Shown here: one piece after another, positions 1-64,000 of the stretch
Layout of the letters: each line of letters begins with the position of its first letter
Position numbering within the stretch: position 1 is the first letter of the stretch
Source of the DNA: an uncultured Candidatus Saccharibacteria bacterium
Lineage (GTDB): Bacteria; Patescibacteriota; Minisyncoccia; Phycocordibacterales; SBAW01
Assembly: GCA_964420015.1 (NCBI GenBank)
Contig: CAYQPO010000005.1
Location: 6,523 to 70,522 of the forward strand
Direction of reading: 5' to 3'
Length of the DNA stretch: 64,000 nt
The notes under the pieces: model-generated
What the model was told of the DNA's origin: nothing
The model's input: only the letters and a program-made list of their open reading frames with translations
The model's database searches: none
Position numbers and translations under genes: made by a program

Positions 1-772
1 CTGCATCCATGACTATCCTCCTTTAGGTTGCAGTCATGTGGGTGGGGAGATTCTAAGCATGTGGCCTCCGGCTACGCTAAGCGCGCCCAAGGATATCGCA
101 CATCAAAAAATTCCCCACCCTTTCAAAGACTCCACGGTCGAAGTGCTTGAAAGGGTGCTCGATATCGCTCGAGCGGGCGGCAGGATTCGGACCTGCAAAA
201 GAATCAAGCAGCTGCTTCGAGCCACCGATCCTCCTTTGGGATAAAAGTGGCTTCACCACTCTCACCCCACAGGATGTCGCCCAAAAACACATGGACAGCA
301 TCGCGGTCGGTGGATGATACCGCGAGATATCGCCCACCTTGTACCTCTACTACACAGAGGTGGAAAGTCCCGCGCTCATCCACGACTCTTGCGGGTAGCA
401 CCCGCTTGGGTCGCAACCCGAAACGCTTAAGAATTACCAGCCCCAGTGGATTGAAGTGTGTGTTGCCGTAAAACATTTCTTTCTCCTGCCGCCGCAGCGG
501 CCTCTATGGGTTCAGTGCAAACGGATGTTTGCGCTGTATTCCAAAGGCGAGAGCCCGTAGCTCTCACAGCGTCTCTCTGGACGAGGAGTAGGTAAGCGGA
601 GATGGTTTGTCCGACTGAAGTTGGACTGCCAAACTAAACCAGCGTGTCTCTGCACGAGGCACCATCTCTTTGCTTAAGGGTCTTGCAACCCTTTCAAACA
701 TTCGAGCAAGTCAAATGCTTGAAAGGAGGGGCCGAAGTCGGCCCCAGTATTCCACGGGAGGAACGAAAAGCT

Positions 773-1009
773 TTACCAGCCGATGCGGGCGGTCGATTGG
801 TTGGGGTCCCAACCAATTGAACGCATCGAGGGCTTGGTACGCGCGGTCTGTTGCTCAGCAGTCGGCTGAGCGAGGCCGCGCTTATCAGACTTCGGCATTT
901 CGGCCGAATGTGCGGCATGCTCGATGATCACCCCCGCCGCAATAAGCAAGGCGATGGCGGTCAAAAAAGCGACGAGCATGCGGCGCCAGAGACGCGACTT
1001 CTGATTCAT
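773..1009 (-). CDS. small hypothetical membrane-anchored protein (78 aa)
   Basis: ORF track; one predicted TM helix (LVAFLTAIALLIAAGVII); good SD AAGGAG about 8 nt upstream of the ATG on the minus strand; only plausible ORF in the first 1.4 kb. Confidence 0.3.
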   Translation of the reverse strand: MNQKSRLWRRMLVAFLTAIALLIAAGVIIEHAAHSAEMPKSDKRGLAQPTAEQQTARTKPSMRSIGWDPNQSTARIGW

Positions 1010-1212
1010 GACGATTCTCCTTTTGGAATCTCGGGGACTCTCCGTAATTCATGATGAATTGCGGCCCCTCGTACCAATCCAACTAAATGAGTTAGACCGG
1101 CGACGAGGAACAACATTCCCGACTCTGGTCGGGACCCCGACCTTGTGTCGGGCTGATTCCTAATAAACGTCGCTATGCTTTTGTCAAAGAGTTTGACCAA
1201 CAAAAATTAAAA

Positions 1213-1250
1213 GGCGGACCAAGCTCGGGGGGCTAAGCTGGTCCGCCTTC
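1213..1250 (-). terminator. intrinsic terminator (minus orientation) downstream of the PilB-like gene
   Basis: GGCGGACC...GGTCCGCC stem followed on the minus strand by TTTTAATTTTTGTT. Confidence 0.4.
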
Positions 1251-1420
1251 GCGCTGGCCTGGGGCCTGCGCTAAACTTCGGCGGACGCTGCCTCCTCTAA
1301 CGGCGCGTCCAAAAACTTAAAATATATCGTTGATCTTGACTGTCTTACATGGTACACCCATCCTTGACTTTTGTCAAGTACTTAGGTCTTGTATTATCAA
1401 AAATGTAGCCCAAAATAAGG

Positions 1421-2911
1421 CTATTTTGCCAAACTGAGCACCTCCTCTATTGTGGTCAGCCCTTGGGCTGCCTTAAACAGAGCGTCTTCTATCAAATTGA
1501 GGCTCACTATCTCCCCCTCGGTCGTGTCCGTCCTACGGGCGAGGCCTTTTTCTTGCACCTCTTGCACCCCCAGCATGCCTTCGTAGCCCCCCGTGCACTC
1601 GCTGCAGGCTGCTGCGCGAGCAAACTGCACCTCTTTCCATGGCGTGTCTTTGGCGACGACCCCCTCTTCTTTAAGTGCGCTTAACACATGAGCAAAGTTT
1701 GCTCCGGCGGTCTCGAGCGCATCGCTCTCTTGGCGCGTGAGTTTGCGCTTGTCCAAAAACTTTTTACTGCACAATTTTTTTAGTACTGCCGAGTGCACAC
1801 GCAGCTCGGGCGCTTCGATCTCTGCGCCACCCTCGTTTGCAGCAAGTACCAAAATCCCGCGCGCTACAGCAAAGCGCGCAAGCGCGCTCATTTCGCTCCC
1901 TTGCAGTGGGTCGAGCATCACCACATCCGGGTCGCTCTTGAGCACCCCGCGGAGCAACGCCGCGGGGCTCAAGGCTCCACCCACTTCAACTTGGGCCACA
2001 CGCGGCAATGTTTGCGATACGCGCTCCTCTACCGAGGCGAGTGCCAACTCTGGCGTGTTGAGCAAGTCGAGTAGCGTGTAGAGGAGTGTTGTCTTGCCTG
2101 CCCCGAGGTTACTCGAGGGGCCTGTGCCCTCTACCAACAAAAGTCCGCGCCGACGATTTAAAAAGTGATGCACGCGCTCGAGCGCTTCGCCGTGCAAGCC
2201 TAAACTGCTGAGTGTCCAACCCGCTCTCTCGCGCTCGCGGATTATGTGGAGCACCATCTTTTCTCCCCCAACTGTAGAAAGAGACTGCACACTCACGCGC
2301 GCGTCTTCGCCATTCCCCAAATCGACTTTCAATCTGCTCTCTTTGGGTAGCGCCCCCGCTGAGATACCCGCAAGTGCTCGCAACTGCCCAAACAAGTTAC
2401 TCCCCGCCCCAGGCGGCAATGCAAAGGCGCTCCGCAGAATACCCCGGATCCTATAGCGCACCACCAGACTGCTCCCTAATTCCAGATGGATGTCGCTCGC
2501 ACCGCTCATAAAGGCATGGCGCAAGAGCACGTCGAGCAAATCGGGTGAGTTTGCAGCTTCGAGTTGTGCACCATACGCTTCGCGCAAATGTTTTTGATAA
2601 TGCAGCAGCGCCTTGACCATCGAGCCCCTCGTGGTCAGCCGCGGCACAAGGCGATAGCGACTTTCTAAAAACCCAAAGTGCTCCAGGTCGGCCAAATTGA
2701 GGAGCGCCACCTCGAGCGTGTGACCTTGCAGTGCAAAGCCTACAGCGTTGTGCTCGCGCGCCATGGGCTCGGGGATAACGAGCATCGCCTCTTTTGCAAT
2801 ATCTGCGGGCTCGAGAACTACAAACGGGACGCCGTTTGCGTGTGCAAACGCGTGGCGCTGCTCGTCGTCGCCCAACAACTCTCTACCCAACCAAGCAGGT
2901 GTATGCTCCAT
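1421..2911 (-). CDS. GspE/PilB-family type II secretion / type IV pilus assembly ATPase
   Basis: 496 aa; Walker A GPSSNLGAGKTTLLYTLL; GspE-type Asp box and His box region; C-terminal CSECTGGYEG zinc-finger-like motif; N-terminal GspII_E_N-like domain. Confidence 0.8.
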   Translation of the reverse strand: MEHTPAWLGRELLGDDEQRHAFAHANGVPFVVLEPADIAKEAMLVIPEPMAREHNAVGFALQGHTLEVALLNLADLEHFGFLESRYRLVPRLTTRGSMVKALLHYQKHLREAYGAQLEAANSPDLLDVLLRHAFMSGASDIHLELGSSLVVRYRIRGILRSAFALPPGAGSNLFGQLRALAGISAGALPKESRLKVDLGNGEDARVSVQSLSTVGGEKMVLHIIRERERAGWTLSSLGLHGEALERVHHFLNRRRGLLLVEGTGPSSNLGAGKTTLLYTLLDLLNTPELALASVEERVSQTLPRVAQVEVGGALSPAALLRGVLKSDPDVVMLDPLQGSEMSALARFAVARGILVLAANEGGAEIEAPELRVHSAVLKKLCSKKFLDKRKLTRQESDALETAGANFAHVLSALKEEGVVAKDTPWKEVQFARAAACSECTGGYEGMLGVQEVQEKGLARRTDTTEGEIVSLNLIEDALFKAAQGLTTIEEVLSLAK

Positions 2912-2934
2912 TTGTATTCATTATAAATCCAAAA

Positions 2935-2954
2935 GCGAGCTCGTATGAGCTCGC
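2935..2954. repeat. perfect palindrome GCGAGCTC-GTAT-GAGCTCGC about 25 nt upstream of the pilB-like start codon
   Basis: read directly in sequence; 8-bp arms, 4-nt spacer. Confidence 0.4.
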
Positions 2955-3428
2955 TTGTTGAGATGTGTCCTTGTCCCCGCCCCAAGCGCTGCACTCTGTA
3001 TCGGCTAGTAGTAAAAAGTTCCGAGAGTGGGCGTCGTGGTCCTATGCGCTTGGGGCGGGGCAGAAGGCTACACCTGACCTAGTCTTCGACCCTGCTGCAC
3101 CTGCCGAGTCCTCTGCTCTAGCATTCGGCCTGCCTGCGCAGGCAGGCGGCGACCTGTTTTCTTTGTTCTGCATGCTCGCTGCTGTAAAAGTGCTGATAAT
3201 GGTTACCAAAAAAAATTGCTCCTACGGCGGCCCTTGGCTGGTGTTTTTAGTAGTCATACCGTTTGTTATTTACTGCTAACACTGTAACTATATGCCTGGC
3301 CAAAATAGTGTCAACAGGTTTTGACACTCACTTTGTGGATAAGTATAAAAAGCTTTTATTTAAGGCCATATTTGACATATAAAAAAGCCAGTTCAGAGTA
3401 ACAAACTGGAGTTTTCAACATATGTTCT

Positions 3429-3458
3429 TTGACAACTATTGCTGACTTAAGCTACAGT
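3429..3458 (+). promoter_or_regulatory. sigma70-like promoter TTGACA-N18-TACAGT
   Basis: consensus -35 and TAnnnT -10 hexamers about 55 nt upstream of the sORF at 3518. Confidence 0.35.
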
Positions 3459-3517
3459 TGAATTGTCCGCTGAGATGTCTTGGCGGCAAACCTTGGGCTC
3501 AAAGGAGGCCTAAGATC

Positions 3518-3625
3518 ATGATGAAACACGTTCACCCGTCTCTCGCTTATACCCCGATGGTCGCCGGCGCGCTGACGCAGCACGGCAACACCGCGGAGGG
3601 CCCCGGCGGCGGGTGGCTGAAGTAA
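3518..3625 (+). CDS. candidate small ORF (35 aa, MMKHVHPSLAYTPMVAGALTQHGNTAEGPGGGWLK)
   Basis: not in the ORF track (<60 aa); near-perfect SD AAAGGAGG 7 nt upstream of ATG; own promoter upstream and hairpin+T-tract terminator downstream. Confidence 0.3.
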   Translation: MMKHVHPSLAYTPMVAGALTQHGNTAEGPGGGWLK

Positions 3626-3679
3626 TCGCCCGCAACCTGCGGCCAAGGCCCTAGCGGCCAGTAGCCCAGACTGCGAGAG

Positions 3680-3722
3680 CCGTGGTGCCCAGCGATATGC
3701 GGGTGCCACGGTTTTTATTTTT
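3680..3722 (+). terminator. intrinsic terminator (11-bp stem with 2 GU pairs, then TTTTTATTTTTT)
   Basis: CCGTGGTGCCC-N10-GGGTGCCACGG + T-tract; oriented for the plus strand; overlaps the 3' end of the convergent regulator gene. Confidence 0.4.
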
Positions 3723-4470
3723 CTGCCTCAGGTTTAATGCAGCCCCACATAAACTCAAACATCGAGCGCATACTGTCTGCAATTTGTTTATTTTCTATTA
3801 AAACCCCAAACAAAGTTCCCCGAAGGTTGGCAATGGCGACCTTGTCGTCATAAATAGCGATGTCATTGGTAACCTTAAGCACCTGCTCACTTACATGGCG
3901 TCGATCGGTACGTCCAAAACGCCCACAGAAAGGACCCGAGGCGCTGTTATAAATAATCCGCGCAGCAATGCCTTTTGCCTTGCGACGATCTGAGTACGCT
4001 TCGCGCTCTTTCTCATCAAAAACAGCAGCCATGGCATCGTAGGAATACATCACCAAAATGTTTTTGTCCTTCGCGGTGTCGAGTATCTGCTCACGCATCG
4101 TTACAATACCTTCTTTCCCGCTATAAAACCGCACGACGGGACGCTCGCCGGCTCCCTCAAACAAATGCGTGAGCTCAGGGAGAAGTGCGCTCAAGTCTTT
4201 TTCTTTAGCACCGATCTCCTGGCGCTTGGCCTCGAGGATCTTTTTTAAGTAGGTGGGCGACTCGGGGGCAAAGTAGGTCTTTTTGCCCTCTTCGTAGGTG
4301 CTCATGAGGCCCATTTTCATCAGCGCCTCTATTTGTACGTAGGTGGTTGAGCGGTTGACCTTGGCTGCTGTTGCCAACTTTTCGGCCGTAGTTTTGCCGA
4401 GCTCGAGCGCAGCCAAATAGACCCGCGCTTCTTTCTCCGAAAGTCCAATATCTTGGAGCTCTTTTAACAT
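3715..4470 (-). CDS. TrmB-family winged-helix transcriptional regulator (paralogue A)
   Basis: N-terminal LSEKEARVYLAALELG..TAEKLA...VNRSTTYVQIEALMKMGLM wHTH typical of TrmB; about 250 aa with a TrmB-type C-terminal domain. Confidence 0.7.
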   Translation of the reverse strand: MLKELQDIGLSEKEARVYLAALELGKTTAEKLATAAKVNRSTTYVQIEALMKMGLMSTYEEGKKTYFAPESPTYLKKILEAKRQEIGAKEKDLSALLPELTHLFEGAGERPVVRFYSGKEGIVTMREQILDTAKDKNILVMYSYDAMAAVFDEKEREAYSDRRKAKGIAARIIYNSASGPFCGRFGRTDRRHVSEQVLKVTNDIAIYDDKVAIANLRGTLFGVLIENKQIADSMRSMFEFMWGCIKPEAEK

Positions 4471-4499
4471 TTGACTAGTTTAACACGTAGCGCTATATT
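4471..4499 (+). promoter_or_regulatory. promoter TTGACT-N17-TATATT upstream of nusA
   Basis: hexamers read in sequence; a weak GC hairpin + T6 (about 4517-4537) follows in the leader. Confidence 0.35.
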
Positions 4500-4632
4500 G
4501 AGGACATCTGGTACTGCCCCGCGTGGGCGGTTTTTTCGTTAGAAAATAACGACCAGAGGGAGTATATTTTCTACGACCCCGAGGTCGTCGAGGGGTTCTC
4601 CAAACCTTAGCTAAAAAATAATTTTAACAAAC

Positions 4633-5883
4633 ATGTTTGACCTCAAAGTAATGAACTCGGTCCTCGGTGAACTCGAAGAGGAAAAGGGTATCCCCCGTGC
4701 CAAGGTGGTCGAGGCGATCGAGGCTGCGCTCGCCACCGCCTATAAAAAAGAATACGCAAAAAAAGGCCAAGTGATCCGCGCGCGCATCAACATGGACACG
4801 GGCACGACCGCTTTTGAGCAAATTAAAATGGTCGTCGATGAGTCGACGGTGCGTTTTGTCGAAGAGGGCGAAGAGGGCAGCTTTATCGACGAGAGCAGCG
4901 TCGAGCAAAAGGTAGATGCTGCGGGGAACCCTGTTGTTGAGCTGCCGCGCTACAACCCCGAGCAGCACATGCTCCTTGCCGACGCCAAGTTTATTAAGCG
5001 CGATGCCAAAGTGGGCGACGAACTCGTCTTCCCACTCGAACCCCACGAGGACTACGGCCGCATCGCAGCACAGACCGCCAAGCAGGTGATCATCCAAAAG
5101 ATCCGCGAGGCGGAGAAGGTTTCGGTCGTGGCCGAGTACGGCGCGCGCCAGGGCGAAATTATCTCCGGCACCGTGCAGCGCATGGAGCGCGGCAACCTCT
5201 ATGTTGATCTTGGCCGCGCGACGGGGATCTTGCCCTACGATGAGCAGATCCCCGGCGAGCGCTACCGCCAAGGTGAGCGGATTCGCGCGCTCCTCTACCA
5301 GGTAGAGGAGTCGCCGCGTGGTATTTATCTGCGTCTCTCACGCGGCAAGGGCGAGTTTTTGGCCAAGCTCTTCGCGATGGAGGTGCCCGAGGTCCAAAAC
5401 GGCGTGGTCACCTTTAAAGCGATCGCGCGCGAAGCGGGCAGTCGCTCTAAAGTGGCGGTCGCCTCGAGCGACCCGCACGTCGACCCGGTAGGCTCGCTTG
5501 TCGGCCAGCGCGGCGTGCGTGTTTCGACGGTGACCTCTGAGCTTGGTGGAGAAAAAATAGACATTATCGAGTGGAACGACAACCCCAAGAGTTTTATCGA
5601 AGAGGCACTCTCGCCTGCACGCATCCTTGAAGTCTCGCTCGACGAAGACGAGCACAAAGCGACCGTGAAAGTTGCCGAGGACCAACAAAGCCTCGCGATC
5701 GGCCGCGGCGGGCAAAACGTGCGCCTGGCAGCGAAGCTCACCGGCTGGCGCATCGACATCCAGTCGCTCGGGGGACAAAGGGTCGCCGAGGCGACCGAAG
5801 AAGGCGAGACGCAGGTCACGAGCAACGTGCAGGGCAAAGACGCTCCGGCGCCCGTCGCTCCCCCGCCGATTTCAGCTGAGTAG
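4633..5883 (+). CDS. nusA: transcription termination/antitermination factor NusA
   Basis: 416 aa; S1 and tandem KH domains (e.g. IGRGGQNVRLAAKLTGWRIDIQ). Confidence 0.9.
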   Translation: MFDLKVMNSVLGELEEEKGIPRAKVVEAIEAALATAYKKEYAKKGQVIRARINMDTGTTAFEQIKMVVDESTVRFVEEGEEGSFIDESSVEQKVDAAGNPVVELPRYNPEQHMLLADAKFIKRDAKVGDELVFPLEPHEDYGRIAAQTAKQVIIQKIREAEKVSVVAEYGARQGEIISGTVQRMERGNLYVDLGRATGILPYDEQIPGERYRQGERIRALLYQVEESPRGIYLRLSRGKGEFLAKLFAMEVPEVQNGVVTFKAIAREAGSRSKVAVASSDPHVDPVGSLVGQRGVRVSTVTSELGGEKIDIIEWNDNPKSFIEEALSPARILEVSLDEDEHKATVKVAEDQQSLAIGRGGQNVRLAAKLTGWRIDIQSLGGQRVAEATEEGETQVTSNVQGKDAPAPVAPPPISAE

Positions 5884-5910
5884 CAATTAGTTGAGCTAAA
5901 CTACATCTAT

Positions 5911-6441
5911 ATGAATTTGTGGCATGACATCGCTCCCGGCACGCCTGAGGAGCTCAACGTCATCATCGAGATCCCTAAAGGTTCGCACAACAAATACGAG
6001 GTAGATAAAGAGACGGGGCTTATCAAGCTCGACCGGGTCAACTACTCTGACGCAGCCTACCCGTTTGACTACGGCTTTGTGCCGCAAACACTGTGGGAGG
6101 ACGGCGACCCGCTTGATGTGATTGTGCTCTCGACCTTTCCACTCCACCCAGGTATTTTGCTCACCGTACGCCCCGTAGCGGTCATGGACATGATCGACAG
6201 CGGCGAAGGTGATGCAAAAATTATTGCCGTTCCCGCCGAGGACAAGCGCTGGGAGGACGTCCAGGACCTCGCCGACCTCAACCAGCACGCGCTTAAGGAG
6301 TACCGACATTTTTTTGAGACCTACAAAGCACTTAAAGGTAAGCCCGCTCCAGTTGAAATCCGCGGTATTAATGGCAAAGCCGAGGCCGTTGCTGCTATCA
6401 ACAAGTCGTTTGAACTCTACAAGCAGAAGTCTGCAAAGTAG
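5911..6441 (+). CDS. ppa: inorganic pyrophosphatase
   Basis: 176 aa; family I PPase motifs (NVIIEIPKGSHNKYEVD, DGDPLDVIVL). Confidence 0.9.
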   Translation: MNLWHDIAPGTPEELNVIIEIPKGSHNKYEVDKETGLIKLDRVNYSDAAYPFDYGFVPQTLWEDGDPLDVIVLSTFPLHPGILLTVRPVAVMDMIDSGEGDAKIIAVPAEDKRWEDVQDLADLNQHALKEYRHFFETYKALKGKPAPVEIRGINGKAEAVAAINKSFELYKQKSAK

Positions 6442-6456
6442 GGGTACAATCGGGGC

Positions 6457-7191
6457 ATGACACGAGCCCAACTTTTGGTCGCGATTATTAGTAGTATTTT
6501 ATTAGCAGCTCCTGCGTTTGCGTTCGCTCAAGAAGGCCCCGGTGGCCCTGGCCCAGGGTTCTTCCCCTCGCCGGAGAATCTTCGCCACATCGCTTCGACC
6601 ACTAAAAATTTTATTGAGGACCATCCGCGGCTCTTTGGTTCGAGCACACCGCCGCGTGAGGGAGGCTATCCCGGCATGATGGGCAGCTCCACCATTGAGT
6701 GGCGCATGGAGCTCCGGCAAAAAATCGAGGACAAACGCCAAGAGGTCGAGGAAAAAATCGATGCGGCGAGGCAAAAAGCTGCACAAAAGTTTGGCCAGGC
6801 GGTGCAGACGAGCGTTGGCAATATTACTGACATGCTCTCGAGACATGTCGACGACCTCTCCAAAATAGCCGACAAGCTCGACAGCCGCATCAACGAGCTC
6901 GAGCAAACAGGAGCCGACACCTCGAGCGCCGTAGCGCTCCTTGCCCAAGCGCGCACCGACATTACTGCGGCTCAAACGGCGGTGAGCGCCGTGGGCACGG
7001 CACTTTCTGCAGCACTCTCGAGCTCTAACCCCAAGGGTCAAATGGAGACGATCCGCACCGCGATCAACAGTGCACAAACGGCGATCAAAACGGCAAAAGA
7101 GGACCTCCAAAAGACGTTCGATGCGGTGCGGACAGTGCGCCAAACCCAAGCACAAGCGCAAGCGAGCACGAGTGCTCAAACTAACCCCTAG
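6457..7191 (+). CDS. secreted or TM-anchored coiled-coil hypothetical protein
   Basis: N-terminal hydrophobic segment, then Ala/Gln-rich heptad-like repeats; no recognisable catalytic motif. Confidence 0.45.
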   Translation: MTRAQLLVAIISSILLAAPAFAFAQEGPGGPGPGFFPSPENLRHIASTTKNFIEDHPRLFGSSTPPREGGYPGMMGSSTIEWRMELRQKIEDKRQEVEEKIDAARQKAAQKFGQAVQTSVGNITDMLSRHVDDLSKIADKLDSRINELEQTGADTSSAVALLAQARTDITAAQTAVSAVGTALSAALSSSNPKGQMETIRTAINSAQTAIKTAKEDLQKTFDAVRTVRQTQAQAQASTSAQTNP

Positions 7192-7211
7192 CCACCTAAT
7201 CTACTCTCTTT

Positions 7212-7559
7212 ATGCCTCCACAAAATCCTTCGACAAGCTCAGGACAGAGTCCAAACCAACCGCCGATGCAACCCGCTCCTGCTCCGGTTGCGCCCGCCAG
7301 CGAGCCCGCTCCTACGCAACCCATGGCGCCCAAGTCGGGCAGCAATTGGGGCGCGATTATCGGCATACTGGTCATCGTCGCGCTACTGGCGCTCGGTGGC
7401 GCATACTTCTTCTACACCGAACGAGAGATGGCCCAGACGCCGGCCGCTAACACCGAGGCACAGAACCCGACCAGCGACCAGTCTATCCAAAACGATCTCA
7501 ATGCCACCGGGAGCGCCGACGCTTCAGCCGACGTTGAAAATTTGAACAACTCGCTGTAG
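7212..7559 (+). CDS. small Pro/Ala-rich membrane protein
   Basis: PAPAPVAPASEPAPTQP low-complexity N-terminus, then one TM helix (WGAIIGILVIVALLALGGAYFFY). Confidence 0.4.
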   Translation: MPPQNPSTSSGQSPNQPPMQPAPAPVAPASEPAPTQPMAPKSGSNWGAIIGILVIVALLALGGAYFFYTEREMAQTPAANTEAQNPTSDQSIQNDLNATGSADASADVENLNNSL

Positions 7560-7568
7560 TATCACTCC

Positions 7569-8636
7569 GTGTTCGAAACTACAACCGCCCAATTTAGTGT
7601 CAAAAACCTCCCCGAGTCAGAGGTCGAACTCTCCGGGGAGGTCTCGTATGATCTTATAGCCCGCTATCGCGAAAAGGCACTTGGCCACATAGTCGAGCAC
7701 CTCGAGTTGCCCGGCTTTAGGCCCGGGAAAGTGCCTCCTGAGATGGCACTCAAAAAAGTCGGCGAGCAATCGGTGCTCGAAGAGGCAGTGGAGCTTTTTG
7801 TAAAGGACTTCTACCCCGCGCTCATCGAGGCCAAAGCTATTGATGCGGTTGGTCGCCCCGAGATCCGCATTACCAAGCTCGCTGCGGGCAACCCGGTGGG
7901 GCTAACCATCCGCGCCACTGTGTACCCTGAGATTACGCTGCCGAAAAACTATAAAGAGTTGAGCACAAAAATCCCGCTCGAGCCGGCGCTTGCCGCAACC
8001 GACGAAGAAGTAGCGCAAACCCTTGAGAGTTTGCAAAAGAGCCGCCAACAAAAAGACCAACCATTGCCTGAGCTTACTGATGAATTTGCCAAAAGCATCG
8101 GTGCGTTTGAAAGCCTTGAGCAGCTGCGTGAGCAGATTAAAAAAGGCATCGGTGAGGAGAAGGCCCATAAAGCACGCGACGCTCGCCGTGGCAAAATAAT
8201 CGAGGCGCTTTTGCAAGACACCAAAGTTGCGGTGCCGCGCCTTTTTGTTGAGAGCGAGCTGGAGAAGATTATGGCGCAAATGCGCGAGGATATTGCGCGC
8301 CTGCCTGCGCAGGCAGGCATGGGGCTCAAATTTGAGGACTATTTGAAACACTCGGGCAAGACCGAAGAGGGTATACGCAACGAGTTTAAGGATCAAGCCA
8401 CAAAGCGCGCCAAGCTACAGCTAGTACTCAATAAAATTGCCACTGAAGAAAAGCTCGAACCTGAGGCTGCAGTGGTGGAGCATGAGATGAGCCATGCGCT
8501 GCAACACTTCCCCGACGCCAACCCTGAGTTGCTTAAAATCCACGTCGAGACGGTGCTCAAAAACGAGCTGACGCTTCGGCTGCTCGAAGGCAACAAGGAA
8601 CCTCTCGCGCGCTCGAACCACGACCACCAGCATTAA
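7569..8636 (+). CDS. tig: trigger factor (short form)
   Basis: GTG start; N-terminal ribosome-binding-domain-like region, then PPIase/C-terminal arm-like regions; upstream of clpP as in the usual tig-clpP arrangement. Confidence 0.8.
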   Translation: MFETTTAQFSVKNLPESEVELSGEVSYDLIARYREKALGHIVEHLELPGFRPGKVPPEMALKKVGEQSVLEEAVELFVKDFYPALIEAKAIDAVGRPEIRITKLAAGNPVGLTIRATVYPEITLPKNYKELSTKIPLEPALAATDEEVAQTLESLQKSRQQKDQPLPELTDEFAKSIGAFESLEQLREQIKKGIGEEKAHKARDARRGKIIEALLQDTKVAVPRLFVESELEKIMAQMREDIARLPAQAGMGLKFEDYLKHSGKTEEGIRNEFKDQATKRAKLQLVLNKIATEEKLEPEAAVVEHEMSHALQHFPDANPELLKIHVETVLKNELTLRLLEGNKEPLARSNHDHQH

Positions 8637-8675
8637 ATTCACCTAGGTTAAACCTAGGTGTTACGACAAGAAAAA

Positions 8676-8700
8676 GGCCCCGCCGGAGCGGGGCCTTTTC
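8676..8700 (+). terminator. intrinsic terminator after tig
   Basis: GGCCCCGCC-GGA-GCGGGGCC + TTTT; an additional CACCTAGG-N5-CCTAGGTG palindrome lies just 5' of it. Confidence 0.5.
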
Positions 8701-8722
8701 AGAACCGAACGAAGAACTTTCT

Positions 8723-8869
8723 CTAGCGTCGGTAGCGCCGGCACGGCCACAAGCTGCGGACAACCTGTACCACGCCCGACACAAGGAGCGCCACACCGAG
8801 CACGGTAAAGACCGCCACGCCCATAAATTCAACCGGCTTGAGACCGGCAACTATATTGAGAGTATTCAC
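8723..8869 (-). CDS. candidate 48-aa single-TM membrane protein
   Basis: GTG start with SD GGGAGG 5 nt upstream; C-terminal TM ([20 protein letters not shown]); in frame with the longer antisense ORF in the track. Confidence 0.3.
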
Positions 8870-8944
8870 GGGAACCTCCCTCTGATGAGCCGCCGTCTGC
8901 GAACACAGTACGGCCGAGAAAAACCCTGTGGTGCTATTGTGCGC

Positions 8945-8973
8945 TTGATATAGAGAGCGGTCAAGACTATACT
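8945..8973 (+). promoter_or_regulatory. promoter TTGATA-N17-TATACT; the -10 is only 6 nt from the clpP ATG (leaderless-type)
   Basis: hexamers read in sequence; no SD before the ATG. Confidence 0.4.
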
Positions 8974-8979
8974 GTCCCC

Positions 8980-9615
8980 ATGCCAAATCCTTCGAAAAAC
9001 TCAGGACCTTCGGCCCAACTCGTCCCCATGGTGATAGAAAAGTCACCCTACGGTGAGCGTGCCTACGACATATACTCGCGCCTGTTAAAAGAACGCATCG
9101 TCTTCCTTTCTGGACCGATCGAGGACCATACTGCAAACCTGGCGGTTGCCCAGCTCCTCTTTCTTGCTTCTGAAGACCCTAAAAAGGATATCCAACTCTA
9201 CATCAACTCCCCCGGCGGTTCGGTCACAGCCGGTTTGGCGATCCTCGACACGATGAACTACATCAAGCCCGACGTGGCGACGCTCTGTGTAGGTATGGCA
9301 GCCTCGATGGCTTCGGTCATCCTCGCTTCGGGCAAAAAGGGTAAGCGCTTTGCGCTCCCCAACGCCGAGGTGATGATCCATCAGCCGTGGGGCGGCGCTC
9401 AGGGCCAGGCCTCGGACATTGAGATTACCGCAAGACACATCCTAGCCACACGCGATAGGCTCAACAAAATTTTGGCCAAGGCCTCGGGCCAGCCATTGGA
9501 AAAGATCGAAAAAGATGTCGACCGCGACTTCTTTATGACCGCCGAGGAGACCAAAAAATACGGCCTCATTGATGCGATTCTTGAAGAGCAGCCAGCTCCG
9601 GCCAAGGCAAAATAA
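8980..9615 (+). CDS. clpP: ATP-dependent Clp protease proteolytic subunit
   Basis: 211 aa; [29 protein letters not shown] (Ser), HQPWGG (His) catalytic-triad context. Confidence 0.95.
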
Positions 9616-9665
9616 GTTCAAAAACTCGGGGCTAGCGGAGCAACCGCAGAGGTGATACTCTGGGG

Positions 9666-11234
9666 ATGTTCGTTTCATATATCAACTTTGTATGCAATCC
9701 CTTTATGTCACTTACTATAGTATTTCTGCTCTTAGCGGCAGCGGCCGCTGCGGGCATAGCGGTAGGCTTTTGGCTCCGGCTCTTGGTCCTGCGTGCGCGT
9801 AGAAACTCGCTCGAAATAGAGGTCCAAAAAATTCTCCTCAACGCACGCGAGGATGCTAAGCGCATTACCGAAGAGGCCGATGTAAAAGCTAAAGCAACAG
9901 CCACTGAGGCTGCCACTGTGCTCGCCGAAAAGGAGGACAAGATCGCCAAGCAGGAGGAGCGCATCTTTAAGCGCGAGGAAGCACTCGACAAAAAACAGAC
10001 CGAGCTCGACAAAGAGGTCGCCGAGGTCAAGACGAAGATCGAGGAGGTGCGCACGATTAAAGAGCGCGCTGAAGCGCTCATCGAGGAGCGCACGGGAGAG
10101 CTCGCCAAGGTGGCGGGCCTAAGCCGCGAGCAGGCCAAAGAGCAACTGCTCGCCGAGCTTGAGCGCGAGTCGGGAGACGATTTAATGATGCGGACCGCCA
10201 AGCTCGAGCGCGACGGCCTCGAGCGCCTCGAGCGCCGCGCGCGCGAGATTTTGACCACCGCGATCCACCGTTTGGGTAACTCGGTCGCCTCCGACACGAT
10301 GGCCACCGCGATCACCATCCCCAACGACGACTTGAAAGGCAAAATCATCGGCAAAGAGGGTCGCAATATCAAAGCCTTTGAGCGCGCCACCGGCGTTGAG
10401 GTAATCATCGACGACACTCCCGGCTCGATTGTGCTCTCCAGCTACGACCCGCTGCGCCGCGCGGTGGCGCGCGTGGCGCTCGAAAACCTCATCGTCGACG
10501 GCCGTATCCAACCTGCCAAAATTGAGGAGACGGTGGAGAAGGCTAAGCAAGAAGTCAACAAAATAATTAAGGAGAAGGCCGAGGCCGCGGCATTTGAGGT
10601 GGGCGTGCTCAACCTCGACCCGCGTTTGTTGATGATTTTAGGCCGACTCCACTTTCGCACCAGCTACGGTCAGTCGGTTTTGCAACACTCAGTTGAGATG
10701 GCACACATCGCCGGCATGATCGCCGAAGAGCTCGGCGCCAACCCGGCCGTGGCACGTGCTGGCGCACTTCTGCACGACATTGGCAAAGCCCTCGACCACG
10801 AGGTACAGGGCACGCACGTGGAGATCGGCCGGCGCATCTTGGCTAAGTTTGGCGTACAAGAGGAAGTGATCAAAGCGATGCAGGCCCACCACGAGGAGTA
10901 CCCGTACGAAACCCCCGAGAGCTACATCGTGCAGGTGGCCGACGCCATCTCCGGCGGGCGGCCTGGTGCACGCCGCGACTCAGTTGAGCAATACATCAAA
11001 CGCTTGGCTGACATTGAGCAGATCGCCAATAGTTTTGAGGGCGTAGAGAAGAGCTATGCGATTTCCGCAGGCCGCGAGGTGCGCGTGTTTGTAAAACCCG
11101 AGGTCACGAACGACTTTCAGGCGCGCGAACTGGCCCGCAACATCGCCTTGCGAATTGAACAAGAGCTCAAATACCCGGGCGAAATTAAGGTGATCGCCAT
11201 CCGCGAGACCCGCGCGATCGAGTTCGCTCGATAG
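9666..11234 (+). CDS. rny: ribonuclease Y
   Basis: N-terminal TM, coiled-coil, KH domain (IIGKEGRNIKAFE), HD domain (HSVEMAHIAGMIAEELG...LLHDIGK); true start may be the internal MSLTIVF. Confidence 0.9.
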   Translation: MFVSYINFVCNPFMSLTIVFLLLAAAAAAGIAVGFWLRLLVLRARRNSLEIEVQKILLNAREDAKRITEEADVKAKATATEAATVLAEKEDKIAKQEERIFKREEALDKKQTELDKEVAEVKTKIEEVRTIKERAEALIEERTGELAKVAGLSREQAKEQLLAELERESGDDLMMRTAKLERDGLERLERRAREILTTAIHRLGNSVASDTMATAITIPNDDLKGKIIGKEGRNIKAFERATGVEVIIDDTPGSIVLSSYDPLRRAVARVALENLIVDGRIQPAKIEETVEKAKQEVNKIIKEKAEAAAFEVGVLNLDPRLLMILGRLHFRTSYGQSVLQHSVEMAHIAGMIAEELGANPAVARAGALLHDIGKALDHEVQGTHVEIGRRILAKFGVQEEVIKAMQAHHEEYPYETPESYIVQVADAISGGRPGARRDSVEQYIKRLADIEQIANSFEGVEKSYAISAGREVRVFVKPEVTNDFQARELARNIALRIEQELKYPGEIKVIAIRETRAIEFAR

Positions 11235-11295
11235 CTTGCGAAAATTAGCGCCCTCGCCTATTGTGGGAGCGGTATTCCAATCAAAGGAGAGGCGG

Positions 11296-11922
11296 GTGGA
11301 AAAGAGACCTTTAAGAAAGACGGTCATGGCGGTTCGAGTACCACCTGGCCCAGTTGAAACTGAGACGCTTTTGTTGGAAATGGTCCAGAAAGCTGCAGAA
11401 ATCAGCATCGTGGGCGAACTCGAGCTCAAAGTTGCCTACGCATCAAACGTCGCCGAGGACAACGATCTTGGCGTGATGTTGGTCAGGGTCAAAGATTCGG
11501 CCTCGGCGGCAATGAAACAACAAAAGGGTGCGGACTGTGCCATGAATCTGAGCATGTGGAACCCGCCCTTGGCTGGGCTCAAGATGCGCTACGCTTCAGC
11601 CTGCATTGTGGACAGATTCGGGAACATATACATGGCGGGGTACCCCGATCCAGCTACGCTGCGGATAAAGGGTTGGCGTATCGCCATCGGTCGTCACATG
11701 CCCGCAGCAACTGCTCTGGGTATGGGTGGTTTGCATGGGCAACCACAAGTCCTGATCGAAGACGAATTGAAGGACTGCCCGGGAGACTACCGAGAAATGG
11801 AAATGATTGTCGCGGCAGCGCTGGCACTACGGATCTATGCAAACCCGGGCGAGATCTCCGATGGTGACCCGTGGAAAAGGCTCAGTCAGCCAATCAGGAA
11901 GTCTAAAAAGACTAAAAAATAA
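11296..11922 (+). CDS. hypothetical protein
   Basis: in-frame GTG with SD GGAGAGG 4 nt upstream, chosen over the track start at 11236; no family recognised. Confidence 0.4.
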   Translation: MEKRPLRKTVMAVRVPPGPVETETLLLEMVQKAAEISIVGELELKVAYASNVAEDNDLGVMLVRVKDSASAAMKQQKGADCAMNLSMWNPPLAGLKMRYASACIVDRFGNIYMAGYPDPATLRIKGWRIAIGRHMPAATALGMGGLHGQPQVLIEDELKDCPGDYREMEMIVAAALALRIYANPGEISDGDPWKRLSQPIRKSKKTKK

Positions 11923-11935
11923 ATTCGGGTTCGGG

Positions 11936-11960
11936 GCCCCGCTTCGGCGGGGCTATTTTT
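11936..11960 (+). terminator. intrinsic terminator
   Basis: GCCCCGC-TTCG-GCGGGGC + TATTTTT. Confidence 0.5.
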
Positions 11961-12042
11961 ATCTAAAAAGCCAGGCCTTGCAAGGGTTTTTTCGGGGAGT
12001 ATACTAGCGACACAGGGTTTTTAGTAGCTAATTGCCCCAAGT

Positions 12043-12315
12043 ATGAACAAGCAGGACATTGCAGAGAAGGTGCACGGCGTCCTTGGCACCACCAAGGCCG
12101 ACGCAGAGCGCGCGGTTGAGGCGATGATCGACTCGATCGTGGGCGAGCTCAAGAAAGGCGGCGAGGTTTCTGTCGCTGGCCTCGGCATCTTCAAAACCAA
12201 GATGCGCGCAGCGCGCCAAGCGCGCAACCCGCGCACCGGTGCAACCGTGCAGGTCCCCTCGATGCGCGTGCCGAAGTTTCAACCGGCCAAAGCATTGAAG
12301 GAAGCGGTTAAGTAA
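12043..12315 (+). CDS. hup: DNA-binding protein HU
   Basis: 90 aa; GLGIFKTKMRAARQARNPRTGATVQVP arm motif. Confidence 0.9.
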   Translation: MNKQDIAEKVHGVLGTTKADAERAVEAMIDSIVGELKKGGEVSVAGLGIFKTKMRAARQARNPRTGATVQVPSMRVPKFQPAKALKEAVK

Positions 12316-12411
12316 GCTTCACAAAAGTTATTTGCTCCGGAGAGATAAACACGACCCCAACTCCTCCGCAAACAACTTTTGTTTCGCCGTTCGAAAGGAT
12401 CCTCTCGAAAC

Positions 12412-12438
12412 GAAAAAATCCCCCGTGGGGGATTTTTT
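12412..12438. terminator. bidirectional intrinsic terminator
   Basis: AAAAAA-ATCCCCC-GTG-GGGGGAT-TTTTTT. Confidence 0.5.
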
Positions 12439-12560
12439 CGTTGTAGGGGGCCGAAGACTTGCATCTTGAGGGCAGTGAGTCTGCGGTCGAGCGCGACGGC
12501 GCGAGACTCAGCAAATTTCTAGCAGGAAATTTGCGGTGCCCGAAAGATATAAGTCTGAGG

Positions 12561-13322
12561 CTATTCAACTGCACTGAGTGGCACCCGAACCTCAAAACTC
12601 CCCACCGCATAGGCAGCCACTTGGTAAGGCGGTATCAAGACCACGAGTGTATCGCCATCCACCACAAAGGTGGAGTAGTTATCTTCAGTTGGCTTGAGCC
12701 CCTCACTAAAGAGGGCCTCTGAAACATCACTTATTTCGAGCCGTTGCTTGAGCTGTGCGGTTACGTCGGCCGTAACGATGGTGCTGAGTTTAGCAAGGTC
12801 GTTGCTCTTGATAATGTCGTAGATCGACACCGCCTTACCATTTTGGTCGAAGGTAAATGTCTTGAAGTAGATGTTGGGGTGCGCACCACCTGTGTCGGCA
12901 AAAATAGTGTAGGCGTACGAAACCGTGCCCGTTTGGGCCGATGAGTATGATTTATACGTTGCATCGAGCTCCAGCTTGTGCCCATCAGAGAGGCTTGGCA
13001 ACACCGTCGCGTCGAGGCCCGCAATGTTTTGTTTAAAGTCATCTACCTCGGCTTTGAGGGCTGTTTGGATATACTCCCGAGCTTTTTGGTCAGCAGTCGA
13101 ATTGGTAAGTGCCGTTTTGGCCGGGTAGAGGACACTCACCGTGTAGGTTGAACCGGACTCCGCATATTCTTTATTGCCGGTAGAAGTGGCCGAACCGCCC
13201 AACAGATCTTGTTCTTGAGTGGTTGTCGCTGTCGGTTGTGTTGGCCGCCCTGCCCAAAACTCATACCCGAACCCAAGCACCACCAATAGGATAACCGCGT
13301 AGAATAGTTTTTTATAATCCAT
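12561..13322 (-). CDS. TM-anchored hypothetical secreted-domain protein (possibly a DUF3298/DUF4163 RsiV/PdaC-like fold)
   Basis: start taken at MDYKKLFYAVILLVV (TM anchor); family assignment is weak and from memory only. Confidence 0.4.
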   Translation of the reverse strand: MDYKKLFYAVILLVVLGFGYEFWAGRPTQPTATTTQEQDLLGGSATSTGNKEYAESGSTYTVSVLYPAKTALTNSTADQKAREYIQTALKAEVDDFKQNIAGLDATVLPSLSDGHKLELDATYKSYSSAQTGTVSYAYTIFADTGGAHPNIYFKTFTFDQNGKAVSIYDIIKSNDLAKLSTIVTADVTAQLKQRLEISDVSEALFSEGLKPTEDNYSTFVVDGDTLVVLIPPYQVAAYAVGSFEVRVPLSAVE

Positions 13323-13369
13323 CTCTGTACTATACAGGACGCACGTTTTGAGACACAATTACCAACATC

Positions 13370-13440
13370 GCGGGCGTGGTCTACCGGTATGACACCTGCC
13401 TTCCAAGCAGGTAGAGCGAGTTCGATTCTCGCCGCCCGCA
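13370..13440 (+). tRNA. tRNA-Gly (anticodon UCC)
   Basis: cloverleaf folded by hand: acceptor GCGGGCG/CGCCCGC, anticodon arm CCTGC-CTTCCAA-GCAGG, T arm GTTCGATTC, discriminator A; CCA not encoded. Confidence 0.85.
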
Positions 13441-13441
13441 C

Positions 13442-14575
13442 ATGAATATCGTCGATCAAGTAATATCCTTCCTTGCTCATGCGCTGGTGGGCTTCATGAT
13501 GCTCGTCTCGCTCCTCTTGACCACAACGAGCACACAAGCCCCCACAGTCCGAACTCCAGCCGCGGCGCCCGCCCAACAAGCAGCCAGCTTCCCCACCGCA
13601 ACCTCAACTACAAACTCAGCGAAAGCAAAACCTGCCCCAACGAATGGTCTGGTTGAGCCGACACAGACGGCGACCCGAGGACCTGAGGCGGGGCAGGTTT
13701 TGCCCCCAACGCCCCTCAAGTCGCAAGAGCAAATCAACACCGAGACCCGCGCCGCGCTGGTCAACATTTTGTGCACCACCAAAGGCGGGGGCTATCTTGC
13801 GCCCATCTCGGGCTCGGGAGTTATTGTCGACAGCCGTGGGGTCATCCTCACTAACGCACATGTGGCGCAGTTCTTTTTGTTGCGCAATTACTACCAGCCC
13901 GACAACGTGCAGTGTGTGGTGCGCATGGGCTCGCCTGCCGAACCCTACTACACGGCTGAACTCCTCTACCTGCCGCCGAAGTGGGTAACCGACAACGCAT
14001 CGCAAATTGTCGCCGCGGAAGCCACCGGCACCGGCGAAAATGACTACGCATTTTTGCGCATCACCGGTGCGGTGGGTACGCGCACGCTGCCGAGCACTTT
14101 CCCGGCAGTGGTGATGGCGAGCAGCCCGCCGAGCTTGGGTGATGCGGCGCTTTTGGCCGCCTACCCTGCCGGCTATCTCGGGGGCGAAAACATTACCAAG
14201 AGTTTGTATCAAAGCTCGGCGGTGACCTATGTCTCTCAGCTCCTTTCGTTCGACGCCAGCAAAAATATAGACATGTTTTCTATAGGCGGCACCGTGGTCT
14301 CTCAAGCGGGCTCTAGTGGCGGGGCGGTGGTCTCGCTTTATAATGGTGCGCTCAAAGGGATCATCGCGGTTGAGACCATCTCCAACTCAACCGGCACGCG
14401 CGACCTGCAGGCCTTGAGCCTCGACTCGATCAACCGCGCGCTGCTTGGGCTTGGTCTCGGTGGCATCGCAGGAGTTTTGCAAGGCGACCTGGCAACCAAA
14501 GCAGCCGACTTTGCCCAAAACACCGCGCCCGGCGAAACCGCGCAGCTCACCGCCGCGCTCGATAAGGGGTATTAA
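13442..14575 (+). CDS. secreted trypsin-like (S1/DegP-type) serine protease
   Basis: N-terminal TM; GSGVIVDSRGVILTNAHV (His) and GSSGGAVVS (Ser) trypsin-fold motifs; no PDZ domain seen; start may be the internal MMLVSLL. Confidence 0.7.
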   Translation: MNIVDQVISFLAHALVGFMMLVSLLLTTTSTQAPTVRTPAAAPAQQAASFPTATSTTNSAKAKPAPTNGLVEPTQTATRGPEAGQVLPPTPLKSQEQINTETRAALVNILCTTKGGGYLAPISGSGVIVDSRGVILTNAHVAQFFLLRNYYQPDNVQCVVRMGSPAEPYYTAELLYLPPKWVTDNASQIVAAEATGTGENDYAFLRITGAVGTRTLPSTFPAVVMASSPPSLGDAALLAAYPAGYLGGENITKSLYQSSAVTYVSQLLSFDASKNIDMFSIGGTVVSQAGSSGGAVVSLYNGALKGIIAVETISNSTGTRDLQALSLDSINRALLGLGLGGIAGVLQGDLATKAADFAQNTAPGETAQLTAALDKGY

Positions 14576-14610
14576 AAAAACCGCCGCTTGGTAGCGACGG
14601 TTTGAGTTTT
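14574..14610. terminator. possible bidirectional terminator between the convergent protease and rSAM genes
   Basis: AAAAAAA-CCGCCGCT-TGGT-AGCGACGG (1 mismatch) - TTTGAGTTTT. Confidence 0.35.
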
Positions 14611-15497
14611 CAGATCGAGTGGCCAATCTCGGTGAGGATGCGAGCCAGAAATTTATGGGCCGGCTCTGTGGTGTCCCATATGGGAGCACCTTGTGATGTA
14701 CCGAGGACCTCCCTTCCGCGAGAGCAGGTGCCATCCGGAGAGAGCCTCACCAGATAGCCCTCTTGTTCGAGCGCATAGACTGCCACTTCGCGATAGAAGT
14801 TTTTTGTCTTGCGAGTCTTGAACACATCACTCAGAGCCACATGCACACCATACTTCTCTCCTTCGGCGATGAGTCGGAGGAGTGTGGCCTTGATCCATGC
14901 GTCGCTCATTGAATTTTTTTGGGTGCGAAAGTCGGTGTAGAGTCCGATCTCCCATTCCTCAACTGCGAGCTGCGCAAGGAGTTTAGGCATTCCCATAAGT
15001 TGTCTCTCTCGGTTAGGAAAGAGCACCGACGCCACGGTGAGTTCGCTCCCGAACCATCGCCGTGCCTCGCGGATACCCGCGAGTGTCTGTTCGTAACATC
15101 CTGGTACGCCGCGAAGCTTTTCATGCACGGCAGGGATATTGCTGTCGAGCGACACCGCGAGGATGTCGACCAAACCCGAAAGTTCTTGCGCCCGTTCGGC
15201 TAATAGTACTCCGTTAGTCACTAGTCGGGTCCCCAAATCTAGCGTGTCGGCCAAACCCAGCACCGACTTAGTAAGTTTCCACGTCTCGGGTAAGAGCGGT
15301 TCGTACCCTTGGACACTAAAGGTGCTTACCGGTAGGTGCGTCGCCGCTTCTTTTATGAAGCGGAGATAGTGGTCGTCTGTGAGCTTGCTCACTGTGGCCT
15401 CTCCGCGCTGTGCTATCGCGCAGAACGGACACTTGAGATTGCACCCGTTAGGCGCAGGTAACACAACCGTGAGTAACAAATCGTCGATACGGCTCAT
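14610..15497 (-). CDS. radical SAM enzyme (CxxxCxxC; no SPASM domain seen)
   Basis: NGCNLKCPFCAI near the N-terminus; 295 aa; subfamily not assignable by eye. Confidence 0.8.
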   Translation of the reverse strand: MSRIDDLLLTVVLPAPNGCNLKCPFCAIAQRGEATVSKLTDDHYLRFIKEAATHLPVSTFSVQGYEPLLPETWKLTKSVLGLADTLDLGTRLVTNGVLLAERAQELSGLVDILAVSLDSNIPAVHEKLRGVPGCYEQTLAGIREARRWFGSELTVASVLFPNRERQLMGMPKLLAQLAVEEWEIGLYTDFRTQKNSMSDAWIKATLLRLIAEGEKYGVHVALSDVFKTRKTKNFYREVAVYALEQEGYLVRLSPDGTCSRGREVLGTSQGAPIWDTTEPAHKFLARILTEIGHSI

Positions 15498-15505
15498 GAT
15501 CCTCT

Positions 15506-15535
15506 CCAGAAAAAATGGCGGAGGGATGCTCCGCC
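15506..15535 (-). terminator. intrinsic terminator/attenuator between the sORF and the rSAM gene
   Basis: minus strand GGCGGAG-CATCC-CTCCGCC + ATTTTTTCTGG; the T-tract overlaps the rSAM RBS GGAGAGG. Confidence 0.4.
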
Positions 15536-15552
15536 ATAAGTTAGAAGGTGGA

Positions 15553-15675
15553 CTATTTCGGCTTCCGATATGTGGGCCTTGTGCGGCGAATCAGCCGACT
15601 GCTGATACCCGCGCCCGCCCTTGCGGCGACGACGGCCTTACGTTCGGATCCGACCCTCACTGCGACAGCAGCCAT
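15553..15675 (-). CDS. candidate 40-aa highly basic sORF (MAAVAVRVGSERKAVVAARAGAGISSRLIRRTRPTYRKPK)
   Basis: not in the track; SD AGGAGG 5 nt upstream of ATG; directly upstream of the rSAM gene on the same strand. Confidence 0.3.
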   Translation of the reverse strand: MAAVAVRVGSERKAVVAARAGAGISSRLIRRTRPTYRKPK

Positions 15676-15845
15676 GGGTGCCTCCTAACCTATCCAGCGG
15701 GACCATCCCGTCGGTTCCGCTACCATTAAACGCTCATGGAAACCCTCCCGCTATAATTTGGGCCAATTGGAAGAAAAACCTTATTTTTCAATATATTTTG
15801 CTATAAAGTTTGACGAATATACTCGTCATATAGTAGGATTTCTGT

Positions 15846-16658
15846 ATGCAAGTCCAAAAGGCTGAACGCCGCCTGCTGGGGCTTAATAAGCGCGAAAGTG
15901 AACTTCTCAGCGCTCTTGAGCGCCTCAAAACTGCTTCGATGCAAGAGCTTGCAGATGAGCTGAAACTCCCTCGAACCAGCCTCTACTGGCCCCTGGATCA
16001 GCTTTATAAACGCAACCTAGTCGTTTACGAAAAAGTGGGTAAACGCAAGCGGTGGTACTCGCGCATGGGCGAGCTCCCGTTGCGCAAAAAGCTCGGCTCA
16101 CTCGAAACTGTGGCTGGCGACGTGCGCGTGGTAGAAGGAGTCGAGCAAATCAAAGAGCTCTACCGTCTTTCATTAGACCTCCACCCCACTGAACGTGTCT
16201 TAATTTTGGAAGGCACCGTGGCCGCAACCTCAATAGCCCGCAAAGGCGGCATAGACTTTCTCACCGAATATCACGAGCGCGCATATAAAAACAAAATCAT
16301 TGTCGAATCGATTTTTGGAGAGAAACTCTACGAAAATGTTTTGCGGATGATAGTTGACCCAAAGATAGTGCGGAGCCTCTCGCGCCTTAATACATGGATC
16401 GCCCATATCGTGCCCGAGGAATGGATGAATGTGGACGCGGCAGTGGTCCTTTTCAGAGAAACTGCGATCATCGCCGACTGGACAAAAACGCATGCGGTGC
16501 TCGTAAACAACCCTGAGATTGTTCGTTTGTTGCGGAACTTCTGCGAGGTCTTTCAACTCACCGGTCGCAAAGTAGATATCGTCTCCGAGATCCGCTCAGC
16601 GGTCGCAAAGAGCAGCTCAAACGCGCCAGCGGGCGAAGATGCCCAACCTAGAGAATAA
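15846..16658 (+). CDS. TrmB-like winged-helix transcriptional regulator (paralogue I)
   Basis: LNKRESELLSALERL.TASMQELADELKLPRTSLYWPLDQLYKRNLV wHTH; about 270 aa. Confidence 0.55.
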   Translation: MQVQKAERRLLGLNKRESELLSALERLKTASMQELADELKLPRTSLYWPLDQLYKRNLVVYEKVGKRKRWYSRMGELPLRKKLGSLETVAGDVRVVEGVEQIKELYRLSLDLHPTERVLILEGTVAATSIARKGGIDFLTEYHERAYKNKIIVESIFGEKLYENVLRMIVDPKIVRSLSRLNTWIAHIVPEEWMNVDAAVVLFRETAIIADWTKTHAVLVNNPEIVRLLRNFCEVFQLTGRKVDIVSEIRSAVAKSSSNAPAGEDAQPRE

Positions 16659-17466
16659 CCAAACTCGTCTCGGGCAACATACCGGGGTAGTCTATAAGCC
16701 TAGCGCTTGCAGGCAGATCTTCTTTAAAAATATAGTGGACCTTAAATTTGCTTGGGTCAGTCATAAATTCTTTGGTCCACGCTTGTGAGACCGCATAATT
16801 GCCGAGCATGTCGTAGACCACTCTCATTACTCGGTAATCTGGCTTAGACCACAGTGCATGAGTCGTTGGCTCCTCAACTAAAACGATCTTTTCGACCCCG
16901 ATGCATCGATTCAAAAACTCCGCAAGGGTTATACCAAGGTGATGAAACGACCAGCGACCAATTAATACCGTGGGTTTGGTGGTGTTGACAACCTCTTTGT
17001 AGTTTACTTCTGCATTTGGGTCGACCACTACCAGCTTCTTGTCTTTCATAAAAGAAGTCTCGCTACGAAAGTCGCCTATATCAATCCCGATCCATTCGAT
17101 TTTTATTTCAGGATAGAGCTCGGATAGTTTCTGCGCCACAGCGCGCTCAAAAACACTTTCATCTCCACACCCAAGACTCACCACCGCGACCTCTTGAGTA
17201 TTGAGAGTCCCGATCTCCTCACAAGCTTTTGCCACCCAATCGTCTTGGGCAAGTTTGTTTTGCTCAAAAATTGCATTCCTCAGTTGAGAAAACTCTGAGT
17301 CGTCGAGTTTAAACTTCTTTAGGGCTTCGACGCCATACTTTACAATTTCGTCGTTACTTTTTGCTTCAAAAGCCGCAGAGTCGACAAGATCCATCAAGCG
17401 CTGCAGCAGAATTACGCGGATATCGTCTCTTTTAACCCGCCAATATGTAAACGGATCGGTCTCCAT
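16648..17466 (-). CDS. putative class I SAM-dependent methyltransferase-like protein
   Basis: VVSLGCGDE resembles Rossmann motif I; otherwise unassigned. Confidence 0.4.
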   Translation of the reverse strand: METDPFTYWRVKRDDIRVILLQRLMDLVDSAAFEAKSNDEIVKYGVEALKKFKLDDSEFSQLRNAIFEQNKLAQDDWVAKACEEIGTLNTQEVAVVSLGCGDESVFERAVAQKLSELYPEIKIEWIGIDIGDFRSETSFMKDKKLVVVDPNAEVNYKEVVNTTKPTVLIGRWSFHHLGITLAEFLNRCIGVEKIVLVEEPTTHALWSKPDYRVMRVVYDMLGNYAVSQAWTKEFMTDPSKFKVHYIFKEDLPASARLIDYPGMLPETSLVIL

Positions 17467-17470
17467 TTAT

Positions 17471-18433
17471 TTACACTTTCCACCGCGCGAAGATGCCGCA
17501 AGGCAGTAATCTGCCTTGCCCTGAGCTTGTCGAAGGGCTCTCTTCAATAGCCAAGTCGCCATATTCGATCGAGCCCCCAAAATTTTTGGTAAGAAACTCA
17601 AGGTTGTAGGCGAACGCCAATGGCGAGTAACCGGCTGCGTAGCCGTTGATCAGCACAAACAGCGGCTGCTCGCTCAAAAGCTCGGGCAAAAGCTGCATCA
17701 ACTCCAAAAAGTCTTCCTCAATCTTCCACAACTCCCCTGCCGGGCCGTGGCCAAACGCGGGCGGGTCCATTACTACCGCGTCGTACTTCGTACCGCGTTT
17801 AATTTCGCGCTTTACAAACTTGAGCGCATCTTCGGTGATCCAGCGGATTGGTGCATCCTTCAAACCACTAAGTTCGGCATTTTGCCGCGCCCATGCGACC
17901 GCCGTCTTGCTCGCGTCGACATGCGTCACTTTTGCTCCCGTCTCACCCGTAGGGCTACGACCGAGGGCTTTAGCGGCCGCGAGCGTCGCCCCACCGGTGT
18001 AGCCAAATAAATTCAAGACACTCGGAGCAGATCCTTGTTGAGAAAAATGGTCTGGTTGAGGCGACAAGGACGCCGACCCGAGGAGCTTTTTCGACGCAAG
18101 GATCTGCGAAGCCCACTCCCAGTTCGAAAGTTGTTCGGGGAAGAGCCCCGTGTGTTTAAAACTCGTCGGCTTGATCAAAAACTGCAGACCGCCAAAACTA
18201 ATCCGCCACTCTTTTGGTAAATTCTGTTCTATCCACTCTCCTTCCCTCCCCTGTCGCTCAAAACGCCCTTGTGCTTTTTGCCACTCGCCTGCCCCAAGTC
18301 GCTTCTCCCACAGCGCTTGCGGGTCAGGCCTAGCCAAAAGCACATTGCCAAAGCGCTCGAGCTTTTCCTCCCGGCCAGAGTCGATGAGCTCATAGTCTGA
18401 GCTTGGTTTAGTGACTAATGTTTTTCTTTCCAT
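17471..18433 (-). CDS. class I SAM-dependent RNA methyltransferase (RlmI/YccW-like)
   Basis: LNLFGYTGGATLAA (motif I), VVMDPPAFG (DPPxF motif IV). Confidence 0.7.
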   Translation of the reverse strand: MERKTLVTKPSSDYELIDSGREEKLERFGNVLLARPDPQALWEKRLGAGEWQKAQGRFERQGREGEWIEQNLPKEWRISFGGLQFLIKPTSFKHTGLFPEQLSNWEWASQILASKKLLGSASLSPQPDHFSQQGSAPSVLNLFGYTGGATLAAAKALGRSPTGETGAKVTHVDASKTAVAWARQNAELSGLKDAPIRWITEDALKFVKREIKRGTKYDAVVMDPPAFGHGPAGELWKIEEDFLELMQLLPELLSEQPLFVLINGYAAGYSPLAFAYNLEFLTKNFGGSIEYGDLAIEESPSTSSGQGRLLPCGIFARWKV

Positions 18434-18445
18434 ACTCTAAACTTG

Positions 18446-18516
18446 TCGGGGCGCCGAGAGTCGAACTCGGGCTAAATCCTCCCAAAGGACTCGTGCGACC
18501 GTTACACTACGCCCCG
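18446..18516 (-). tRNA. tRNA-Pro (anticodon UGG)
   Basis: hand fold: acceptor CGGGGCG/CGCCCCG with a C1-G72 pair and discriminator A (characteristic of bacterial tRNA-Pro), anticodon loop TTTGGGA, T arm CCGAG-TTCGACT-CTCGG. Confidence 0.8.
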
Positions 18517-18546
18517 TGCCTGCACTGCGTAGCCTTGGCGAAACAG

Positions 18547-18567
18547 TGTCCTTTAGAATGTCCTTTA
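18547..18567 (+). repeat. two direct copies of TGTCCTTTA, 12-nt spacing
   Basis: GTGTCCTTTAGAATGTCCTTTAC read in sequence; the same 9-mer recurs three times at 20881-20920. Confidence 0.5.
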
Positions 18568-18577
18568 CAAAACTTCG

Positions 18578-18946
18578 CTAAACAATGACATTCTCCAGTA
18601 CTTCTACTTTAGCCCGCCTGGTCGAAAAGTCCAAATAAACACAAGCAACATCGAGCTGCCACGGCGTTTCATCAGAAATTTTACGGTCCATAAGGTAGGT
18701 TTGGATTGCCCTATGGAGTCGCTTGATTTTGGCTGGATGTACGTTCTCTTCGGGCCTATAAGTTTCGCGTGAAACCGACTTAACTTCAACAAAATATAGC
18801 TTTTTCGCCTTCTCAGCTATGATGTCTATCTCACCCCACTTCCGTAAGTAATTACGTTCTACTATCCGAAATCCCTTTGATTCTAAGTATTTGCAAGCAA
18901 CCCCCTCTCCTATGTCTCCCAAAGCGCGTTTAGGAGTTTTGGCCAT
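18578..18946 (-). CDS. yraN: YraN-family (UPF0102) endonuclease-like protein
   Basis: 122 aa; GEGVACKYLESKGFRIVERNY...GEIDIIA...YFVEVK. Confidence 0.8.
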   Translation of the reverse strand: MAKTPKRALGDIGEGVACKYLESKGFRIVERNYLRKWGEIDIIAEKAKKLYFVEVKSVSRETYRPEENVHPAKIKRLHRAIQTYLMDRKISDETPWQLDVACVYLDFSTRRAKVEVLENVIV

Positions 18947-19178
18947 ACGATTAGTCTAGCGTATGGTTCACGTGTAACCTTATTTAACTAAGTTACTAAG
19001 TAACGTTCTTAGGCTAAAAAACTGAAAAAGACATTGAGGTGGCTCAATAAAGCCTTATTTTTATGTCCTTGAATCCACCTATCCCCAAAGTTATCCCCAT
19101 TATCCCCAAATTTTCCTTTGTTTAATAGGGTGGGAGCTGTCCACACTCTGGATGTCTTTTACTACCCGTGTTGCTGTG

Positions 19179-19250
19179 TGCGCTCGCCAGGACTCGAACC
19201 TGGAATAGCTGGTTCGAAGCCAGCCGTGATATCCATTTCACCACGAGCGC
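19179..19250 (-). tRNA. tRNA-Arg (anticodon UCG)
   Basis: hand fold: acceptor GCGCTCG/CGAGCGC, D arm GTGA/TCAC, anticodon arm GCTGG-CTTCGAA-CCAGC, T arm GGTTCGAGTCC, discriminator A. Confidence 0.8.
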
Positions 19251-19328
19251 AAACGATAAACCGAACTATTTAATCCTACCAAGAAATCGTGGTATAGTCG
19301 TTCTGCAAAGCGATAATTTTTGCCATAG

Positions 19329-19399
19329 GCGGATATGGTTTAGTGGTAGAACGCGTCCTTGCCAAGGACGAGATCGGGGTTCGATTCCCCGTATCCGCA
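19329..19399 (+). tRNA. tRNA-Gly (anticodon GCC)
   Basis: hand fold: acceptor GCGGATA/TATCCGC, anticodon arm CGTCC-TTGCCAA-GGACG, T arm CGGGG-TTCGATT-CCCCG. Confidence 0.85.
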
Positions 19400-19407
19400 C
19401 AGATGAC

Positions 19408-20877
19408 ATGCTTTCTCCAAGCCAAATACCTCCTGAGGTCGCTCGTGTAATCGCTACGCTCGAGAAAGCGGGTTTTGAGGCATGGATAGTGGGGGGGTGT
19501 GTACGCGATCTGCTCTTGGGTAGAGTGCCCAAAGACTGGGATGTAACCACCAACGCTACGCCTGAGCAAATTCAGGGCCTTTTTGCCAATACCTACTATA
19601 CTAACGAGTTTGGCACTGTAGGTGTGGTCAACGACGACGCGCTCGACGAGCGTCTTAAGGTGGTTGAGGTGACGCCATATCGCTTGGAAGGGAAGTACAG
19701 CGACGCTCGTCGCCCCGACTCGGTGATATTTAGCCAAAAAATCGAGGACGATCTAAAACGCCGCGACTTTACCATCAACGCGCTCGCGTATAGCCCTACA
19801 AAAGGACAACTCCTCGACCCGTATGGGGGGATAAAAGACATAGACGCGCGCGTCATACGTGCAGTTGGAGGCCCTTTAGAGCGTTTTAATGAGGACGGCT
19901 TGCGCATTTTGCGTGCCGTACGGATTTCGGCCGAGTTGGGCTTTGCAATCGACCCGCGCACTGAGCGCGGCATGCGCGATAGTGCTGCTCAATTAGAAAA
20001 AATTTCTAAAGAGCGCATCCGCGATGAGTTTGTGCGTATCCTCAACTCACCTGAGCCTATGAAAGCTCTTATTTTGAGCCATAAATTAGGGATTTTGAAA
20101 TATATCGCCCCCGAGCTCGAGCAGGGGATAGGCGTAGAGCAAAACCAGGCACACAAATACGATGTGTTTGAGCACAACCTGCGCACCCTGCAGCACGCTG
20201 CCGACAAGGAGTGGATGTTTATTGTGCGGCTCGCAGGACTCTTCCACGACGTAGGCAAGCCCAAAAGCCGTCGCTGGAGCGAGGAGAAGCAGGATTGGAC
20301 CTTCCACGGACACGACGTAGTGGGCGCCCGGATGATTAAAAAGATACTCGAGACTCTCAAATTTCCACGTGAAACGATCGACTTGGCCGCCAGTTTGGTA
20401 CGCTGGCACATGTTTTTTAGTGACCCATCGATCGTAACGCTCTCGGCGGTGCGCCGGATCATACAAAATGTTGGCAAAGAGCACATTTGGGACCTTATCA
20501 ACCTACGCATCTGCGACCGCATAGGCACGGGCCGGCCAAAAGAGCAGCCGTTTAGGCTGCGCAAGTATCAGGCCATGATCGAGCAGGCCATGCGCGACCC
20601 AATTTCAGTTGGGATGCTCAAAATCGACGGCCGCCGGCTCATAGAACTCGGCCAAAAGCCGGGGCCGCGCATGGGGTGGACGCTGCATGCGCTCTTAGAG
20701 GAGGTTTTGGACGACCCAAGCAAGAATACGACCGAATATCTAGAGCAACGCGCGGGCCAACTGGCTCAACTTTCAGACAAAGAGCTCCGAGAAGTAGGGG
20801 AGGAGGGCAAAGAGAAAAAGGCTCAGGCCGAAGAGGCTGAAATAAAGGACATTAAGAAAAAATACTTTGTCGACTAG
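19408..20877 (+). CDS. cca: CCA-adding tRNA nucleotidyltransferase with HD domain
   Basis: start taken at MLSPSQ just after tRNA-Gly (the track ORF runs through the tRNAs); GGCVRDLLLG..PKDWD nucleotidyltransferase head, RRDFTINAL, HD motif (LFHDVGK). Confidence 0.85.
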   Translation: MLSPSQIPPEVARVIATLEKAGFEAWIVGGCVRDLLLGRVPKDWDVTTNATPEQIQGLFANTYYTNEFGTVGVVNDDALDERLKVVEVTPYRLEGKYSDARRPDSVIFSQKIEDDLKRRDFTINALAYSPTKGQLLDPYGGIKDIDARVIRAVGGPLERFNEDGLRILRAVRISAELGFAIDPRTERGMRDSAAQLEKISKERIRDEFVRILNSPEPMKALILSHKLGILKYIAPELEQGIGVEQNQAHKYDVFEHNLRTLQHAADKEWMFIVRLAGLFHDVGKPKSRRWSEEKQDWTFHGHDVVGARMIKKILETLKFPRETIDLAASLVRWHMFFSDPSIVTLSAVRRIIQNVGKEHIWDLINLRICDRIGTGRPKEQPFRLRKYQAMIEQAMRDPISVGMLKIDGRRLIELGQKPGPRMGWTLHALLEEVLDDPSKNTTEYLEQRAGQLAQLSDKELREVGEEGKEKKAQAEEAEIKDIKKKYFVD

Positions 20878-20880
20878 ACT

Positions 20881-20920
20881 TGTCCTTTATGTGGATAAGT
20901 GTCCTTTACCTTGTCCTTTA
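20881..20920 (+). repeat. three direct copies of TGTCCTTTA (starts 20881, 20900, 20912) right after the cca stop
   Basis: read in sequence. Confidence 0.5.
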
Positions 20921-21255
20921 AAGCGTTAGTATTACAAGCGGTTCAGCTTGCACTACTACGTTCGTAAGCGCGTATAAGCAGCCATTAGTTTTTAACCCTG
21001 TAACTAGTCTGTTGCTTGTATTGTTCGATAGTGCTTACACAAATGTACTGTGGGTAAGTTCTTCGGTCACATAAACGCGTTGTTCGCTGTCTTCTAAACT
21101 TATTGTCTTAGCTCGGCGTAAGCCTCTCAAACTTAGACAACAATCTATAAGCAAAAGGCCTTTACGCTTCTTTGCAGCAGGTTCTGAAGACCCCGGCGAA
21201 CTCCTTCTGCCAACATATCTCTAGTACGGCAGATGAAACCCCTGGTAGACCCCTA

Positions 21256-22071
21256 CTAGGGGTTTATAGTTTTCAAAATCTCCTCGTGTTCGGGAGCGCT
21301 GAGTGCCCAGATATACTCAAAGAGGATTTCAAACGTCTGTCGTATAGCCATATTTTCTATAAGCGTAGTGATTATAGGGCCATCATAGGAGGTGACAGCC
21401 ACTTTGTTGGCATAGATAAACACCTGGGCGGGCACCGACATACGCTCGGCAGGCACCATACGCCGCTCGACCAGGTTTTTTTGATCGGGCTCAATAACCC
21501 AGTAAGGTGCCCCCTTAACCAAAGGGGTGATTGCCCTCGTAGTAATGCCCAGTTTTACCCGCTCTGCCATCTGCCTTGCGATGAGCTCTTTGAGCCCCGG
21601 TTCGTCTCGGTCTTTTACTGAGCGGACGAGCTTTAGGGGTTGTCGCTCGTTGAGCTGGTCTTCGTAGAGCTCGGCTATACCCGACATCCCTTCTAAAATA
21701 CGCACCCCGGGCTGCCCTGCAACAGTATTAAAGTCCGAAATAAGTTTAGTTAAGGCGCTATCCAAGGCATTTTTGGCATTTTTGGCCTCTTCAATTCGCT
21801 TGTCGGCCAACTCTTTGAGTTTGAGCGGGTGAGCCCCTACAAATAAGGCTATCTCGCCGGGTTTGTCGCTTTTAGTGACCAACTCAAGGGCCTCGAGCTC
21901 GCCTAAGAGCTTGTAGCTGAGCGTCCTGGGCACCCCTGCCAAGAAGCTCAACCGGGTGGCAGTAAGTGGACCATGCTGTATTAAGGCCTCATACAGTGCT
22001 GATTGGCCTGGACTGAGCCCAGACTGAGTGAGCGCTTGGCGAACCACCTCGCTGGAGACCTTGTACTCCAT
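21256..22071 (-). CDS. TrmB-like winged-helix transcriptional regulator (paralogue B)
   Basis: LSPGQSALYEALIQHGPLTATRLSFLAGVPRTLSYKLLGELEALELV wHTH; 271 aa. Confidence 0.55.
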   Translation of the reverse strand: MEYKVSSEVVRQALTQSGLSPGQSALYEALIQHGPLTATRLSFLAGVPRTLSYKLLGELEALELVTKSDKPGEIALFVGAHPLKLKELADKRIEEAKNAKNALDSALTKLISDFNTVAGQPGVRILEGMSGIAELYEDQLNERQPLKLVRSVKDRDEPGLKELIARQMAERVKLGITTRAITPLVKGAPYWVIEPDQKNLVERRMVPAERMSVPAQVFIYANKVAVTSYDGPIITTLIENMAIRQTFEILFEYIWALSAPEHEEILKTINP

Positions 22072-22202
22072 AGAAATCCCATACTAAACCAATTGCTTTT
22101 CTTTGTCAAAATAGATTTACAAAAGTAAGCCAAATTTTAATAATATATTGTTAGTAAATGCTAATAAATATAACAAATAGGATACTTTTTGTCTTAAGTC
22201 TA

Positions 22203-22230
22203 TTGACACTCATAAAATATCTGCTATAGT
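22203..22230 (+). promoter_or_regulatory. near-consensus promoter TTGACA-N16-TATAGT preceded by an AT-rich UP-like tract
   Basis: hexamers read in sequence; predicted TSS about 22237. Confidence 0.5.
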
Positions 22231-22236
22231 GGCTGC

Positions 22237-22471
22237 AGATTTCAGTTCCCGAAAGGGAGTTGCAAGACCGGCAGGAGGGCCGGGGGTGTGCACACCCGAA
22301 GTCCGATGCACCCGCAGTGGGCAGAATCTGGATGTCGACCTGGGTGCACGCCACCCTAACATCTAGTAGGTCAACTCCCGCGATTTCCCCGACCGCTCGC
22401 TTTTGCGACCGGTCGGGGACTCTACTCAGCCAGTGAATCCTTCATTGGTTGATTGAGCCTCAGGAAGGGAG
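22237..22471 (+). ncRNA. candidate structured 5' leader / ncRNA (about 235 nt, GC-rich, ORF-free)
   Basis: no ORF; several strong hairpins (CAGUUCCC-GAAA-GGGAGUUG; GGGUGUG/CACACCC; GAUGU..GGGUG-CACGC-CACCC..ACAUC; CCCCGACCG-N14-CGGUCGGGG); class not recognised. Confidence 0.25.
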
Positions 22472-22675
22472 GTGAATTCTATTCGCGATTTCGCTCTCGG
22501 GTTTCTTGCTGCTCTGGTCCTCGTTTGGACCTTCGGCGGCGAGGCTCCTCAGACGGTCCGCGTGGTTTGGGTCGATCTTGGCACCCCTGGTATCTCCGAT
22601 ACATTTGGGGAGGATCAAGACGGCTTCGACCACAGCGGCTCGTATGAGGACCTGCAACCCTCCGAGCAGCGCTAA
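22472..22675 (+). CDS. candidate 67-aa single-TM small protein
   Basis: GTG start right after GGAAGGGAGG; TM FALGFLAALVLVWTF; acidic C-terminus. Confidence 0.3.
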   Translation: MNSIRDFALGFLAALVLVWTFGGEAPQTVRVVWVDLGTPGISDTFGEDQDGFDHSGSYEDLQPSEQR

Positions 22676-22781
22676 CCGGCTCCACTGCCCGCCGAACGGG
22701 CACCGGCGCACCGCCTCTCTTGCAGTGGACGCAAGGAGGTTGTCGCAAAACCCAGCGATGTAAAAGCACGGGTAAACATCA

Positions 22782-22816
22782 AAGCCCCTGACCGCAAGGT
22801 TGGGGCTTTCGTTTCT
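22782..22816 (+). terminator. intrinsic terminator with GCAA tetraloop
   Basis: AAGCCCCUGACC-GCAA-GGUUGGGGCUU + UCGUUUCU. Confidence 0.5.
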
Positions 22817-22849
22817 AAAATTAAAAAATTAAGGTTATACAATTTATAC

Positions 22850-23539
22850 ATGGTGGATTTTTATAAAGACTGGTACGACGACTTGGTTGCGCACAGCAAC
22901 GAAAAGGGTTTGTTGGTAGAAAAGATAGCCGACCTCCTGCAAGGCAAAACGCATGAGAGTTGTCTTGAAATAGGGCTTGGTACCTCAGCGTACTTTTCAA
23001 AACGGCTTGGCTCATTGTTTAAAGAATACTGGATCATCGAAAAGAATGAATTTGATAGCGCACTGGCTCCAAAAGTGCAGCTCATACAGGGGAACTTTGA
23101 GACCCACCAGTTCGATAAAAAATTTGACGTCGTGATCGCATCGCATGTGGTCTATTATTTTCGTGACCTGCCTAGTGCGGTCAACAAAATAATGACGCTG
23201 CTAAAACCAGGCGGCCGAGCATACTTTGTGGTCAATGGCAAAGAGAGTGACTACGGCCCAATCAAAAACGCTTTTGCAAGTTTTATTGCCAAGCCCTACA
23301 CCTTTACCTACGACACACTCAAACAAGAACTGCGGGGATTCAATACTAAAGAATATACAACCCAAGCCAGCCTCTCGTTTAGTTCGTATGATGACTTGTA
23401 CGAGGCTCTCAAACTCTCTTTTGATCTATACCCTGCAGAGTACAAAACAAACAGAGAAAACGTCATTGCTTGGCTTAAGAAAAATATTGCGGGCGATAAA
23501 TTTTTTATAGATCAGAAAATAATAGAGGTAACAAAATAG
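22850..23539 (+). CDS. class I SAM-dependent methyltransferase
   Basis: CLEIGLGTSAYF (motif I), DVVIASHVVYY, LLKPGGRAYFV; appears more AT-rich than neighbouring genes. Confidence 0.6.
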   Translation: MVDFYKDWYDDLVAHSNEKGLLVEKIADLLQGKTHESCLEIGLGTSAYFSKRLGSLFKEYWIIEKNEFDSALAPKVQLIQGNFETHQFDKKFDVVIASHVVYYFRDLPSAVNKIMTLLKPGGRAYFVVNGKESDYGPIKNAFASFIAKPYTFTYDTLKQELRGFNTKEYTTQASLSFSSYDDLYEALKLSFDLYPAEYKTNRENVIAWLKKNIAGDKFFIDQKIIEVTK

Positions 23540-23568
23540 TAATCTCCATACTCAGCAAAAGGCTTTTT

Positions 23569-24375
23569 CTAGCTTTTTAATTCGATGAGCACCGGGCAGT
23601 GGTCGGAGCCAAACACTTGGTCCAAAATCTCGGCCTTTTTAAGGCGGGGGAGGAGTTTTTTAGATACAAACCAGTAGTCGATCCGCCAGCCCACGTTGCG
23701 CGCACGCGCATTGGCCCAGTGGGTCCACCAGGTGTAGTGGCCGTTACCTTTAGGATTAAAATGCCGCCAGCTGTCGACGAAACCCGCAGCAATAATATGG
23801 TCGATGCCCTCGCGCTCTTCAAACGTAAAGCCGTGTTCGCCCACATTGGGTTTAGGATTGGCCAAGTCCTCTTCGGTATGCGCCACGTTGAGGTCGCCAC
23901 AAAACAAAACCGGCTTCTCTTTGTTGAGCCGCTGCATATACTCCAAAAACGCCGGGTCCCACTGCTTGTGCCGCAACTTTAATCGCGAGAGGTCGTCTTT
24001 AGAGTTGGGTGTGTAGCTGGTGACCACAAAAAAGTCGTCGAGCTCGAGCGTGATCACGCGACCCTCTTTGTTAGGGTCGCCGTAGTCGTCTTGGTGGAGC
24101 TTATACTTTTTGCACAAATCCTCGGGGAGGCCATGCATCTCCTCGAGTACTTCCAATCCGTTTCTTACAAAAATCGCGGTGCCGCTATAGCCCTTCTTCT
24201 CCGCACTGTGCCAAAACTCTTGATAGTCTTTTAAATCAATTTCGGCCTGACCGCGGATCGCTTTAGTCTCTTGCAAACACACCACGTCGGGCTTGTACTG
24301 TTTTATAAACGCCTGAAAGTCGCCCCTCTTCACCACCGCTCTAATCCCGTTGACATTCCAACTAGCAAGCCTCAT
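23569..24375 (-). CDS. xth: exodeoxyribonuclease III
   Basis: MRLASWNVNGIRA..DVVCLQETK..; C-terminal SDHCP motif. Confidence 0.9.
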   Translation of the reverse strand: MRLASWNVNGIRAVVKRGDFQAFIKQYKPDVVCLQETKAIRGQAEIDLKDYQEFWHSAEKKGYSGTAIFVRNGLEVLEEMHGLPEDLCKKYKLHQDDYGDPNKEGRVITLELDDFFVVTSYTPNSKDDLSRLKLRHKQWDPAFLEYMQRLNKEKPVLFCGDLNVAHTEEDLANPKPNVGEHGFTFEEREGIDHIIAAGFVDSWRHFNPKGNGHYTWWTHWANARARNVGWRIDYWFVSKKLLPRLKKAEILDQVFGSDHCPVLIELKS

Positions 24376-24475
24376 GCCCCAAATATACCAAAGTTGACAC
24401 CAAAGGGCATTGCACTATGCTTGAGTTAGAGAAGTTTCTGCGCAGATTATTTTTTATTTTATTTTTCAAAAAACT

Positions 24476-25624
24476 ATGGAAGGCTCAAGCAAAGGATGGC
24501 TCTGGGGCTTGATCATTATTATTGTGCTCGCCCTCGGCGGGTGGTGGTATAGCACACACAACATGGGCGGTTCTGCCGATAATGGTACTGGACCGATAAA
24601 GATTGGCCTGATAGCGCCACTTACTGGTGACGCCGCCACCTACGGCACCATGGACCAAAACGGAGCACAGCTCGCGGTTAAAGAAATTAATGCAGCTGGT
24701 GGTATTGCTGGCCGCCAGGTGGAACTCACCAGCGAGGACGGTAAGTGCACCGGACAAGATGGCTCAAGCGCCGCACAGAAACTCATTAGCACCGATGGTG
24801 TGAGGTACATCATCGGCGGCGGTTGTTCGGGAGAGACTTTTGCTATTGTGCCGATTGCCGAACAGGCTAAAGTGCTCGTGATATCTCCTTCGGCCTCGGC
24901 TCCTAAACTTGCGGGTATAAGCCCGTACTTCTTCCGCAACAACCCGAACGACAACATCCCCGCAGTTGGTCTTGCCGACTACGTTGCAAAGACATACAAG
25001 TCTGTCGCAGTGATATCTGAAAAGACTGACTACGCTCAGGGCTTCAAGGCGGTGTTCCTAAGCGAGGCTGGCAAAAATAATACGAAGATAACTGACACAG
25101 AAGACTACGACCCCACCGTGACCGATTTCCGCACTGTATTACTGAAAATGAAATCGACCAATCCTGGGGTTATCTTCATCAATCCACAGGCTGGTGCGAA
25201 TCTTGCCCGGGTAGCTACTCAGGCACGTCAGGCGGGTATTAATACGCCACTGGTGAGTGCGGTGTTCACCGGTCCAGAAGTGCTTTCTGCCGGCTCGGCA
25301 GTAGAGGGGATGGTGCTTGCCGTGCCGCAGGGCGTTTCGACGCAAGGGAAAGGACCAGAGTTTCTGACAAAATACAAGGCTACCTATAGTGCCGATCCGA
25401 TCTATCAACTATTTGCCGGTGCTGGATATGATGATGTATACCTTATTAAACAAGGTATCGAAGCAGTAGGGAATGATCCGAGCAAGGTTGCCCAATATTG
25501 GCACTCTCTCTCAAACTTCGATGGCGTCTTGGGTGCGTACCACTTCGATCAAAATGGTGACCCCGTAGGTATAACCTCTATCTTGCAAAAAATTCAGAAC
25601 GGCAAGGTAGTAGATGTGCAATAG
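24476..25624 (+). CDS. TM-anchored LivK-type (PF13458-like) ABC substrate-binding protein, SBP1
   Basis: N-terminal TM, then IKIGLIAPLTGDAATYG...AVKEINAAGGIAGRQVEL..DGKC...GGGCSGE, a typical branched-chain amino acid/amide-type SBP signature. Confidence 0.85.
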   Translation: MEGSSKGWLWGLIIIIVLALGGWWYSTHNMGGSADNGTGPIKIGLIAPLTGDAATYGTMDQNGAQLAVKEINAAGGIAGRQVELTSEDGKCTGQDGSSAAQKLISTDGVRYIIGGGCSGETFAIVPIAEQAKVLVISPSASAPKLAGISPYFFRNNPNDNIPAVGLADYVAKTYKSVAVISEKTDYAQGFKAVFLSEAGKNNTKITDTEDYDPTVTDFRTVLLKMKSTNPGVIFINPQAGANLARVATQARQAGINTPLVSAVFTGPEVLSAGSAVEGMVLAVPQGVSTQGKGPEFLTKYKATYSADPIYQLFAGAGYDDVYLIKQGIEAVGNDPSKVAQYWHSLSNFDGVLGAYHFDQNGDPVGITSILQKIQNGKVVDVQ

Positions 25625-25648
25625 AGTAGGGGAAAATTCACAAGCAAA

Positions 25649-25690
25649 ACCCCGTCCTGAGCAAGTCGAAGGGCGGGCTTTTGTTATTGT
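25649..25690. terminator. possible bidirectional terminator between SBP1 and regulator C
   Basis: CCCGTCC-N13-GGGCGGG (one GU) flanked by AAAA/TTTTGTTATTGTTT. Confidence 0.3.
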
Positions 25691-26451
25691 TTGAGCGTCG
25701 AGTCGACGTAGCGAAAAAGTTCTTTCATCATCTTGGCGATTTCTGCGTCCTTGACGAGGATTGCCAAATGCCCGCTCTCTCGGTACGACGCCATAAAAAC
25801 TTTGTCGTCATAAATCACCACCTCCATGTCGAACTGATAGCCAGGCGGCAGTAACTTCATGTCGCGCATCTGCTGCGGGTCGAGCGACTTAAATTTGCGG
25901 AGCGTCGGTGTGTCGGTCGCCACCGTGTAGGCATGGATGCCCGCGCTCGTTCGTTTGTTGATGTATGCGTTGATCCAGTCGTAGCCCATCGCCTCGAGCG
26001 TCACATCGCCGCCCAAAAACCCGTACATAACCTTGCCCTTGTTATGCTCGACAGTATCTTCATACGCTTGCTTGATTCCTTCAATGCCTTCGAAGTACTG
26101 TATCCGGGTTGTTTGATTGCTCCGCGTACGCAAAAGTTTAAGCTCGGGTAAAAGTTGATTAAGTTGCTTCTTGCTCTCCTCAAGCGCTGCCCGACGGCGT
26201 TCGAGATACCCGGGGAGCATTTCGGGGGCGATCGCTTGGAAGCGGGTTGCACCTTGCTTTTTAGTCTGAGAGACTAGCCCCAGTGCAGCAAGTTCGTGGA
26301 CAATATCGTAAGTAGTAGTGCGGTTAAGCTTTGCCTCCTTAGCTATCGCCGCGACCAGCATCGGACCGCTTTCGAGTAGCACGCTAAATACGGCGTTTTG
26401 TTTTTCGCTCAAATTGAGCACGTCGAGAGCTTTCTTAAGTGCGGGGATCAT
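25684..26451 (-). CDS. TrmB-family regulator (paralogue C)
   Basis: start taken at MIPALKK (the track starts at an upstream TTG); LNLSEKQNAVFSVLLESGPMLVAAIAKEAKLNRTTTYDIVHELAALGLV. Confidence 0.65.
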   Translation of the reverse strand: MIPALKKALDVLNLSEKQNAVFSVLLESGPMLVAAIAKEAKLNRTTTYDIVHELAALGLVSQTKKQGATRFQAIAPEMLPGYLERRRAALEESKKQLNQLLPELKLLRTRSNQTTRIQYFEGIEGIKQAYEDTVEHNKGKVMYGFLGGDVTLEAMGYDWINAYINKRTSAGIHAYTVATDTPTLRKFKSLDPQQMRDMKLLPPGYQFDMEVVIYDDKVFMASYRESGHLAILVKDAEIAKMMKELFRYVDSTLKQ

Positions 26452-26574
26452 AGCAAAATAGTTGTTGTGGAAAAGTACCGACAGTTTAGTGCAGAAATTG
26501 TTGACTGTCAAACAGGCTATGGTATTTTAGTGTTGCAGTTTTTAGTCAGGTTCGACTAACTAGGCTTATTTTAT

Positions 26575-27708
26575 ATGTCAACTTCACTTAAATGGGTTTG
26601 GGGGCTTGCCGTAGTGATTGTGGTCGCGTTCGGCGCCTATTACATCTCCAAAAATTCCCAGGATAACAGCACCGGTCCTATTAAAGTCGGCTTCATTGCG
26701 CCCCTCACTGGTGATGCCGGCTCTATTGGTGTCTCCATGCAACACGCTGTAGAACTCGCGGTTGATGAACAAAACGCCGCAGGAGGGATCAGTGGTCGCC
26801 CCGTACAGGTGATATACGAAGACGGCAAATGTGGCAAAGATGCTGCCAACGCCGCACAAAAACTTGTTAACGTGGACGGTGTTAAATACATTCTTGGCGG
26901 CGCATGCTCGGGTGAGACGCTCGCGGCCGCGCCAATCGCAGAGGCAAGCCGTGTGATCTTGTTTACGTCAGTATCCAGCTCACCGGATATTACTACCGCG
27001 GGCGATTATATCTTCCGCAATTTTGCTTCTGATTCGACTTCAGGTGAAAAGATTGCGCAAGCGGTCAATGCCCGCGGCTACAAAAAAGTGGCCGTTATCG
27101 CCGAACAGACCGACTACGCACAGGCGATCAAGAAAGTGTTTGAGACTAAATTCCAAGCGCTTGGCGGCTCGATTGTTGCAGACGAAGGGTATAACACCGA
27201 CAGCAAAGACTTTCGCACTACGCTCGCCAAGATCAAAACTTCCGGCGCAGATGCGCTCTACCTCATTCCGCAATCACCGGCGGCTGGGCAGATCTTGCTT
27301 GAGCAGGTCCGCGCTGCAGGCATCATCCTGCCGAAGTTCTCCAACGAGCTCGTAACCACGGATTCGTTCCTCAAATCAGGCGTGTCAGAGGGCATCACGT
27401 ATGCAGAAGTCGACTTCGATCAAAACGCGCCGCTTGCAAAACAATTCTTCGAAAAGTTTACTGCGCGTTTTGGAACACTCGATGCAAACACCCCACCTGT
27501 GTATCTCGCTTCGCAATATGATACCGCCAAGCTCCTCTTCGAAACTATTGCAAAGGCGGGGAACTCGGCCGATCAAGTAAAAGATGCTCTCTACAAAGTA
27601 AGCGGCTGGCAAGGCACCGCAGGCACGGTGACCATGGACAAAAACGGCGACGCCGTAAAATCCTACACGCTCAAAGTAATTAAAGACGGAAAAGCAGTTA
27701 CACTCTAG
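26575..27708 (+). CDS. TM-anchored LivK-type substrate-binding protein, SBP2
   Basis: IKVGFIAPLTGDAGS...DEQNAAGGISGRPVQV..DGKCG...GGACSGE. Confidence 0.85.
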   Translation: MSTSLKWVWGLAVVIVVAFGAYYISKNSQDNSTGPIKVGFIAPLTGDAGSIGVSMQHAVELAVDEQNAAGGISGRPVQVIYEDGKCGKDAANAAQKLVNVDGVKYILGGACSGETLAAAPIAEASRVILFTSVSSSPDITTAGDYIFRNFASDSTSGEKIAQAVNARGYKKVAVIAEQTDYAQAIKKVFETKFQALGGSIVADEGYNTDSKDFRTTLAKIKTSGADALYLIPQSPAAGQILLEQVRAAGIILPKFSNELVTTDSFLKSGVSEGITYAEVDFDQNAPLAKQFFEKFTARFGTLDANTPPVYLASQYDTAKLLFETIAKAGNSADQVKDALYKVSGWQGTAGTVTMDKNGDAVKSYTLKVIKDGKAVTL

Positions 27709-27728
27709 CTGAGCTATACTGAGGGCGC

Positions 27729-28595
27729 ATGGACATCGTCGTCCAAATTATCCTCAACGCCGTCATCGCAGGCGCGATCTATGCGCTGCTTGCGCTCGGG
27801 TTTAATCTCCTCTACTCAACAGCGCGCTTCTTCGACTTAGGCTACGGCGCGATGACGGCGGTCGGAGGCTACTCGGTTTTTTGGCTCTACAAAATGGTCG
27901 GGTTGCCGCTGTGGCCCGCGATCATACTCGGTGTTGCCCTCACCGGCGTGTTGGGGTTTGTGGTGGAGAAGGTGGTCTACCGACCGCTGCGCTTGCGCAA
28001 AGCGTCTAACACCGTGCTCCTCATCGCCTCGCTCGGCGTGCTCACGGTCTTGCAAGCAGTGATCGCGATCCTCTTTAGTAGCCAGTTTCAAACGCTTGCC
28101 AAAGACATCGGCTCCGTTCAAACCTATCAACTCTTTGGCGGCGTGATCACGCAGACGCAGGTGCTCATCTTGGTGGGCGCGCTCGTCGTTATGGCGGCGC
28201 TCGGCCTCGTACTCAAATACAGCCGCGTGGGCAAAGCGGTACGCGCGGTCGCCGACGACGAAGAGGTTGCCAAAATTGTTGGGGTCAACACCGAAATGAT
28301 TATCGGCGGCGTGTTTTTTGTCGGCGCGCTCATCGGCGCGCTCGCCGGAGTGAGTGTAGGCTTCGACACCGGCGTGCAGCCAACAATGGGGCTCTCGCTC
28401 CTTTTAAAAGCGATCGTCGCCTCGATCATCGGCGGGATTGGGAGCGTATGGGGTGGGGTGTTGGGCGCGTTTGTACTTGCACTGATTGAAAACCTCGGCG
28501 CATGGCAGTTTAGCGGCGAGTGGAAGGACGCGATCGCATTCGCAGTTCTTATTCTTTTCCTTTTATTCAGGCCGCAAGGGATCCTAGGAAAATAA
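27729..28595 (+). CDS. livH: branched-chain amino acid ABC transporter permease LivH-type
   Basis: 288 aa, about 8 TM; LivH-type motif region (EKVVYRPLR; ...ALIENLG). Confidence 0.8.
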   Translation: MDIVVQIILNAVIAGAIYALLALGFNLLYSTARFFDLGYGAMTAVGGYSVFWLYKMVGLPLWPAIILGVALTGVLGFVVEKVVYRPLRLRKASNTVLLIASLGVLTVLQAVIAILFSSQFQTLAKDIGSVQTYQLFGGVITQTQVLILVGALVVMAALGLVLKYSRVGKAVRAVADDEEVAKIVGVNTEMIIGGVFFVGALIGALAGVSVGFDTGVQPTMGLSLLLKAIVASIIGGIGSVWGGVLGAFVLALIENLGAWQFSGEWKDAIAFAVLILFLLFRPQGILGK

Positions 28596-28630
28596 ATCCG
28601 AAACCCGAAGCACGAAATCCGAAACAAATT
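28596..28630. repeat. left inverted repeat flanking the four-helix-bundle gene
   Basis: CCGAAACCCGAAGCACGAAATCCGAAACAAA; its reverse complement recurs, with small indels, at 29012-29062. Confidence 0.5.
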
Positions 28631-28634
28631 TTAA

Positions 28635-28991
28635 ATGGAAAAAATCAAAAATAAAAAACGCTACGACTTAGAGGACAGGACGCGTGCGTTTGCCCGAGAT
28701 GTACGATTGTTTGTAAGGTCGTTACCCAAAAACCAGGCCAACTTTGAAGATAGCAAGCAACTCGTGCGCTCTTCTGGTTCAGTTGGGGCAAATTACATAG
28801 AGGCAAACGAATCATTGAGTAAAAAAGATTTTCTGCTGCGTATTCGTATTGCTCGTAAAGAAGCCAAAGAGAGCCAATACTGGCTCGAGCTCCTCGACGC
28901 GACTGGGGCCGAAGAGACATGCAAAAGGCTAGCCCAAGAAGCAAAAGAACTTATGATGATACTGAGTGCGATTATGCGGAAGTCAGAATGA
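28635..28991 (+). CDS. four-helix-bundle protein (23S rRNA intervening-sequence protein family, PF05635-like)
   Basis: 118 aa; ...FARDV..LFVRSLPKNQ....QLVRSSGSVGANYIEA....SKKDF...RIARKEAKESQYWLELL... matches the family pattern from memory. Confidence 0.75.
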   Translation: MEKIKNKKRYDLEDRTRAFARDVRLFVRSLPKNQANFEDSKQLVRSSGSVGANYIEANESLSKKDFLLRIRIARKEAKESQYWLELLDATGAEETCKRLAQEAKELMMILSAIMRKSE

Positions 28992-29011
28992 CTATATGTT
29001 TACTCTTTTGA

Positions 29012-29062
29012 ATTTTCGGATTTGTCTGTTGTTTCGGATTTCGAATTTCGTGCTTCGTGCTT
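29012..29062. repeat. right inverted repeat (TTGTTTCGGATTTCGAATTTCGTGCTTCGTGCTT) plus internal TTTCGGATTT direct repeats
   Basis: read in sequence. Confidence 0.5.
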
Positions 29063-29070
29063 AATCATCT

Positions 29071-29937
29071 ATGGAATATTTAATCCACATCGCGATTTTG
29101 GTTTGCATATACGGCTTACTCGGCCTCTCGCTCAACTTGGTGATGGGGGAGGCGGGCCTGGTCTCGGTTGCACACGCAGCGTTTTTTGGGATTGGGGCCT
29201 ATGGGGCGGCACTCCTCATCACCGACTTTGGGGTCAACTTCTTTCTAGCGCTCTTGTTTGGCATGGCACTGAGCGCTGCAGCGGCGCTGGTCATCGGGCT
29301 CGTGCTCTCGCGCTTTAGAGGTGACTTCTACGTGCTTGGCACGGTGGGCTTCAACATTATTGTCTGGAGCATCATGCTCAACTGGCAAGGCGTTACGCAC
29401 GGCCCATTGGGCATCCCCGGCATCGCGCGGCCCGAAATATTTGGATTTGTCTTTGGAGAAAATCTCCACTTCCTCGTGTTGGCCGCGGCGTTTTTGGCGC
29501 TTACCTACGGCGTGTGTGTTTTTATCACCCGCTCGTCGTTTGGTCGCGTACTCAACGCCATCCGCGAAGACGAGGAGGCTATCTCAGTATTCGGCTATGC
29601 CACTGCGCACTACAAACTGCTGATCTTCTGCATCAGCGCGGCGCTCGCGGCGGTCGCCGGAGCGCTCTTTGCCAGCTACATCACCTTTATCGACCCCTCG
29701 AGCTTTACGCTCAACGAGTCAATTTTCATCCTCTCAATCGTCATCTTGGGCGGCTTGGGGAGCAGCCGCGGCGCGCTTTTGGGCGGACTCTTTTTGATCG
29801 TGTTGCCGGAGGCGCTGCGTTTTGTCGGCTTCCCCCCAGACATCGCGGCGCAAATGCGCCAGCTGGTCTATGGTTTAATTTTGATTCTCCTCATGCTCTA
29901 TCGGCCCCAAGGGTTGTTGGGTACGTTTAGGTTGTGA
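29071..29937 (+). CDS. livM: branched-chain amino acid ABC transporter permease LivM-type
   Basis: 288 aa multi-TM; LSLNLVMGEAGLVSVAHAAFFGIGAY LivM-type signature. Confidence 0.8.
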   Translation: MEYLIHIAILVCIYGLLGLSLNLVMGEAGLVSVAHAAFFGIGAYGAALLITDFGVNFFLALLFGMALSAAAALVIGLVLSRFRGDFYVLGTVGFNIIVWSIMLNWQGVTHGPLGIPGIARPEIFGFVFGENLHFLVLAAAFLALTYGVCVFITRSSFGRVLNAIREDEEAISVFGYATAHYKLLIFCISAALAAVAGALFASYITFIDPSSFTLNESIFILSIVILGGLGSSRGALLGGLFLIVLPEALRFVGFPPDIAAQMRQLVYGLILILLMLYRPQGLLGTFRL

Positions 29938-30008
29938 TTGGACTTTTTAATCTTTTGTGTTATTCTGCTAAGCAGCAATAGTGCCATCCAAACAGGAGGA
30001 GGTTCGAG

Positions 30009-30725
30009 ATGTTGCAAGACATCTTTTGGGCCGCCCTGCACTGGACGGCTGAGTATCAAAATTGGGACTGGGGCATTTACAGCCTCAACATCGCGCTCAT
30101 GATCGTGTTTACCTACGTCGAGACCTGGGGGATCATCCGCCAAGGCCGCACGATCTATGAAAAGCGCAGCACAGAAGCGGTGGAGAGCGAATTGTTTTTC
30201 TACTGCTTCTTCTACTTCTTGCTCTGCGGGCTCTACGGGGTGCGGTTGCATGGCGTGGTGATCGTGCTCAACTCGATCATCACCGCGATTGCACAGCTCT
30301 ACGTACTGCGTGCCATTCTCCACTTCCGCCCCTTTAGCGAGCGAGAGCGGCGGATCGGTTCGGTGTACGCGCTCATCCCCGGCCTACAACTCTGGGGGAT
30401 GTCCGGAGGCTTTGATGGTTGGGTGTACATCGTCTTTGCCATCGGGATGTGGTGGGCACTCTTCGAACAGTTGCGCAAACTCTGGGCAGAGTGGGTGGTG
30501 GGCGCGGTAGAGGTCAAACTCTATTTCGTCTATTTAGGCACCTGTTTTGTCTGGGCGGCGTACGCGTTCTACATCGGTGACACGTTCTTCGAGACCTCGA
30601 TGGTTGGCGCTACGGTGATTATTGCGTCGATCATCTTGCTGTGGTTCGCGATTCTTGCCGGAGCGCCTAAACCGCGCTTGCCCGCTCGGATACGCAAGCG
30701 GCTCGATGAGATCCTGATGCGTTGA
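30009..30725 (+). CDS. hypothetical multi-pass membrane protein
   Basis: 238 aa, about 7 TM; strong SD AGGAGGAGG; no family recognised. Confidence 0.45.
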   Translation: MLQDIFWAALHWTAEYQNWDWGIYSLNIALMIVFTYVETWGIIRQGRTIYEKRSTEAVESELFFYCFFYFLLCGLYGVRLHGVVIVLNSIITAIAQLYVLRAILHFRPFSERERRIGSVYALIPGLQLWGMSGGFDGWVYIVFAIGMWWALFEQLRKLWAEWVVGAVEVKLYFVYLGTCFVWAAYAFYIGDTFFETSMVGATVIIASIILLWFAILAGAPKPRLPARIRKRLDEILMR

Positions 30726-30745
30726 ACTACGAAGAAGTTTCGAGA

Positions 30746-30778
30746 GGCCCCGCCAAGTCGGCGGGGCCTTTTGGTTTT
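30746..30778 (+). terminator. intrinsic terminator
   Basis: GGCCCCGCC-AAGTC-GGCGGGGCC + TTTTGGTTTT. Confidence 0.5.
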
Positions 30779-30780
30779 AA

Positions 30781-31593
30781 TTAGGTTTTTATCTCGTTGG
30801 GAATAACAAAATGCTTACTGAGCCGTTTGCGGAGGCGGAGTGCCTTTTTGGCATTGCGTTCGAGTTTAAATTTGTACCGATGCGGCTGGGCAAGAGCCTG
30901 GGCGACTCGGTGCGCAAGTTCTGTGTGATCTTTTGATTCCCTGTAAGCTTTGTGCACAGATTCAAATAGCTTCTCGTCTATCTTGCCATTGAGGACATAG
31001 TCACCAAAAACAGAGGTGTTATCCAAGTCAGAAAAGAAAGAGACTTTTTCAAAATTAATCTGAAATGCCCCGCCTCCATATGTCCGAGCAAAAGATTTAT
31101 CGAGAGTGGTTGGGTAGCCGATTGTATAAAACATCGGTATCTTGTGTCGCTTAACATAAGCAAAAAAATCTTCCTCGCTCTTTCTGCGATCGGGTATGTG
31201 GATCCAAAACTCGTGCGGATTGTAACAAAAAAGACCTGTGCGCTTTGATTCGTGCTCGAGCAAAAATGCGTAGTGCTTCCACAGCTTATCCATCTGCGCA
31301 GCAGAACCGACTTCAAACGCAACACTTTCACCCTCTTTAAGTTCCAGGCCGGCATAAGTACCCAAGAGGTCCGAAACATTTTTTCTCCATTCGGTATTTA
31401 TTGAAAAGATGCCTCTCGAGCGGATCACAACGTCGGCCGCTTGGAGCCTGTCCAGAGCTTTGTAGAGCCCGGACGTGCTCAAGTTTAGACCTTGAGCTCT
31501 CAGAATGTTTTGTAATTCTCTGGCCGTTGTAGGCTCCTCAAGTAAGGTCTCGATGATGCGATCCGGGGTTTTTGGATTAGGCGTATGTAACAT
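30781..31593 (-). CDS. winged-helix transcriptional regulator (TrmB/MarR-like N-terminus; paralogue D)
   Basis: RIIETLLEEPTTARELQNILRAQGLNLSTSGLYKALDRLQAADVV wHTH; C-terminal domain unassigned. Confidence 0.45.
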   Translation of the reverse strand: MLHTPNPKTPDRIIETLLEEPTTARELQNILRAQGLNLSTSGLYKALDRLQAADVVIRSRGIFSINTEWRKNVSDLLGTYAGLELKEGESVAFEVGSAAQMDKLWKHYAFLLEHESKRTGLFCYNPHEFWIHIPDRRKSEEDFFAYVKRHKIPMFYTIGYPTTLDKSFARTYGGGAFQINFEKVSFFSDLDNTSVFGDYVLNGKIDEKLFESVHKAYRESKDHTELAHRVAQALAQPHRYKFKLERNAKKALRLRKRLSKHFVIPNEIKT

Positions 31594-31597
31594 ACTT

Positions 31598-31614
31598 TTC
31601 TACTAAAAGTAGAA
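31598..31614. promoter_or_regulatory. palindrome TTCTACT-AAA-AGTAGAA (contains TACT-N3-AGTA) 4 nt from regulator D start, about 30 nt upstream of SBP3
   Basis: read in sequence; TACTN3AGTA is, from memory, the TrmB operator core in the Thermococcales TM promoter. Confidence 0.4.
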
Positions 31615-31643
31615 TTAGTGGTCACAATACGACAAAAAATAGC

Positions 31644-32810
31644 ATGGCGCAAGGGCCCTCTCTACTATGGCCCTGCATGAACAGAAATACCTTAATTCTT
31701 GGCCTTATTGGGGTGGCGACCGTCGGCGCTGTCGCGTGGCTACTGTTATCTCATGTCGGCCCACTGAGGACCCAAACAGCCTCTGTAGGCACTGCCGAGC
31801 CAATTAAAGTTGCGGCGCTTCTTTCATTGACCGGAGTTGCGCCGGCGTGGGGCGAGAACGCACGGCGAGCTATCGAGCTCGCCGTAGAGGAAACAAATGC
31901 AGCAGGCGGTATTAATGGCCGACCGGTTGAGATGTTGTATGAAGACACCGGCGCCGACCCTAAGAAAGCAGTCTCAGCGTATCAACTCGTAACCTCGGTT
32001 GATAAGGTGGCCGCGGTCATTGGGCCCCTGCAACAAACCGAAGATGTCGCGGTCATGCCGGTCATAGCAGAGACTGGTACGCCAACCATTGTGCCTGGCT
32101 ACATACCGCTTCAAAATCGCTCCAACGTGGACAATCCTCTGTTGATTTGGATGGACGCGCAAGTTGAGGCGGCGCGCGTGGCGCAGTACATGTATGGCCA
32201 GGGGATCCACACAGTTGGTGTCGTGGGGACACTCGACAGTTGGGAGACTACCGTGTCGGACGCATTTGTTGACGCGTTTAAAACTGCAGGCGGGACAGTC
32301 ACTGAGGTTGAGATCGTACAGCCAAACTCAAACGACATCCGACTGCCAGTGACAAAAATTGTCGCCACTAAACCACAAGCAATATTTCTGGGTACGTACT
32401 ACCAGTTTGTTAATGCAACGAAAGAGCTTCACGACTTCGAGTATACAGGGCAACTCTATAGTATTGAGGTTGATAATTATCTGGCTGCTCAGAGTGTTGG
32501 TTGGGTGAGGGATATAAAGTTTATAGCGCCGGATTATTACACTACTGACTTTGTAAAAAAGTTTAAAACAAAATATGCTGCCGCACCCGGACTTCCTGCT
32601 GGGCAAGCCTATGATGCGGCAAATCTCCTCTTCTCACTATTAAAAAAGAGCACCAACAAAAATGACGTTCTCAACGAGATGAAGAACTTCAAGCAATATG
32701 ACGGCGTCTCCGGAGAGTTGACTGTGGCAACCGACGGACGCACCGCCCTACCTACCGCTTTGTTCGAACTCAAAGCGGGAGAGGTGGTCAGAGTATCTGC
32801 CTTGCCGTAG
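31644..32810 (+). CDS. TM-anchored LivK-type substrate-binding protein, SBP3
   Basis: IKVAALLSLTGVAPAWGE...VEETNAAGGINGRPVEM. Confidence 0.8.
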   Translation: MAQGPSLLWPCMNRNTLILGLIGVATVGAVAWLLLSHVGPLRTQTASVGTAEPIKVAALLSLTGVAPAWGENARRAIELAVEETNAAGGINGRPVEMLYEDTGADPKKAVSAYQLVTSVDKVAAVIGPLQQTEDVAVMPVIAETGTPTIVPGYIPLQNRSNVDNPLLIWMDAQVEAARVAQYMYGQGIHTVGVVGTLDSWETTVSDAFVDAFKTAGGTVTEVEIVQPNSNDIRLPVTKIVATKPQAIFLGTYYQFVNATKELHDFEYTGQLYSIEVDNYLAAQSVGWVRDIKFIAPDYYTTDFVKKFKTKYAAAPGLPAGQAYDAANLLFSLLKKSTNKNDVLNEMKNFKQYDGVSGELTVATDGRTALPTALFELKAGEVVRVSALP

Positions 32811-32842
32811 AGAAGATCCTAGCTCAAACAGAGGAGAGTTCC

Positions 32843-33214
32843 TTGAGACACAAGCTGCAAGAAAAGAGCGTTGTAGACCGCGTACTAGCGTGCCTAATTC
32901 CGACCTGTGGAGCAATCGCCCTCATTTCGATCTTACTCGGTACCTACGAACAGAGTGGATCAACACGCTCCCTACTATGCATTATTACTGTTCTCTCTTT
33001 ACTTCCCCCGGGCGTGCTCGGGTATGGGTGCATATTGGGGCGACTGCATAACTGGATGGACAAGTCACGATGGAGGAGTGTGCTTGTAGAAGCCGCGCTG
33101 CTACTTGCAATTATCTCCCTTGGTGGACTACTCATTTGGTGGTTTGACATCGCAAACCCGCCAAGACTATGCCACCTCCAAGGCCCCGCGTACGCGGGGC
33201 CTTTTTGTTTTTAA
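32843..33214 (+). CDS. hypothetical membrane protein
   Basis: 123 aa, 3-4 TM segments. Confidence 0.35.
   Translation: MRHKLQEKSVVDRVLACLIPTCGAIALISILLGTYEQSGSTRSLLCIITVLSLLPPGVLGYGCILGRLHNWMDKSRWRSVLVEAALLLAIISLGGLLIWWFDIANPPRLCHLQGPAYAGPFCF
33182..33212 (+). terminator. intrinsic terminator
   Basis: GGCCCCGCG-TA-CGCGGGGCC + TTTTTGTTTTT. Confidence 0.5.
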
Positions 33215-33235
33215 TGGTTGTGTTATTGTTGCGGC

Positions 33236-34381
33236 ATGAAGAAAAACTTTTGGATAGGTGGTGTCGTCATAATTATTTTGATAGCCGGCGGGTATTTTTT
33301 GTTTAACAAATCACGGCAAGCAAATGGAGAGGCCATAAAAATTGGCACCATTTTTGCTCAGAGCGGAGATGCGGCGTATTGGGGTGTTGATGAGGAGCGC
33401 GCAGTAGAGCTGGCGGTAGATGATGCAGACGCGAACGGTGGTATCAACGGCAAACCAATTCAAATTGTTGCAGAAGATGCTCCGGCTATAGACTCGATCC
33501 AAAAAGCGGTGAGTGGGATCCAAAAGCTCATCAACGTGGACCATGTCGTCGCGGTCTTGGGCCCTACTTGGGATGACAACGCGCAAGCGGTAGCACCTTT
33601 GGCAGACCGATTTAAAACCGTGATGATTAGCGCATCGGCCTCCGCTTCAGCAGAGCAGAAAGAGGATTACAAATTCTTTTTCTCTACCAATTTGCCTGAG
33701 CAGTCTGAGATCGAACGCATAACACAATACGCACAAGAAAAAGGATACACAAAAGTGGCGGTCATCAACACGAGCGACACTTTTAGTTTGCTCTACGGCG
33801 ACAGCTTTGCAAAACATGGCGCGAGTCATAGAATAACGGTGGCCAAACATATCATTATTAATGACACGAGCCCTAAGGATTTTCGGACATATATTGCAAC
33901 GCTGAAAGATGCGCAGATCGACGCGGTATACGTAGTGCTCGACGATGAAGGTTCGAAGTGCCCCTTCCTCGAGCAAGCCAGAGAGCTCGGATTGAATAAG
34001 CCGATACTGAGTAGCATCTCGACGCAGAGCCCCGACTCGCTGCAAAAGTGCGGCTCAGTCATGAGTCAGGTGAGTTACACCTATCAAAAGCAGGGACCGG
34101 AGTACGACGCGCTCATTAAAAAGTACGAGGCAAAATATCATGCCGAACCGAGCGGCCCTGCGATCACCGAAGCGTATGATGCGGCAAACATTCTCATTAC
34201 CCAAATGCGGGCGGGCAATCTCTCTGGCGAGCAACTGCGAAGCGGGATCGCCGCTATGAAAAATTTCTCTGGGGTAACCGGCTCGGGGATGAATTGGGAC
34301 GCAATAGGACACATCACACTCCCTGCAAGCGACTTCAACATTAAAACGGTTAAAGACGGACAGTTCGTGGTGGTCGAATAG
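33236..34381 (+). CDS. TM-anchored LivK-type substrate-binding protein, SBP4
   Basis: start taken at MKKNFW (track begins at TTG 33218); IKIGTIFAQSGDAAYWG...DDADANGGINGKPIQI. Confidence 0.8.
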   Translation: MKKNFWIGGVVIIILIAGGYFLFNKSRQANGEAIKIGTIFAQSGDAAYWGVDEERAVELAVDDADANGGINGKPIQIVAEDAPAIDSIQKAVSGIQKLINVDHVVAVLGPTWDDNAQAVAPLADRFKTVMISASASASAEQKEDYKFFFSTNLPEQSEIERITQYAQEKGYTKVAVINTSDTFSLLYGDSFAKHGASHRITVAKHIIINDTSPKDFRTYIATLKDAQIDAVYVVLDDEGSKCPFLEQARELGLNKPILSSISTQSPDSLQKCGSVMSQVSYTYQKQGPEYDALIKKYEAKYHAEPSGPAITEAYDAANILITQMRAGNLSGEQLRSGIAAMKNFSGVTGSGMNWDAIGHITLPASDFNIKTVKDGQFVVVE

Positions 34382-34463
34382 TACACAAATTGGGTGTTAT
34401 TCACGTCGCGTAGGGCCTTGCGTTACAATGTTTCATAAAAGGCTACTATGCTATAATCGCCTC

Positions 34464-34658
34464 ATGGCAATAGACTGGACAAACATACAGAGAAAATACA
34501 AGGGCCTTTGGGTGGCTTTGGCTGATGACGAAACGACGGTTTTGTCTGCCGGTAAAACCTTGAAAGAAGCTCAAAAGGCAGCGGCCAAGAAGGGGCATCA
34601 AGACCCCATCTTTGCGCGCATGCCGGAGAGTCTGGCAACCTACGTCGGCGCATTCTAA
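34464..34658 (+). CDS. small DUF5678-like protein (64 aa)
   Basis: MAIDWTNIQRKYKGLWVAL.DDETTVLSAGKTLKEAQKAAAKKGHQDPIFARMP pattern (WVA..D..VV..G.TL.EA...A.KG..DP) recalled for DUF5678-type proteins; TATAAT 6 nt upstream of the ATG (leaderless-type). Confidence 0.4.
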   Translation: MAIDWTNIQRKYKGLWVALADDETTVLSAGKTLKEAQKAAAKKGHQDPIFARMPESLATYVGAF

Positions 34659-34666
34659 AAACGCCA

Positions 34667-35065
34667 ATGAAGTTCCGTTACAAGAAGTACGGTACTGCAC
34701 TTCGCCCAGTAATAGAAATTCGATTAAAAAATAAAGAGCAATCGATCCGCTACGAAGTCCTCGTGGACTCAGGAGCGGACATTTGCATATTTGACGAAGA
34801 AGTTGGCCAAGCTTTGGGTATAGATGTACACAAGGGAGTGGCAAAAGAAGTATTCGGCGTGGGAGGAAAATCTTCGGTCTTTTACCTCCATCCTATTACT
34901 ATTGAAGTCGGCGGGTGGTCGTATGATATAAAAGCGGGCTTCATGGCGAAAGTCAGCGGCTACACGACTCCTTACGGCATTGTAGGACAGGAGGGATTTT
35001 TTGATATCTTTACTGTTAAGTTCGATCTATTAAAAACAGAGATCGAAATAAAGAAAAGAGGCTAA
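34667..35065 (+). CDS. retropepsin-like (clan AA) aspartic protease
   Basis: 132 aa; VLVDSGADICIFD active-site D-S/T-G-A motif; ...GIVGQEGF. Confidence 0.6.
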   Translation: MKFRYKKYGTALRPVIEIRLKNKEQSIRYEVLVDSGADICIFDEEVGQALGIDVHKGVAKEVFGVGGKSSVFYLHPITIEVGGWSYDIKAGFMAKVSGYTTPYGIVGQEGFFDIFTVKFDLLKTEIEIKKRG

Positions 35066-35066
35066 C

Positions 35067-35801
35067 ATGGCAGCACTCGCCACTAAACAACTTACGAAAA
35101 CTTTCGGTGGGGTGCACGCGGTCGATCATGTCGATGTGCACTTTGAGCAAGGCAAAATCACTGCGCTCATCGGTCCCAACGGCTCGGGCAAAACCACACT
35201 CATCAACACCATCACTGGCATGCTGCCGATCGACGGCGGCGCGGTCGTGGTCGGCGAACGAGTTACTCTTAAGCGCATCCGCCGCGCCGAGGTGGCAAAC
35301 TACGGCATGACGCGCACGTTTCAAAACGTGCGCTTGATTGGCCAGCTCAGTGTGCTCGACAATTTGCTTTTGGTGCTCACCGAGCGCAACGTGTGGGGTG
35401 CCTTGTTTGAGCGACACTCCAAACTACACCTCGCTCAAGCCGAAGAGATTTTGAAAAAAGTGGGCTTGTGGGAGAAGCGTGCTGCGCACGCCGAAAATCT
35501 CTCCTATGGCCAACGCAAACTGCTTGAAATTGCCCGCGCGGTTGCAACGGGCGCAGACGTCTACTTTTTTGACGAGCCATTTGCGGGGCTCTTTACCGAG
35601 ATGCGCAAAATAGTTTCTGACATTTTGGTTGAACTCAAAATGGGTGGCGCGGCGGTAGTGCTGGTCGAACACGACATGGCACTCGTGCGCGAGTTGGCCG
35701 ACACCTGCTACGTACTCGACTCCGGCCACGTGCTCGCCCACGGAGAGCCCGAAGAGGTACTCAAACAAGAGTCCGTAGTCGAGGCTTATTTGGGCAAGTA
35801 G
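35067..35801 (+). CDS. livG: branched-chain amino acid ABC transporter ATP-binding protein LivG-type
   Basis: GPNGSGKTT Walker A, LSYGQRKLLEIARA signature, FFDEP Walker B. Confidence 0.85.
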   Translation: MAALATKQLTKTFGGVHAVDHVDVHFEQGKITALIGPNGSGKTTLINTITGMLPIDGGAVVVGERVTLKRIRRAEVANYGMTRTFQNVRLIGQLSVLDNLLLVLTERNVWGALFERHSKLHLAQAEEILKKVGLWEKRAAHAENLSYGQRKLLEIARAVATGADVYFFDEPFAGLFTEMRKIVSDILVELKMGGAAVVLVEHDMALVRELADTCYVLDSGHVLAHGEPEEVLKQESVVEAYLGK

Positions 35802-36634
35802 CTTTGTTCCAAAAATTTGCGCGGCTCAACTTTCGTTGAAACTGTTTTTAGAAACTCGAACAGCGTCTTAAACATCAGCAGCATCTCGGCATCTTTGAGC
35901 TCGACCGCGACCTCGTCGACAAAGTGCAGCACGAGCACGCGGTCGCGAAAGATGAGTATCTCCGCATGCGAGGGCATAAACTCCTCGGGGATAAGATACA
36001 CCACGTTGAGCCTATCAACATAACTCTCGGCCCACTCTTTGCCCCAATAGGGGACGAGGTTTTTAAAATAATTTTCAGAGATAAACGACTCACCAATAAT
36101 TTCTTTTTCTTTAAGCAAGCGATTGATCTTGAGCACGTTTTTAAATCCAACCTTTTCCATCCAACCGTCATCGACATTAGCTCCTTGGTAGATGATAAAA
36201 CGCTCATGTGGATTGAGGTCGAGCGCTCGAAACACTATCTGCTGGAGTGCTTTCGCACCGCGATGCACGGTAACACTGCTTTCGTCGGTGTGTTTTATTT
36301 CAAATTTAGTGGCATCTTTAATGCCTTCGAGCTCATTGATCGCAGCGCTCAACACCGCAGCCGCACTGGCGGAGTCTGCGCGCATCCATACCGTTTTTCC
36401 ATTACGGACTTTTTTCTGCGCGAGCGCGCGTTCGCACAAGTGCTCAAACGCCAAATAGGCGCTCGCATTCGGGACGCCTGCGGCGCGCACTATCGCGCTT
36501 GGTAGTTGCGGCTTGCTAGTGAGCACACCGAGTACATTTGCTTCGTGTGGCGCAAGACGAAGGACTTTGGAGAGGGTGGAGGAGCGCATGTTTTTATCGG
36601 TTCTTATGATAATTCTATAGGGTAATTTTAGCAA
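35786..36634 (-). CDS. winged-helix transcriptional regulator (TrmB/MarR-like N-terminus; paralogue E)
   Basis: STLSKVLRLAPHEANVLGVLTSKPQLPSAIVRAAGVPNASAYLAFEHL wHTH; 3' end overlaps livG convergently by about 16 nt. Confidence 0.45.
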   Translation of the reverse strand: MLKLPYRIIIRTDKNMRSSTLSKVLRLAPHEANVLGVLTSKPQLPSAIVRAAGVPNASAYLAFEHLCERALAQKKVRNGKTVWMRADSASAAAVLSAAINELEGIKDATKFEIKHTDESSVTVHRGAKALQQIVFRALDLNPHERFIIYQGANVDDGWMEKVGFKNVLKINRLLKEKEIIGESFISENYFKNLVPYWGKEWAESYVDRLNVVYLIPEEFMPSHAEILIFRDRVLVLHFVDEVAVELKDAEMLLMFKTLFEFLKTVSTKVEPRKFLEQSYLPK

Positions 36635-36717
36635 GCATTTGCAAGCTCAAAACCAAAAACGGGCTCCCAAAATAAGCTCCAATAGCTGAGTCTAGCCAGA
36701 GAGCGTACCGTAGAGGC

Positions 36718-37707
36718 ATGCAAAAGTTGTATGCGCTTATAGCAGTGGTCCTTATAGCAGCCGCAGTTTATGCCTGGGCAAGTCGCCCTGTGCCTAACCA
36801 TGAACCGATCAGAATTGGGGTAATCGCGCCGCTCACCGACGCGTTTGCGCAGTATGGCGAAGAGGTGCGCAAGGGTATTTTCGCGGCCGAGGGCAGCTCG
36901 AGCGTGCAGTTTATATTTGAGGACGAAAAATGCGATGCCAAGACAGCTGTCTCGGCGTTTCAAAAACTTACGAGCGTTGATGGCGTCAAATTCATTATCG
37001 GCCCCGGCTGCGGCAGCCCACAAGAGGCCATCGTGCCGCTTTTACAAAACGCGGGTGTGGTTGTGCTTGCACCCTCGGCCGCTTCGAGAGATCTGTACCA
37101 AAAAAGTGGCGGATACTTTTTTGATATTCAATATTCGCTCGAAGATGAGTCGAGGTTTGTTGCGCAGCAAATGTACGCTCGCGGATATAAAAAAGTTGCG
37201 CTGATCACCTATGCAAACTCTTTCTCCGACGCGCATGCAAAAAGTTTTCGCGCCAATTTCAAAGGCTCGATTGTGATTGATGAGCGCATGCTCCAAGACA
37301 GCGCCGACCTGCTGCCGCTACTGACCAAAATTAAAGCAGCGGGCGTTGATGCAATTTATGCTCCAGACATCAGTTTTTTCTTCAGCAACGCTGAGGCGAA
37401 GATGGCGCAGCTTGCTTTGCACCTGCCCGTCTTTAGCACTTATGTAGCCGAGCTCCCCGGGGTGCGCCCCTTGGTCGAAGGAGTCATCTACTCATTCCCG
37501 GCCAATCTTCCTGGCTCTGAAGGAGGCGTCTACGCACTCTCTAAAGCAGCAGCAGAAGTATTAGCTCCCGCAGTGGTTGAATGCAAAGAAAATGCTGAGT
37601 GCGTAAAGCAAAAACTCCTAAGCTCAGGCCAGTTCGACCAATTTGGTGTCGCCAAACGCGAGCTTATTCTCAAAAAAATTGAAGCCGGCCAAGTGGTCAA
37701 ATTGTAA
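36718..37707 (+). CDS. TM-anchored LivK-type substrate-binding protein, SBP5 (shorter, 329 aa)
   Basis: IRIGVIAPLTDAFAQYGE...DEKCDAKTAVSAFQKL..GPGCGSP. Confidence 0.75.
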   Translation: MQKLYALIAVVLIAAAVYAWASRPVPNHEPIRIGVIAPLTDAFAQYGEEVRKGIFAAEGSSSVQFIFEDEKCDAKTAVSAFQKLTSVDGVKFIIGPGCGSPQEAIVPLLQNAGVVVLAPSAASRDLYQKSGGYFFDIQYSLEDESRFVAQQMYARGYKKVALITYANSFSDAHAKSFRANFKGSIVIDERMLQDSADLLPLLTKIKAAGVDAIYAPDISFFFSNAEAKMAQLALHLPVFSTYVAELPGVRPLVEGVIYSFPANLPGSEGGVYALSKAAAEVLAPAVVECKENAECVKQKLLSSGQFDQFGVAKRELILKKIEAGQVVKL

Positions 37708-38475
37708 TTACTCACTCGAAACACTCCACAGCGCTTTAAAGAACTCGCGGTACCCATCCGCGATTTCTTTGTTGGTCAGCGCAAAGCACAGCGGCTGCTC
37801 ACCAAAGACGTTGTAGACGATCGAGTCGTGCCAAATGCCAATGTCGACTGCGCCAGTGCCGAGGCCAGGAAAAGTTTTATAACTCCACAGCGCGCGTTGC
37901 TTACTCATTTTCTCGAACGTCTTGCGCCGCGCCTCGGTTGAGATCACGCGGATCTCGATCTTGCGCTCAAGGCGAATACGCTCAAACTCGTCGGCCTCGT
38001 GCCCAAGCACTGTCATGTACTCTTCGCCCAACCCAGTGACCACATCGATGCGCGAACCTTGGGGCACGCGCCGAAGCATCTCGAGCTCGTGGCCAACGAG
38101 TGCCGCCGCGCCCTGATAAATTTCAAAACTCTGCGGGCTCACCCCCACAAATCTATTTTGCAACTCACGCACAATTGCCTGGGCAGCAAGCTTCTTCTCA
38201 TCAACCAGCGAGACAATCCGCTGGGGCGCATTGACTGAGAACTTTTTACGCCCGCCTTGTATTACATGCTGAGTAAGTCCGAGCCCCTCAAGCCGAGCGA
38301 GCGCGGCATACACAAACTGCCCATGGAGCCCCGTTGCCCTAATAAGGTTGGTGGTGCCGGTATTGGGCCGGGGGAGCAAGGCCAAGTAGACTCGAGCCTC
38401 TTTATCGCCCAACCCTAACTCGCTCAGCTTTTTGAGCAGGTCTTGATTTTCAGTTTTATCAATAGTTTTTGACAT
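37708..38475 (-). CDS. TrmB-family regulator (paralogue F)
   Basis: LGLGDKEARVYLALLPRPNTGTTNLIRATGLHGQFVYAALARLEGLGL. Confidence 0.65.
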   Translation of the reverse strand: MSKTIDKTENQDLLKKLSELGLGDKEARVYLALLPRPNTGTTNLIRATGLHGQFVYAALARLEGLGLTQHVIQGGRKKFSVNAPQRIVSLVDEKKLAAQAIVRELQNRFVGVSPQSFEIYQGAAALVGHELEMLRRVPQGSRIDVVTGLGEEYMTVLGHEADEFERIRLERKIEIRVISTEARRKTFEKMSKQRALWSYKTFPGLGTGAVDIGIWHDSIVYNVFGEQPLCFALTNKEIADGYREFFKALWSVSSE

Positions 38476-38566
38476 AGAGTGATAAAAGCCTTATTAAGTA
38501 TAGCTTTTATATCACTTTAACATCATCAAAAGTTTTTGACAATAGGTTAATATTATAATACACTTT

Positions 38567-39664
38567 TTGTATATGAACAAGATGTATTTTGGTTTTGGGC
38601 TTCTATTATTGGTTATTTTAGGAGAGGTTGTGGTTTTGTCTCAAAACAAAGAACAAACCACACAGCCTATAAAAATAGGGGTGATCACGGCGCTTACCGG
38701 CGACGTAGCATACTGGGGCGAGTCGACCAAGCTTGGCGCCAAAGTGGCTCAAACTGACCTCAAAAAAGAGGGCATTGATGTGGAGTTTGTCTTTGACGAT
38801 GCGCAACTCGACCCCAAGTTGGCACTGACCGCTGCACAAAAAGAGGTCGGGGTTGACCGTGTGCAGGCGATCTACAGCGAGTTTAACCCGGCAGCAATTG
38901 CGGTGAGCTCGTTTGTAAAAGATAAAAATATCTTGCATGTGTATGATGCAGCACCGATCTCGCCACTGCAAGAGAGCATCAACAACTACAAAACGTTTAC
39001 CGATTTTGAGGTTGGATGCCGTAAAGCAGCCGAGCTGCTTAAGAGTCGCGGCGTACTAAAAGTGGGCGTATTGCAAAATGCACTCGAGTTTGGTCAGTTG
39101 TGCACCAACGGTGTGGTCGCGGTGTATGGAAACAATGCGCTCATCGAAAAATATAATCCTGACACGACCGACTTTCGCACGCCACTTACAAAAATGAAAG
39201 CTGCCGACGTGGGCGCGGTGTTTGTTGCATCGTTTTCGCCTGACCAGATTACTGTGCTCAAAAATATGCGCGGCATTGGGATGAGCGCGCTCTTGGTAGG
39301 CACTACCGACATTGCCACGCCCGAAGTGGTTTCGACTAATGCAAGCCTGCTTAACCACACACTTATCTTTGGGTTGCCGGTGGTCTCACAGAGTTTTATC
39401 ACCAAGCTCAAAGCAGCAATACCGGACGCAACTATTACGAACGAACAGGCGGCGGGGCTAGCCTATGTGCACCTGATGCAAATAGCGCATGCGATCAAGG
39501 CGTGCGGCAACAATCTTGCTTGCGAGCGTAAAGCCATGGACGCATCAAAATCTGCACCCGAGATCGGGTTTAAGGGTTTCGACAATCACATTGCCACGTT
39601 CGACACCTATATAGAGGAGTTTACGAACGGCGCATTCACACCGGTAGACTCTGAGCTACAATAG
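38567..39664 (+). CDS. TM-anchored LivK-type substrate-binding protein, SBP6
   Basis: IKIGVITALTGDVAYWGE... Confidence 0.8.
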   Translation: MYMNKMYFGFGLLLLVILGEVVVLSQNKEQTTQPIKIGVITALTGDVAYWGESTKLGAKVAQTDLKKEGIDVEFVFDDAQLDPKLALTAAQKEVGVDRVQAIYSEFNPAAIAVSSFVKDKNILHVYDAAPISPLQESINNYKTFTDFEVGCRKAAELLKSRGVLKVGVLQNALEFGQLCTNGVVAVYGNNALIEKYNPDTTDFRTPLTKMKAADVGAVFVASFSPDQITVLKNMRGIGMSALLVGTTDIATPEVVSTNASLLNHTLIFGLPVVSQSFITKLKAAIPDATITNEQAAGLAYVHLMQIAHAIKACGNNLACERKAMDASKSAPEIGFKGFDNHIATFDTYIEEFTNGAFTPVDSELQ

Positions 39665-39668
39665 GGAG

Positions 39669-40382
39669 GTGCAAGAAACACTCCTCAAACTCCACAGTGG
39701 CAAGGTGCACTACGGCGGCGTGGTGGCGCTCGATGGCGCTACGGTGCAAATCGACGAAGGCGAAATTGTCGCGCTCATGGGGCCCAACGGCGCAGGCAAA
39801 ACGACCGTGATCAAAGCGATCGTCGGCGTGGCGCCCTTGCAAGAAGGCGCAGTGCTTTGGCACGGACAAAAGCTCAAACCAATCCCGCACGAGATGCCCG
39901 CGCGCGGTGTGGCCTATGTGCCCCAAGGGAGGCAGGTGTTTAAAAATCTCACCGTATTGGAGAATTTGGAACTCGGCGGCTATGCGCTCAAAAATAAAAG
40001 CGACATCAAACAAAACATTGAGAGCGTGTTGAAACTCTTCCCCGCGCTCAAAGAAAAGTTGAACCAAAAAGCTGGGCTGCTTAGCGGGGGTCAACAGCAG
40101 ATGCTCACGATCGCGCGCGGCTTGGTAAGCGACCCGAAAGTGCTTTTGCTCGACGAACCATCGCTCGGTCTTGCACCCAAAATTGTTAAAGAGGTGTTTG
40201 CGCTCATTAAAGAAATAAATCAGGCACGCACAATCGCCGTGCTCGTGGTAGAGCACAGCATCAAATCAGTCTTGGAGATCGCCGACCGCGCTTACGTGCT
40301 CTCGCGAGGCAAAGTAGCTATCACCAAAAACAAAGGGGAGCAGCTCGCGCCCGACGCGCTCGAAAAGGTCTTTTTGGCTTAA
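39669..40382 (+). CDS. livF: branched-chain amino acid ABC transporter ATP-binding protein LivF-type
   Basis: GPNGAGKTT, LSGGQQQMLTIARGL, LLLDEPS. Confidence 0.85.
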   Translation: MQETLLKLHSGKVHYGGVVALDGATVQIDEGEIVALMGPNGAGKTTVIKAIVGVAPLQEGAVLWHGQKLKPIPHEMPARGVAYVPQGRQVFKNLTVLENLELGGYALKNKSDIKQNIESVLKLFPALKEKLNQKAGLLSGGQQQMLTIARGLVSDPKVLLLDEPSLGLAPKIVKEVFALIKEINQARTIAVLVVEHSIKSVLEIADRAYVLSRGKVAITKNKGEQLAPDALEKVFLA

Positions 40383-40449
40383 CCCATTCTTCAGCGATCA
40401 GGCGAGCTATACTGAGGATGGCAAACCTTTCAGTACAGGAGCACCACCC

Positions 40450-40833
40450 ATGATTGCTCGAACCATCAGGGGAGCCGAAAAGAAGGCGGCCAAGGAACGT
40501 AGAAAAGGCTACGACGCCAAGGAAAGACTCTCTGTTCGCATGGACCGAGTCCGGGAGAGGTGCCCCGATCTCGCGGGCAAAAGCGACGAAGAGCTTTTTA
40601 TCGAGGCTTGTGGCGATACCGAACAAGGCAAGGCCGACTTTAAAGAAGCGCGCGAACGCGGCGGAGAGCATGAGACCATGGACGCCTTCTGCAACAGCCG
40701 ACTTGCAACGACCAGCGAGCGAGAGCAGGGCGCCACCACCAATGCTCCGGGCGACACCGCGCCAGCAGCGCAGTTTGGAGACACCGGCCTTTTGCTCAAG
40801 CTCAAGAAAAAGTTCAAAAGGAAGGGTGAATGA
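40450..40833 (+). CDS. hypothetical charged protein
   Basis: 127 aa, Lys/Glu-rich; no motif recognised. Confidence 0.35.
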   Translation: MIARTIRGAEKKAAKERRKGYDAKERLSVRMDRVRERCPDLAGKSDEELFIEACGDTEQGKADFKEARERGGEHETMDAFCNSRLATTSEREQGATTNAPGDTAPAAQFGDTGLLLKLKKKFKRKGE

Positions 40834-40840
40834 AGAAAAA

Positions 40841-40876
40841 GAGCCCCGCTGGCCGCGGGGCTCTTTCTATTTTCTT
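40841..40876. terminator. bidirectional intrinsic terminator
   Basis: GAGCCCCGC-TGGCC-GCGGGGCTC + TTTCTATTTTCTT, A-rich upstream. Confidence 0.5.
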
Positions 40877-41763
40877 CGCTTGCCATGAAAGGCCCGGTGC
40901 ACCTCGCGCAGGTGTTTGTCGGTGATGTGGGTGTAGACCTGGGTGGTTGAGATGTTTTGGTGGCCCAAAAGCGCTTGCACGCTGCGCAAGTCTGCGCCGT
41001 TTTCAAGCAAATCAGTGGCAAAGCTGTGGCGGATCACGTGCGGGGTCACCTTGCGCGTGATGCCGGCTTTAATCGCATAGTGTTTGACGATCCGCTCAAC
41101 AGAGCGCGGCGTGAGGCGCAATTCTTTGGCCGCACCGGCATTTTTGCCGAGCTGAATAAACAACGCTTCGTCGACATCGGCACGCTTTTTTTCGTACTCC
41201 TTTATAGCTGCTTTGGCTCCAGGGGAGAGAAACACCACGCGCACCTTCTCGCCCTTGCCGCGCACCGAAAACTCATCGCGGGTTAAGTCGAAGTCACGAT
41301 TGAGTGAGCAGAGTTCGGATACACGCAGGCCGGTGCTAAAAAGGAGCTCGAGCATGGCTCTGTCCCGCAGTGCGGCAAGGCCGCTGCGCGCAGGCGCTTG
41401 CATTAACCTGTTGAGTTCGTCGTGGGTAATCAAGTCGAGGTCGCGTTGGCCAACCTTGGCCAATTCAATCCGCTCGGGATTTAAACTTTCTATCCCGCGC
41501 TTGCGCAAAAATTTTAAGAATGCGCGCAGTGCAATAAGGTAGTAGTTTTGTGTTTTATGTTTGAGGCCCTGGCGATTGAGCGCAATCCGAAACTCCCGCA
41601 CCGAGCTTTCGGTCAACTTAGCGGGAGAGACGAGCTTGCTAAAGCCTAAGTAGCGGGTGAGGTAGTGATCATAATTCTCGACCGTCTTAACAGAGCGACC
41701 TTTCTCAATCTCTAAGTATTCGAGAAACTGTGTTTTGAGTTTTTGGAGTTCGGTGGCTGCCAT
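40867..41763 (-). CDS. tyrosine site-specific recombinase (XerC/XerD-like)
   Basis: 298 aa; RHSFATDLLENGADLRSVQALLGHQNISTTQVYTH with catalytic Tyr context. Confidence 0.85.
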   Translation of the reverse strand: MAATELQKLKTQFLEYLEIEKGRSVKTVENYDHYLTRYLGFSKLVSPAKLTESSVREFRIALNRQGLKHKTQNYYLIALRAFLKFLRKRGIESLNPERIELAKVGQRDLDLITHDELNRLMQAPARSGLAALRDRAMLELLFSTGLRVSELCSLNRDFDLTRDEFSVRGKGEKVRVVFLSPGAKAAIKEYEKKRADVDEALFIQLGKNAGAAKELRLTPRSVERIVKHYAIKAGITRKVTPHVIRHSFATDLLENGADLRSVQALLGHQNISTTQVYTHITDKHLREVHRAFHGKRRK

Positions 41764-41863
41764 ACTCCCATTATAGGTCGCAAAATATTATTTGTTTCTT
41801 TGACACCTTTGCGCACGCTGTGCAATTCTAGGTAGTAGGAGCACCAACAGAAAGGGAAGACCC

Positions 41864-42544
41864 ATGAAGCTGACTCGACTGTTGTGGTTGATCGCGGCCT
41901 TCATGGTCGCATTCACCCACGCTGCGCTTGCCGGAGAAGACGCCGACTTCCAGCACTTATGCAGAGTATTCTTGCTCACGCCCAAAGTCGATGGCTATGG
42001 CGACTTTTTCGAAAAGGACATCATCGCCGCAGAAAAGATGGGCATGGAGCTTTGCGAGTACTCGATCGGCGGCCTGATCGCCAAAAATCGCCCCTCGCTT
42101 GCAGAAATGCTGCGGGCAGTTGAAGAGGAGACCGGGGTCGAACCGGGGATCACGGCCTGCTTTAGAGACGACAAGTATCGGCCCAGAGCCGAAGGCAAGG
42201 CCAACGACCCTCGCGACTCGTTCCACGGCGGGACCAACGTCACCAAAGGCTACGGCGATGGCGAGGCCTGCGACATCGTTGGGCTTGCCCACAATCGCCG
42301 CGAGCGCGACGAGAGGAATGCTGTTGTGTGGGCGTGGTTGCGCAAAAACGATGAGCGTTTTGGGTGGAAGCTCATCTACGGCGAGTGCGACGGCGGGCAT
42401 GTGGCTCCCCTAAAAGGCCGCGAGTACTACGCAAAGTTTGGAGCATGGAACAGGCCTTGTAAGCATGGGACGCGCATTGCCAAAGGCAAGCGTCGTTCGG
42501 CCCGCTTTGCAAGCCTCCCGGGAGCACGACACGCTCCTCATTAA
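41864..42544 (+). CDS. secreted hypothetical protein (possible LAS/M15-like metallopeptidase, weak)
   Basis: signal peptide MKLTRLLWLIAAFMVAFTHAALA; SFHGG...ACD and E..GGH segments loosely resemble Zn-ligand motifs. Confidence 0.35.
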   Translation: MKLTRLLWLIAAFMVAFTHAALAGEDADFQHLCRVFLLTPKVDGYGDFFEKDIIAAEKMGMELCEYSIGGLIAKNRPSLAEMLRAVEEETGVEPGITACFRDDKYRPRAEGKANDPRDSFHGGTNVTKGYGDGEACDIVGLAHNRRERDERNAVVWAWLRKNDERFGWKLIYGECDGGHVAPLKGREYYAKFGAWNRPCKHGTRIAKGKRRSARFASLPGARHAPH

Positions 42545-42550
42545 GAAAAA

Positions 42551-42590
42551 CCGGCCCCGGCGCGCCAAGGCGCGCCGGGGTTTAACTGTT
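42551..42590 (+). terminator. GC-rich hairpin (12-bp perfect stem) with a weak T-tract
   Basis: CCCCGGCGCGCC-AA-GGCGCGCCGGGG + TTTAACTGTTT. Confidence 0.4.
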
Positions 42591-42643
42591 TACACAATAC
42601 AAAGGGTATTGCGTAAAATCACCTAATGTGATATAGTCTGCCC

Positions 42644-42910
42644 ATGCTGACCAAGCAGAAAAAGGCAAAAACCGTTAAGGAAGCGGCTATGCATGAGCAG
42701 GACACCGGCAGCCCCGAGGTCCAAGTGGCCCTTTTGACTAAGCGTATCGACGAGCTCACCTCGCATCTAAAGAAGCACACCAAAGACAAACATAGTCGCC
42801 GCGGCCTCTTGCAGATGGTGGCCGACCGCCGCACGCATCTCAAGTATTTGGAGGGCTCTAACAAGAAGCGCTACAACGCACTTCTTAAAAAACTGGGCTT
42901 GAAGAAATAA
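42644..42910 (+). CDS. rpsO: 30S ribosomal protein S15
   Basis: 88 aa; [38 protein letters not shown]. Confidence 0.9.
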
Positions 42911-43021
42911 TTTCTTTTTTTGGGTGTAGTATTGAGAGAGGCATTTTTGTTTCGCCTTGGTTCATGCGGAGCATAGGTTTGGTGAGTATTTTTAAAAGAG
43001 TTCATTTAGTATGTATTTTAT

Positions 43022-43690
43022 ATGGCAATCATTAAACACAAAAGCCAGCGTGTCGGCATTTTTATAGACACACAAAACCTCTACCACAGCGCCAAAAACC
43101 TCTACAAGTCTAAAGTCAACTTCGGCCAGGTGGTCAAGGAGGCAGTCGCAGGACGCAATCTGATCCGCGCAATAGCCTACGTGATCCGCACCGAGGGCGA
43201 GGAGGAAAAAGGTTTTTTCGAGGCGCTCAACAAACTCGGGATCGAGACGCGGGTTAAAGACATTCGTGTCTTTGCCGGTGGGGCCAAAAAGGCCGACTGG
43301 GACATCGGGATGGCGATCGATGCGGTTGCGATGGGGCAGAAGCTCGACGCTATTATTTTGGCAACGGGCGATGGAGACTTTGTACCCTTGGTCGAGTATC
43401 TTAAATATACCTACGGCGTGCAGGTTGAGGTGATCGCGTTTGGCAAATCGTCTTCGGGCCAGTTGCGCGAGGCGGCCGACGACTTTATCGACATCTGCGA
43501 AGATCCGCGCAACTTCCTGATTGGCTACCGCGGCGGCGTCGGGCGCTACATCCCTGGTTTCGGTGGCAGTGCAGGGAGCGACCGCAACGGCGGGCGGGTC
43601 AATGCCGATACCTCGATGGAGACGACCGAAGCCCCTAGCTGGGACGGCGACGGAGAAGACCCGGCGATCAAGATGTCGGGCGAGGAATAA
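43022..43690 (+). CDS. NYN-domain (LabA/DUF88-like) protein with Gly-rich C-terminal tail
   Basis: VGIFIDTQNLYH...ILATGDGDFVPLV PIN-like NYN signature. Confidence 0.7.
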   Translation: MAIIKHKSQRVGIFIDTQNLYHSAKNLYKSKVNFGQVVKEAVAGRNLIRAIAYVIRTEGEEEKGFFEALNKLGIETRVKDIRVFAGGAKKADWDIGMAIDAVAMGQKLDAIILATGDGDFVPLVEYLKYTYGVQVEVIAFGKSSSGQLREAADDFIDICEDPRNFLIGYRGGVGRYIPGFGGSAGSDRNGGRVNADTSMETTEAPSWDGDGEDPAIKMSGEE

Positions 43691-43720
43691 TTCTAAAAAA
43701 TTTATTACAGAAAGTGAAAA

Positions 43721-43749
43721 GCCCTACCTCCGACGGAGGTAGGGCTTTT
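43721..43749. terminator. bidirectional terminator, followed by a second perfect hairpin
   Basis: GCCCTACCTCC-GAC-GGAGGTAGGGC + TTTT (A-rich upstream); second hairpin GCAGCGCCGC-TAA-GCGGCGCTGC at 43751-43775 + TTTTG. Confidence 0.45.
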
Positions 43750-43759
43750 CGCAGCGCCG

Positions 43760-44317
43760 CTAAGCGGCGCTGCGTTTTGCTGGCCAGTTGTTCACCACCC
43801 GAAAGTCGTCGATACTCGCGTGCCCCCCGGCCCACGGCCATCCCTGCACAAAGCCGAGGTAGTAGTGGACTGTGTTGTGAACGGGCGAGTGAGTGTTGTA
43901 GGCGAGTGCTGCAAAGAACGCGTGGTCTTGCAAACCGCCCTCATGCTCGAGCGGGTAGCACGACTTGCAGCCGACTTTGGCTGCTGCGCCGGCAGCGAAC
44001 CCGCTCCAGCGGCGGCGTTTGTCGGCGTCGTTCATCCGCGCCATGTCAAGAAACATTTGCTCGACATGCCCGTAGACCTGCTCCGGTGTGGGCCCTTGCA
44101 AACTAAGCGGAGCCGCATTCGGCTCGATGTTTTTGGGCTGGCCGATCAGCTCACCGAGCTGTATGACACTGGGCAGCATAGCGCCGTGCTTGAGCTGCAC
44201 AGCTCTTACAAAAGCTGCCGCTTGCGCGATGCAGTGCAACTCACTTACCCCTGCGAGCATCTGCTCGCTGCGGGCGAGCGCGGCAGCGATTTCTTGCGGA
44301 GTCATCGTGTGACTCAT
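43760..44317 (-). CDS. hypothetical protein (His-rich motifs; unassigned)
   Basis: 185 aa; no family recognised. Confidence 0.4.
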   Translation of the reverse strand: MSHTMTPQEIAAALARSEQMLAGVSELHCIAQAAAFVRAVQLKHGAMLPSVIQLGELIGQPKNIEPNAAPLSLQGPTPEQVYGHVEQMFLDMARMNDADKRRRWSGFAAGAAAKVGCKSCYPLEHEGGLQDHAFFAALAYNTHSPVHNTVHYYLGFVQGWPWAGGHASIDDFRVVNNWPAKRSAA

Positions 44318-44420
44318 GAGGATACTCCTCTATACTGGTTGACCGACCCCACGCTAGCACAAGACTTTTGTTTTTGATAGGGTAGGCAGCAGAGAACTGA
44401 ACACTAACCGGGAGCTCTCA

Positions 44421-45272
44421 ATGAAACGCTTAAAGTTGCTACGGCCCGTGCGTATCGAGGGTTACGACTTTTGGAATCGGCGCTCGCTGCTTATCATCGA
44501 GCCGCTCTCCAAAAACACCGACGCGTGGTACTGGCGCGTGGACGGCAAAGATCTGCCAGTTACTTCGAAACTCATGGCCCTGGGGCCATGGGGGCGGACT
44601 GTCTCGCTCCAATTCGAGGAGCACCGCCTCAACGAGTTTGAACACTTGGCCTTCCTACACATGCTTGGCTTGCGTAACGTGCGGGTGGAGCTTATCGGCA
44701 GCGATTGGCCGCCGTACATGTGCTCGGAAGCACTCTGGGAGAAAGCGCTCCTGAGTCTGTGGCCTGACGGCGTGCTTGAACCGTTTGTGCCACATGCAAA
44801 AAGAGAAGAGCGCTTTGGCAAGCAACCGAGACTTCGCCAGGTGATCTACGTTCCGATGGACAACGAGGTGGAGATCCGCGCCGAGGTCGACTACGGGCCG
44901 GGCAAACAGGGAAGCGCGCAGTTTTGTATCACCGAGAAGGCGCACCCGTCTTGGGATGCAAGTATTGCGCAGATCGTGCGGGCGCGCACGCTTGGGCGGC
45001 CCAACGTGTTGCGAATCCTCGCGGGAGTATTTGGGTGGAAGCACTACAGCAAGGTGCTGTGGCTGCCGAGCGACCACTGCGAGTATACCTACCACGAACT
45101 CGCGCAACACAAAATCCTCGACGGGATGCTGCTGAGTTTTGCAGCGCCCCGCGGGATGTTCTTGAGCGGCTCGATTATCTTTCGTGCCTCTGACCACGCA
45201 ATGGACCTGGCGCTTTTGCGAGCACTCGAGCCGCAAAAGATTGCCCAGTTTCGCTCTGCCACTGCTGCCTGA
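44421..45272 (+). CDS. LpxC-family (UDP-3-O-acyl-GlcNAc deacetylase fold) homologue
   Basis: alignment from memory with E. coli LpxC: EHL..L..LG (E78/H79), P.YM.SEA (MDGSA region), RARTLG (ISRARTFG), HKILD (H238-K239-x-x-D242), SDHAMD..LL.AL (SGHALN, H265). Confidence 0.6.
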   Translation: MKRLKLLRPVRIEGYDFWNRRSLLIIEPLSKNTDAWYWRVDGKDLPVTSKLMALGPWGRTVSLQFEEHRLNEFEHLAFLHMLGLRNVRVELIGSDWPPYMCSEALWEKALLSLWPDGVLEPFVPHAKREERFGKQPRLRQVIYVPMDNEVEIRAEVDYGPGKQGSAQFCITEKAHPSWDASIAQIVRARTLGRPNVLRILAGVFGWKHYSKVLWLPSDHCEYTYHELAQHKILDGMLLSFAAPRGMFLSGSIIFRASDHAMDLALLRALEPQKIAQFRSATAA

Positions 45273-45288
45273 GCACAACGCACACAAA

Positions 45289-45320
45289 ACGCCCCGGCCT
45301 TGCAGCCGGGGCGTGTTTTG
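45289..45320 (+). terminator. intrinsic terminator
   Basis: ACGCCCCGGC-CTTGCA-GCCGGGGCGT + GTTTTG. Confidence 0.5.
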
Positions 45321-45417
45321 CTACAGTTACAGTGTTCTCTTAATCACTAAAAGAAGCGGGTAGATAGGTAGGTCTCCATAAGAGTCGACCTAAAATCTGC
45401 CTACTTCGCCTAAAGCA

Positions 45418-47592
45418 ATGCAAACAAAAAAGTTTGAAACGAGCCTAGGTGACAAGCCTATGGTCGCAGAGTTTAGCGACCTGGCTGAGCAGGCTAACGG
45501 CTCGGTTATCTTGCGCTATGGCGAAACCGCAGTGATGGCCACGGCGGTCATGAGCCACCGCACGCGTGAGGACATCGATTACTTTCCGCTCACCGTCGAC
45601 TTTGAAGAGCGCTACTACGCCGTAGGTGGTATTTTGGGCAACCGCTTTGCCCGCCGAGAAGGTCGCTCGAGCGAAAATGCAATCCTAAGCGGCCGCATCA
45701 CCGACCGCACAATCCGGCCACTCTTCCCCCAACACATAAGCAACGAGGTACAAGTGATTCTGACCGTGCTTGCTTTGGGCGACGAGCCGGCAGACCAAGT
45801 CGGGGTTAACGCCGCCTCGCTTGCGCTGGCAACTTCGGATATCCCTTGGCAGGGCCCGGTCGCCGCGGTGCGCATCGGCGTTAAGGGCGGGCAGCCAATC
45901 ATCAACCCCACTGCCATCGAGCGCAAAGAGTGCGAGCTCGAGGTGCTTGCCTGCGGCAAAGACTCGACCATTAACATGATCGAGGTGGGCGCCAAAGAAG
46001 CGAGCGAAGAAACGGTTGCAAGCGCGTTTGGACTTGCAGTTGAGGAGCACAATAAAATCTTGGCCTGGCAGCAACAAATTGTTAAAGAAATTGGCAAACA
46101 AAAGCACAACGCCGCCAAGCCCGAGATCCCTGCGGCACTGCAGAATCTTTTTGACACCGACTTCAAAAACAAATTGACCCCGACGGTTTTTTGTGGGTAC
46201 GCAAACAAAGACTCTATCCACGCGCTGCAAGACGAGTGGCAGAAGCGTACCGACGAAACCCCCGAGCTCACCGAGATCAACAAGGGCATGATTACGCGCT
46301 TCCTCGAAGACAAAATAGACGAAGAGATCCACCGTGGCGCAATCGAGGAGAACCGCCGTGCCGACAACCGCACCATGGACGAGATCCGTCCGCTGTTTGC
46401 CCAAGCCGGAGGAGTCTCGAGCCTCCTGCATGGATCGGGGCTGTTTTATCGCGGTGGAACCCATGTCTTCACGGCACTTACTCTAGGCGGCCCTGGTGAT
46501 AGTCAGATAGTCGACTCGATCGACGCTTACGACACCAAGCGGCGCTTCTTTCATCACTACAACTTCCCCCCCTATGCTTCGGGCGAGACGGGCAAAGTGG
46601 GCGGGGTCAATCGCCGTGCCACTGGCCACGGCGCGCTTGCACAAAAAGCACTCGAGGCAGTACTCCCAAGTGCAGAGGAGTTCCCCTACACGATCCGCCT
46701 CGTCTCTGAGTGCTTGGCCTCTAACGGCTCGACCTCGATGGGCTCGGCCTGCGCCTCGACGCTCGCGCTCATGGATGGCGGTGTGCCGATCAAGGCTCCG
46801 GTTGCGGGTATTGCGATGGGGCTCATGACACACGGAGGCAAACACAAGGTGCTCACTGACATCCAGGGCCCCGAAGATGAGTTTGGGGGCATGGACTTTA
46901 AGGTGGCGGGTACACGCAAAGGTATCACCGCGATCCAGCTCGACATTAAACTCGACGGGATTCCTGTTCCCATTCTTGTAGAGGCCCTCGACGCTGCTCG
47001 AGCTGCAAGAGCACAGATTTTGGGCGTGATTGAGCAAGCGATCGCCACACCGCGCGCGAATATTTCGCTGCGCGCGCCTGAAATTGTCACCCTGCGCGTT
47101 AAGCCCGACCAAATTGGATTGGTTATCGGCGGCGGCGGCAAGACGATCAACGGTATTAAAGAGGTTTGCCAAGTAACCGACATCACCATCGAGGATGATG
47201 GTTCGATCTTTATCACTGGCAAAGGAGGTTCGGCCCAAAAAGCCAAAGCGATGATCGAAGCGTTGGTTAAAGAGTACCTGCCGGGCGAAGTCTACGAGGG
47301 CGAAGTGACGCGCATGATGGACTTCGGCGCGTTTGTGCGCATCGGCCCGGGTAAAGATGCCGAAGGCTTGGTGCACGTCTCTGAAGTGGCACCCTTCCGC
47401 ATCAACAAGATTGCTGACGCGCTCAAAGTAGGGGAGAAAGTCCGCGTTATGATTAAAGAGATTGACGAAAAGGGGCGGTTGAATCTCTCGATCAAAGCTA
47501 CTGACCCCGACTTCGCCACTCGCAAAGGGCTTAGCCCCACACCACATGCCGCCCCAAGAGCCGAATACCCCAAAACCACTCGACCCGAGTAG
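45418..47592 (+). CDS. pnp: polyribonucleotide nucleotidyltransferase (PNPase)
   Basis: 724 aa; two RNase PH domains, KH (GGGGKTINGIKEV) and S1 (GEVYEGEVTRMMDFGAFV) domains. Confidence 0.95.
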   Translation: MQTKKFETSLGDKPMVAEFSDLAEQANGSVILRYGETAVMATAVMSHRTREDIDYFPLTVDFEERYYAVGGILGNRFARREGRSSENAILSGRITDRTIRPLFPQHISNEVQVILTVLALGDEPADQVGVNAASLALATSDIPWQGPVAAVRIGVKGGQPIINPTAIERKECELEVLACGKDSTINMIEVGAKEASEETVASAFGLAVEEHNKILAWQQQIVKEIGKQKHNAAKPEIPAALQNLFDTDFKNKLTPTVFCGYANKDSIHALQDEWQKRTDETPELTEINKGMITRFLEDKIDEEIHRGAIEENRRADNRTMDEIRPLFAQAGGVSSLLHGSGLFYRGGTHVFTALTLGGPGDSQIVDSIDAYDTKRRFFHHYNFPPYASGETGKVGGVNRRATGHGALAQKALEAVLPSAEEFPYTIRLVSECLASNGSTSMGSACASTLALMDGGVPIKAPVAGIAMGLMTHGGKHKVLTDIQGPEDEFGGMDFKVAGTRKGITAIQLDIKLDGIPVPILVEALDAARAARAQILGVIEQAIATPRANISLRAPEIVTLRVKPDQIGLVIGGGGKTINGIKEVCQVTDITIEDDGSIFITGKGGSAQKAKAMIEALVKEYLPGEVYEGEVTRMMDFGAFVRIGPGKDAEGLVHVSEVAPFRINKIADALKVGEKVRVMIKEIDEKGRLNLSIKATDPDFATRKGLSPTPHAAPRAEYPKTTRPE

Positions 47593-48646
47593 TCTGCTGC
47601 TGCCTAAAAAAGAGAGTGTTTCTCCTGACACCGCAAGCCGAGTAAACGCAGCCGCGCTCTTAGCACAAGAGCAGCAGGCGGAGCTGCAAAAGCCCGAACC
47701 ATCAAAACCTGTGGCCATTGTGCAACCAAAAGCGCCGGAGAGCACGGTCAAGCCGCTTGAGACTTTTCGCAGCGACATCGAACGCGCGGTCCAGGGTGGC
47801 GCCTCGATCGTGACTATTGCTGCAGCCGAGGCCGACCGCCGCGCACAAGGGGGCAGAGCGCCTGAGGCAAAAGCTGCCGATCCTCACTTGTGGCGCCATA
47901 TCGGTTACCTAGCCGCAGGATTGGTGCTTTTGTGCGCGGCGGGCGGAGTGCTCCTGTATTTGTTGAGCAAAACGGCGCCGCTACCGGTTGCGCAGACACC
48001 GCAAGCGCCATTCATTTCGGTTGATGAAACCAAGGTTATCAGCGAGCCGGCAAACCCCACACGCGACCAACTCATGACCGACTTGACTGCTGCTAAACAA
48101 AAAGTTGCCCTCTCCGTAGGACTCGTCGAGTGGCTCTACCCCGCGCAGCAAAATGCCTCGACCAGTGCGCAGGAGGGCATCCCTGCGGCGCAGTTTTTGC
48201 AAACCCTCGCGCCAACCATCCCCGGAGAACTCTTGCGCACGCTTGAGCCGACCTACCTGGTGGGCGTGCACTCGTACGACCAAAACCAGCCTTTTTTGCT
48301 CTTGACGGTCGACAGCTACGAGGTGGCCTACGCAGCAATGCTCCAGTGGGAGCGCACCATGGAGTCTGACCTGTTGCCTTTCTTTAACCGCGACCTCTCT
48401 CCGCAATTGCCGTCGCAGCAAAGCCCCGACCTTGCCACCACGAGCCAAGCGTTTGTCCCCAGCAATTTTGTCGACCAGGTGGTAGAAAATCGCGACACGC
48501 GCGTGCTCTTTTCTGACCATGGCGACCTCAAACTTTTGTGGACCATGCTGGGGCGCAACACTATCCTCATCACCACCAACAAATACACCTTGCGCGAGGT
48601 GATCTCACGCATGAACCAAGCACCCACGATTCCTGCAACACCCTAA
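47546..48646 (+). CDS. hypothetical TM-anchored protein
   Basis: track ORF overlaps the pnp 3' end by 47 nt, so the true start is probably an internal alternative codon; one TM (YLAAGLVLLCAAGGVLLYLL). Confidence 0.35.
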   Translation: MPPQEPNTPKPLDPSSLLLPKKESVSPDTASRVNAAALLAQEQQAELQKPEPSKPVAIVQPKAPESTVKPLETFRSDIERAVQGGASIVTIAAAEADRRAQGGRAPEAKAADPHLWRHIGYLAAGLVLLCAAGGVLLYLLSKTAPLPVAQTPQAPFISVDETKVISEPANPTRDQLMTDLTAAKQKVALSVGLVEWLYPAQQNASTSAQEGIPAAQFLQTLAPTIPGELLRTLEPTYLVGVHSYDQNQPFLLLTVDSYEVAYAAMLQWERTMESDLLPFFNRDLSPQLPSQQSPDLATTSQAFVPSNFVDQVVENRDTRVLFSDHGDLKLLWTMLGRNTILITTNKYTLREVISRMNQAPTIPATP

Positions 48647-49398
48647 CGAACAGTCTCCCAAAGCGTTTTAAAAAGCTCTCGCAGATCGTGCGCCAGAGGA
48701 GCGTCGTGGATCTCTACCAAATAGTACGGTTTGTGGCGCGTGTTCACCGTTACTAAGTAGTCGCCCATAACCCAGATGCCTGATACAAAATTTGCTTTGG
48801 GCCATGGCCGCATCTCGCGGCGAGGATATTTTTTAGTGAGTTTGAGTTCTGCGGCCGATATGTTGGTCAACATCTTTAATCTGATTTGCTTGGCATTTTT
48901 CCTCCAATACAATTCTATTGCATCGGTGTATTGCTCGACGTAGGTGTGGTCTTGGAAGCCCCACATGATCGTATCGTAGCGGAGCATGCTGCTGTCCCAT
49001 TTGTAGGCCTCTTCTTTCAAAAATTGGCGAATCTTTTCTTCGGGGATAAAGCGGATCTGCGGCACCGGGTAGGTCTTCTCAGCTTCGTTTTTGGTGAGCT
49101 CCTCGGCCAGTTGTTTAAAAATTTTTTCTCGGACATTCAGACGTTTCTTCTCCTCGGCTATGAGCCCTTGCACCGCGCCGGGGGAGGATGGGCTAAAGAG
49201 GCGGGGACGCTTTGATGCATCTTCCACCAAGAGACCCTTCTCCACCAGAGTACGAGCAATAGAGTAAGCCGTGGTGCGCTTGATACCTGTGGCCCGCGCG
49301 AGCATGACCGGGCTTGCAACACCCATTTTGAGCACCACTCTATAGAGTTTTATTTCTTTGTGATTGAGGCCGAAGGCGGCGAGAAGCTTCTCGTTCAT
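48643..49398 (-). CDS. TrmB-family regulator (paralogue G)
   Basis: start taken at MNEKLL; FGLNHKEIKLYRVVLKMGVASPVMLARATGIKRTTAYSIARTLVEKGLL. Confidence 0.65.
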   Translation of the reverse strand: MNEKLLAAFGLNHKEIKLYRVVLKMGVASPVMLARATGIKRTTAYSIARTLVEKGLLVEDASKRPRLFSPSSPGAVQGLIAEEKKRLNVREKIFKQLAEELTKNEAEKTYPVPQIRFIPEEKIRQFLKEEAYKWDSSMLRYDTIMWGFQDHTYVEQYTDAIELYWRKNAKQIRLKMLTNISAAELKLTKKYPRREMRPWPKANFVSGIWVMGDYLVTVNTRHKPYYLVEIHDAPLAHDLRELFKTLWETVR

Positions 49399-49416
49399 GG
49401 AGAAAAGAGTAGTCTG

Positions 49417-49434
49417 TTGACGAGACTTTGTCAA
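49417..49434. promoter_or_regulatory. inverted repeat TTGAC-gagacttt-GTCAA between regulator G and SBP7, next to a TTGACA -35 box
   Basis: read in sequence; TTGACA (49452-49457) -N18- TACAGT lies 9 nt before the SBP7 ATG. Confidence 0.35.
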
Positions 49435-49490
49435 CAAAGGTCGGACAAGTGTTGACATGCGGCTCTTTAATACTCTACAGTAGTGCCGTT

Positions 49491-50609
49491 ATGAAAAGTA
49501 TTTTTATAGGCGCAGCGGCTCTTGTTGTGATCGCTGGTGGTCTTTATTTCTATACCCGAACAAGCGGCGGCTCTGCAGCGGCGCTTTCTAGCGACTCAAT
49601 CAACATCGGGTCAATCCTGATTTTAAGCAATAGCTATGCTGCAGAAGATGGTGAAAATCACCAAAAAGCGATCGACTTGGCTGTTGAGGAGATCAACGCC
49701 AAGGGCGGCATCGAGGGTAAGCCGGTGGTGGTCGACCATCAAGACCAAAACGGCGACAACCCTCAGGGCGCGGTAAATGCACTGCGGGCTCTGCAGAGCA
49801 GGGGCATTGGGCTCATCATTGGCCCTATGTTTGCTCCTGCCGCGAGTGCACTCGCGCCTATTGCCGAACAAGAGCATATTGTGCTTATTAGCGGCAGCAA
49901 TGGATCAGAAAAGTTTGCACCTGCAAGCGCCTATACTTTTCTTACCCAAATGGCGAGCCAGGGGCTCAGCTATGATCTGGCCGACTATCTGTATAAAAAA
50001 GGCTACCGCAAAATCGCCATACTTGGCTCACAACAAGAATGGGAGCACAGCCAAGCGGACTTCGTTGCTGAAGAATTTGAAAAACTTGGTGGTGTAGTGG
50101 TTGCTAAAGAGCTACCGCTTATGACTAATCTGGACCTGCGCGACGAGGCGCTTAAAATTAAACAAGCCCACCCTGAGGCGCTCGTGTTCACTAACTACGG
50201 CGAGGTAATGATCGCAGCTCTGCGCATGCGTACGTTAGATATAACTGCGCCGTTTTACAGTGTCGCGCTGGGCAACGAAAAGGTCGCCGAAGCTCAAGGT
50301 GCACTCGAAGGAGCGATCTATGTCGATTCAAACTCTCCGCAATCGGCGTTTACCCAAAAGTTCGAGCAACGCTATGGCATAAAACCGGTCTCGGGAGCCG
50401 ATGCGGCCTACGACGCCACCAGTATGCTCATGTATGCAATAGCCCAGGCACGCTCTACAGATCCTGAAAAAGTAAAAAATGCGCTCATGCAGATAAAAAC
50501 TTGGGATGGCGCATCGGGCATGCTCACCTTCGACCAATATGGTGGCGCCATCAAAGAACCTCGGTTCTTTATCGTGCGCGGCAATACCATTGTGTCCTAC
50601 ACGCCCTAA
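49491..50609 (+). CDS. TM-anchored LivK-type substrate-binding protein, SBP7
   Basis: start taken at MKSIFIGAAALVVIAGG; INIGSILILSNSYAAEDGE...EEINAKGGIEGKPVVV. Confidence 0.75.
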   Translation: MKSIFIGAAALVVIAGGLYFYTRTSGGSAAALSSDSINIGSILILSNSYAAEDGENHQKAIDLAVEEINAKGGIEGKPVVVDHQDQNGDNPQGAVNALRALQSRGIGLIIGPMFAPAASALAPIAEQEHIVLISGSNGSEKFAPASAYTFLTQMASQGLSYDLADYLYKKGYRKIAILGSQQEWEHSQADFVAEEFEKLGGVVVAKELPLMTNLDLRDEALKIKQAHPEALVFTNYGEVMIAALRMRTLDITAPFYSVALGNEKVAEAQGALEGAIYVDSNSPQSAFTQKFEQRYGIKPVSGADAAYDATSMLMYAIAQARSTDPEKVKNALMQIKTWDGASGMLTFDQYGGAIKEPRFFIVRGNTIVSYTP

Positions 50610-50631
50610 AGTCTTTGCTATACTACTTCGT

Positions 50632-50949
50632 ATGGCACTAGATTTAGCGTATTTCAAAGACAAATTAGAAGAGGAGTTGGAGACGGTTGCGGGGGAGTTG
50701 GGCGATTTGGGCCACGAGGACATCGATCCTACTGCAACTGAGAAAGATGAGATCGCTGACAGGTTTGAGGAGCAAGAGGAGCACCAGAGCGAGAGCGGCA
50801 CGCTTATGCGTCGGCGCAACGATTTGATGGCCGCGCTCGGGCGCATCAAAGACGGCACCTATGGCATTTGCGAGGAGTGCGGGCAAGAAATAGGAGAGGA
50901 GCGGCTCGAGGCCAACCCCGCCGCAACCACTTGTAGCGTACACGTCTAA
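50632..50949 (+). CDS. DksA/TraR-family C4-type zinc-finger protein
   Basis: start at MALDLAYF (TATACT 7 nt upstream, leaderless-type); C-terminal CEECGQEIGEERLEANPAATTC. Confidence 0.65.
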   Translation: MALDLAYFKDKLEEELETVAGELGDLGHEDIDPTATEKDEIADRFEEQEEHQSESGTLMRRRNDLMAALGRIKDGTYGICEECGQEIGEERLEANPAATTCSVHV

Positions 50950-50978
50950 CAAGACAGTCGGGCCAAAGCTCGGCTGCT

Positions 50979-52103
50979 TTATTTGAGCGGGACGAGAACT
51001 CCGTTCTTTACCGTTTCTATTTTCACAGGGGTTGAGTCGACTGCGTGATTTTCGTTGAATTGCACCTTGCCAAGCGGTGTGTCGAAGGTGTGTGTAGCAA
51101 CGTACTGTCCGACTTCCGCACGATCTTTACTGCGGGCAACCGCCTGCACAAGAATATACACCGCTGCATAACTTTTATCAGCCGACTTAGTGGGCACGGC
51201 CCCATAAGCAGCCTGATATTCCTCGATGAAATTGGGTGTACTAAACTCCCAGTCAAGAATCGTTGCATTTTCGATGAGAGCCTTGTCCGCACCAGCGTCG
51301 GTAAACGAATCTGTAAGCCCGTTATACCCGACGACCGCCGGGTGGAAATCGAGGTCCCTCGCCTGGCGCAAAAACGTGAGCGGGTCCTCAACCACCATAT
51401 CGAGAAACACAGTGTCGACGTTTTGCTGCTTTAATTTTAAAATAAGCGTACGGAAGTCGTTTCCTCCGATCTGTGGGTATGACTCGTCGATCACGGGTGG
51501 GCGTCCAAGTTCCTGCATCACTCCCGAGAGTGTGGTCACTATCTCTTGGCCGAACACCGACTTGAAGTGTACGACCGCAAGCTTTTGCGTATTGCTTTTC
51601 GCTATATGGCCCTCCAGCTCCCGAATTACCGAGCTAAACGATGGCAACATGACAAACGAGTACGGGGTGAGTTTGAAATCGCCTGGTATATAGAAATTGG
51701 TAGGAGAGATAAGTGTCGTCTGAGAGCTGTCCGCGATGGGCAGGAGCGGCTGCGTGGCGAAATCGAACATGCCACCCACAATTGCATCGACACGATCGAC
51801 GCTCACGAGCTTTTGAAACCCCGATACAGCTTCTTTGGGGTCGGTGTGGTCATCCTCGATATACAGTTCAACCTTACGCCCATCGATACCACCATTTTTG
51901 TTGATATCGTCGACCGCAAGCTGGATGCTCTTATGCGCCTCTTCGCCAAAGGCAGCGGCTACGCCCGTTTGCGAAAGTAGGGCACCAATCTTAATGGGGT
52001 TATTCGTTTGTTGGGCAGAAAAGGAACTCCCTTTGTATACAAGCCCCGCACCGACGAGGACCACAACGATGATGCCTGCTGCCCATATAAATTGCTTTTG
52101 CAT
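50979..52103 (-). CDS. TM-anchored LivK-type substrate-binding protein, SBP8
   Basis: IKIGALLSQTGVAAAFGE...DDINKNGGIDGRKVEL. Confidence 0.8.
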   Translation of the reverse strand: MQKQFIWAAGIIVVVLVGAGLVYKGSSFSAQQTNNPIKIGALLSQTGVAAAFGEEAHKSIQLAVDDINKNGGIDGRKVELYIEDDHTDPKEAVSGFQKLVSVDRVDAIVGGMFDFATQPLLPIADSSQTTLISPTNFYIPGDFKLTPYSFVMLPSFSSVIRELEGHIAKSNTQKLAVVHFKSVFGQEIVTTLSGVMQELGRPPVIDESYPQIGGNDFRTLILKLKQQNVDTVFLDMVVEDPLTFLRQARDLDFHPAVVGYNGLTDSFTDAGADKALIENATILDWEFSTPNFIEEYQAAYGAVPTKSADKSYAAVYILVQAVARSKDRAEVGQYVATHTFDTPLGKVQFNENHAVDSTPVKIETVKNGVLVPLK

Positions 52104-52128
52104 GAACTATAATGTACTCAACAAAACG

Positions 52129-52148
52129 GACTATGTCAATATATAGTC
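52129..52148. promoter_or_regulatory. inverted repeat GACTAT-GTCAATAT-ATAGTC between SBP8 and regulator H
   Basis: read in sequence; a GCCTATC..GATAGGC hairpin + T6 follows at 52181-52202. Confidence 0.35.
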
Positions 52149-52224
52149 ATGATTTTATTTCTCCTATTAGTAGATTGAAAGGCCTATCTGATAGGCTTTT
52201 TTCTGTGCTATAGTCGTAAAAAGA

Positions 52225-52962
52225 ATGACTGACTATATTAACAGTGCGCTCAAAGCCGGTCTCTCCCCTAAGGCAGGAGCTGTTTATGTGGCATTGCTGG
52301 AAGCGGGTGCGGCATTGGCCCCCAAAAATATCATCACCAAAACGAAACTCTACAGACAATACGTATACGACGCCTTGCACGAGCTTGCGGACAAGCGGCT
52401 CATAACCACCGAGGGCGAAGGCCGCAGCATACGGTACTTAGCGGTAAGCCCAGATACATTACTACAAGAAGTGGAGAAGAAACGTATTGATACGCTTGAG
52501 GGAGTACAAAATCTTTTACACCTGTATGACAGATCTCCCGCTGGAGTTGTAGATATCGTCCGGGGCAATCGAGCGGCAATCGAGTACGACCTGCAACAAA
52601 TCCGAGACGCTCACGAAGGAGACTTTCTTGATGTGATCGGCGGCGGGGGCTTGCACTGGGTCCGCATGTTTGAAGCATCGGGGCGTATGGAAGAATGGGA
52701 AGCCTTGCGCAAGAAAAAGAACGTCAAAATCCGCTACATTGGTGTCGGCGAAGATGTCCGATTTAATAGAGAGCAAAGCATCAGTGAAAACGAATCGCGA
52801 ATCATACCGGGGATAGGGGACCTGGTGAGCGTCGTGATCCGCAAAGATAGCGTCACCTTCGATATGTATGACCCCGAAGCGATTTATGTGAGAGTAAAAA
52901 GCAAAGCTGCGGCAGCGAGCCAGCGCGCATTATTTGAAGTTTTGTGGCAAGCTGCTAAATGA
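52225..52962 (+). CDS. TrmB-like winged-helix regulator (paralogue H)
   Basis: LSPKAGAVYVALLEAGAALAPKNIITKTKLYRQYVYDALHELADKRLI; TATAGT 10 nt upstream of ATG; stop overlaps the start of the next gene. Confidence 0.55.
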   Translation: MTDYINSALKAGLSPKAGAVYVALLEAGAALAPKNIITKTKLYRQYVYDALHELADKRLITTEGEGRSIRYLAVSPDTLLQEVEKKRIDTLEGVQNLLHLYDRSPAGVVDIVRGNRAAIEYDLQQIRDAHEGDFLDVIGGGGLHWVRMFEASGRMEEWEALRKKKNVKIRYIGVGEDVRFNREQSISENESRIIPGIGDLVSVVIRKDSVTFDMYDPEAIYVRVKSKAAAASQRALFEVLWQAAK

Positions 52963-54147
52963 ATGCACAAGCAGAATCTCTTTTTGTGGGCCCTATACGA
53001 CTTTGCTAACTCGATCGTCTATATCGCGTTTTTGCTCTACTTTGCGCAGTGGCTAGTGGTCGACGCGGGGCTCTCTGACTTTTGGTACAACGCACTCTTT
53101 GCCCTTTCGACCCTACTCTTGCTCACAACCGCGCCGCTCCTCTCAGCCCGTGTCGACCAACATGGAGGTGGCAAATTTTGGCTCACAGTTGCTACGATAG
53201 GTACCGCGCTGAGTTATGGAGGAGCTATCGCGCTAGCCCATAGCGACACTCACTTTGTTTGGCCTGCGGCGCTCCTCTTTTTACTAGGACAATACTTTTA
53301 TCAACTCTCTTTCGTGTTTTATACCCCCATGCTTGTTGAACTAGGACCCCCGCAGGTGCGCGCACGCGCCTCGGGCATCGGGCAGTTTGGCAACGCACTG
53401 GGGCAAATTTGTGGCGTGCTCTTGGCGCTCCCGTTTGCAGCCACACGCCTGGGGCCAATGTTCCCTGCATTGCTCGTTTTTATTTTGCTCTCACTTCCGA
53501 TGCTTTTGTGGTATCGCGAGCAGCCGCGGCTAGCTCACTTTGGCGAGCATCGACCCTATTTCAAAAAATTATTCACGTTCTTGTCCTCGTCGCTTGCTGC
53601 GTCGTTCTTGCTGGCGTACTTTTTCTTTAACGATGCGGTTATTACGCTCAGCAACAACTACGCGATCGTACTTGAACGGATGTGGGGCGTTCAGGATGTG
53701 ACCAAATCTCTTCTCCTGCTCGCAATCCTAATCGCCTCTGCCTTTGGCGGCATCATTGCCGGGTGGGTCGCCGAACGAATTGGCGTATATAAAACCCTTT
53801 TGAGCCTAATCCTCGGTTGGGTAGTGCTCCTTATACTGCTGAGCCTTGCACCGACGTTCTTTGTCTTTTCTGTACTCACCGTGCTGGTAGGGCTCCTTAT
53901 CGGCTCTTCCTTCTCCACATCGCGAGTGTATTTTACGGAGCTTCTCAGGTCGGAGGAACTTACCTACGGTTTTTCGCTCTTTACGCTCTTTGAGCGTTTT
54001 GCCTCGTTTGTGGGCCCGCTGCTTTGGGGAGTGATGGTGGTAGAGAGTGGCTACCGGCTGGCGGTCGTGGCCATGGCGGGGCTCATGGCTATAGGTTTGG
54101 TAATACTCTTGCGTTACAAAAACGGGTGGCGTAAAGCTCATCTATAA
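52963..54147 (+). CDS. MFS transporter (UMF1-like)
   Basis: 394 aa, about 12 TM; N-terminal LWALYDFANS motif resembling UMF1-family MFS. Confidence 0.65.
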   Translation: MHKQNLFLWALYDFANSIVYIAFLLYFAQWLVVDAGLSDFWYNALFALSTLLLLTTAPLLSARVDQHGGGKFWLTVATIGTALSYGGAIALAHSDTHFVWPAALLFLLGQYFYQLSFVFYTPMLVELGPPQVRARASGIGQFGNALGQICGVLLALPFAATRLGPMFPALLVFILLSLPMLLWYREQPRLAHFGEHRPYFKKLFTFLSSSLAASFLLAYFFFNDAVITLSNNYAIVLERMWGVQDVTKSLLLLAILIASAFGGIIAGWVAERIGVYKTLLSLILGWVVLLILLSLAPTFFVFSVLTVLVGLLIGSSFSTSRVYFTELLRSEELTYGFSLFTLFERFASFVGPLLWGVMVVESGYRLAVVAMAGLMAIGLVILLRYKNGWRKAHL

Positions 54148-55719
54148 TTGCAACTGATGCAATACGCTAAAGTATTTGGCGCGCAGACCTCCGTACTCAC
54201 GCCGCATATTGTTTCGGTGGAGACAGACTTGAGTCGCGGGCTGCACGCGTTTACTTTGGTTGGTTTGCCCGATAAAGCGGTGGAGGAGGCGCGCGATAGG
54301 GTGAGCGCGGCGATTAAGCACGCGGGCTTTGAGTCGCCCAAGAGCCGTAATCAAAAAATTGTCATTTCGCTGGCTCCCGCGGATTTAAAAAAGGAAGGGC
54401 CCATGTTTGATCTGCCCATCGCGCTCTCTTATTTGCTAGCCGCGGGGGATATTAAGTTTGACCCCAGCCCCTATGTGTTTGTCGGCGAATTGGCACTCGA
54501 CGGTGCGGTAGCGCCGGTACGCGGCTTACTGCCTTTGGTGGCCGAAGCCAAACGCAGAAAAAAGAAAGCGGTCTTCGTGCCTAAAGAAAATGAGGCCGAA
54601 GCGGCACTGGTGGACGGCATTGCGGTTTATGGAGTCGAGAGTCTGCGCCAAGTGATCGACTTTTTAAACGAAAAGAAATCACCGGAGAATAAAAAGAGGG
54701 TGGGGCAAGAGATTAGTCTGAGGCCCGCCGCACAAACCAAACTTGAGCCCGACTTTGGCGACGGGCAGTTTGCGTTTGAAGACATCCGCGGGCAGCAGAG
54801 CGCCAAGCGTGCGGCAATCATCGCTGCAGCTGGCGGCCACAATCTTGGTCTCTCCGGGCCGCCGGGTACGGGCAAAACGATGCTCGCTCGCGCGCTCGCC
54901 TCGATTCTCCCGCCGCTCAGTTTCGACGACATGCTGGAGGTCAACTCGATCCACTCGGTGGCAGGCGTGTTGCGCGGCGAGCTACTCACTATGCCGCCCT
55001 TTCGCTCGCCCCATCACACCTCATCGTATGTTTCGATTGTGGGCGGTGGGGCAAACCCGCGCCCCGGCGAGGCCACACTTGCGCACAAAGGCGTGCTCTT
55101 TTTAGATGAGTTCCCCGAGTTTGAACGCCGGGTGATTGAAGCGCTGCGCCAGCCACTCGAAGACAGGATGATCAGTGTTGCGCGGGCCAAGGGGACGGCG
55201 CAATTCCCCGCGCGCTTTACGCTTGTGGCGGCGATGAACCCGTGCCCCTGCGGCAACTATGGCCACCCCGAAATCGCTTGCACTTGCAACCCGTTTGCAC
55301 TTGAGCGCTACCGCCGCAAACTCTCTGGCCCCATCGCCGACCGCATCGACCTTTGGAGCGTCATGGGCCCGGTGGAGCTTGGCGAGTTGGGACACAGAAA
55401 TAAAGAAGGGACCGAAACAACCGCAGCGCGCAAACGCGTGCTCGTTTCCCGCGAGGCCCAGAAGAAACGTTTTTCAAAAACTAAAAACCCGGGCAAGACC
55501 AACAGCGACCTCTCGCCGCGGGAATTGGACGAGCTGGTGCCACTCTCGCAAAAAGCACGTGAGGTGTTAGAGAAAGCGGGCACGCGTCTGGCACTTAGCC
55601 CGCGCGCCTTTCATCGCGTGATTAAAGTGGCGCGTACGATCGCCGACCTCGATGAACATCCTGACATCAACGAGTCGCACATTTTAGAGGCGCTGCAGTA
55701 CCGAGAGAAAAAGAGTTGA
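54148..55719 (+). CDS. YifB/ComM-family Mg-chelatase-like AAA+ ATPase
   Basis: TTG start; Lon-like N-terminus, GPPGTGKTMLARAL Walker A, LFLDEFPEF Walker B, C-terminal CPCGNYGHPEIACTC zinc motif. Confidence 0.9.
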   Translation: MQLMQYAKVFGAQTSVLTPHIVSVETDLSRGLHAFTLVGLPDKAVEEARDRVSAAIKHAGFESPKSRNQKIVISLAPADLKKEGPMFDLPIALSYLLAAGDIKFDPSPYVFVGELALDGAVAPVRGLLPLVAEAKRRKKKAVFVPKENEAEAALVDGIAVYGVESLRQVIDFLNEKKSPENKKRVGQEISLRPAAQTKLEPDFGDGQFAFEDIRGQQSAKRAAIIAAAGGHNLGLSGPPGTGKTMLARALASILPPLSFDDMLEVNSIHSVAGVLRGELLTMPPFRSPHHTSSYVSIVGGGANPRPGEATLAHKGVLFLDEFPEFERRVIEALRQPLEDRMISVARAKGTAQFPARFTLVAAMNPCPCGNYGHPEIACTCNPFALERYRRKLSGPIADRIDLWSVMGPVELGELGHRNKEGTETTAARKRVLVSREAQKKRFSKTKNPGKTNSDLSPRELDELVPLSQKAREVLEKAGTRLALSPRAFHRVIKVARTIADLDEHPDINESHILEALQYREKKS

Positions 55720-55726
55720 ACACCCT

Positions 55727-56359
55727 ATGACAAAGACTGCACTCATCAGGGCCCCAAGTTTGCACGCAGCGTCGATCAAACATCTTTCTAAAGACAAGTT
55801 GCTTGGGCCGTTTATTCGCGGTTATGGGCCCTTGCTTATTAGACGAAAGCCTACACAAAGCACGTTTGAGTCTTTGGCCCAGTCGATCATACACCAGCAG
55901 ATTTCGGGCGCAGCTGCGCGCAGCGTGGTTAAAAAGTTTCTGGCGCTGTGGCCAAAAAAGAAATTCCCCGCACCTAAAGATGTTGCCGCTGTTTCGCGAG
56001 CAAAACTGCGCCTAGCTGGTGTCTCATCGCAAAAAGTGGGCTACTTAAAAGACCTGGCGGATAAGTTTTTAGATGGCACGATCAATCCGAAGCTCTTTTC
56101 AAAGATGCGTGACGAGGAGATTATTGAGCACGTGGTTGCGGTCAAGGGGATAGGCGAGTGGACCGCACAGATGTTTTTGATGTTTACGCTTGGCCGACCT
56201 GACGTGCTCCCGACCGGCGATCTTGGCATCCAAAAAGCATTCCAAAAAGTGTTCCGGCTGCGCAAAAAGCCAAGCCCACAAAAAATGCAGCAGCTTTCCA
56301 AACGTTGGGCAGGACACCGCACGGTCGCGTGCTTTTACCTTTGGCGGATGATGGATTAG
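55727..56359 (+). CDS. HhH-GPD superfamily DNA glycosylase (AlkA/3-methyladenine glycosylase II-like)
   Basis: GIGEWTAQMFLMFTLGRPDVLPTGDLGIQKA helix-hairpin-helix + catalytic Asp context. Confidence 0.7.
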   Translation: MTKTALIRAPSLHAASIKHLSKDKLLGPFIRGYGPLLIRRKPTQSTFESLAQSIIHQQISGAAARSVVKKFLALWPKKKFPAPKDVAAVSRAKLRLAGVSSQKVGYLKDLADKFLDGTINPKLFSKMRDEEIIEHVVAVKGIGEWTAQMFLMFTLGRPDVLPTGDLGIQKAFQKVFRLRKKPSPQKMQQLSKRWAGHRTVACFYLWRMMD

Positions 56360-56361
56360 GC

Positions 56362-56389
56362 AAAAAAGAAAGCCCCGCGCCGCGGGGCT
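56362..56389 (-). terminator. intrinsic terminator (minus orientation)
   Basis: AGCCCCG-loop-CGGGGCT with an A-tract on the plus side (T-tract on the minus strand). Confidence 0.45.
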
Positions 56390-56428
56390 CGGACCGACAA
56401 GGGCCCAGGCAAAAGCTCTACCGAATCA

Positions 56429-56710
56429 TTATGACTCGGCAGGAGCCACCGGATTGAGCCGCTTTACCAAGTCGACTAATGTCTCCCTGAGCTCGTCACG
56501 CAACGAAGAGATGCCCGGTAGCCGGCCATAGTGATTCCCAGAGAGTCTGACCATCTGTGAGCGCAGCGCTGTCTGCACTTTTTCGTTTTCCTCTTCTGAG
56601 AACTCCGTCGCACGCAAGTCGAGCAGACATTCCACGTACTCTTGCTCTGTGTCTGAGTTCAAGTGTAGGAATAACTCGCCTAGAGCTTGTAACCTCTCCT
56701 CGAGATTCAT
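56429..56710 (-). CDS. hypothetical acidic protein (93 aa)
   Basis: start at MNLEERLQ with SD GGAGG 6 nt upstream. Confidence 0.4.
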   Translation of the reverse strand: MNLEERLQALGELFLHLNSDTEQEYVECLLDLRATEFSEEENEKVQTALRSQMVRLSGNHYGRLPGISSLRDELRETLVDLVKRLNPVAPAES

Positions 56711-56799
56711 GTCTCGCCTCCAACCGCAAAAACTCCCTGCACAGACTGTAACACCTCTCAAAAAATTTTAAAAATCTCTCTCGAAGCGCCCGTTTTTAT

Positions 56800-57924
56800 T
56801 TAAATCGCAAACGGGTTGACTGCGCCACGAACCTCGAAGTGCAGGTGCGGGCCAGTAGCCTCGCCCGTGCTACCCACTTTGCCGATTACCTCTCCGCGCG
56901 AAACACTCTCCCCCGAAGAGACCAGCACCCGGCTCATATGCGCGTAGAGTGTTTGAGTACCGTTTGCATGCGCGATTACCACGTAGTTGCCATAGCCACC
57001 GTTCCACCCGCCGCCGCCACGCGCGACGATCACCATGCCGTCTGCTGCTGCATAAATGCCCGTACCAGAGAGCGCGCCGATATCAACGGCGTTCCATCCG
57101 TGTAGGCCTTGGGTGATCACGCCGCCTGCAACCGGCCACCCAAAGTAACCGCCCAAGTCTGGCCCGCTACCGCCCAAATACGGTTCGCCGCCGCCTTTTT
57201 TAATGCGGCTGATCGCTTTTTGGTGTGCAGTTTGTGCGAGCTGTGCAGCGGTCGGAGGCACCTCGCCGTTGGGGATGATCAGCACCGTTCCTTGAGCGAG
57301 TGCGGCGTCTGGGGCAAGCCCGTTGTACTGCGCGATTTCGTTTGCGTCGCCTTTATACTTCTTCGCAATCCCTGCAAGCGTATCGCCTTTTAGCGTTGTG
57401 TATTGCACGCCCGCGATCGGCAAGATTACCAGCTGGTCGCCCTCATGAATGGTCCCGCCTTTGAGGTTGTTGGCCCACACAATGGTGTTGGCCGTGACCC
57501 CAAACATCTTGGCTATTGCCTGGAGCGTGTCGCCTTTGTGCACTGTATAAATCGAGATCGCCGTTGACTGCGGCAAAGCAGTGTCGACGTCGGCCGCAGT
57601 ACCCGACGGCCCTTCCTCGGAGATCAGCGCCTCGCCACCAACCAGTGAGATGTCACCTCCGCCTGTCGCTGGGTTGGGGTCGATGTTGTGCGCTGGCGTA
57701 AGCAGCGACACTGTTTGGGAGTTTTGCGACGCGACCGAAGCGGCAGAAGTTTTAGTTATGTCTTGCAAAAAAGAGGGGATCGAAAAAAGGCTCGCCTGTG
57801 CAAACACCGGAGCAAGAAGCATCAAAGACGCCCCCGACGATATGGCGGCAAACCAGAGCGACTTTTTGAGCTTCTCATGGGCCAAGGAGCCGCGGTGAGA
57901 GTGGCGTGAACGTGTAGATTTCAA
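56800..57924 (-). CDS. LysM-domain M23-family peptidoglycan endopeptidase
   Basis: two LysM repeats (YTVHKGDTLQAIAKMFGV.., YTTLKGDTLAGIAKKYKG..) + M23 motifs (HGWNAVD, GYGNYVVIAHANG, GPHLHFEV). Confidence 0.85.
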   Translation of the reverse strand: MKSTRSRHSHRGSLAHEKLKKSLWFAAISSGASLMLLAPVFAQASLFSIPSFLQDITKTSAASVASQNSQTVSLLTPAHNIDPNPATGGGDISLVGGEALISEEGPSGTAADVDTALPQSTAISIYTVHKGDTLQAIAKMFGVTANTIVWANNLKGGTIHEGDQLVILPIAGVQYTTLKGDTLAGIAKKYKGDANEIAQYNGLAPDAALAQGTVLIIPNGEVPPTAAQLAQTAHQKAISRIKKGGGEPYLGGSGPDLGGYFGWPVAGGVITQGLHGWNAVDIGALSGTGIYAAADGMVIVARGGGGWNGGYGNYVVIAHANGTQTLYAHMSRVLVSSGESVSRGEVIGKVGSTGEATGPHLHFEVRGAVNPFAI

Positions 57925-58127
57925 AACAGTGATTTTGGCCTGAATTTTGCGTGATTCTGCTAAAAAATGGCCCTATTGAGCCACATTTTTAGCTCCCGTC
58001 CCTGTGTAAACCCACTATAAGAAAGTGGATCACATAGCGCAACCGCTTGGTGTTTCATCTGTGGACAATATCTGAAGTTTCAATGAAAAAACGTTGAAAA
58101 ATAAGGTCAAAAAAGTATGATAGAGCA

Positions 58128-60008
58128 GTGGAGCATCTTCAGGGACTCAACTTACAACAGCGTGATGCCACTTTGGCAATAGACGGACCGCTTTTGGTAC
58201 TGGCCGGAGCGGGGGCGGGAAAGACCAAGGTTATCACCCACCGGATTTTGCACATCATTAAAAGCGGCGTCGCCCCCGAGCACGTGCTCGCAGTTACCTT
58301 TACCAACAAGGCAGCGGGGGAGATGCGCGAGCGGGTGGCACATTTGCTGCACAAAAATGAGGGTGCTCACGTTGGAGGTATGCCCTTTGTGTCGACCTTT
58401 CATTCGCTTGGGCTCACGCTCATTAAAGAGAACGCCAAACTCCTCGGCTACAAACGCGCGCCGGCGATTTATGACCGCGCTGACAGCTTACGCGAGATGA
58501 AACGCGCACTCAAAGAGGTTGGGCAAGAGATGATAGAGGCGCGCGCCGCGCTCGCGGTAGTGTCGCGCCAAAAAGGCGACGGCATTACGCAAGAAGAGTA
58601 CGCACTCAGTGCAAACAATTTTCGCGAGCGCGGGATCGCGCTCGCCTGGCAAAAGTATGACGCTGCACTCAAACAAGACGGCGCGATGGACTTTGACGAC
58701 CTGCTGGTCAAAGCGGTGGCGCTCCTCGAGCAGCACCCCGAGGTGCGCGAGCGCTACCGAGCACGCTGGCGCTATATACACATAGACGAGTATCAAGACA
58801 CCAACGCCATCCAGGCGCGTCTGGCCAAAGCGCTCGTAGGACCTGAGAAAAATATTTGTGCCGTGGGCGACATCGATCAAACTATTTATAGTTGGCGCGG
58901 TGCTAGAGTAGAAAACTTGCTGCGTTTTGAGCGCGAGTACCCAGGCGCACGTACCATTGTGCTCGTGCAAAATTATCGATCGACCAAAAACATCCTCGAT
59001 GCGGCCAACATGATAATTGAGAAGAACAACAATCGCGTAGAAAAAGTATTAGAGACTGACCAGGGCCCAGGGCACTTGCTGGGGCTGTATCAAGCATTTG
59101 ACGAGAACGATGAGGCCGGCTTCGTAACACGCATTATCAAAGAGCAGCTGCAAAAAGGCAGACAGCCCAGAGATTTTGCACTGCTCTATCGGGCCAACTT
59201 CCAGTCCAGAGCGCTGGAAGAGCAGTTGCTCGCGGCAAAGATCGACTACCAAGTACTCGGGACACGCTTTTTTGAACGCAAAGAGGTCAAAGACATCTTG
59301 AGCTACATACGCGCAGCGCTGTATGAAACGCCGGCTGATATCGCACGCGCCACCGAAACCCCCAGCCGTGGCATTGGCAAAGTGACCTTGCTCAAAATCT
59401 TACAAAAACAACCGATCGGAGGGACCATCGGCGCGAAGGTGAGTACATTTTTGCAACTCCTCACCACAATTCGCAGGGCTGCTCAAGAGATGTTGCCCGG
59501 GCAACTAGTACAACTAGTCGCCAAAGAAAGTGGGATCGAAACTCTATTGCGCGAAGACAAGGTTGAGGGCGTGGAGCGCTTGGAGAACATTCGCGAGCTC
59601 GTCGGCCTCGCCTCGCGCTATGCAACTACAGAGGAGTTTTTGGAGCAGGTGGCACTCCAGAGCGAGCAAGACAACTTAAAAGAAGAGCGCAATGCGGTGC
59701 GACTCATGACGGTGCACGCCGCCAAAGGATTGGAGTTCGCGATAGTGTTTATTGTGGGGCTCGAAGAGGGGCTCTTCCCCTATGCAAGCGAGTTTGACGA
59801 AGGGCGCGATGCGGAAGAGGAGCGACGTTTGATGTACGTTGCGGTTACCCGCGCGCGAGAGAAATTGTATTTGACTTACGCCTCCTACCGCACCATGTTT
59901 GGCTCTAAAAACGCCACGCTGCCCTCACAATTTTTAAGCGACATCCCGGGGCATCTACTCGAGCTCGAGATGCCTGAGCGGTTAGGAAAGACTATATATT
60001 TAGACTAA
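58128..60008 (+). CDS. ATP-dependent DNA helicase UvrD/PcrA family
   Basis: AGAGAGKTKVITHR (motif I), TFHS, DEYQDTN (motif II), helicase C-terminal motifs VHAAKGLEF. Confidence 0.9.
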   Translation: MEHLQGLNLQQRDATLAIDGPLLVLAGAGAGKTKVITHRILHIIKSGVAPEHVLAVTFTNKAAGEMRERVAHLLHKNEGAHVGGMPFVSTFHSLGLTLIKENAKLLGYKRAPAIYDRADSLREMKRALKEVGQEMIEARAALAVVSRQKGDGITQEEYALSANNFRERGIALAWQKYDAALKQDGAMDFDDLLVKAVALLEQHPEVRERYRARWRYIHIDEYQDTNAIQARLAKALVGPEKNICAVGDIDQTIYSWRGARVENLLRFEREYPGARTIVLVQNYRSTKNILDAANMIIEKNNNRVEKVLETDQGPGHLLGLYQAFDENDEAGFVTRIIKEQLQKGRQPRDFALLYRANFQSRALEEQLLAAKIDYQVLGTRFFERKEVKDILSYIRAALYETPADIARATETPSRGIGKVTLLKILQKQPIGGTIGAKVSTFLQLLTTIRRAAQEMLPGQLVQLVAKESGIETLLREDKVEGVERLENIRELVGLASRYATTEEFLEQVALQSEQDNLKEERNAVRLMTVHAAKGLEFAIVFIVGLEEGLFPYASEFDEGRDAEEERRLMYVAVTRAREKLYLTYASYRTMFGSKNATLPSQFLSDIPGHLLELEMPERLGKTIYLD

Positions 60009-60718
60009 TGCAAAAGAAGAAGTCGCTCGGGCAGCACTTTTTAAAAAACGGCGCGTACTTGAGTGCCGTTGCTGAGGCGGCATACATCAAAAAAGGCGAC
60101 ACGGTACTTGAGATTGGCCCAGGCGAGGGGACGCTCACCGAGGTGTTGGCGCGCCGCGGCGCAAAAGTGATCGCGCTGGAGAAAGACACTCGACTCATCG
60201 CGTTTTTGCGCCAAAAGTTCGCCGCGGCAGACGTACATATAGTAGAGGGTGACGCATTGGAGTTTGAACCGCAGTATAAAAAATATAAAGTGGTGGGGAA
60301 CATCCCGTACTACATCACCGGCGCACTGCTGAGGAGGTTTCTTTCGGCAAAACACCAACCTTCGGCATTGGTCTTTTTATTGCAAAAGGAGGTGGCAGAG
60401 CGGATCGCCCGCAGCAAAAAAGAGAGTATACTTTCCCTTTCGGTGAAAGCGTATGGCACACCGAAGTATATAAAGAGTGTGCCGCGCGGCGCATTTAGCC
60501 CACTACCCAAGGTCGATTCGGCGATTTTGTTGGTAGACAAAATCTCGCGCAAAAACTTTGTCAATGCCGCACATGAGGAGCACTTTTTTGCACTCATCAA
60601 AAAAGCCTTCGGCCAGAAACGCAAAATGCTGCGCTCCACTATTGGCATTGACTCTAACGAACGCCCGGAAGACGTATCGCTCACTCGCTGGCTTGAGCTT
60701 GCTAAAAGAGCGCGCTAG
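60008..60718 (+). CDS. rsmA: 16S rRNA (adenine1518/1519-N6)-dimethyltransferase RsmA/KsgA
   Basis: GQHFLKN.., VLEIGPGEGTLT, NIPYYIT. Confidence 0.9.
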   Translation: MQKKKSLGQHFLKNGAYLSAVAEAAYIKKGDTVLEIGPGEGTLTEVLARRGAKVIALEKDTRLIAFLRQKFAAADVHIVEGDALEFEPQYKKYKVVGNIPYYITGALLRRFLSAKHQPSALVFLLQKEVAERIARSKKESILSLSVKAYGTPKYIKSVPRGAFSPLPKVDSAILLVDKISRKNFVNAAHEEHFFALIKKAFGQKRKMLRSTIGIDSNERPEDVSLTRWLELAKRAR

Positions 60719-61190
60719 TGCCCACCATCGTCATCCGCAAGCCGTAGAGCGGCACATGTACCGGCCCCGGGAGAAAACAGACAAACGGCGCATCATAGGT
60801 GCCTAAAACTTGCTGGCCGATGTTACGCGGTGGCCCGGCGAGCTTGGTGATGGTCGCGATAGTCCATATATAGGTAACGGGGAAGATCCCTGCCGGTTTG
60901 ATGGTGACGTGGAGGGCAGGGGCCACACCGATGACACAGGGGACGACGGCGATGATCCTGCCGCCGAATGAGCGGGACACCAAACGGGTGACCGGAATGG
61001 TAGCAGCAGAGGAGGTGAGGCCCGAGATGAGGCTAATGCCCGCGATGGTACCGATCGCGAGCCCTATAGAAAGGGCAGCATTGCTAGAACTGTTTTGCTT
61101 GGCGGTCGAGGTACTGACCTGTGCAAACAGCGGAGCTGGAACGAGCAAAAAAACTAAAAAGGGTACGCAAAGACGAATAGAGCGCCGCAT
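60702..61190 (-). CDS. hypothetical secreted protein
   Basis: signal-peptide-like N-terminus; overlaps the rsmA 3' end by 17 nt; weak RBS, so could be spurious. Confidence 0.3.
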   Translation of the reverse strand: MRRSIRLCVPFLVFLLVPAPLFAQVSTSTAKQNSSSNAALSIGLAIGTIAGISLISGLTSSAATIPVTRLVSRSFGGRIIAVVPCVIGVAPALHVTIKPAGIFPVTYIWTIATITKLAGPPRNIGQQVLGTYDAPFVCFLPGPVHVPLYGLRMTMVGTSALF

Positions 61191-61212
61191 AGGTACAGTA
61201 TACTTAAGAGCA

Positions 61213-62103
61213 ATGAGGCTGGCTTCATACTTACCCAGTGGTCAGTTTAGCGTGCTTGCCGGCTCGCTGACGCTCGCCGCGGGGCTCGTCATCGGCGCAC
61301 AATACATAACCGGTGCCCCAGCCCAGCCATCCTTTGTAGAGTCTGCGGCGCAAACGGCCGACCAAGGTGACTGGAGAGCAGCGCTCGATGCGATACAAGC
61401 CTCGGCCCCAACGCTGCCGCCTGCACCGAGCCCCGACGTGACCAAAACACTCCTTGCCGGAGCCAAAACAAACAATCTCACCGACACCGTGGCTCGCACG
61501 CTTTTGGTTAATCTCAGCTCCGCGAGCTCACAAGGGTTGGGCACCGACATCCCCACTCAAGACGGCATTATTGCCTCTGCAGTGGCCCAACTGCCGCAGA
61601 CCGCTCCAGAAAAGGTCTACGGAGCGGCCGACCTCAGCACGGTCGCCGACTCTAAAGACAGCCAGCATACCTACGGCGATGCGGTCATGGTGGTGCTTAG
61701 CCACCACACCTCCGCCACCACCAAAGCGACCCTCTATGCGCTCGACCAAGCACTAGAGCAAAACGACCCTCAAGCACTCGACGATCTTGCCCGCCTCCAA
61801 GACCAATACGCGGCGCTTACGCAAGAGCTCTCTGCGGTGCCGACACCCAAAACGCTTGTACCGCTCCATCTGCAGGCGCTAAACAGCCTCGGCGCAGTCG
61901 CGGCGAGCTTCGAGGGGTTGGCGCTCGCGACTAAAGATCCCTTGCAAGCGCTACAGGGGCTGCAGCAGTATAACCAAAACATCGGCAAGGTGGGCGGCGT
62001 GTTCACAGCTATCAGTGAGAATCTCAGCAAGAACGGTATACTTTTTACTAAAGACGAACCCGGCGCAGCCTGGGCGGTCTTTAGTGCCCCGGACACTCCA
62101 TGA
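61213..62103 (+). CDS. TM-anchored hypothetical protein
   Basis: start taken at MRLASYLPSGQFSVLAGSLTLAAGLVIG (TM); the upstream extension in the track looks non-coding. Confidence 0.4.
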   Translation: MRLASYLPSGQFSVLAGSLTLAAGLVIGAQYITGAPAQPSFVESAAQTADQGDWRAALDAIQASAPTLPPAPSPDVTKTLLAGAKTNNLTDTVARTLLVNLSSASSQGLGTDIPTQDGIIASAVAQLPQTAPEKVYGAADLSTVADSKDSQHTYGDAVMVVLSHHTSATTKATLYALDQALEQNDPQALDDLARLQDQYAALTQELSAVPTPKTLVPLHLQALNSLGAVAASFEGLALATKDPLQALQGLQQYNQNIGKVGGVFTAISENLSKNGILFTKDEPGAAWAVFSAPDTP

Positions 62104-63971
62104 CCAAACGGATTATTTTGATCATCCTCGCCGCCGCAGTGCTTGCACTGGTGGTCGGGCTCGCGTGGTTTTGGTTTTTTAGCGGCAGCGGAGCGCCGCA
62201 GCCCCAGAGCGGTACCTTTGGCACAGGCCAAAACCGCTCAAGCGGCAGCGGTGCTTCGGGGGAAGCTGCGTCAAACAACAATATTCCTTCCAACGTAACC
62301 GGGGCGCAGGGCGGGGCAAACGCCGCCACCGGTGGCGGGTCCAGTCTCGGTGGCGGTGCACCCTTTGCTCAAGGCTCTCTTGGTGCAATACCGAGCGTCG
62401 GGAGCGTCCCGGGCGTCGACTGGCTTGGCGGCAGTGTCTCCGGGGGTGTGGGCCCTGCCGGCGGCAGCAGCTTCGTCCCCAAAACGGTCAACCAGCTCAA
62501 CAACAGCACCGTGAGCGGCTCGCCCACTATTTTGGGCACCTACGGGTCTAACCCGGGCTCGAACAATAGCAACAATCTAGGGCTCGCGGTCGGTGGGATC
62601 ATCGGCGCGGGGGTGGGCTGCGCGGCACTATTTGGATTTCAAAGCTTGGGCGAGGCCAAAGCAGCCGCAGAGGGCGCTACGGTGGGGTTGGGTGGCGGTT
62701 TTGTATTGGTCTATGATTGGCGACAAGCAGCGAAACAATCATCAAATCAATTCAAAGACACCGGCGACTGCTTGGCACGCACCATCGGACGCGCGGTGAT
62801 CCAGCAGATGACCAACAGCGTGGTCAACTGGATCAACTCGGGCTTTAACGGCAAGCCGTCGTTTGTAACCAACTTTCAGCAATACTTCACCAATGTGGGC
62901 GACCAGGCCGCGGGCGAGTTTATCCGCGGCACAGCACTCTCGTTTCTGTGCTCGCCATTCCAACTTAAAATCCGCATCGCGATCGCACAGAGCTACGCGC
63001 GGCGCAACAATGCCGCCTCGTGTACCCTAACCGGTATCGGCAAAAACCTCGACCGCTTTATAAACGGCAACTTTAACGCAGGTGGATGGGGGAGCTTGCT
63101 GCAATTTACTACCATACCCACCAACAACCCCTACGGAGCCTACGCCTATGCACAGATTGGCCTCAACAATGCACAGAGTAATGCGCTCAATAATGCCAAC
63201 CGCAACATCACTCCAGGCGGATTTATATCGCTGCAAAAATGTGAAACACTCCCTGGCCCAACCCAAGATGGCAAACCGCTACAAGATTGCAAGGTGGTAA
63301 CCCCCGGCAGTGTGATCGAAGACTCACTCAAAGAGACGCTCAAGCAGCCCTACCTGGCCAACCAACTCGCACAAAGCTTCGACCAAATTATTAGCGCACT
63401 AATGAACCAGCTCATCACCAAGACGCTCTACAATGGGCTCACCTCGCTCTCGGGCCAAAACGGCTACGCCTCGGACTATCTCACCCCCGAACAACAACAG
63501 GCGCAAAACACCGCTCAGGGACTCTTGAGCGACCTGCAGGCCAAGGTGCAGATCGCGCAGCAGTTTGGCGCCGTGGCGCAAGGCTCGATCGGGGACATCC
63601 AAAACGCTCAGCAGCTCCTCAAGAGCCTGGCCGATTGCTACGCAACCAAGGGCAAGACCGCTCAAGCAAGTTCAACTGAGGACCTTATCGCCGGGTACAA
63701 CTCGCAGGTCGACGCCTACAACACTACGATCACGAAAGCCAACCAAGCGATCGCCGTTTTGCAAGACCTGCAGAGCCGGACACTCAACGTGGTGACTCCG
63801 CAAGACGTCGCAGCAGTGCAAGCCGCCTACACGCAGGCACAAGGGAGCGGCGCGCTCTTTACCCAAGCCGATGTGACCAACGCGCAGCAAGACCGCACCA
63901 CGCTCCAGGCCAACCTCGCCAACCGCAATGCAACTACGCAGAGCGACCTCCAACAATGCAATGCGCTTTAA
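62100..63971 (+). CDS. large TM-anchored Gly/Ser/Asn-rich surface protein (623 aa)
   Basis: ATGA overlap with the upstream gene; N-terminal TM, about 200-aa low-complexity G/S/N region, Q/A-rich C-terminal half. Confidence 0.45.
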   Translation: MTKRIILIILAAAVLALVVGLAWFWFFSGSGAPQPQSGTFGTGQNRSSGSGASGEAASNNNIPSNVTGAQGGANAATGGGSSLGGGAPFAQGSLGAIPSVGSVPGVDWLGGSVSGGVGPAGGSSFVPKTVNQLNNSTVSGSPTILGTYGSNPGSNNSNNLGLAVGGIIGAGVGCAALFGFQSLGEAKAAAEGATVGLGGGFVLVYDWRQAAKQSSNQFKDTGDCLARTIGRAVIQQMTNSVVNWINSGFNGKPSFVTNFQQYFTNVGDQAAGEFIRGTALSFLCSPFQLKIRIAIAQSYARRNNAASCTLTGIGKNLDRFINGNFNAGGWGSLLQFTTIPTNNPYGAYAYAQIGLNNAQSNALNNANRNITPGGFISLQKCETLPGPTQDGKPLQDCKVVTPGSVIEDSLKETLKQPYLANQLAQSFDQIISALMNQLITKTLYNGLTSLSGQNGYASDYLTPEQQQAQNTAQGLLSDLQAKVQIAQQFGAVAQGSIGDIQNAQQLLKSLADCYATKGKTAQASSTEDLIAGYNSQVDAYNTTITKANQAIAVLQDLQSRTLNVVTPQDVAAVQAAYTQAQGSGALFTQADVTNAQQDRTTLQANLANRNATTQSDLQQCNAL

Positions 63972-64000
63972 GCTACTCACAAGACTAATACCGGGCGTCT

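Follow-up and report, generated by a model that had tools for sequence, protein, structure and literature searches.

A conserved, unannotated small basic open reading frame precedes a compact radical SAM enzyme in Patescibacteria: a candidate minimal peptide-modification cassette

INTRODUCTION

The described systems closest to the locus reported here are the epipeptide (YydF with the YydG/EpeE epimerase) and streptide (SuiA with SuiB) cassettes, in which one or two small precursor-like genes stand directly upstream of a co-oriented radical SAM (rSAM) gene. To our knowledge, the rSAM enzymes of this type carry SPASM or twitch auxiliary clusters and, in most cases, an RRE, and the maturases that form three-residue cyclophanes (triceptides) are, as far as we know, rSAM/SPASM enzymes. 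SPASM or twitch domains are found in most, but not all, peptide-modifying rSAM enzymes. Several precursor genes are typical of RiPP loci, and turnover of cassettes is seen at bacteriocin and RiPP loci. Among the rSAM enzymes acting on nucleotides or sugars, such as viperin/pVip, BlsE, DesII, and MoaA, we know of none with a conserved upstream micro-peptide. A further arrangement is that of the borosins, in which a self-modifying OphMA-type enzyme carries a fused core and of which split variants exist. The genomes of Patescibacteria (the candidate phyla radiation) are very small, and these bacteria are commonly held to be poor in specialised peptide chemistry.

The locus lies in a window of 64,000 nucleotides (the whole stretch of DNA analysed) from an uncultured Candidatus Saccharibacteria bacterium. 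It resembles the epipeptide and streptide cassettes in having a small gene upstream of a co-oriented rSAM gene, a hairpin between the two, and a cationic peptide with Val/Ile/Ala-rich segments. It differs from them in that the enzyme has neither SPASM/twitch nor an RRE and is not a member of their families by sequence, its NCBIfam scores being far under cutoff, and in that neither a protease nor an exporter accompanies it. The small open reading frame (sORF) is a real gene and lies upstream of one distinct rSAM clade, and we therefore regard the pair as a candidate minimal peptide-modification cassette. A search of published work on rSAM RiPPs from Patescibacteria and the candidate phyla radiation yielded no description of this family.

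RESULTS

A 40-residue basic peptide, a hairpin, and a radical SAM enzyme share one strand

A preliminary description had reported a 40-codon ORF with an AGGAGG-5-ATG start, a hairpin followed by a T-run, and a 295-aa rSAM protein with the motif CNLKCPFC. Direct reading of the sequence bore out the ORF and its start, and all three elements were found on the minus strand. The features of the region are as follows.

14571..14603, minus strand: intrinsic-terminator-like hairpin and T-run closing the sORF-rSAM unit (11 pairs, then TTTTAATACC; the stem itself ends in TTT)
14610..15497, minus strand: rSAM gene, 295 aa, compact single domain, CNLKCPFC (Pfam PF04055 at 2.3e-15)
15501..15507, minus strand: Shine-Dalgarno (SD) sequence of the rSAM gene, GGAGAGG (read directly)
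15510..15537, minus strand: terminator-like hairpin AUGGCGGAG-CAUCC-CUCCGCCAU with a U6 tract, between the sORF and the rSAM SD (pattern scan and folds)
15543..15552, minus strand: pyrimidine-rich stretch UCCACCUUCU, immediately 3' of the sORF stop (folds)
15553..15675, minus strand: sORF, 40 aa, MAAVAVRVGSERKAVVAARAGAGISSRLIRRTRPTYRKPK, a member of a conserved, unannotated peptide family (read directly)
15681..15686, minus strand: SD sequence of the sORF, AGGAGG, 5 nt ahead of the ATG (read directly)
15811..15828, no strand assigned: palindrome TGACGA-N6-TCGTCA, 18-35 nt upstream of the regulator ATG (read directly)
15846..16658, plus strand: TrmB-like winged-helix regulator, 270 aa, divergent from the rSAM unit (PF01978)

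The sORF runs from an ATG at 15675 to a TAG stop at 15555-15553. Its start is unambiguous, since an in-frame stop lies only two codons upstream of the ATG. The pattern AGGAGG-N4-9-ATG occurs just 4 times in the window, both strands counted. The peptide is strongly basic (11 K+R versus a single D+E), as had been claimed; its computed pI of 12.0 makes the earlier "well above 12" a slight overstatement.

A frame of a mere 40 codons in a stretch of 63% G+C could be a functionless chance ORF in GC-rich intergenic DNA. Such an origin would fit the lack of a match to the peptide in Pfam, NCBIfam, or PADLOC and the fact that gene callers hardly ever report such frames, with only three family members among 5.8 billion proteins. 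What places the layout beyond chance is its conservation in relatives rather than the window by itself: frame, SD, position, strand, and motif are kept in at least 12 distinct loci, the DNA of which is too diverged to align, and a sharp E-value gap separates the family from all other six-frame segments. A chance origin is hardly credible, and the family profile searches described below refute it for practical purposes.

The sORF belongs to a peptide family tied to one clade of radical SAM enzymes

Judged by its sequence conservation, the 40-codon frame is a real gene, and it belongs to a family of very basic, unannotated peptides of 25-50 residues. In Patescibacteria, these sORFs closely precede the genes of a single, distinct clade of compact rSAM enzymes. 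The check for co-occurrence suggested in the preliminary description gave a positive result: one or two same-strand upstream sORFs were present in all 11 distinct loci whose short-tailed rSAM is complete (the window, L001, L004, L008, L052, and L132 to L137), the enzymes of which are 47-54% identical to that of the window. An upstream sORF was also found in L071, where the rSAM gene is cut by the contig end. Four loci (L132, L133, L136, and L137) carry two tandem copies; in L133 and L136, both types (a and b) are conserved. The homologous sORFs likewise have GGAG-type SD sequences.

In a profile search of 24,624 six-frame segments, covering all loci and the whole window, every match below 1e-3 was located at most 712 nt upstream of the rSAM gene and on its strand. 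Six of the matches were non-seed (1.6e-6 to 3.9e-4), and the next best anywhere had an E value of 0.4; the sORF of the window, itself a profile seed, scored 4.2e-11. The family bears a coding signature as well, with indels in multiples of three and substitutions favouring the third position of codons (8 of 13 in the comparison of L071 with L052, for example).

The peptides share the N-terminus M-[AG]-x-[VI]-[VA] and the C-terminal motif L-L-R-R-x-R-x-[AT]-Y-[RK]. R-x-[AT]-Y is present in 15/15 core-group sORFs and is followed by K or R in 12 of them. The YRK sequence singled out in the preliminary description does fall within the most conserved part of the peptide, but its Tyr is lost in the subgroup of L071, L134, and L052, which has Q or E instead; L006 and L056 have F. 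How far the conserved Tyr lies from the stop codon depends on the locus (3 to 12 residues). A short co-oriented precursor-like gene adjoining an rSAM gene and kept across relatives is a feature that the locus shares with RiPP cassettes. A mobile or phage origin was rejected, since plasmids, phages, and viral contigs yielded no member of the family.

The enzyme forms an isolated family outside the curated radical SAM families

The assignment to the radical SAM proteins was confirmed by the PF04055 match and by the arrangement C19-x3-C23-x2-C26; there are five cysteines in total, and only these three are invariant in the family alignment. The AlphaFold2 model (pLDDT 93.4) consists of one compact domain with no N-terminal extension. 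Neither a SPASM nor a twitch domain was found (no match to PF13186, only five Cys), and Pfam and NCBIfam gave no match to an RRE or PqqD; the model showed none of these elements either. None of the curated SPASM maturase models of NCBIfam was matched at cutoff.

The best NCBIfam match was TIGR03961, with 62.2 bits against a cutoff of 306; the scores were 45 against 325 for MoaA, 37.5 against 180 for viperin_w_prok, and 23.6 against 131 for NrdG2. The enzyme also stayed below the NCBIfam cutoffs for the NrdG/PflA activases, PqqE, NirJ/AhbD, BlsE, PTO1314, and Rv1681. As all scores are far under cutoff, the enzyme is not a MoaA, a QueE, a viperin, or an activase, and classification with NCBIfam reached no housekeeping or other curated family. 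The preliminary description had named two outcomes that would speak against it, a housekeeping enzyme and an sORF frame not conserved in relatives; instead, the frame is kept beside the same rSAM, and the rSAM stands outside the housekeeping families. Its own family is isolated, comprising about 55 database proteins, beyond which the E value jumps from 3e-29 to 1e-4, and about 120 further encoding loci.

Foldseek searches with the model returned only generic matches to the rSAM core. SuiB, SkfB, and EpeE are among them, with TM scores of ~0.5-0.68 that reflect the common core only. With viperin/pVip, BlsE, DesII, and MoaA the enzyme shares a similar size and a single domain, and the best PDB sequence and Foldseek matches were to BlsE (7vob, 1.6e-11) and the viperins (TM ~0.62-0.67); PADLOC gave a weak pVip match over the core (2.9e-10). 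In contrast to these enzymes, for two of which (viperin and MoaA) the scores are those far below cutoff given above, it has a C-terminal region of its own, RLSPDGxCSRGxE..PxWD, which is specific to this family in the alignment.

The preliminary description had also pointed to three-residue cyclophane chemistry. In the core group of peptides, the conserved aromatic residue mostly has a basic one after it ([AT]-Y-[RK]), a partial likeness to the aromatic-X-X motifs of triceptide precursors. Unlike the triceptide enzymes, the rSAM has no SPASM domain, with three of its five Cys in CX3CX2C, and the Tyr is missing from one subgroup of the peptides. A triceptide assignment is not supported by an enzyme with five cysteines and no SPASM, twitch, or RRE.

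A hairpin and a predicted SD-pairing helix separate the two genes

The hairpin between the sORF and the rSAM gene (15537..15515) has 9 pairs, 6 of them G-C, and is followed by six T in all (15515-15510). The fold of the spacer has a free energy of -20.6 kcal/mol (z = -3.85), and 0/200 shuffles were equally stable. The hairpin had been placed 18 nt after the sORF, with its T-run overlapping the ribosome-binding site of the enzyme. Its presence held up, while the stem begins 15 nt past the stop (17 nt for the GC core); the overlap was wrong, the T-run ending 2 nt short of GGAGAGG (15507-15501). A GC hairpin recurs at this position, after the last sORF and before the rSAM SD, in four other loci (L132, L133, L136, and L137), with z = -2.6 to -3.85 in 4 of the 5 hairpin-bearing loci. 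The L136 stem, GGCGGAG/CTCCGCC, is identical to that of the window. In addition, the UCCACCUUCU stretch is the predicted partner of the rSAM SD, with which it would form an outer helix enclosing the hairpin; the folds place such a helix in three loci (window, L133, and L137), where it may have a function.

The short ORF ends just before an intrinsic terminator preceding the rSAM gene, as in an attenuator, and the sORF could be a leader peptide, as the preliminary description had allowed. In that case, rSAM expression would be set by translation of the sORF in cis, which would act on the terminator or on the helix that sequesters the SD. The mechanism could be attenuation, with the ribosome positioned or stalled on the Val/Ala-rich segment or on RRxRP[AT]Y, or plain translational coupling, and the peptide itself would be functionless. 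Like the trp/ilv attenuators, the locus has a short ORF with a strong SD before a terminator hairpin ahead of the presumed regulated gene, an order kept in the five loci, and a Val/Ala-rich leader; the Val/Ala/Ile-rich N-termini of the sORFs resemble those of ilv leader peptides, which we presume to favour this explanation. So does the predicted pairing of the post-stop stretch with the rSAM SD. Structured leader RNA, moreover, co-occurs with the sORF, the loci devoid of it having plain, short leaders, and a leader peptide would explain why many members of the rSAM family are peptide-free.

Unlike the trp/ilv leaders, however, the sORF is conserved at the amino-acid level beyond regulatory codon runs, with LLRRxRx[AT]Y[RK] kept across nucleotide-divergent loci, and its gene is tandemly duplicated in four loci, which would be unexpected for a leader peptide. 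The variable spacing between Tyr and stop is ill-suited to a fixed arrest site, and in at least 6 loci some 200 nt of other structured RNA separate the sORF from the rSAM gene. An antiterminator alternative was absent from the minimum-free-energy and centroid folds of 15485-15730 (246 nt; a thermodynamic prediction only), both of which retain the terminator hairpin and leave its 5' arm without a competing partner. On balance, we consider a leader peptide unlikely.

Rfam searches of 14400-16000 and of the leaders of relatives returned only tRNAs at gathering score, all other matches being at chance level by E value. A leader hairpin conserved elsewhere, TATCAAG..CTTGTAGAGA, is absent from the leader of the window, where the sole pattern match is the terminator of the rSAM gene itself.

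The sORF and a C-terminal enzyme tail are largely complementary

In the sister subclade, the rSAM carries a basic helical C-terminal tail of 28-38 aa, and 7 of 9 loci have no sORF; the other two, L006 and L056, have both. The sORF is thus present in 11/11 short-tailed versus 2/9 long-tailed loci (Fisher p = 4.6e-4, uncorrected for phylogeny). The tail helix is confidently predicted (residues 303-316 of P0020). L058, the syntenic locus of a close relative, has a long-tailed rSAM and no sORF in place of the sORF and short-tailed rSAM of the window.

This complementarity, the predicted helix, and the L058 replacement are what one would expect if the peptide were an accessory micro-protein, a trans-acting partner rather than a substrate. 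As a small rSAM subunit, it would do the job of the basic C-terminal helix of the long-tailed subclade; as an arginine-rich RNA-binding peptide, a kind of product also named in the preliminary description, it would act on the leader hairpin like an antiterminator, an option consistent with the position of the arginine-rich motif next to conserved RNA hairpins. Homology between sORF and tail was nevertheless not detected: profiles of the whole peptide and of the motif alone both missed the tails, the best matches (E ~0.2-0.3) being unrelated ORFs. Moreover, the sORF has a Pro in mid-motif, unlike the helical tail, tail and sORF coexist in L006 and L056, and as few as two or three evolutionary events may account for the complementarity. 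Simple C-terminal fission, besides, would have placed the sORF downstream of the enzyme, whereas it lies upstream. An accessory micro-protein is possible, though we lean against it.

No sORF was found in two short-tailed Saccharibacteria loci, L017 and L018. In the large proteobacterial rSAM clade, an SD filter and clustering of all gap peptides yielded no equivalent sORF; the apparent gap-peptide clusters turned out to be the N-terminus of the rSAM itself or the final part of the preceding gene. In this clade, the partner of the rSAM is an unrelated 435-aa protein without a Pfam domain, and homology of this partner with the TrmB-like protein was rejected (hhalign probability 0.1%).

A TrmB-like regulator is the only recurrent neighbour

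The divergent gene encodes a protein with an N-terminal TrmB-type winged helix-turn-helix (PF01978, 27.5 bits against a cutoff of 25.6), and the profile of its family matched TrmBL2 structures in the PDB at 1.1e-9 (positions 10-134). The C-terminal domain with which TrmB proper binds sugars was not found: Pfam gave no match past residue 76, and the PDB profile match ends at position 134-143. By homology, the protein presumably binds DNA. Adjacent divergent copies accompany this rSAM in most Patescibacterial loci. The palindrome overlaps a promoter-like site (15810..15839, plus strand) and is shared, as ATATGACG..CGTCAA, by L058, L132, L135, and L137, where the TrmB-like protein has 52-68% identity to that of the window (67% for L058); it is probably the operator of the regulator, on these sequence grounds.

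Apart from the TrmB-like gene, the neighbours of the rSAM differ from locus to locus, and conservation nearby was seen for neither a protease nor an exporter/transporter nor an immunity gene. In the syntenic locus of the close relative, the rSAM is of a different type, a replacement of the kind known as cassette turnover at bacteriocin and RiPP loci.

DISCUSSION

We hold a minimal RiPP-like cassette of peptide and maturase, with an attenuating hairpin, to be the best reading of the locus, tentatively and as one that falls a little short of probable. The sORF would be a translated gene for a small cationic peptide, forming one transcription unit with the rSAM gene under a divergent TrmB-like regulator that would bind the palindrome in the shared promoter region. 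Of the possible relationships between the two products, that of substrate and maturase appears likeliest: the rSAM would modify the peptide, which consists of a Val/Ala/Ile-rich N-terminal segment and the conserved LLRRxRx[AT]Y[RK] motif. The GC hairpin with its U-tract may act as a leaky terminator, giving more peptide mRNA than enzyme mRNA. In the predicted fold, the rSAM SD is paired with the pyrimidine stretch after the sORF stop; a ribosome completing the sORF could free this SD and so couple enzyme synthesis to peptide synthesis.

The co-occurrence of the sORF with the enzyme, its duplication, the specificity of the profile, the coding signature, and the conserved hairpin all point to such a cassette, as do the isolation of the enzyme family and the variable surroundings with a constant regulator partner. 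Against it stand the lack of SPASM/twitch or RRE in an enzyme whose size is that of viperin, BlsE, MoaA, and the like, which act on small molecules, and the lack of a conserved protease, transporter, or immunity gene nearby. The loss of the motif Tyr in the L071/L134/L052 subgroup and the absence of the sORF from L017, L018, and the whole proteobacterial clade weigh against it too, and its absence from most of the long-tailed subclade, L058 included, argues against an obligatory enzyme-substrate pair.

By analogy with the borosins, peptide and tail might be two forms of one functional element, in a self-modification system that is split in one subclade and fused in its sister. The long-tailed rSAM would act on, or be controlled by, its own basic aromatic helix (..ARxFASWHAxR), and in the short-tailed subclade one or two free-standing micro-peptides (..LLRRxRPAYKR) would be its equivalent. 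Such a system would amount to a radical SAM analogue of the borosin arrangement in candidate phyla radiation bacteria with minimal genomes. The likeness, a separate peptide in one subclade and an extra enzyme tail in the sister subclade, is one of analogy only, as the borosin enzyme is a methyltransferase rather than an rSAM and homology between tail and peptide was not detected. We regard such a split or fused system as quite improbable, and an arginine-rich peptide serving as a miniature antiterminator on the leader hairpin would be equally unconventional.

The locus is a conserved three-part module of a regulator, one or two unannotated micro-peptides, and an rSAM of an isolated family that lacks SPASM and RRE. 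If the peptide is the substrate, the module would represent a new and unusually minimal class of radical SAM peptide modification, in which substrate recognition by the enzyme would dispense with the usual recognition domains. Otherwise, the locus would be a clean case of a radical enzyme under the control of a conserved micro-protein or leader peptide. The two small genes form a pair directly testable by in vitro reconstitution, and in either case a micro-protein family overlooked by gene callers has come to light.

The sORF and the rSAM gene in the window

We reread the minus strand of the window and found the layout much as the preliminary description had it, with a 40-codon frame (sORF), a GC hairpin and a T-run preceding a radical SAM (rSAM) gene. 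Two details had to be corrected: the stem starts 15 nt past the sORF stop rather than 18 nt, and the T-run, said to overlap the rSAM SD, ends 2 nt short of it.

Features of the sORF-rSAM region
15686-15681, minus: sORF SD, AGGAGG, 5 nt before the ATG
15675, minus: sORF start ATG; 40 codons, product MAAVAVRVGSERKAVVAARAGAGISSRLIRRTRPTYRKPK
15555-15553, minus: sORF stop TAG, followed by UCCACCUUCUAACUU
15537-15515, minus: hairpin AUGGCGGAG-CAUCC-CUCCGCCAU, found by terminator scan
ending at 15510, minus: U-run, six U in all, followed by CU
15507-15501, minus: rSAM SD, GGAGAGG, followed by AUC and the ATG
15497 (ATG) to 14610, minus: rSAM gene, 295 aa
14603-14578, minus: terminator of the rSAM gene, found by terminator scan

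The computed pI of the peptide is 12.0, and its net charge is about +10. The sORF-rSAM spacer folds at -20.6 kcal/mol (z = -3.85), and none of 200 shuffles folded as well. An operon-like arrangement of the two genes is near-certain.

Another sORF preceded by a perfect AGGAGG SD lies at 3518-3625 (+) and encodes MMKHVHPSLAYTPMVAGALTQHGNTAEGPGGGWLK; it is followed by a terminator-like GC hairpin (about 3683-3715) and a T-run, and is unrelated to the rSAM-linked peptide family.

A peptide family upstream of related rSAM genes

The search for peptide homologues near rSAM genes that had been called for revealed same-strand sORFs of this kind, with a GGAG-type SD, upstream of the closest rSAM relatives (L numbers denote their loci).

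sORF products at related loci
L132: MGVVVISVPHARSRLLRRKRGAYRTRRTGASWSP and MVAVAVVVIATKAPLLRRTREAYKRRVLS
L133: MGALVASLTMRKSLARRARPAYKRSNLCPQPVLV and MPAACACLTKRRPLLRRSRPTYRAN
L136: MGALVAMVTMRRALARRNRPAYLGT and MVAAVSCLSMRRPLRRRLRPAYRPL
L137: MAAIVVVAAGTKRLLRRTRATYRCPARS and VVAVVVVARGSRKLLRRARPAYRAR
L135: MAAIVVVAKGVDLLSHERPAYLQ... (runs on)
L008: MAVVIAGLARGKRRLRRRARRAYKAR
L001: MPAVAAKPTRKCRLKRRTRRTYRPAVVRK
L004: ...TLKRRDRPAYQNTKK

The peptides share a hydrophobic N terminus, M-[AG]-x-[VI]-[VA]-[AIV], a variable middle and the C terminus [LF]-[LI]-R-R-x-R-x-[AT]-Y-[KR]. Divergent forms occur in L006, L056, L071, L134, and L052, and a third variant (MGVIASVPDKA...; L013, L129, and L050) keeps the N-terminal motif and differs at the C terminus.

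A profile of 12 seed peptides was searched against 24,624 stop-to-stop six-frame segments from all the loci and the whole window. Every match below 1e-3 lay just upstream of an rSAM gene and on its strand, the best match elsewhere had E = 0.4, and the window held a single copy. Six matches were to non-seed peptides (L052, L001, and both copies in L136 and in L137). Between the closest sORF pairs, indels came in multiples of three and substitutions fell mostly at third codon positions. In the protein collection the profile found three unnamed entries, these ORFs being almost never called by gene callers, and no Pfam, NCBIfam, or PADLOC model matched the peptide. That the sORF represents a real, conserved micro-protein gene family is near-certain, and a chance ORF is extremely improbable.

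In L135 (2916-3092) and protein P0057, the sORF (MAAIVVVAKGVDLLSHERP[AT]YLQLEE...) meets no stop codon ahead of the rSAM gene and continues for more than 50 codons across its start in another frame; conservation between these two sequences covers their first 24 residues and not the part overlapping the rSAM. A longer upstream ORF in L124 (about 2640-2900, +) contains the hydrophobic N-terminal motif three times (VAFAAPN, VAVVFANAG, and MSVLFAKAG), and two repeats are also visible in the peptides of the window, L071, and L134, a hint that this motif can be repeated as a unit.

Leader hairpins and leader RNA

The spacer that separates the last sORF from the rSAM SD contains a GC-rich hairpin in the window, L132, L133, L136, and L137, the L136 stem being identical to that of the window (GGCGGAG/CTCCGCC). 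A U-rich tract lies 3' of the hairpin in four of these five loci, and four of the five spacer hairpins fold better than shuffles (z = -2.6 to -3.85). Conservation of this hairpin is near-certain. A pyrimidine stretch that starts 0 to 10 nt past the sORF stop in the window, L133, and L137 is predicted to form an outer helix around the spacer hairpin by pairing with the rSAM SD. Since a ribosome terminating on the sORF would cover this stretch, it is reasonable to infer from the predicted pairing that translation of the two genes may be coupled. Folding of the 246-nt window leader predicted no competing antiterminator. A purely cis-acting leader peptide, akin to the attenuator offered earlier as an alternative, seems to us quite unlikely.

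Nine loci have a leader of about 125 to 250 nt between sORF and rSAM (some 600 nt in L001) containing a conserved hairpin that is absent from the window.

Leader RNA positions
L134: 2772-3003
L071: 1539-1763
L052: 2776-3003
L008: 3822-4054
L013: 2756-2991
L129: 1196-1442
L050: 2835-3009
L004: 3878-4003
L001: around 3493

The core hairpin reads UAUCAAG-stem-loop-CUUGUAGAGA, then GUUCUUUG, with compensatory changes in 10 of 19 predicted pairs; CAAAGG..CGGGGUU..UACCCUGUCAAUAAAA is common to six loci, and in most a long hairpin abuts the rSAM SD. Rfam had no match for this RNA, which may be an undescribed cis-regulatory RNA.

An isolated rSAM clade

Pfam recognized only the generic Radical_SAM domain in the window enzyme, and all NCBIfam matches fell far under the curated cutoffs (PTO1314, 62 bits versus 306; MoaA, 45 versus 325; viperin, 37.5 versus 180; SPASM maturases, 30 to 50 versus 300 to 650). 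Because only the CX3CX2C triad among its five cysteines is family-invariant, the enzyme has no SPASM or twitch cluster, and for want of a SPASM domain the earlier proposal of three-residue cyclophane chemistry is not supported. The AlphaFold2 model (pLDDT 93.4, confident) is a single compact domain. Foldseek against the PDB matched it to the common rSAM core of BlsE, SuiB, DesII, SkfB, viperins, and MoaA (TM about 0.6), which gives no functional assignment.

About 55 of 5.8 billion proteins belong to the family, after which the E-value leaps from 3e-29 to 1e-4; it is an isolated clade, with the family-specific C-terminal region RLSPDGxCSRGxE..PxWD..FLxRI. About 120 further loci from genomes and metagenomes fell into a Patescibacterial clade (40 to 62% identity to the window enzyme) and a proteobacterial one (30 to 39%; as many as three copies in a Geminicoccaceae genome). 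None of them lies on a plasmid, phage, or viral contig.

Loci without the peptide

Among Patescibacterial loci with complete genes, the sORF was present in all 11 with a short-tailed rSAM (47 to 54% identity group) and missing from seven of the nine whose rSAM has a basic C-terminal extension of 28 to 38 aa (Fisher p = 4.6e-4, phylogeny ignored), confidently predicted to be a helix. The peptide could be an accessory micro-protein, either a subunit equivalent to this tail or an arginine-rich RNA binder; the sORF profiles did not detect the rSAM tails, and we consider this reading rather unlikely.

L058, which comes from a close relative and is syntenic with this part of the window, was compared with window positions 9666-18946. 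Its neighboring genes are conserved (HU, 94% identity; RNase Y, 91%; TrmB-like, 67%; methyltransferase, 61%; YraN, 65%); its rSAM is of a different, long-tailed type, only 43.5% identical to that of the window, and has no sORF. The cassette has been replaced at this conserved site.

No sORF was found in two short-tailed Saccharibacteria loci or in the whole proteobacterial clade (L014-L049 and L059-L123). In the proteobacterial loci, a gene 70 to 400 nt upstream of the rSAM on the same strand encodes a conserved 435-aa protein (approximate length), which lacks Pfam domains and is not detectably related to the TrmB-like partner; Geminicoccaceae genomes carry as many as three copies of the pair. 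Since the sORF is missing from many loci, the enzyme family is not obligatorily paired with the peptide.

A TrmB-like regulator

Only one neighbor recurs in Patescibacteria, a TrmB-like protein of about 270 aa that is transcribed divergently and whose profile matches TrmBL2 structures. The palindrome TGACGA-N6-TCGTCA (15811-15828), just upstream of its start codon and overlapping a promoter-like site, recurs in L058, L132, L135, and L137; because it is conserved where the regulators are 52 to 68% identical to that of the window, it is probably their operator. At least five TrmB-like regulators (about 255 to 275 aa) are encoded in the 64-kb window:

15846-16658, plus: the rSAM neighbor
21256-22071, minus: TrmB-like
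25684-26511, minus: TrmB-like
37708-38475, minus: TrmB-like
48643-49458, minus: TrmB-like

This transcription-factor family is expanded in the genome, and the neighbor is therefore a member of the lineage's common family, acting locally. Four tRNA genes flank the region: 13370-13440 (+), 18446-18516 (-), 19179-19250 (-), and 19329-19399 (+).

Peptide as a possible substrate of the enzyme

In the reading we favor, tentatively and at a little short of an even chance, the peptide is the substrate and the rSAM its maturase, forming with the attenuating hairpin a minimal RiPP-like cassette. In its favor are strict adjacency, tandem gene copies whose a and b types are conserved, the conserved peptide motif, turnover of cassettes at one fixed site, and an enzyme that is an orphan, while the lack of a SPASM domain, RRE, protease, or exporter argues against; among the loci compared, no conserved protease, transporter, or further biosynthetic gene lay near the rSAM. 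The peptide family and the rSAM clade are unnamed in Pfam, NCBIfam, PADLOC, and the protein-collection sources, and literature searches found no description of either. If the peptide is indeed the substrate, the locus would be a Patescibacterial cassette for peptide modification by an rSAM enzyme of an atypical, minimal kind.

Follow-up and report, generated by a model that had tools for sequence, protein, structure and literature searches.

The locus described here is an elaborated Liv-type ABC importer of the HAAT family from an ultrasmall CPR (Patescibacteria) bacterium, probably a member of the Paceibacteria/Parcubacteria; the CPR origin was deduced from the names of database matches. The 64-kb stretch of DNA analysed (the window) carries eight substrate-binding proteins (SBPs), nine regulators, and one copy each of livH, livM, livG, and livF. 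We consider it fairly probable that many receptors, each with its own local regulation, share a single LivH-LivM-LivG-LivF translocator. The original prediction had offered such an "orphan receptor" array as one option; although the sharing itself is inferred, it is the most economical reading. Amino-acid synthesis is absent in Patescibacteria, which rely on uptake (PMC11665869).

The eight SBP genes are:

S1, 24476–25624, plus strand: LivK-type SBP anchored by an N-terminal TM segment (PF13458, 211 bits)
S2, 26575–27708, plus strand: SBP heading the predicted livH-livM unit (PF13458, 184 bits)
S3, 31644–32810, plus strand: SBP with a diverged pocket (PF13458, 164 bits)
S4, 33236–34381, plus strand: SBP 5′ of livG (PF13458, 154 bits)
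S5, 36718–37707, plus strand: short SBP of 329 aa (PF13458, 80 bits, N-terminal half only)
S6, 38573–39664 (start at 38567 or 38573), plus strand: SBP heading the predicted livF unit (PF13458, 108 bits)
S7, 49491–50609, plus strand: remote SBP (PF13458, 167 bits)
S8, 50979–52103, minus strand: remote SBP (PF13458, 181 bits)

All eight ORFs matched PF13458 far over the Pfam gathering score (80–211 bits), S5 and S6 being the weakest; the family HMM aligned S5 end to end. An HMM made from the eight SBPs found no ninth copy within the 64-kb window. Each SBP has a single N-terminal hydrophobic segment serving as a TM anchor, and a Cys lipobox is absent from all eight, in agreement with the original prediction. 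The same anchor without a lipobox is found in SBP homologues of other CPR genomes. Pairwise identity among the paralogues is 23–38%, and in the tree S1, S2, and S4 cluster with SBPs of other genomes at 100% bootstrap: S1 with the sole SBP of the L012 compact operon, S2 with L013_10767, and S4 with L013_2055, L013_714, and L011_8754. Judged from their sequences, the paralogues are old and some have orthologues in other genomes, which argues against the tandem diversification proposed earlier.

The closest PDB relatives of all SBPs examined are HAAT binders, those of S2 being Leu/Ile/Val binders. We compared the pockets with LivJ at ~25% identity, using a numbering that fits the identities of the LivJ contact residues. 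At what we take to be the ligand-contact positions, S1 retains the LivJ-like C78-S79, S102, and Y150, and S2 retains C78-S79, S102, Y150, and E226. Because these residues contact the alpha-amino and carboxylate groups, S1 and S2 probably bind amino acids. In the same comparison, the LivJ-type contact residues were not kept in S3 or in any of S4–S8, so the ligands of these six may differ.

The transporter genes and other genes of the slot are:

23569–24375, minus strand: Exo_endo_phos gene (PF03372), left edge of the variable slot
27729–28595, plus strand: livH permease (PF02653)
28599–29062, plus strand: IVS-like insert (PF05635 ORF at 28635–28991, 60 bits, with inverted repeats at both sides)
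29071–29937, plus strand: livM permease (PF02653, 171 bits)
30009–30725, plus strand: SWEET-like membrane protein of 238 aa with two MtN3_slv stretches (PF03083)
32843–33214, plus strand: x123, possible small three-TM protein (three hydrophobic segments)
34667–35065, plus strand: retropepsin-like Asp protease ORF abutting livG (PF13650, 27 bits; VDSGA motif)
35067–35801, plus strand: livG ATPase (ABC_tran and BCA_ABC_TP_C)
39669–40382, plus strand: livF ATPase (ABC_tran, 119 bits)
40450–40833: x127, 3′ of livF
40867–41763, minus strand: Xer-type tyrosine recombinase (PF00589 and PF02899), right edge of the variable slot

As predicted, livH, livM, livG, and livF each occur once in the 64-kb window, which holds no second PF02653 pair; the analysis covered these 64 kb of the genome, and further liv translocators may exist outside them. 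The livH gene matched its orthologues in L012, L013, L092, and L093 at 427–459 bits, and the livG product shares 64–84% identity with many Paceibacteria LivG proteins. The arms of the inverted repeat around the IVS-like insert lie at 28599–28650 and 29006–29057, and L013 carries the same PF05635 ORF and the same inverted-repeat sequence between livH and livM. The SWEET-like protein has at least four hydrophobic segments, and its gene is followed by a strong terminator (30740–30774, 15 pairs); another strong terminator (40838–40866) follows x127. It is uncertain whether x123, which had no Pfam match, is a gene at all. The terminator-like hairpin at its end (33180–33203), just ahead of S4, leaves the promoter of the S4-livG unit unaccounted for and counts against the layout proposed below.

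The Exo_endo_phos and Xer-type genes border the same chromosomal slot in L012, L041, L037, L010, and L092, and the relatives show three grades of layout within it. The first is a compact operon of a regulator and livKHMGF (L012, L041, L040, and L063), the second has SBP genes interleaved ahead of livG and livF (L093), and the third, comprising the window and L092, adds internal regulators. L013 has at least eight SBPs, the same livH-IVP-livM arrangement, and part of the interleaved order. The window is thus the most elaborate of the three grades seen in this comparison, and its "scattered" liv order is a lineage-typical layout. The original prediction had the liv genes separated by foreign cassettes; the comparison with relatives it had called for bears out the recurrence of the interleaved layout (L092, L093, and partly L013) and not a scattering by such cassettes. 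We likewise rejected the notion that all genes between the transporter genes are foreign, as SBPs ahead of livG and livF recur in relatives.

These comparisons also bear on whether all eight SBPs serve one translocator. Only S1, S2, and perhaps S4 might serve LivHMGF, with S3 and S5–S8 feeding a translocator elsewhere or acting as surface ligand traps. The loss of LivJ-type contacts in S3–S8 is consistent with this, as are the distance of S7 and S8 from the liv genes (9–12 kb, with S8 adjoining R6 and an MFS gene) and the regulator-SBP modules of L011 and L056, which have no transporter nearby. However, S4-type and S6-position SBPs stand directly 5′ of livG and livF in the window, L092, and L093, the SBP ahead of livG in L092 being S4-like. 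Together with the single PF02653 pair in the window and the HAAT-type PDB relatives, this makes such a division of labour rather unlikely, and we retain the shared translocator.

The nine regulator genes are:

R1, 25684–26451, minus strand: TrmBL2-like regulator of 255 aa (PF01978, 40.8 bits)
R2, 30781–31593, minus strand: putative regulator of uncertain family (hhalign to the R family)
R3, 35786–36589, minus strand: TrmBL2-like paralogue (leave-one-out HMM E 6e-15, full length)
R4, 37708–38475, minus strand: TrmBL2-like regulator (PF01978, 31 bits)
R5, 48643–49398, minus strand: TrmBL2-like regulator (PF01978, 42 bits)
R6, 52225–52962, plus strand: TrmBL2-like regulator (PF01978, 24.5 bits against a gathering score of 25.6; leave-one-out HMM E 1.5e-26)
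R7, 3715–4470, minus strand: further paralogue (PF01978, 48.5 bits)
R8, 15846–16658, plus strand: further paralogue (PF01978, 27.5 bits)
R9, 21256–22071, minus strand: further paralogue (PF01978, 30.4 bits)

Six divergent regulator-SBP pairs, R1-S2, R2-S3, R3-S5, R4-S6, R5-S7, and R6-S8, are present as had been described, leaving S1 and S4 without a divergent regulator. PF01978, a general wHTH family, scored over the gathering score in six of the nine regulators, and leave-one-out HMMs identified eight of them, including R3 (which lacks a Pfam match and is related to R8), as full-length paralogues. The description of the regulators as TrmB-like holds for most of them; R2 is not callable as TrmB-like from sequence alone. 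R2 had no Pfam, NCBIfam, or leave-one-out HMM match, and its AF2 model has a pLDDT of 39.5. A weak profile-profile match (hhalign probability 62% over 180 columns), together with its candidate operator, ties R2 only weakly to the family. Its orthologue in Ca. Taylorbacteria is also divergent from an SBP.

The other eight are, by sequence, members of a very large and predominantly CPR family (12,567 clusters at 50% identity, E<=1e-10). Its invariant Tyr aligns with the DNA-recognition Tyr of TrmB (PMC4158304), a correspondence drawn without TrmB in the alignment. The family alignment contains no conserved H/K/D catalytic residues, and none of the nine regulators matched the TrmB effector domain (PF11495). 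The AF2 model of R1 (identical in sequence to P0001; pLDDT 92) matched the archaeal TrmBL2 structures 5bpd and 5box best, over the full length (E 3e-14), followed by PLD-fold proteins at the C-terminal domain. As modelled, R1 consists of a wHTH, a coiled coil, and a non-catalytic PLD-like domain, and lacks the TrmB sugar-binding subdomain, an architecture that we assign to the family as a whole. With such a fold, the supposed oddity of a sugar-type TrmB beside amino-acid SBPs falls away.

Orthologues place several regulators in a wider context. The L092 orthologue of R4 (260 bits) occupies the same place, with livG on one side and an SBP-livF unit on the other, and L092 also carries an R7 orthologue (359 bits). 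In L006 and L010, the R5-S7 module is missing between the x366 and DksA genes. The MFS gene (52963–54147) lies directly 3′ of R6, which has an orthologue in L037 (302 bits), and R8 is divergent from a radical-SAM gene (14610, minus strand; Radical_SAM). R4 and R6 orthologues were found also without an SBP.

Two candidate operators were located in the divergent spacers:

26463–26483: candidate R1 operator, TGTTGTGGAAAAGTACCGACA, of the form TGTTG-N11-CRACA
31598–31614: candidate R2 operator, the 17-nt palindrome TTCTACTAAAAGTAGAA, containing TACT-N3-AGTA

TGTTG-N11-CRACA has no other site within the window and lies 26–107 nt 5′ of 22 of 32 R1 orthologues, with 28 sites in total in 1.21 Mb of loci. 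The candidate R1 operator falls within an invariant block of the intergenic alignment and overlaps the predicted R1 −10 and transcription start. An SBP was found within 10 kb in only 6/80 loci, and R1 orthologues retain the candidate operator in genomes without an SBP nearby; autoregulation would thus be the conserved feature, while the SBP gene may be under the same control. The R2 palindrome is identical 5′ of the L011 orthologue, that is, in two genomes, and TACT-N3-AGTA has no second occurrence within the window. It matches the published TrmB site (PMC4158304) and, within the predicted S3 promoter, falls in the −35/−10 spacer. A conserved block upstream of R6, ATGTCAATAYATAGTCAT, is common to the L037 orthologue, and the block upstream of R4 is likewise conserved. 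The divergent spacers hold promoter-like sites matching at 10/12 positions; sites of this score belong to S1 (24394), S6 (38536), S7 (49452), and S8 (52139). The TTGAC-N-GTCAA "palindrome" may be merely two overlapping divergent −35 boxes.

The resemblance to TrmBL2, which binds coding and intergenic DNA alike (PMC4158304), could mean that these proteins are nucleoid or chromatin proteins, general DNA binders whose adjacency to SBPs is incidental; the majority of family members do not adjoin an SBP. We consider this very improbable in view of nine divergent regulator paralogues within 64 kb, the private palindromes conserved directly 5′ of orthologues across genomes, and the recurrence of the divergent regulator-SBP pairing in other genomes.

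We therefore keep to local regulation, for which we propose the following arrangement. Each of the eight extracellular SBPs, held at the membrane via its N-terminal helix, would dock on a common LivHM. In six cases the SBP gene and the gene of its private regulator diverge from a common promoter region; the regulator would dimerise through its coiled coil and sense a signal, possibly through the PLD-like domain. Bound to its own palindrome in that region, each regulator would control its own gene and gate its SBP unit, by repression or activation. As livHM, livG, and livF fall into three predicted units, headed by S2, S3/S4, and S6, respectively, transporter output would depend on several regulators.

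The tight pairing of SBP and regulator genes might instead suggest anchored sensors, a role raised in the original prediction, in which SBPs signal to the regulators and deliver no substrate for transport. Signalling through SBPs does occur in other bacteria. Here, however, the cytoplasmic N-termini of the SBPs comprise a few residues without a signalling domain, no kinase, chemoreceptor, or other signalling partner was seen near the SBP genes, the regulators are by prediction soluble proteins of the cytoplasm, and transporter genes lie directly 3′ of SBP genes. We regard a sensor role as very improbable and prefer shared transport.

Among the closest known systems is E. coli LivJ/LivK-LivHMGF (HAAT, TC 3.A.1.4), with which the window shares the Pfam families of all five components, more than one SBP per translocator (inferred for the window), and several LivJ ligand-contact residues, kept in S1 and S2. 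Unlike E. coli, the window has eight SBPs instead of two, tethered by TM anchors instead of free in the periplasm, and SBP and regulator genes interleaved among livM, livG, and livF. Control in E. coli is exerted by Lrp, whereas in the window it would lie with local TrmBL2-like regulators. TrmB of Thermococcus litoralis and Pyrococcus furiosus is a local repressor of the trehalose/maltose ABC-importer operon, which begins with an SBP gene (PMC4158304). The window regulators resemble it in the PF01978 wHTH, the aligned recognition Tyr, their location at an importer operon starting with an SBP gene, and palindromic (here candidate) operators, the R2 site containing the TrmB motif. They differ in lacking PF11495 and the sugar-binding C-terminal subdomain, in residing in a bacterial host with sigma-70-type promoters, and in being partnered with a HAAT instead of a sugar system. 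The structure that the R1 model matches best over its full length is that of TrmBL2 (TK0471/PF0496), which also lacks the sugar-binding subdomain (PMC4158304). R1 as modelled shares with it the succession of wHTH, long helix, and PLD-like domain in ~255–264 aa, at a sequence identity of 16–18%. In archaea, TrmBL2 is an abundant component of chromatin that shows little preference for particular sequences (PMC4158304), unlike the CPR proteins, which form numerous paralogues with a candidate specific operator apiece.

Several binding-protein paralogues per ABC translocator are known from Borrelia burgdorferi Opp (five OppA, one translocator), P. aeruginosa DppA1-A5/DppBCDF, and Rhizobium BraC3 with BraDEFG; Borrelia, which has a reduced genome and is auxotrophic for amino acids, regulates its binding proteins individually (PMC5736914, PMC7822543, PMC4206461, PMC2978685). 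The window would share this multiplicity, although Opp and Dpp belong to another transporter family (Bra to the same one), and all three systems lack one-regulator-per-SBP modules and SBP genes among the ATPase genes. The theme of an importer with many receptors is thus already known; here it appears elaborated with private regulators and palindromes, in an arrangement that recurs in relatives.

The four translocator genes livH, livM, livG and livF each occur once within the 64-kb window. The products of livH and livM are PF02653 permeases, livF encodes a plain ABC_tran ATPase, and livG an ATPase with the LivG-type C-terminal motif BCA_ABC_TP_C (Pfam). All eight substrate-binding proteins (SBPs, S1-S8) match PF13458 at 80-211 bits, where the gathering score is 31.7, and an HMM built from the eight found no ninth copy in the window. 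Each SBP begins with a short charged stretch, a single hydrophobic helix and a short linker, followed by a conserved PI(K/R)(I/V)G motif, which TG precedes in S1 and S2. A lipobox cysteine following the hydrophobic segment is absent from all eight and from the CPR homologues examined, and homologues from other genomes share the same N-terminal plan. Eight LivK-type SBPs lacking a lipobox, a single set of translocator genes and six divergent pairs of regulator and SBP genes (R1-S2, R2-S3, R3-S5, R4-S6, R5-S7 and R6-S8) had been proposed from the sequence, and all three were confirmed.

The same prediction had weighed tandem diversification against acquisition as the source of the SBPs, and the comparison does not support tandem diversification. 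The paralogues share a pairwise identity of 23-38%, and in a neighbour-joining tree S2 pairs with the SBP L013_10767, S1 pairs with L012_8761, and S4 groups with SBPs of the loci L013 and L011 from related genomes, each with 100% bootstrap support. Because of the low identities and these groupings with other genomes, the SBP set stems from old lineages rather than from recent tandem duplication. A repeat search found neither long repeats nor element ends flanking the regulator-SBP modules, which speaks against a recent duplication or a recognisable mobile element as their origin. The third-position GC content (GC3) is 0.66-0.73 (about 0.69) for the liv genes, 0.565 on average for the SBP and regulator genes, and 0.62 for other genes; the low GC3 is suggestive of a horizontal origin of the SBP and regulator genes, which we do not take as proof. 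As for the ligands, C78-S79, S/T102 and Y150 are kept in S1, S2 and their relatives and not in S3 to S8, as read from an alignment of about 25% identity to what we take to be the LivJ sequence, in which the presumed contact residues sit at the expected positions. Sequence searches of the PDB with S2, S3, S4 and S8 yielded nothing beyond generic HAAT binders, and the ligand classes were not separated.

The nine regulators (R1-R9) had been described as TrmB-like, which holds for most of them. PF01978 scores above its gathering threshold in six of the nine and slightly under it in R6; R2 and R3 have no Pfam match. Leave-one-out HMMs identified eight, including R3, as full-length paralogues over about 245 residues. 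R2, the exception, gave a weak profile-profile match to the family (probability 62%, 180 columns) and an AF2 model with a pLDDT of 39.5 from a four-sequence alignment, and its family membership is uncertain.

The AlphaFold model of R1 draws on 27 sequences and reaches a pLDDT of 92 on average; it contains a winged helix-turn-helix (wHTH), a helix of 35 residues and an alpha/beta domain. The eight best Foldseek matches to this model in the PDB are TrmBL2 chains along its entire length (252-267 columns, E 3e-14 to 2e-12), and the C-terminal domain alone matches the PLD-fold proteins NucT, F13 and PLD3; the chain stops after this PLD-like domain. The modelled architecture of R1, with a wHTH, a long coiled-coil helix and a PLD-like domain in about 260 residues, is thus that of TrmBL2. 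The fold comparison concerns R1, to which the paralogues are tied by their full-length HMM matches. The regulator alignment contains no conserved H/K/D catalytic residues.

What the regulators share with TrmB in the strict sense is the N-terminal PF01978 wHTH (without a Pfam match in R2 and R3) and the recognition tyrosine: an invariant Tyr in the regulator alignment lines up, by our own correspondence to TrmB from outside the alignment, with Tyr50, the DNA-recognition residue of TrmB (PMC4158304). They differ in the effector domain PF11495, including its sugar-binding subdomain, which Pfam detected in none of the nine, and the NCBIfam TrmB models matched only their N-terminal part, far under the cut-offs. 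TrmB has been described as a local repressor of an ABC-importer operon that opens with its SBP gene, and the 70 sugar-binding residues are missing from TrmBL2 (PMC4158304). Since the window regulators are TrmBL2-like without the sugar-binding part, they have the DNA-binding head of TrmB but not its sugar sensor. The supposed oddity of a sugar-type TrmB beside amino-acid SBPs therefore disappears. The first reading of the locus stands in its gene content and partly in its interpretation.

The regulator family is large, with 12,567 clusters at 50% identity (E<=1e-10). A scan of species-representative genomes with an alignment of R1 orthologues retrieved 80 loci, nearly all labelled Patescibacteria. 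In only six of them does an SBP gene lie within 10 kb, so the family would regulate neighbours of many kinds, and the link to SBPs is a recurrent minority use. Within the window, R8 and a radical-SAM gene form a divergent pair (14610-16658) and an MFS transporter gene lies directly 3' of R6, so that here, too, the family pairs with genes other than SBPs. Many relatives in the representative library (e.g., P0163, P0165 and P0172) are 500-1079 residues long with 3-7 matched stretches, and their length steps of about 135 residues suggest one wHTH followed by tandem PLD-like domains. The regulators come from a TrmBL2-like family, bacterial and uncharacterised, whose members occur chiefly in CPR genomes.

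S1, S2, S6, S7, S8 and R1 have upstream promoter-like sites that agree with the consensus at 10 of 12 positions; for those of S3, R3, R4 and R6 the agreement is 9 of 12. Strong terminators are predicted after the gene for a SWEET-like protein and after the small ORFs x123 and x127. These signals suggest the transcription units S1; S2-livH-IVP-livM-SWEET; S3-x123; S4-AspP-livG; S5; and S6-livF-x127, where IVP is a PF05635 ORF and AspP a retropepsin-like ORF. The upstream neighbour of S1 is an Exo_endo_phos gene, not a regulator, and the scan found no promoter-like site for the S4 unit.

Inserted and other genes of the window
28599-29062 (6082-6567 in L013): PF05635 ORF ('23S rRNA intervening sequence protein', four-helix bundle) with its flanks, between livH and livM
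30009-30725: SWEET-like membrane protein, 238 aa, two MtN3_slv stretches, last gene of the S2-livHM unit
34667-35065: retropepsin-like aspartyl protease ORF, VDSGA motif, stop abutting the livG start, GC3 0.44
44421-45272 (15486-16265 in L006): weak LpxC-like protein, PF03331 with 36 bits, conserved between the NYN and PNPase genes

The PF05635 ORF is enclosed by inverted repeats, each about 50 nt long, whose core, GAAGCACGAAATCCGAAA, is conserved at the matching place in a Nomurabacteria genome. The repeats look like the stem of an rRNA intervening sequence, a would-be RNase III substrate, but inside an mRNA operon. The Avd-like PF05635 ORF raised the possibility of a diversity-generating retroelement, which we rejected: no reverse transcriptase matched among the Pfam-scanned ORFs, and the repeats reported for 22-56 kb include no template/variable repeat pair. 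Bacterial SemiSWEETs are usually about 100 aa long, and the product of 30009-30725 may be a doubled SWEET-like protein. The LpxC-like gene is carried by these CPR genomes, organisms believed to have no outer membrane. Upstream of R9, the 780 bp at 22072-22849 contain no ORF of at least 100 aa and no Rfam or tRNA match, and include a GC-rich, possibly structured segment; the Rfam search returned four tRNAs and nothing else.

Two of the divergent modules contain a candidate operator.

Candidate operators
26463..26483: candidate R1 operator, TGTTGTGGAAAAGTACCGACA, TGTTG-N11-CRACA
31598..31614: candidate R2 operator, TTCTACTAAAAGTAGAA, perfect 17-nt palindrome with TACT-N3-AGTA

The R1 candidate emerged as the invariant block TGTTGT-G...C-ACA when the R1-SBP spacers were aligned across four genomes with regulators of no more than 39-59% identity to R1. 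The window contains a single match to TGTTG-N11-CRACA, and the 1.21 Mb of fetched loci just 28. Of the 32 orthologous loci, 22 carry the pattern 26-107 nt ahead of the start of the regulator gene. In the window, the site covers the predicted -10 element and the transcription start of R1 and precedes the start site of S2 by about 60 nt; this predicted overlap suggests autorepression of R1. A TTGAC-N-GTCAA repeat in the same spacer may merely be two overlapping divergent -35 boxes. The R2 palindrome is identical in a Taylorbacteria genome and sits between the -35 and -10 elements of the predicted S3 promoter; it holds the only occurrence in the window of TACT-N3-AGTA, a published TrmB site (PMC4158304). 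The upstream regions of R4 and R6 also share conserved blocks with those of their orthologues. The conserved private palindromes argue against a TrmBL2-style, chromatin-like role with little sequence preference in DNA binding.

Homologues of R1, R2 and LivG carry names of Paceibacterota/Parcubacteria groups, e.g., Kaiser-, Nomura-, Doudna- and Taylorbacteria. The metagenome assembly GCA_016853205.1, like two separate read-set assemblies, contains genes identical to those of the window, and therefore the arrangement is not an assembly artefact. The window backbone runs from RNase Y to the CCA enzyme and Exo_endo_phos genes and, after a variable slot, continues with Xer, NYN, PNPase, DksA and ComM; Pfam identified the PNPase, DksA-type zinc-finger, Xer-type recombinase and ComM-type (Mg-chelatase-like) genes, which point to a bacterial source. 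The backbone is syntenic with Kaiserbacteria and other contigs, with S15 following Xer in the relatives. The content of the slot between Exo_endo_phos and Xer (23569-41763 in the window, 6100-11600 in L006/L037) varies between genomes.

Layout grades in related loci
Grade 0: only regulators and small ORFs in the slot (L006/L037, L010)
Grade 1: compact, regulator and SBP-livH-livM-livG-livF (L012/L008, L041, L040, L063)
Grade 2: one-strand interleaved operon, S-H-M-x-S-S-G-S-F (L093)
Grade 3: interleaved with internal regulators, H-M-S-S-G-R4 orthologue(c)-S-F (L092)

Both slot boundaries were observed only in L006/L037, L010, L041 and L092; in L012 the neighbouring genes are the same but ordered differently, and the flanks fetched for L040, L063 and L093 include neither boundary. 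In the Kaiserbacteria genome L006/L037 the slot is occupied by four TrmBL2-like regulators plus unknown small ORFs and lacks a transporter. The window shows the richest layout among the loci compared. It shares with L092 an S4-type SBP before livG and an R4-type regulator with an SBP before livF, and with L013, which has at least eight SBPs in 20 kb, the order livH-IVP-livM; a search for livG did not retrieve the L013 contig. The modules R5-S7 and S8-R6-MFS are missing at the matching backbone positions in L006 and L010. Immediately upstream of livH in L092, an ORF of about 150 aa (5495-5965) matches S2 with 148 bits and looks like a decayed SBP gene. Another relative, an ENA contig bearing P0068, carries a HepT/MNT pair and a MazE-like gene as an insertion separating livM from livG, and its livG has no livF after it.

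We infer that this auxotrophic, ultrasmall bacterium has a Liv-type importer whose receptors are unusually numerous and individually regulated; its transport activity, specificity for ligands and control are likewise predicted from the genes. Many tethered receptors, differing in their pockets, would serve one translocator. Its nearest counterparts are LivJ/LivK, Borrelia Opp, Pseudomonas DppA1-5 and Rhizobium BraC3. Several SBPs per importer are already established, and what is gained concerns the regulators and the layout rather than a new principle. A more far-reaching proposal, which we regard as rather improbable, is that this hugely expanded, uncharacterised bacterial TrmB/TrmBL2 branch provides the main gene-specific regulators of CPR, each paralogue with a private palindromic operator and a PLD-like domain as small-molecule sensor. 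In this lineage, the regulator-SBP modules between the subunit genes of a single Liv translocator would then let several ligand-specific regulators control its assembly in combination, which is a logic of regulation that has not been described for ABC importers.

To our knowledge, the choice and regulation of imports in Patescibacteria are almost unknown, and our full-text literature searches found no paper linking TrmB-type regulators to Patescibacteria/CPR. Patescibacteria cannot synthesise amino acids and have to take them up (PMC11665869). The locus offers a concrete, testable model of nutrient uptake in these bacteria and brings out a very large regulator family, mainly of CPR, with sequence-defined candidate operators ready for binding assays; these operators and the three layout grades are its most useful products.
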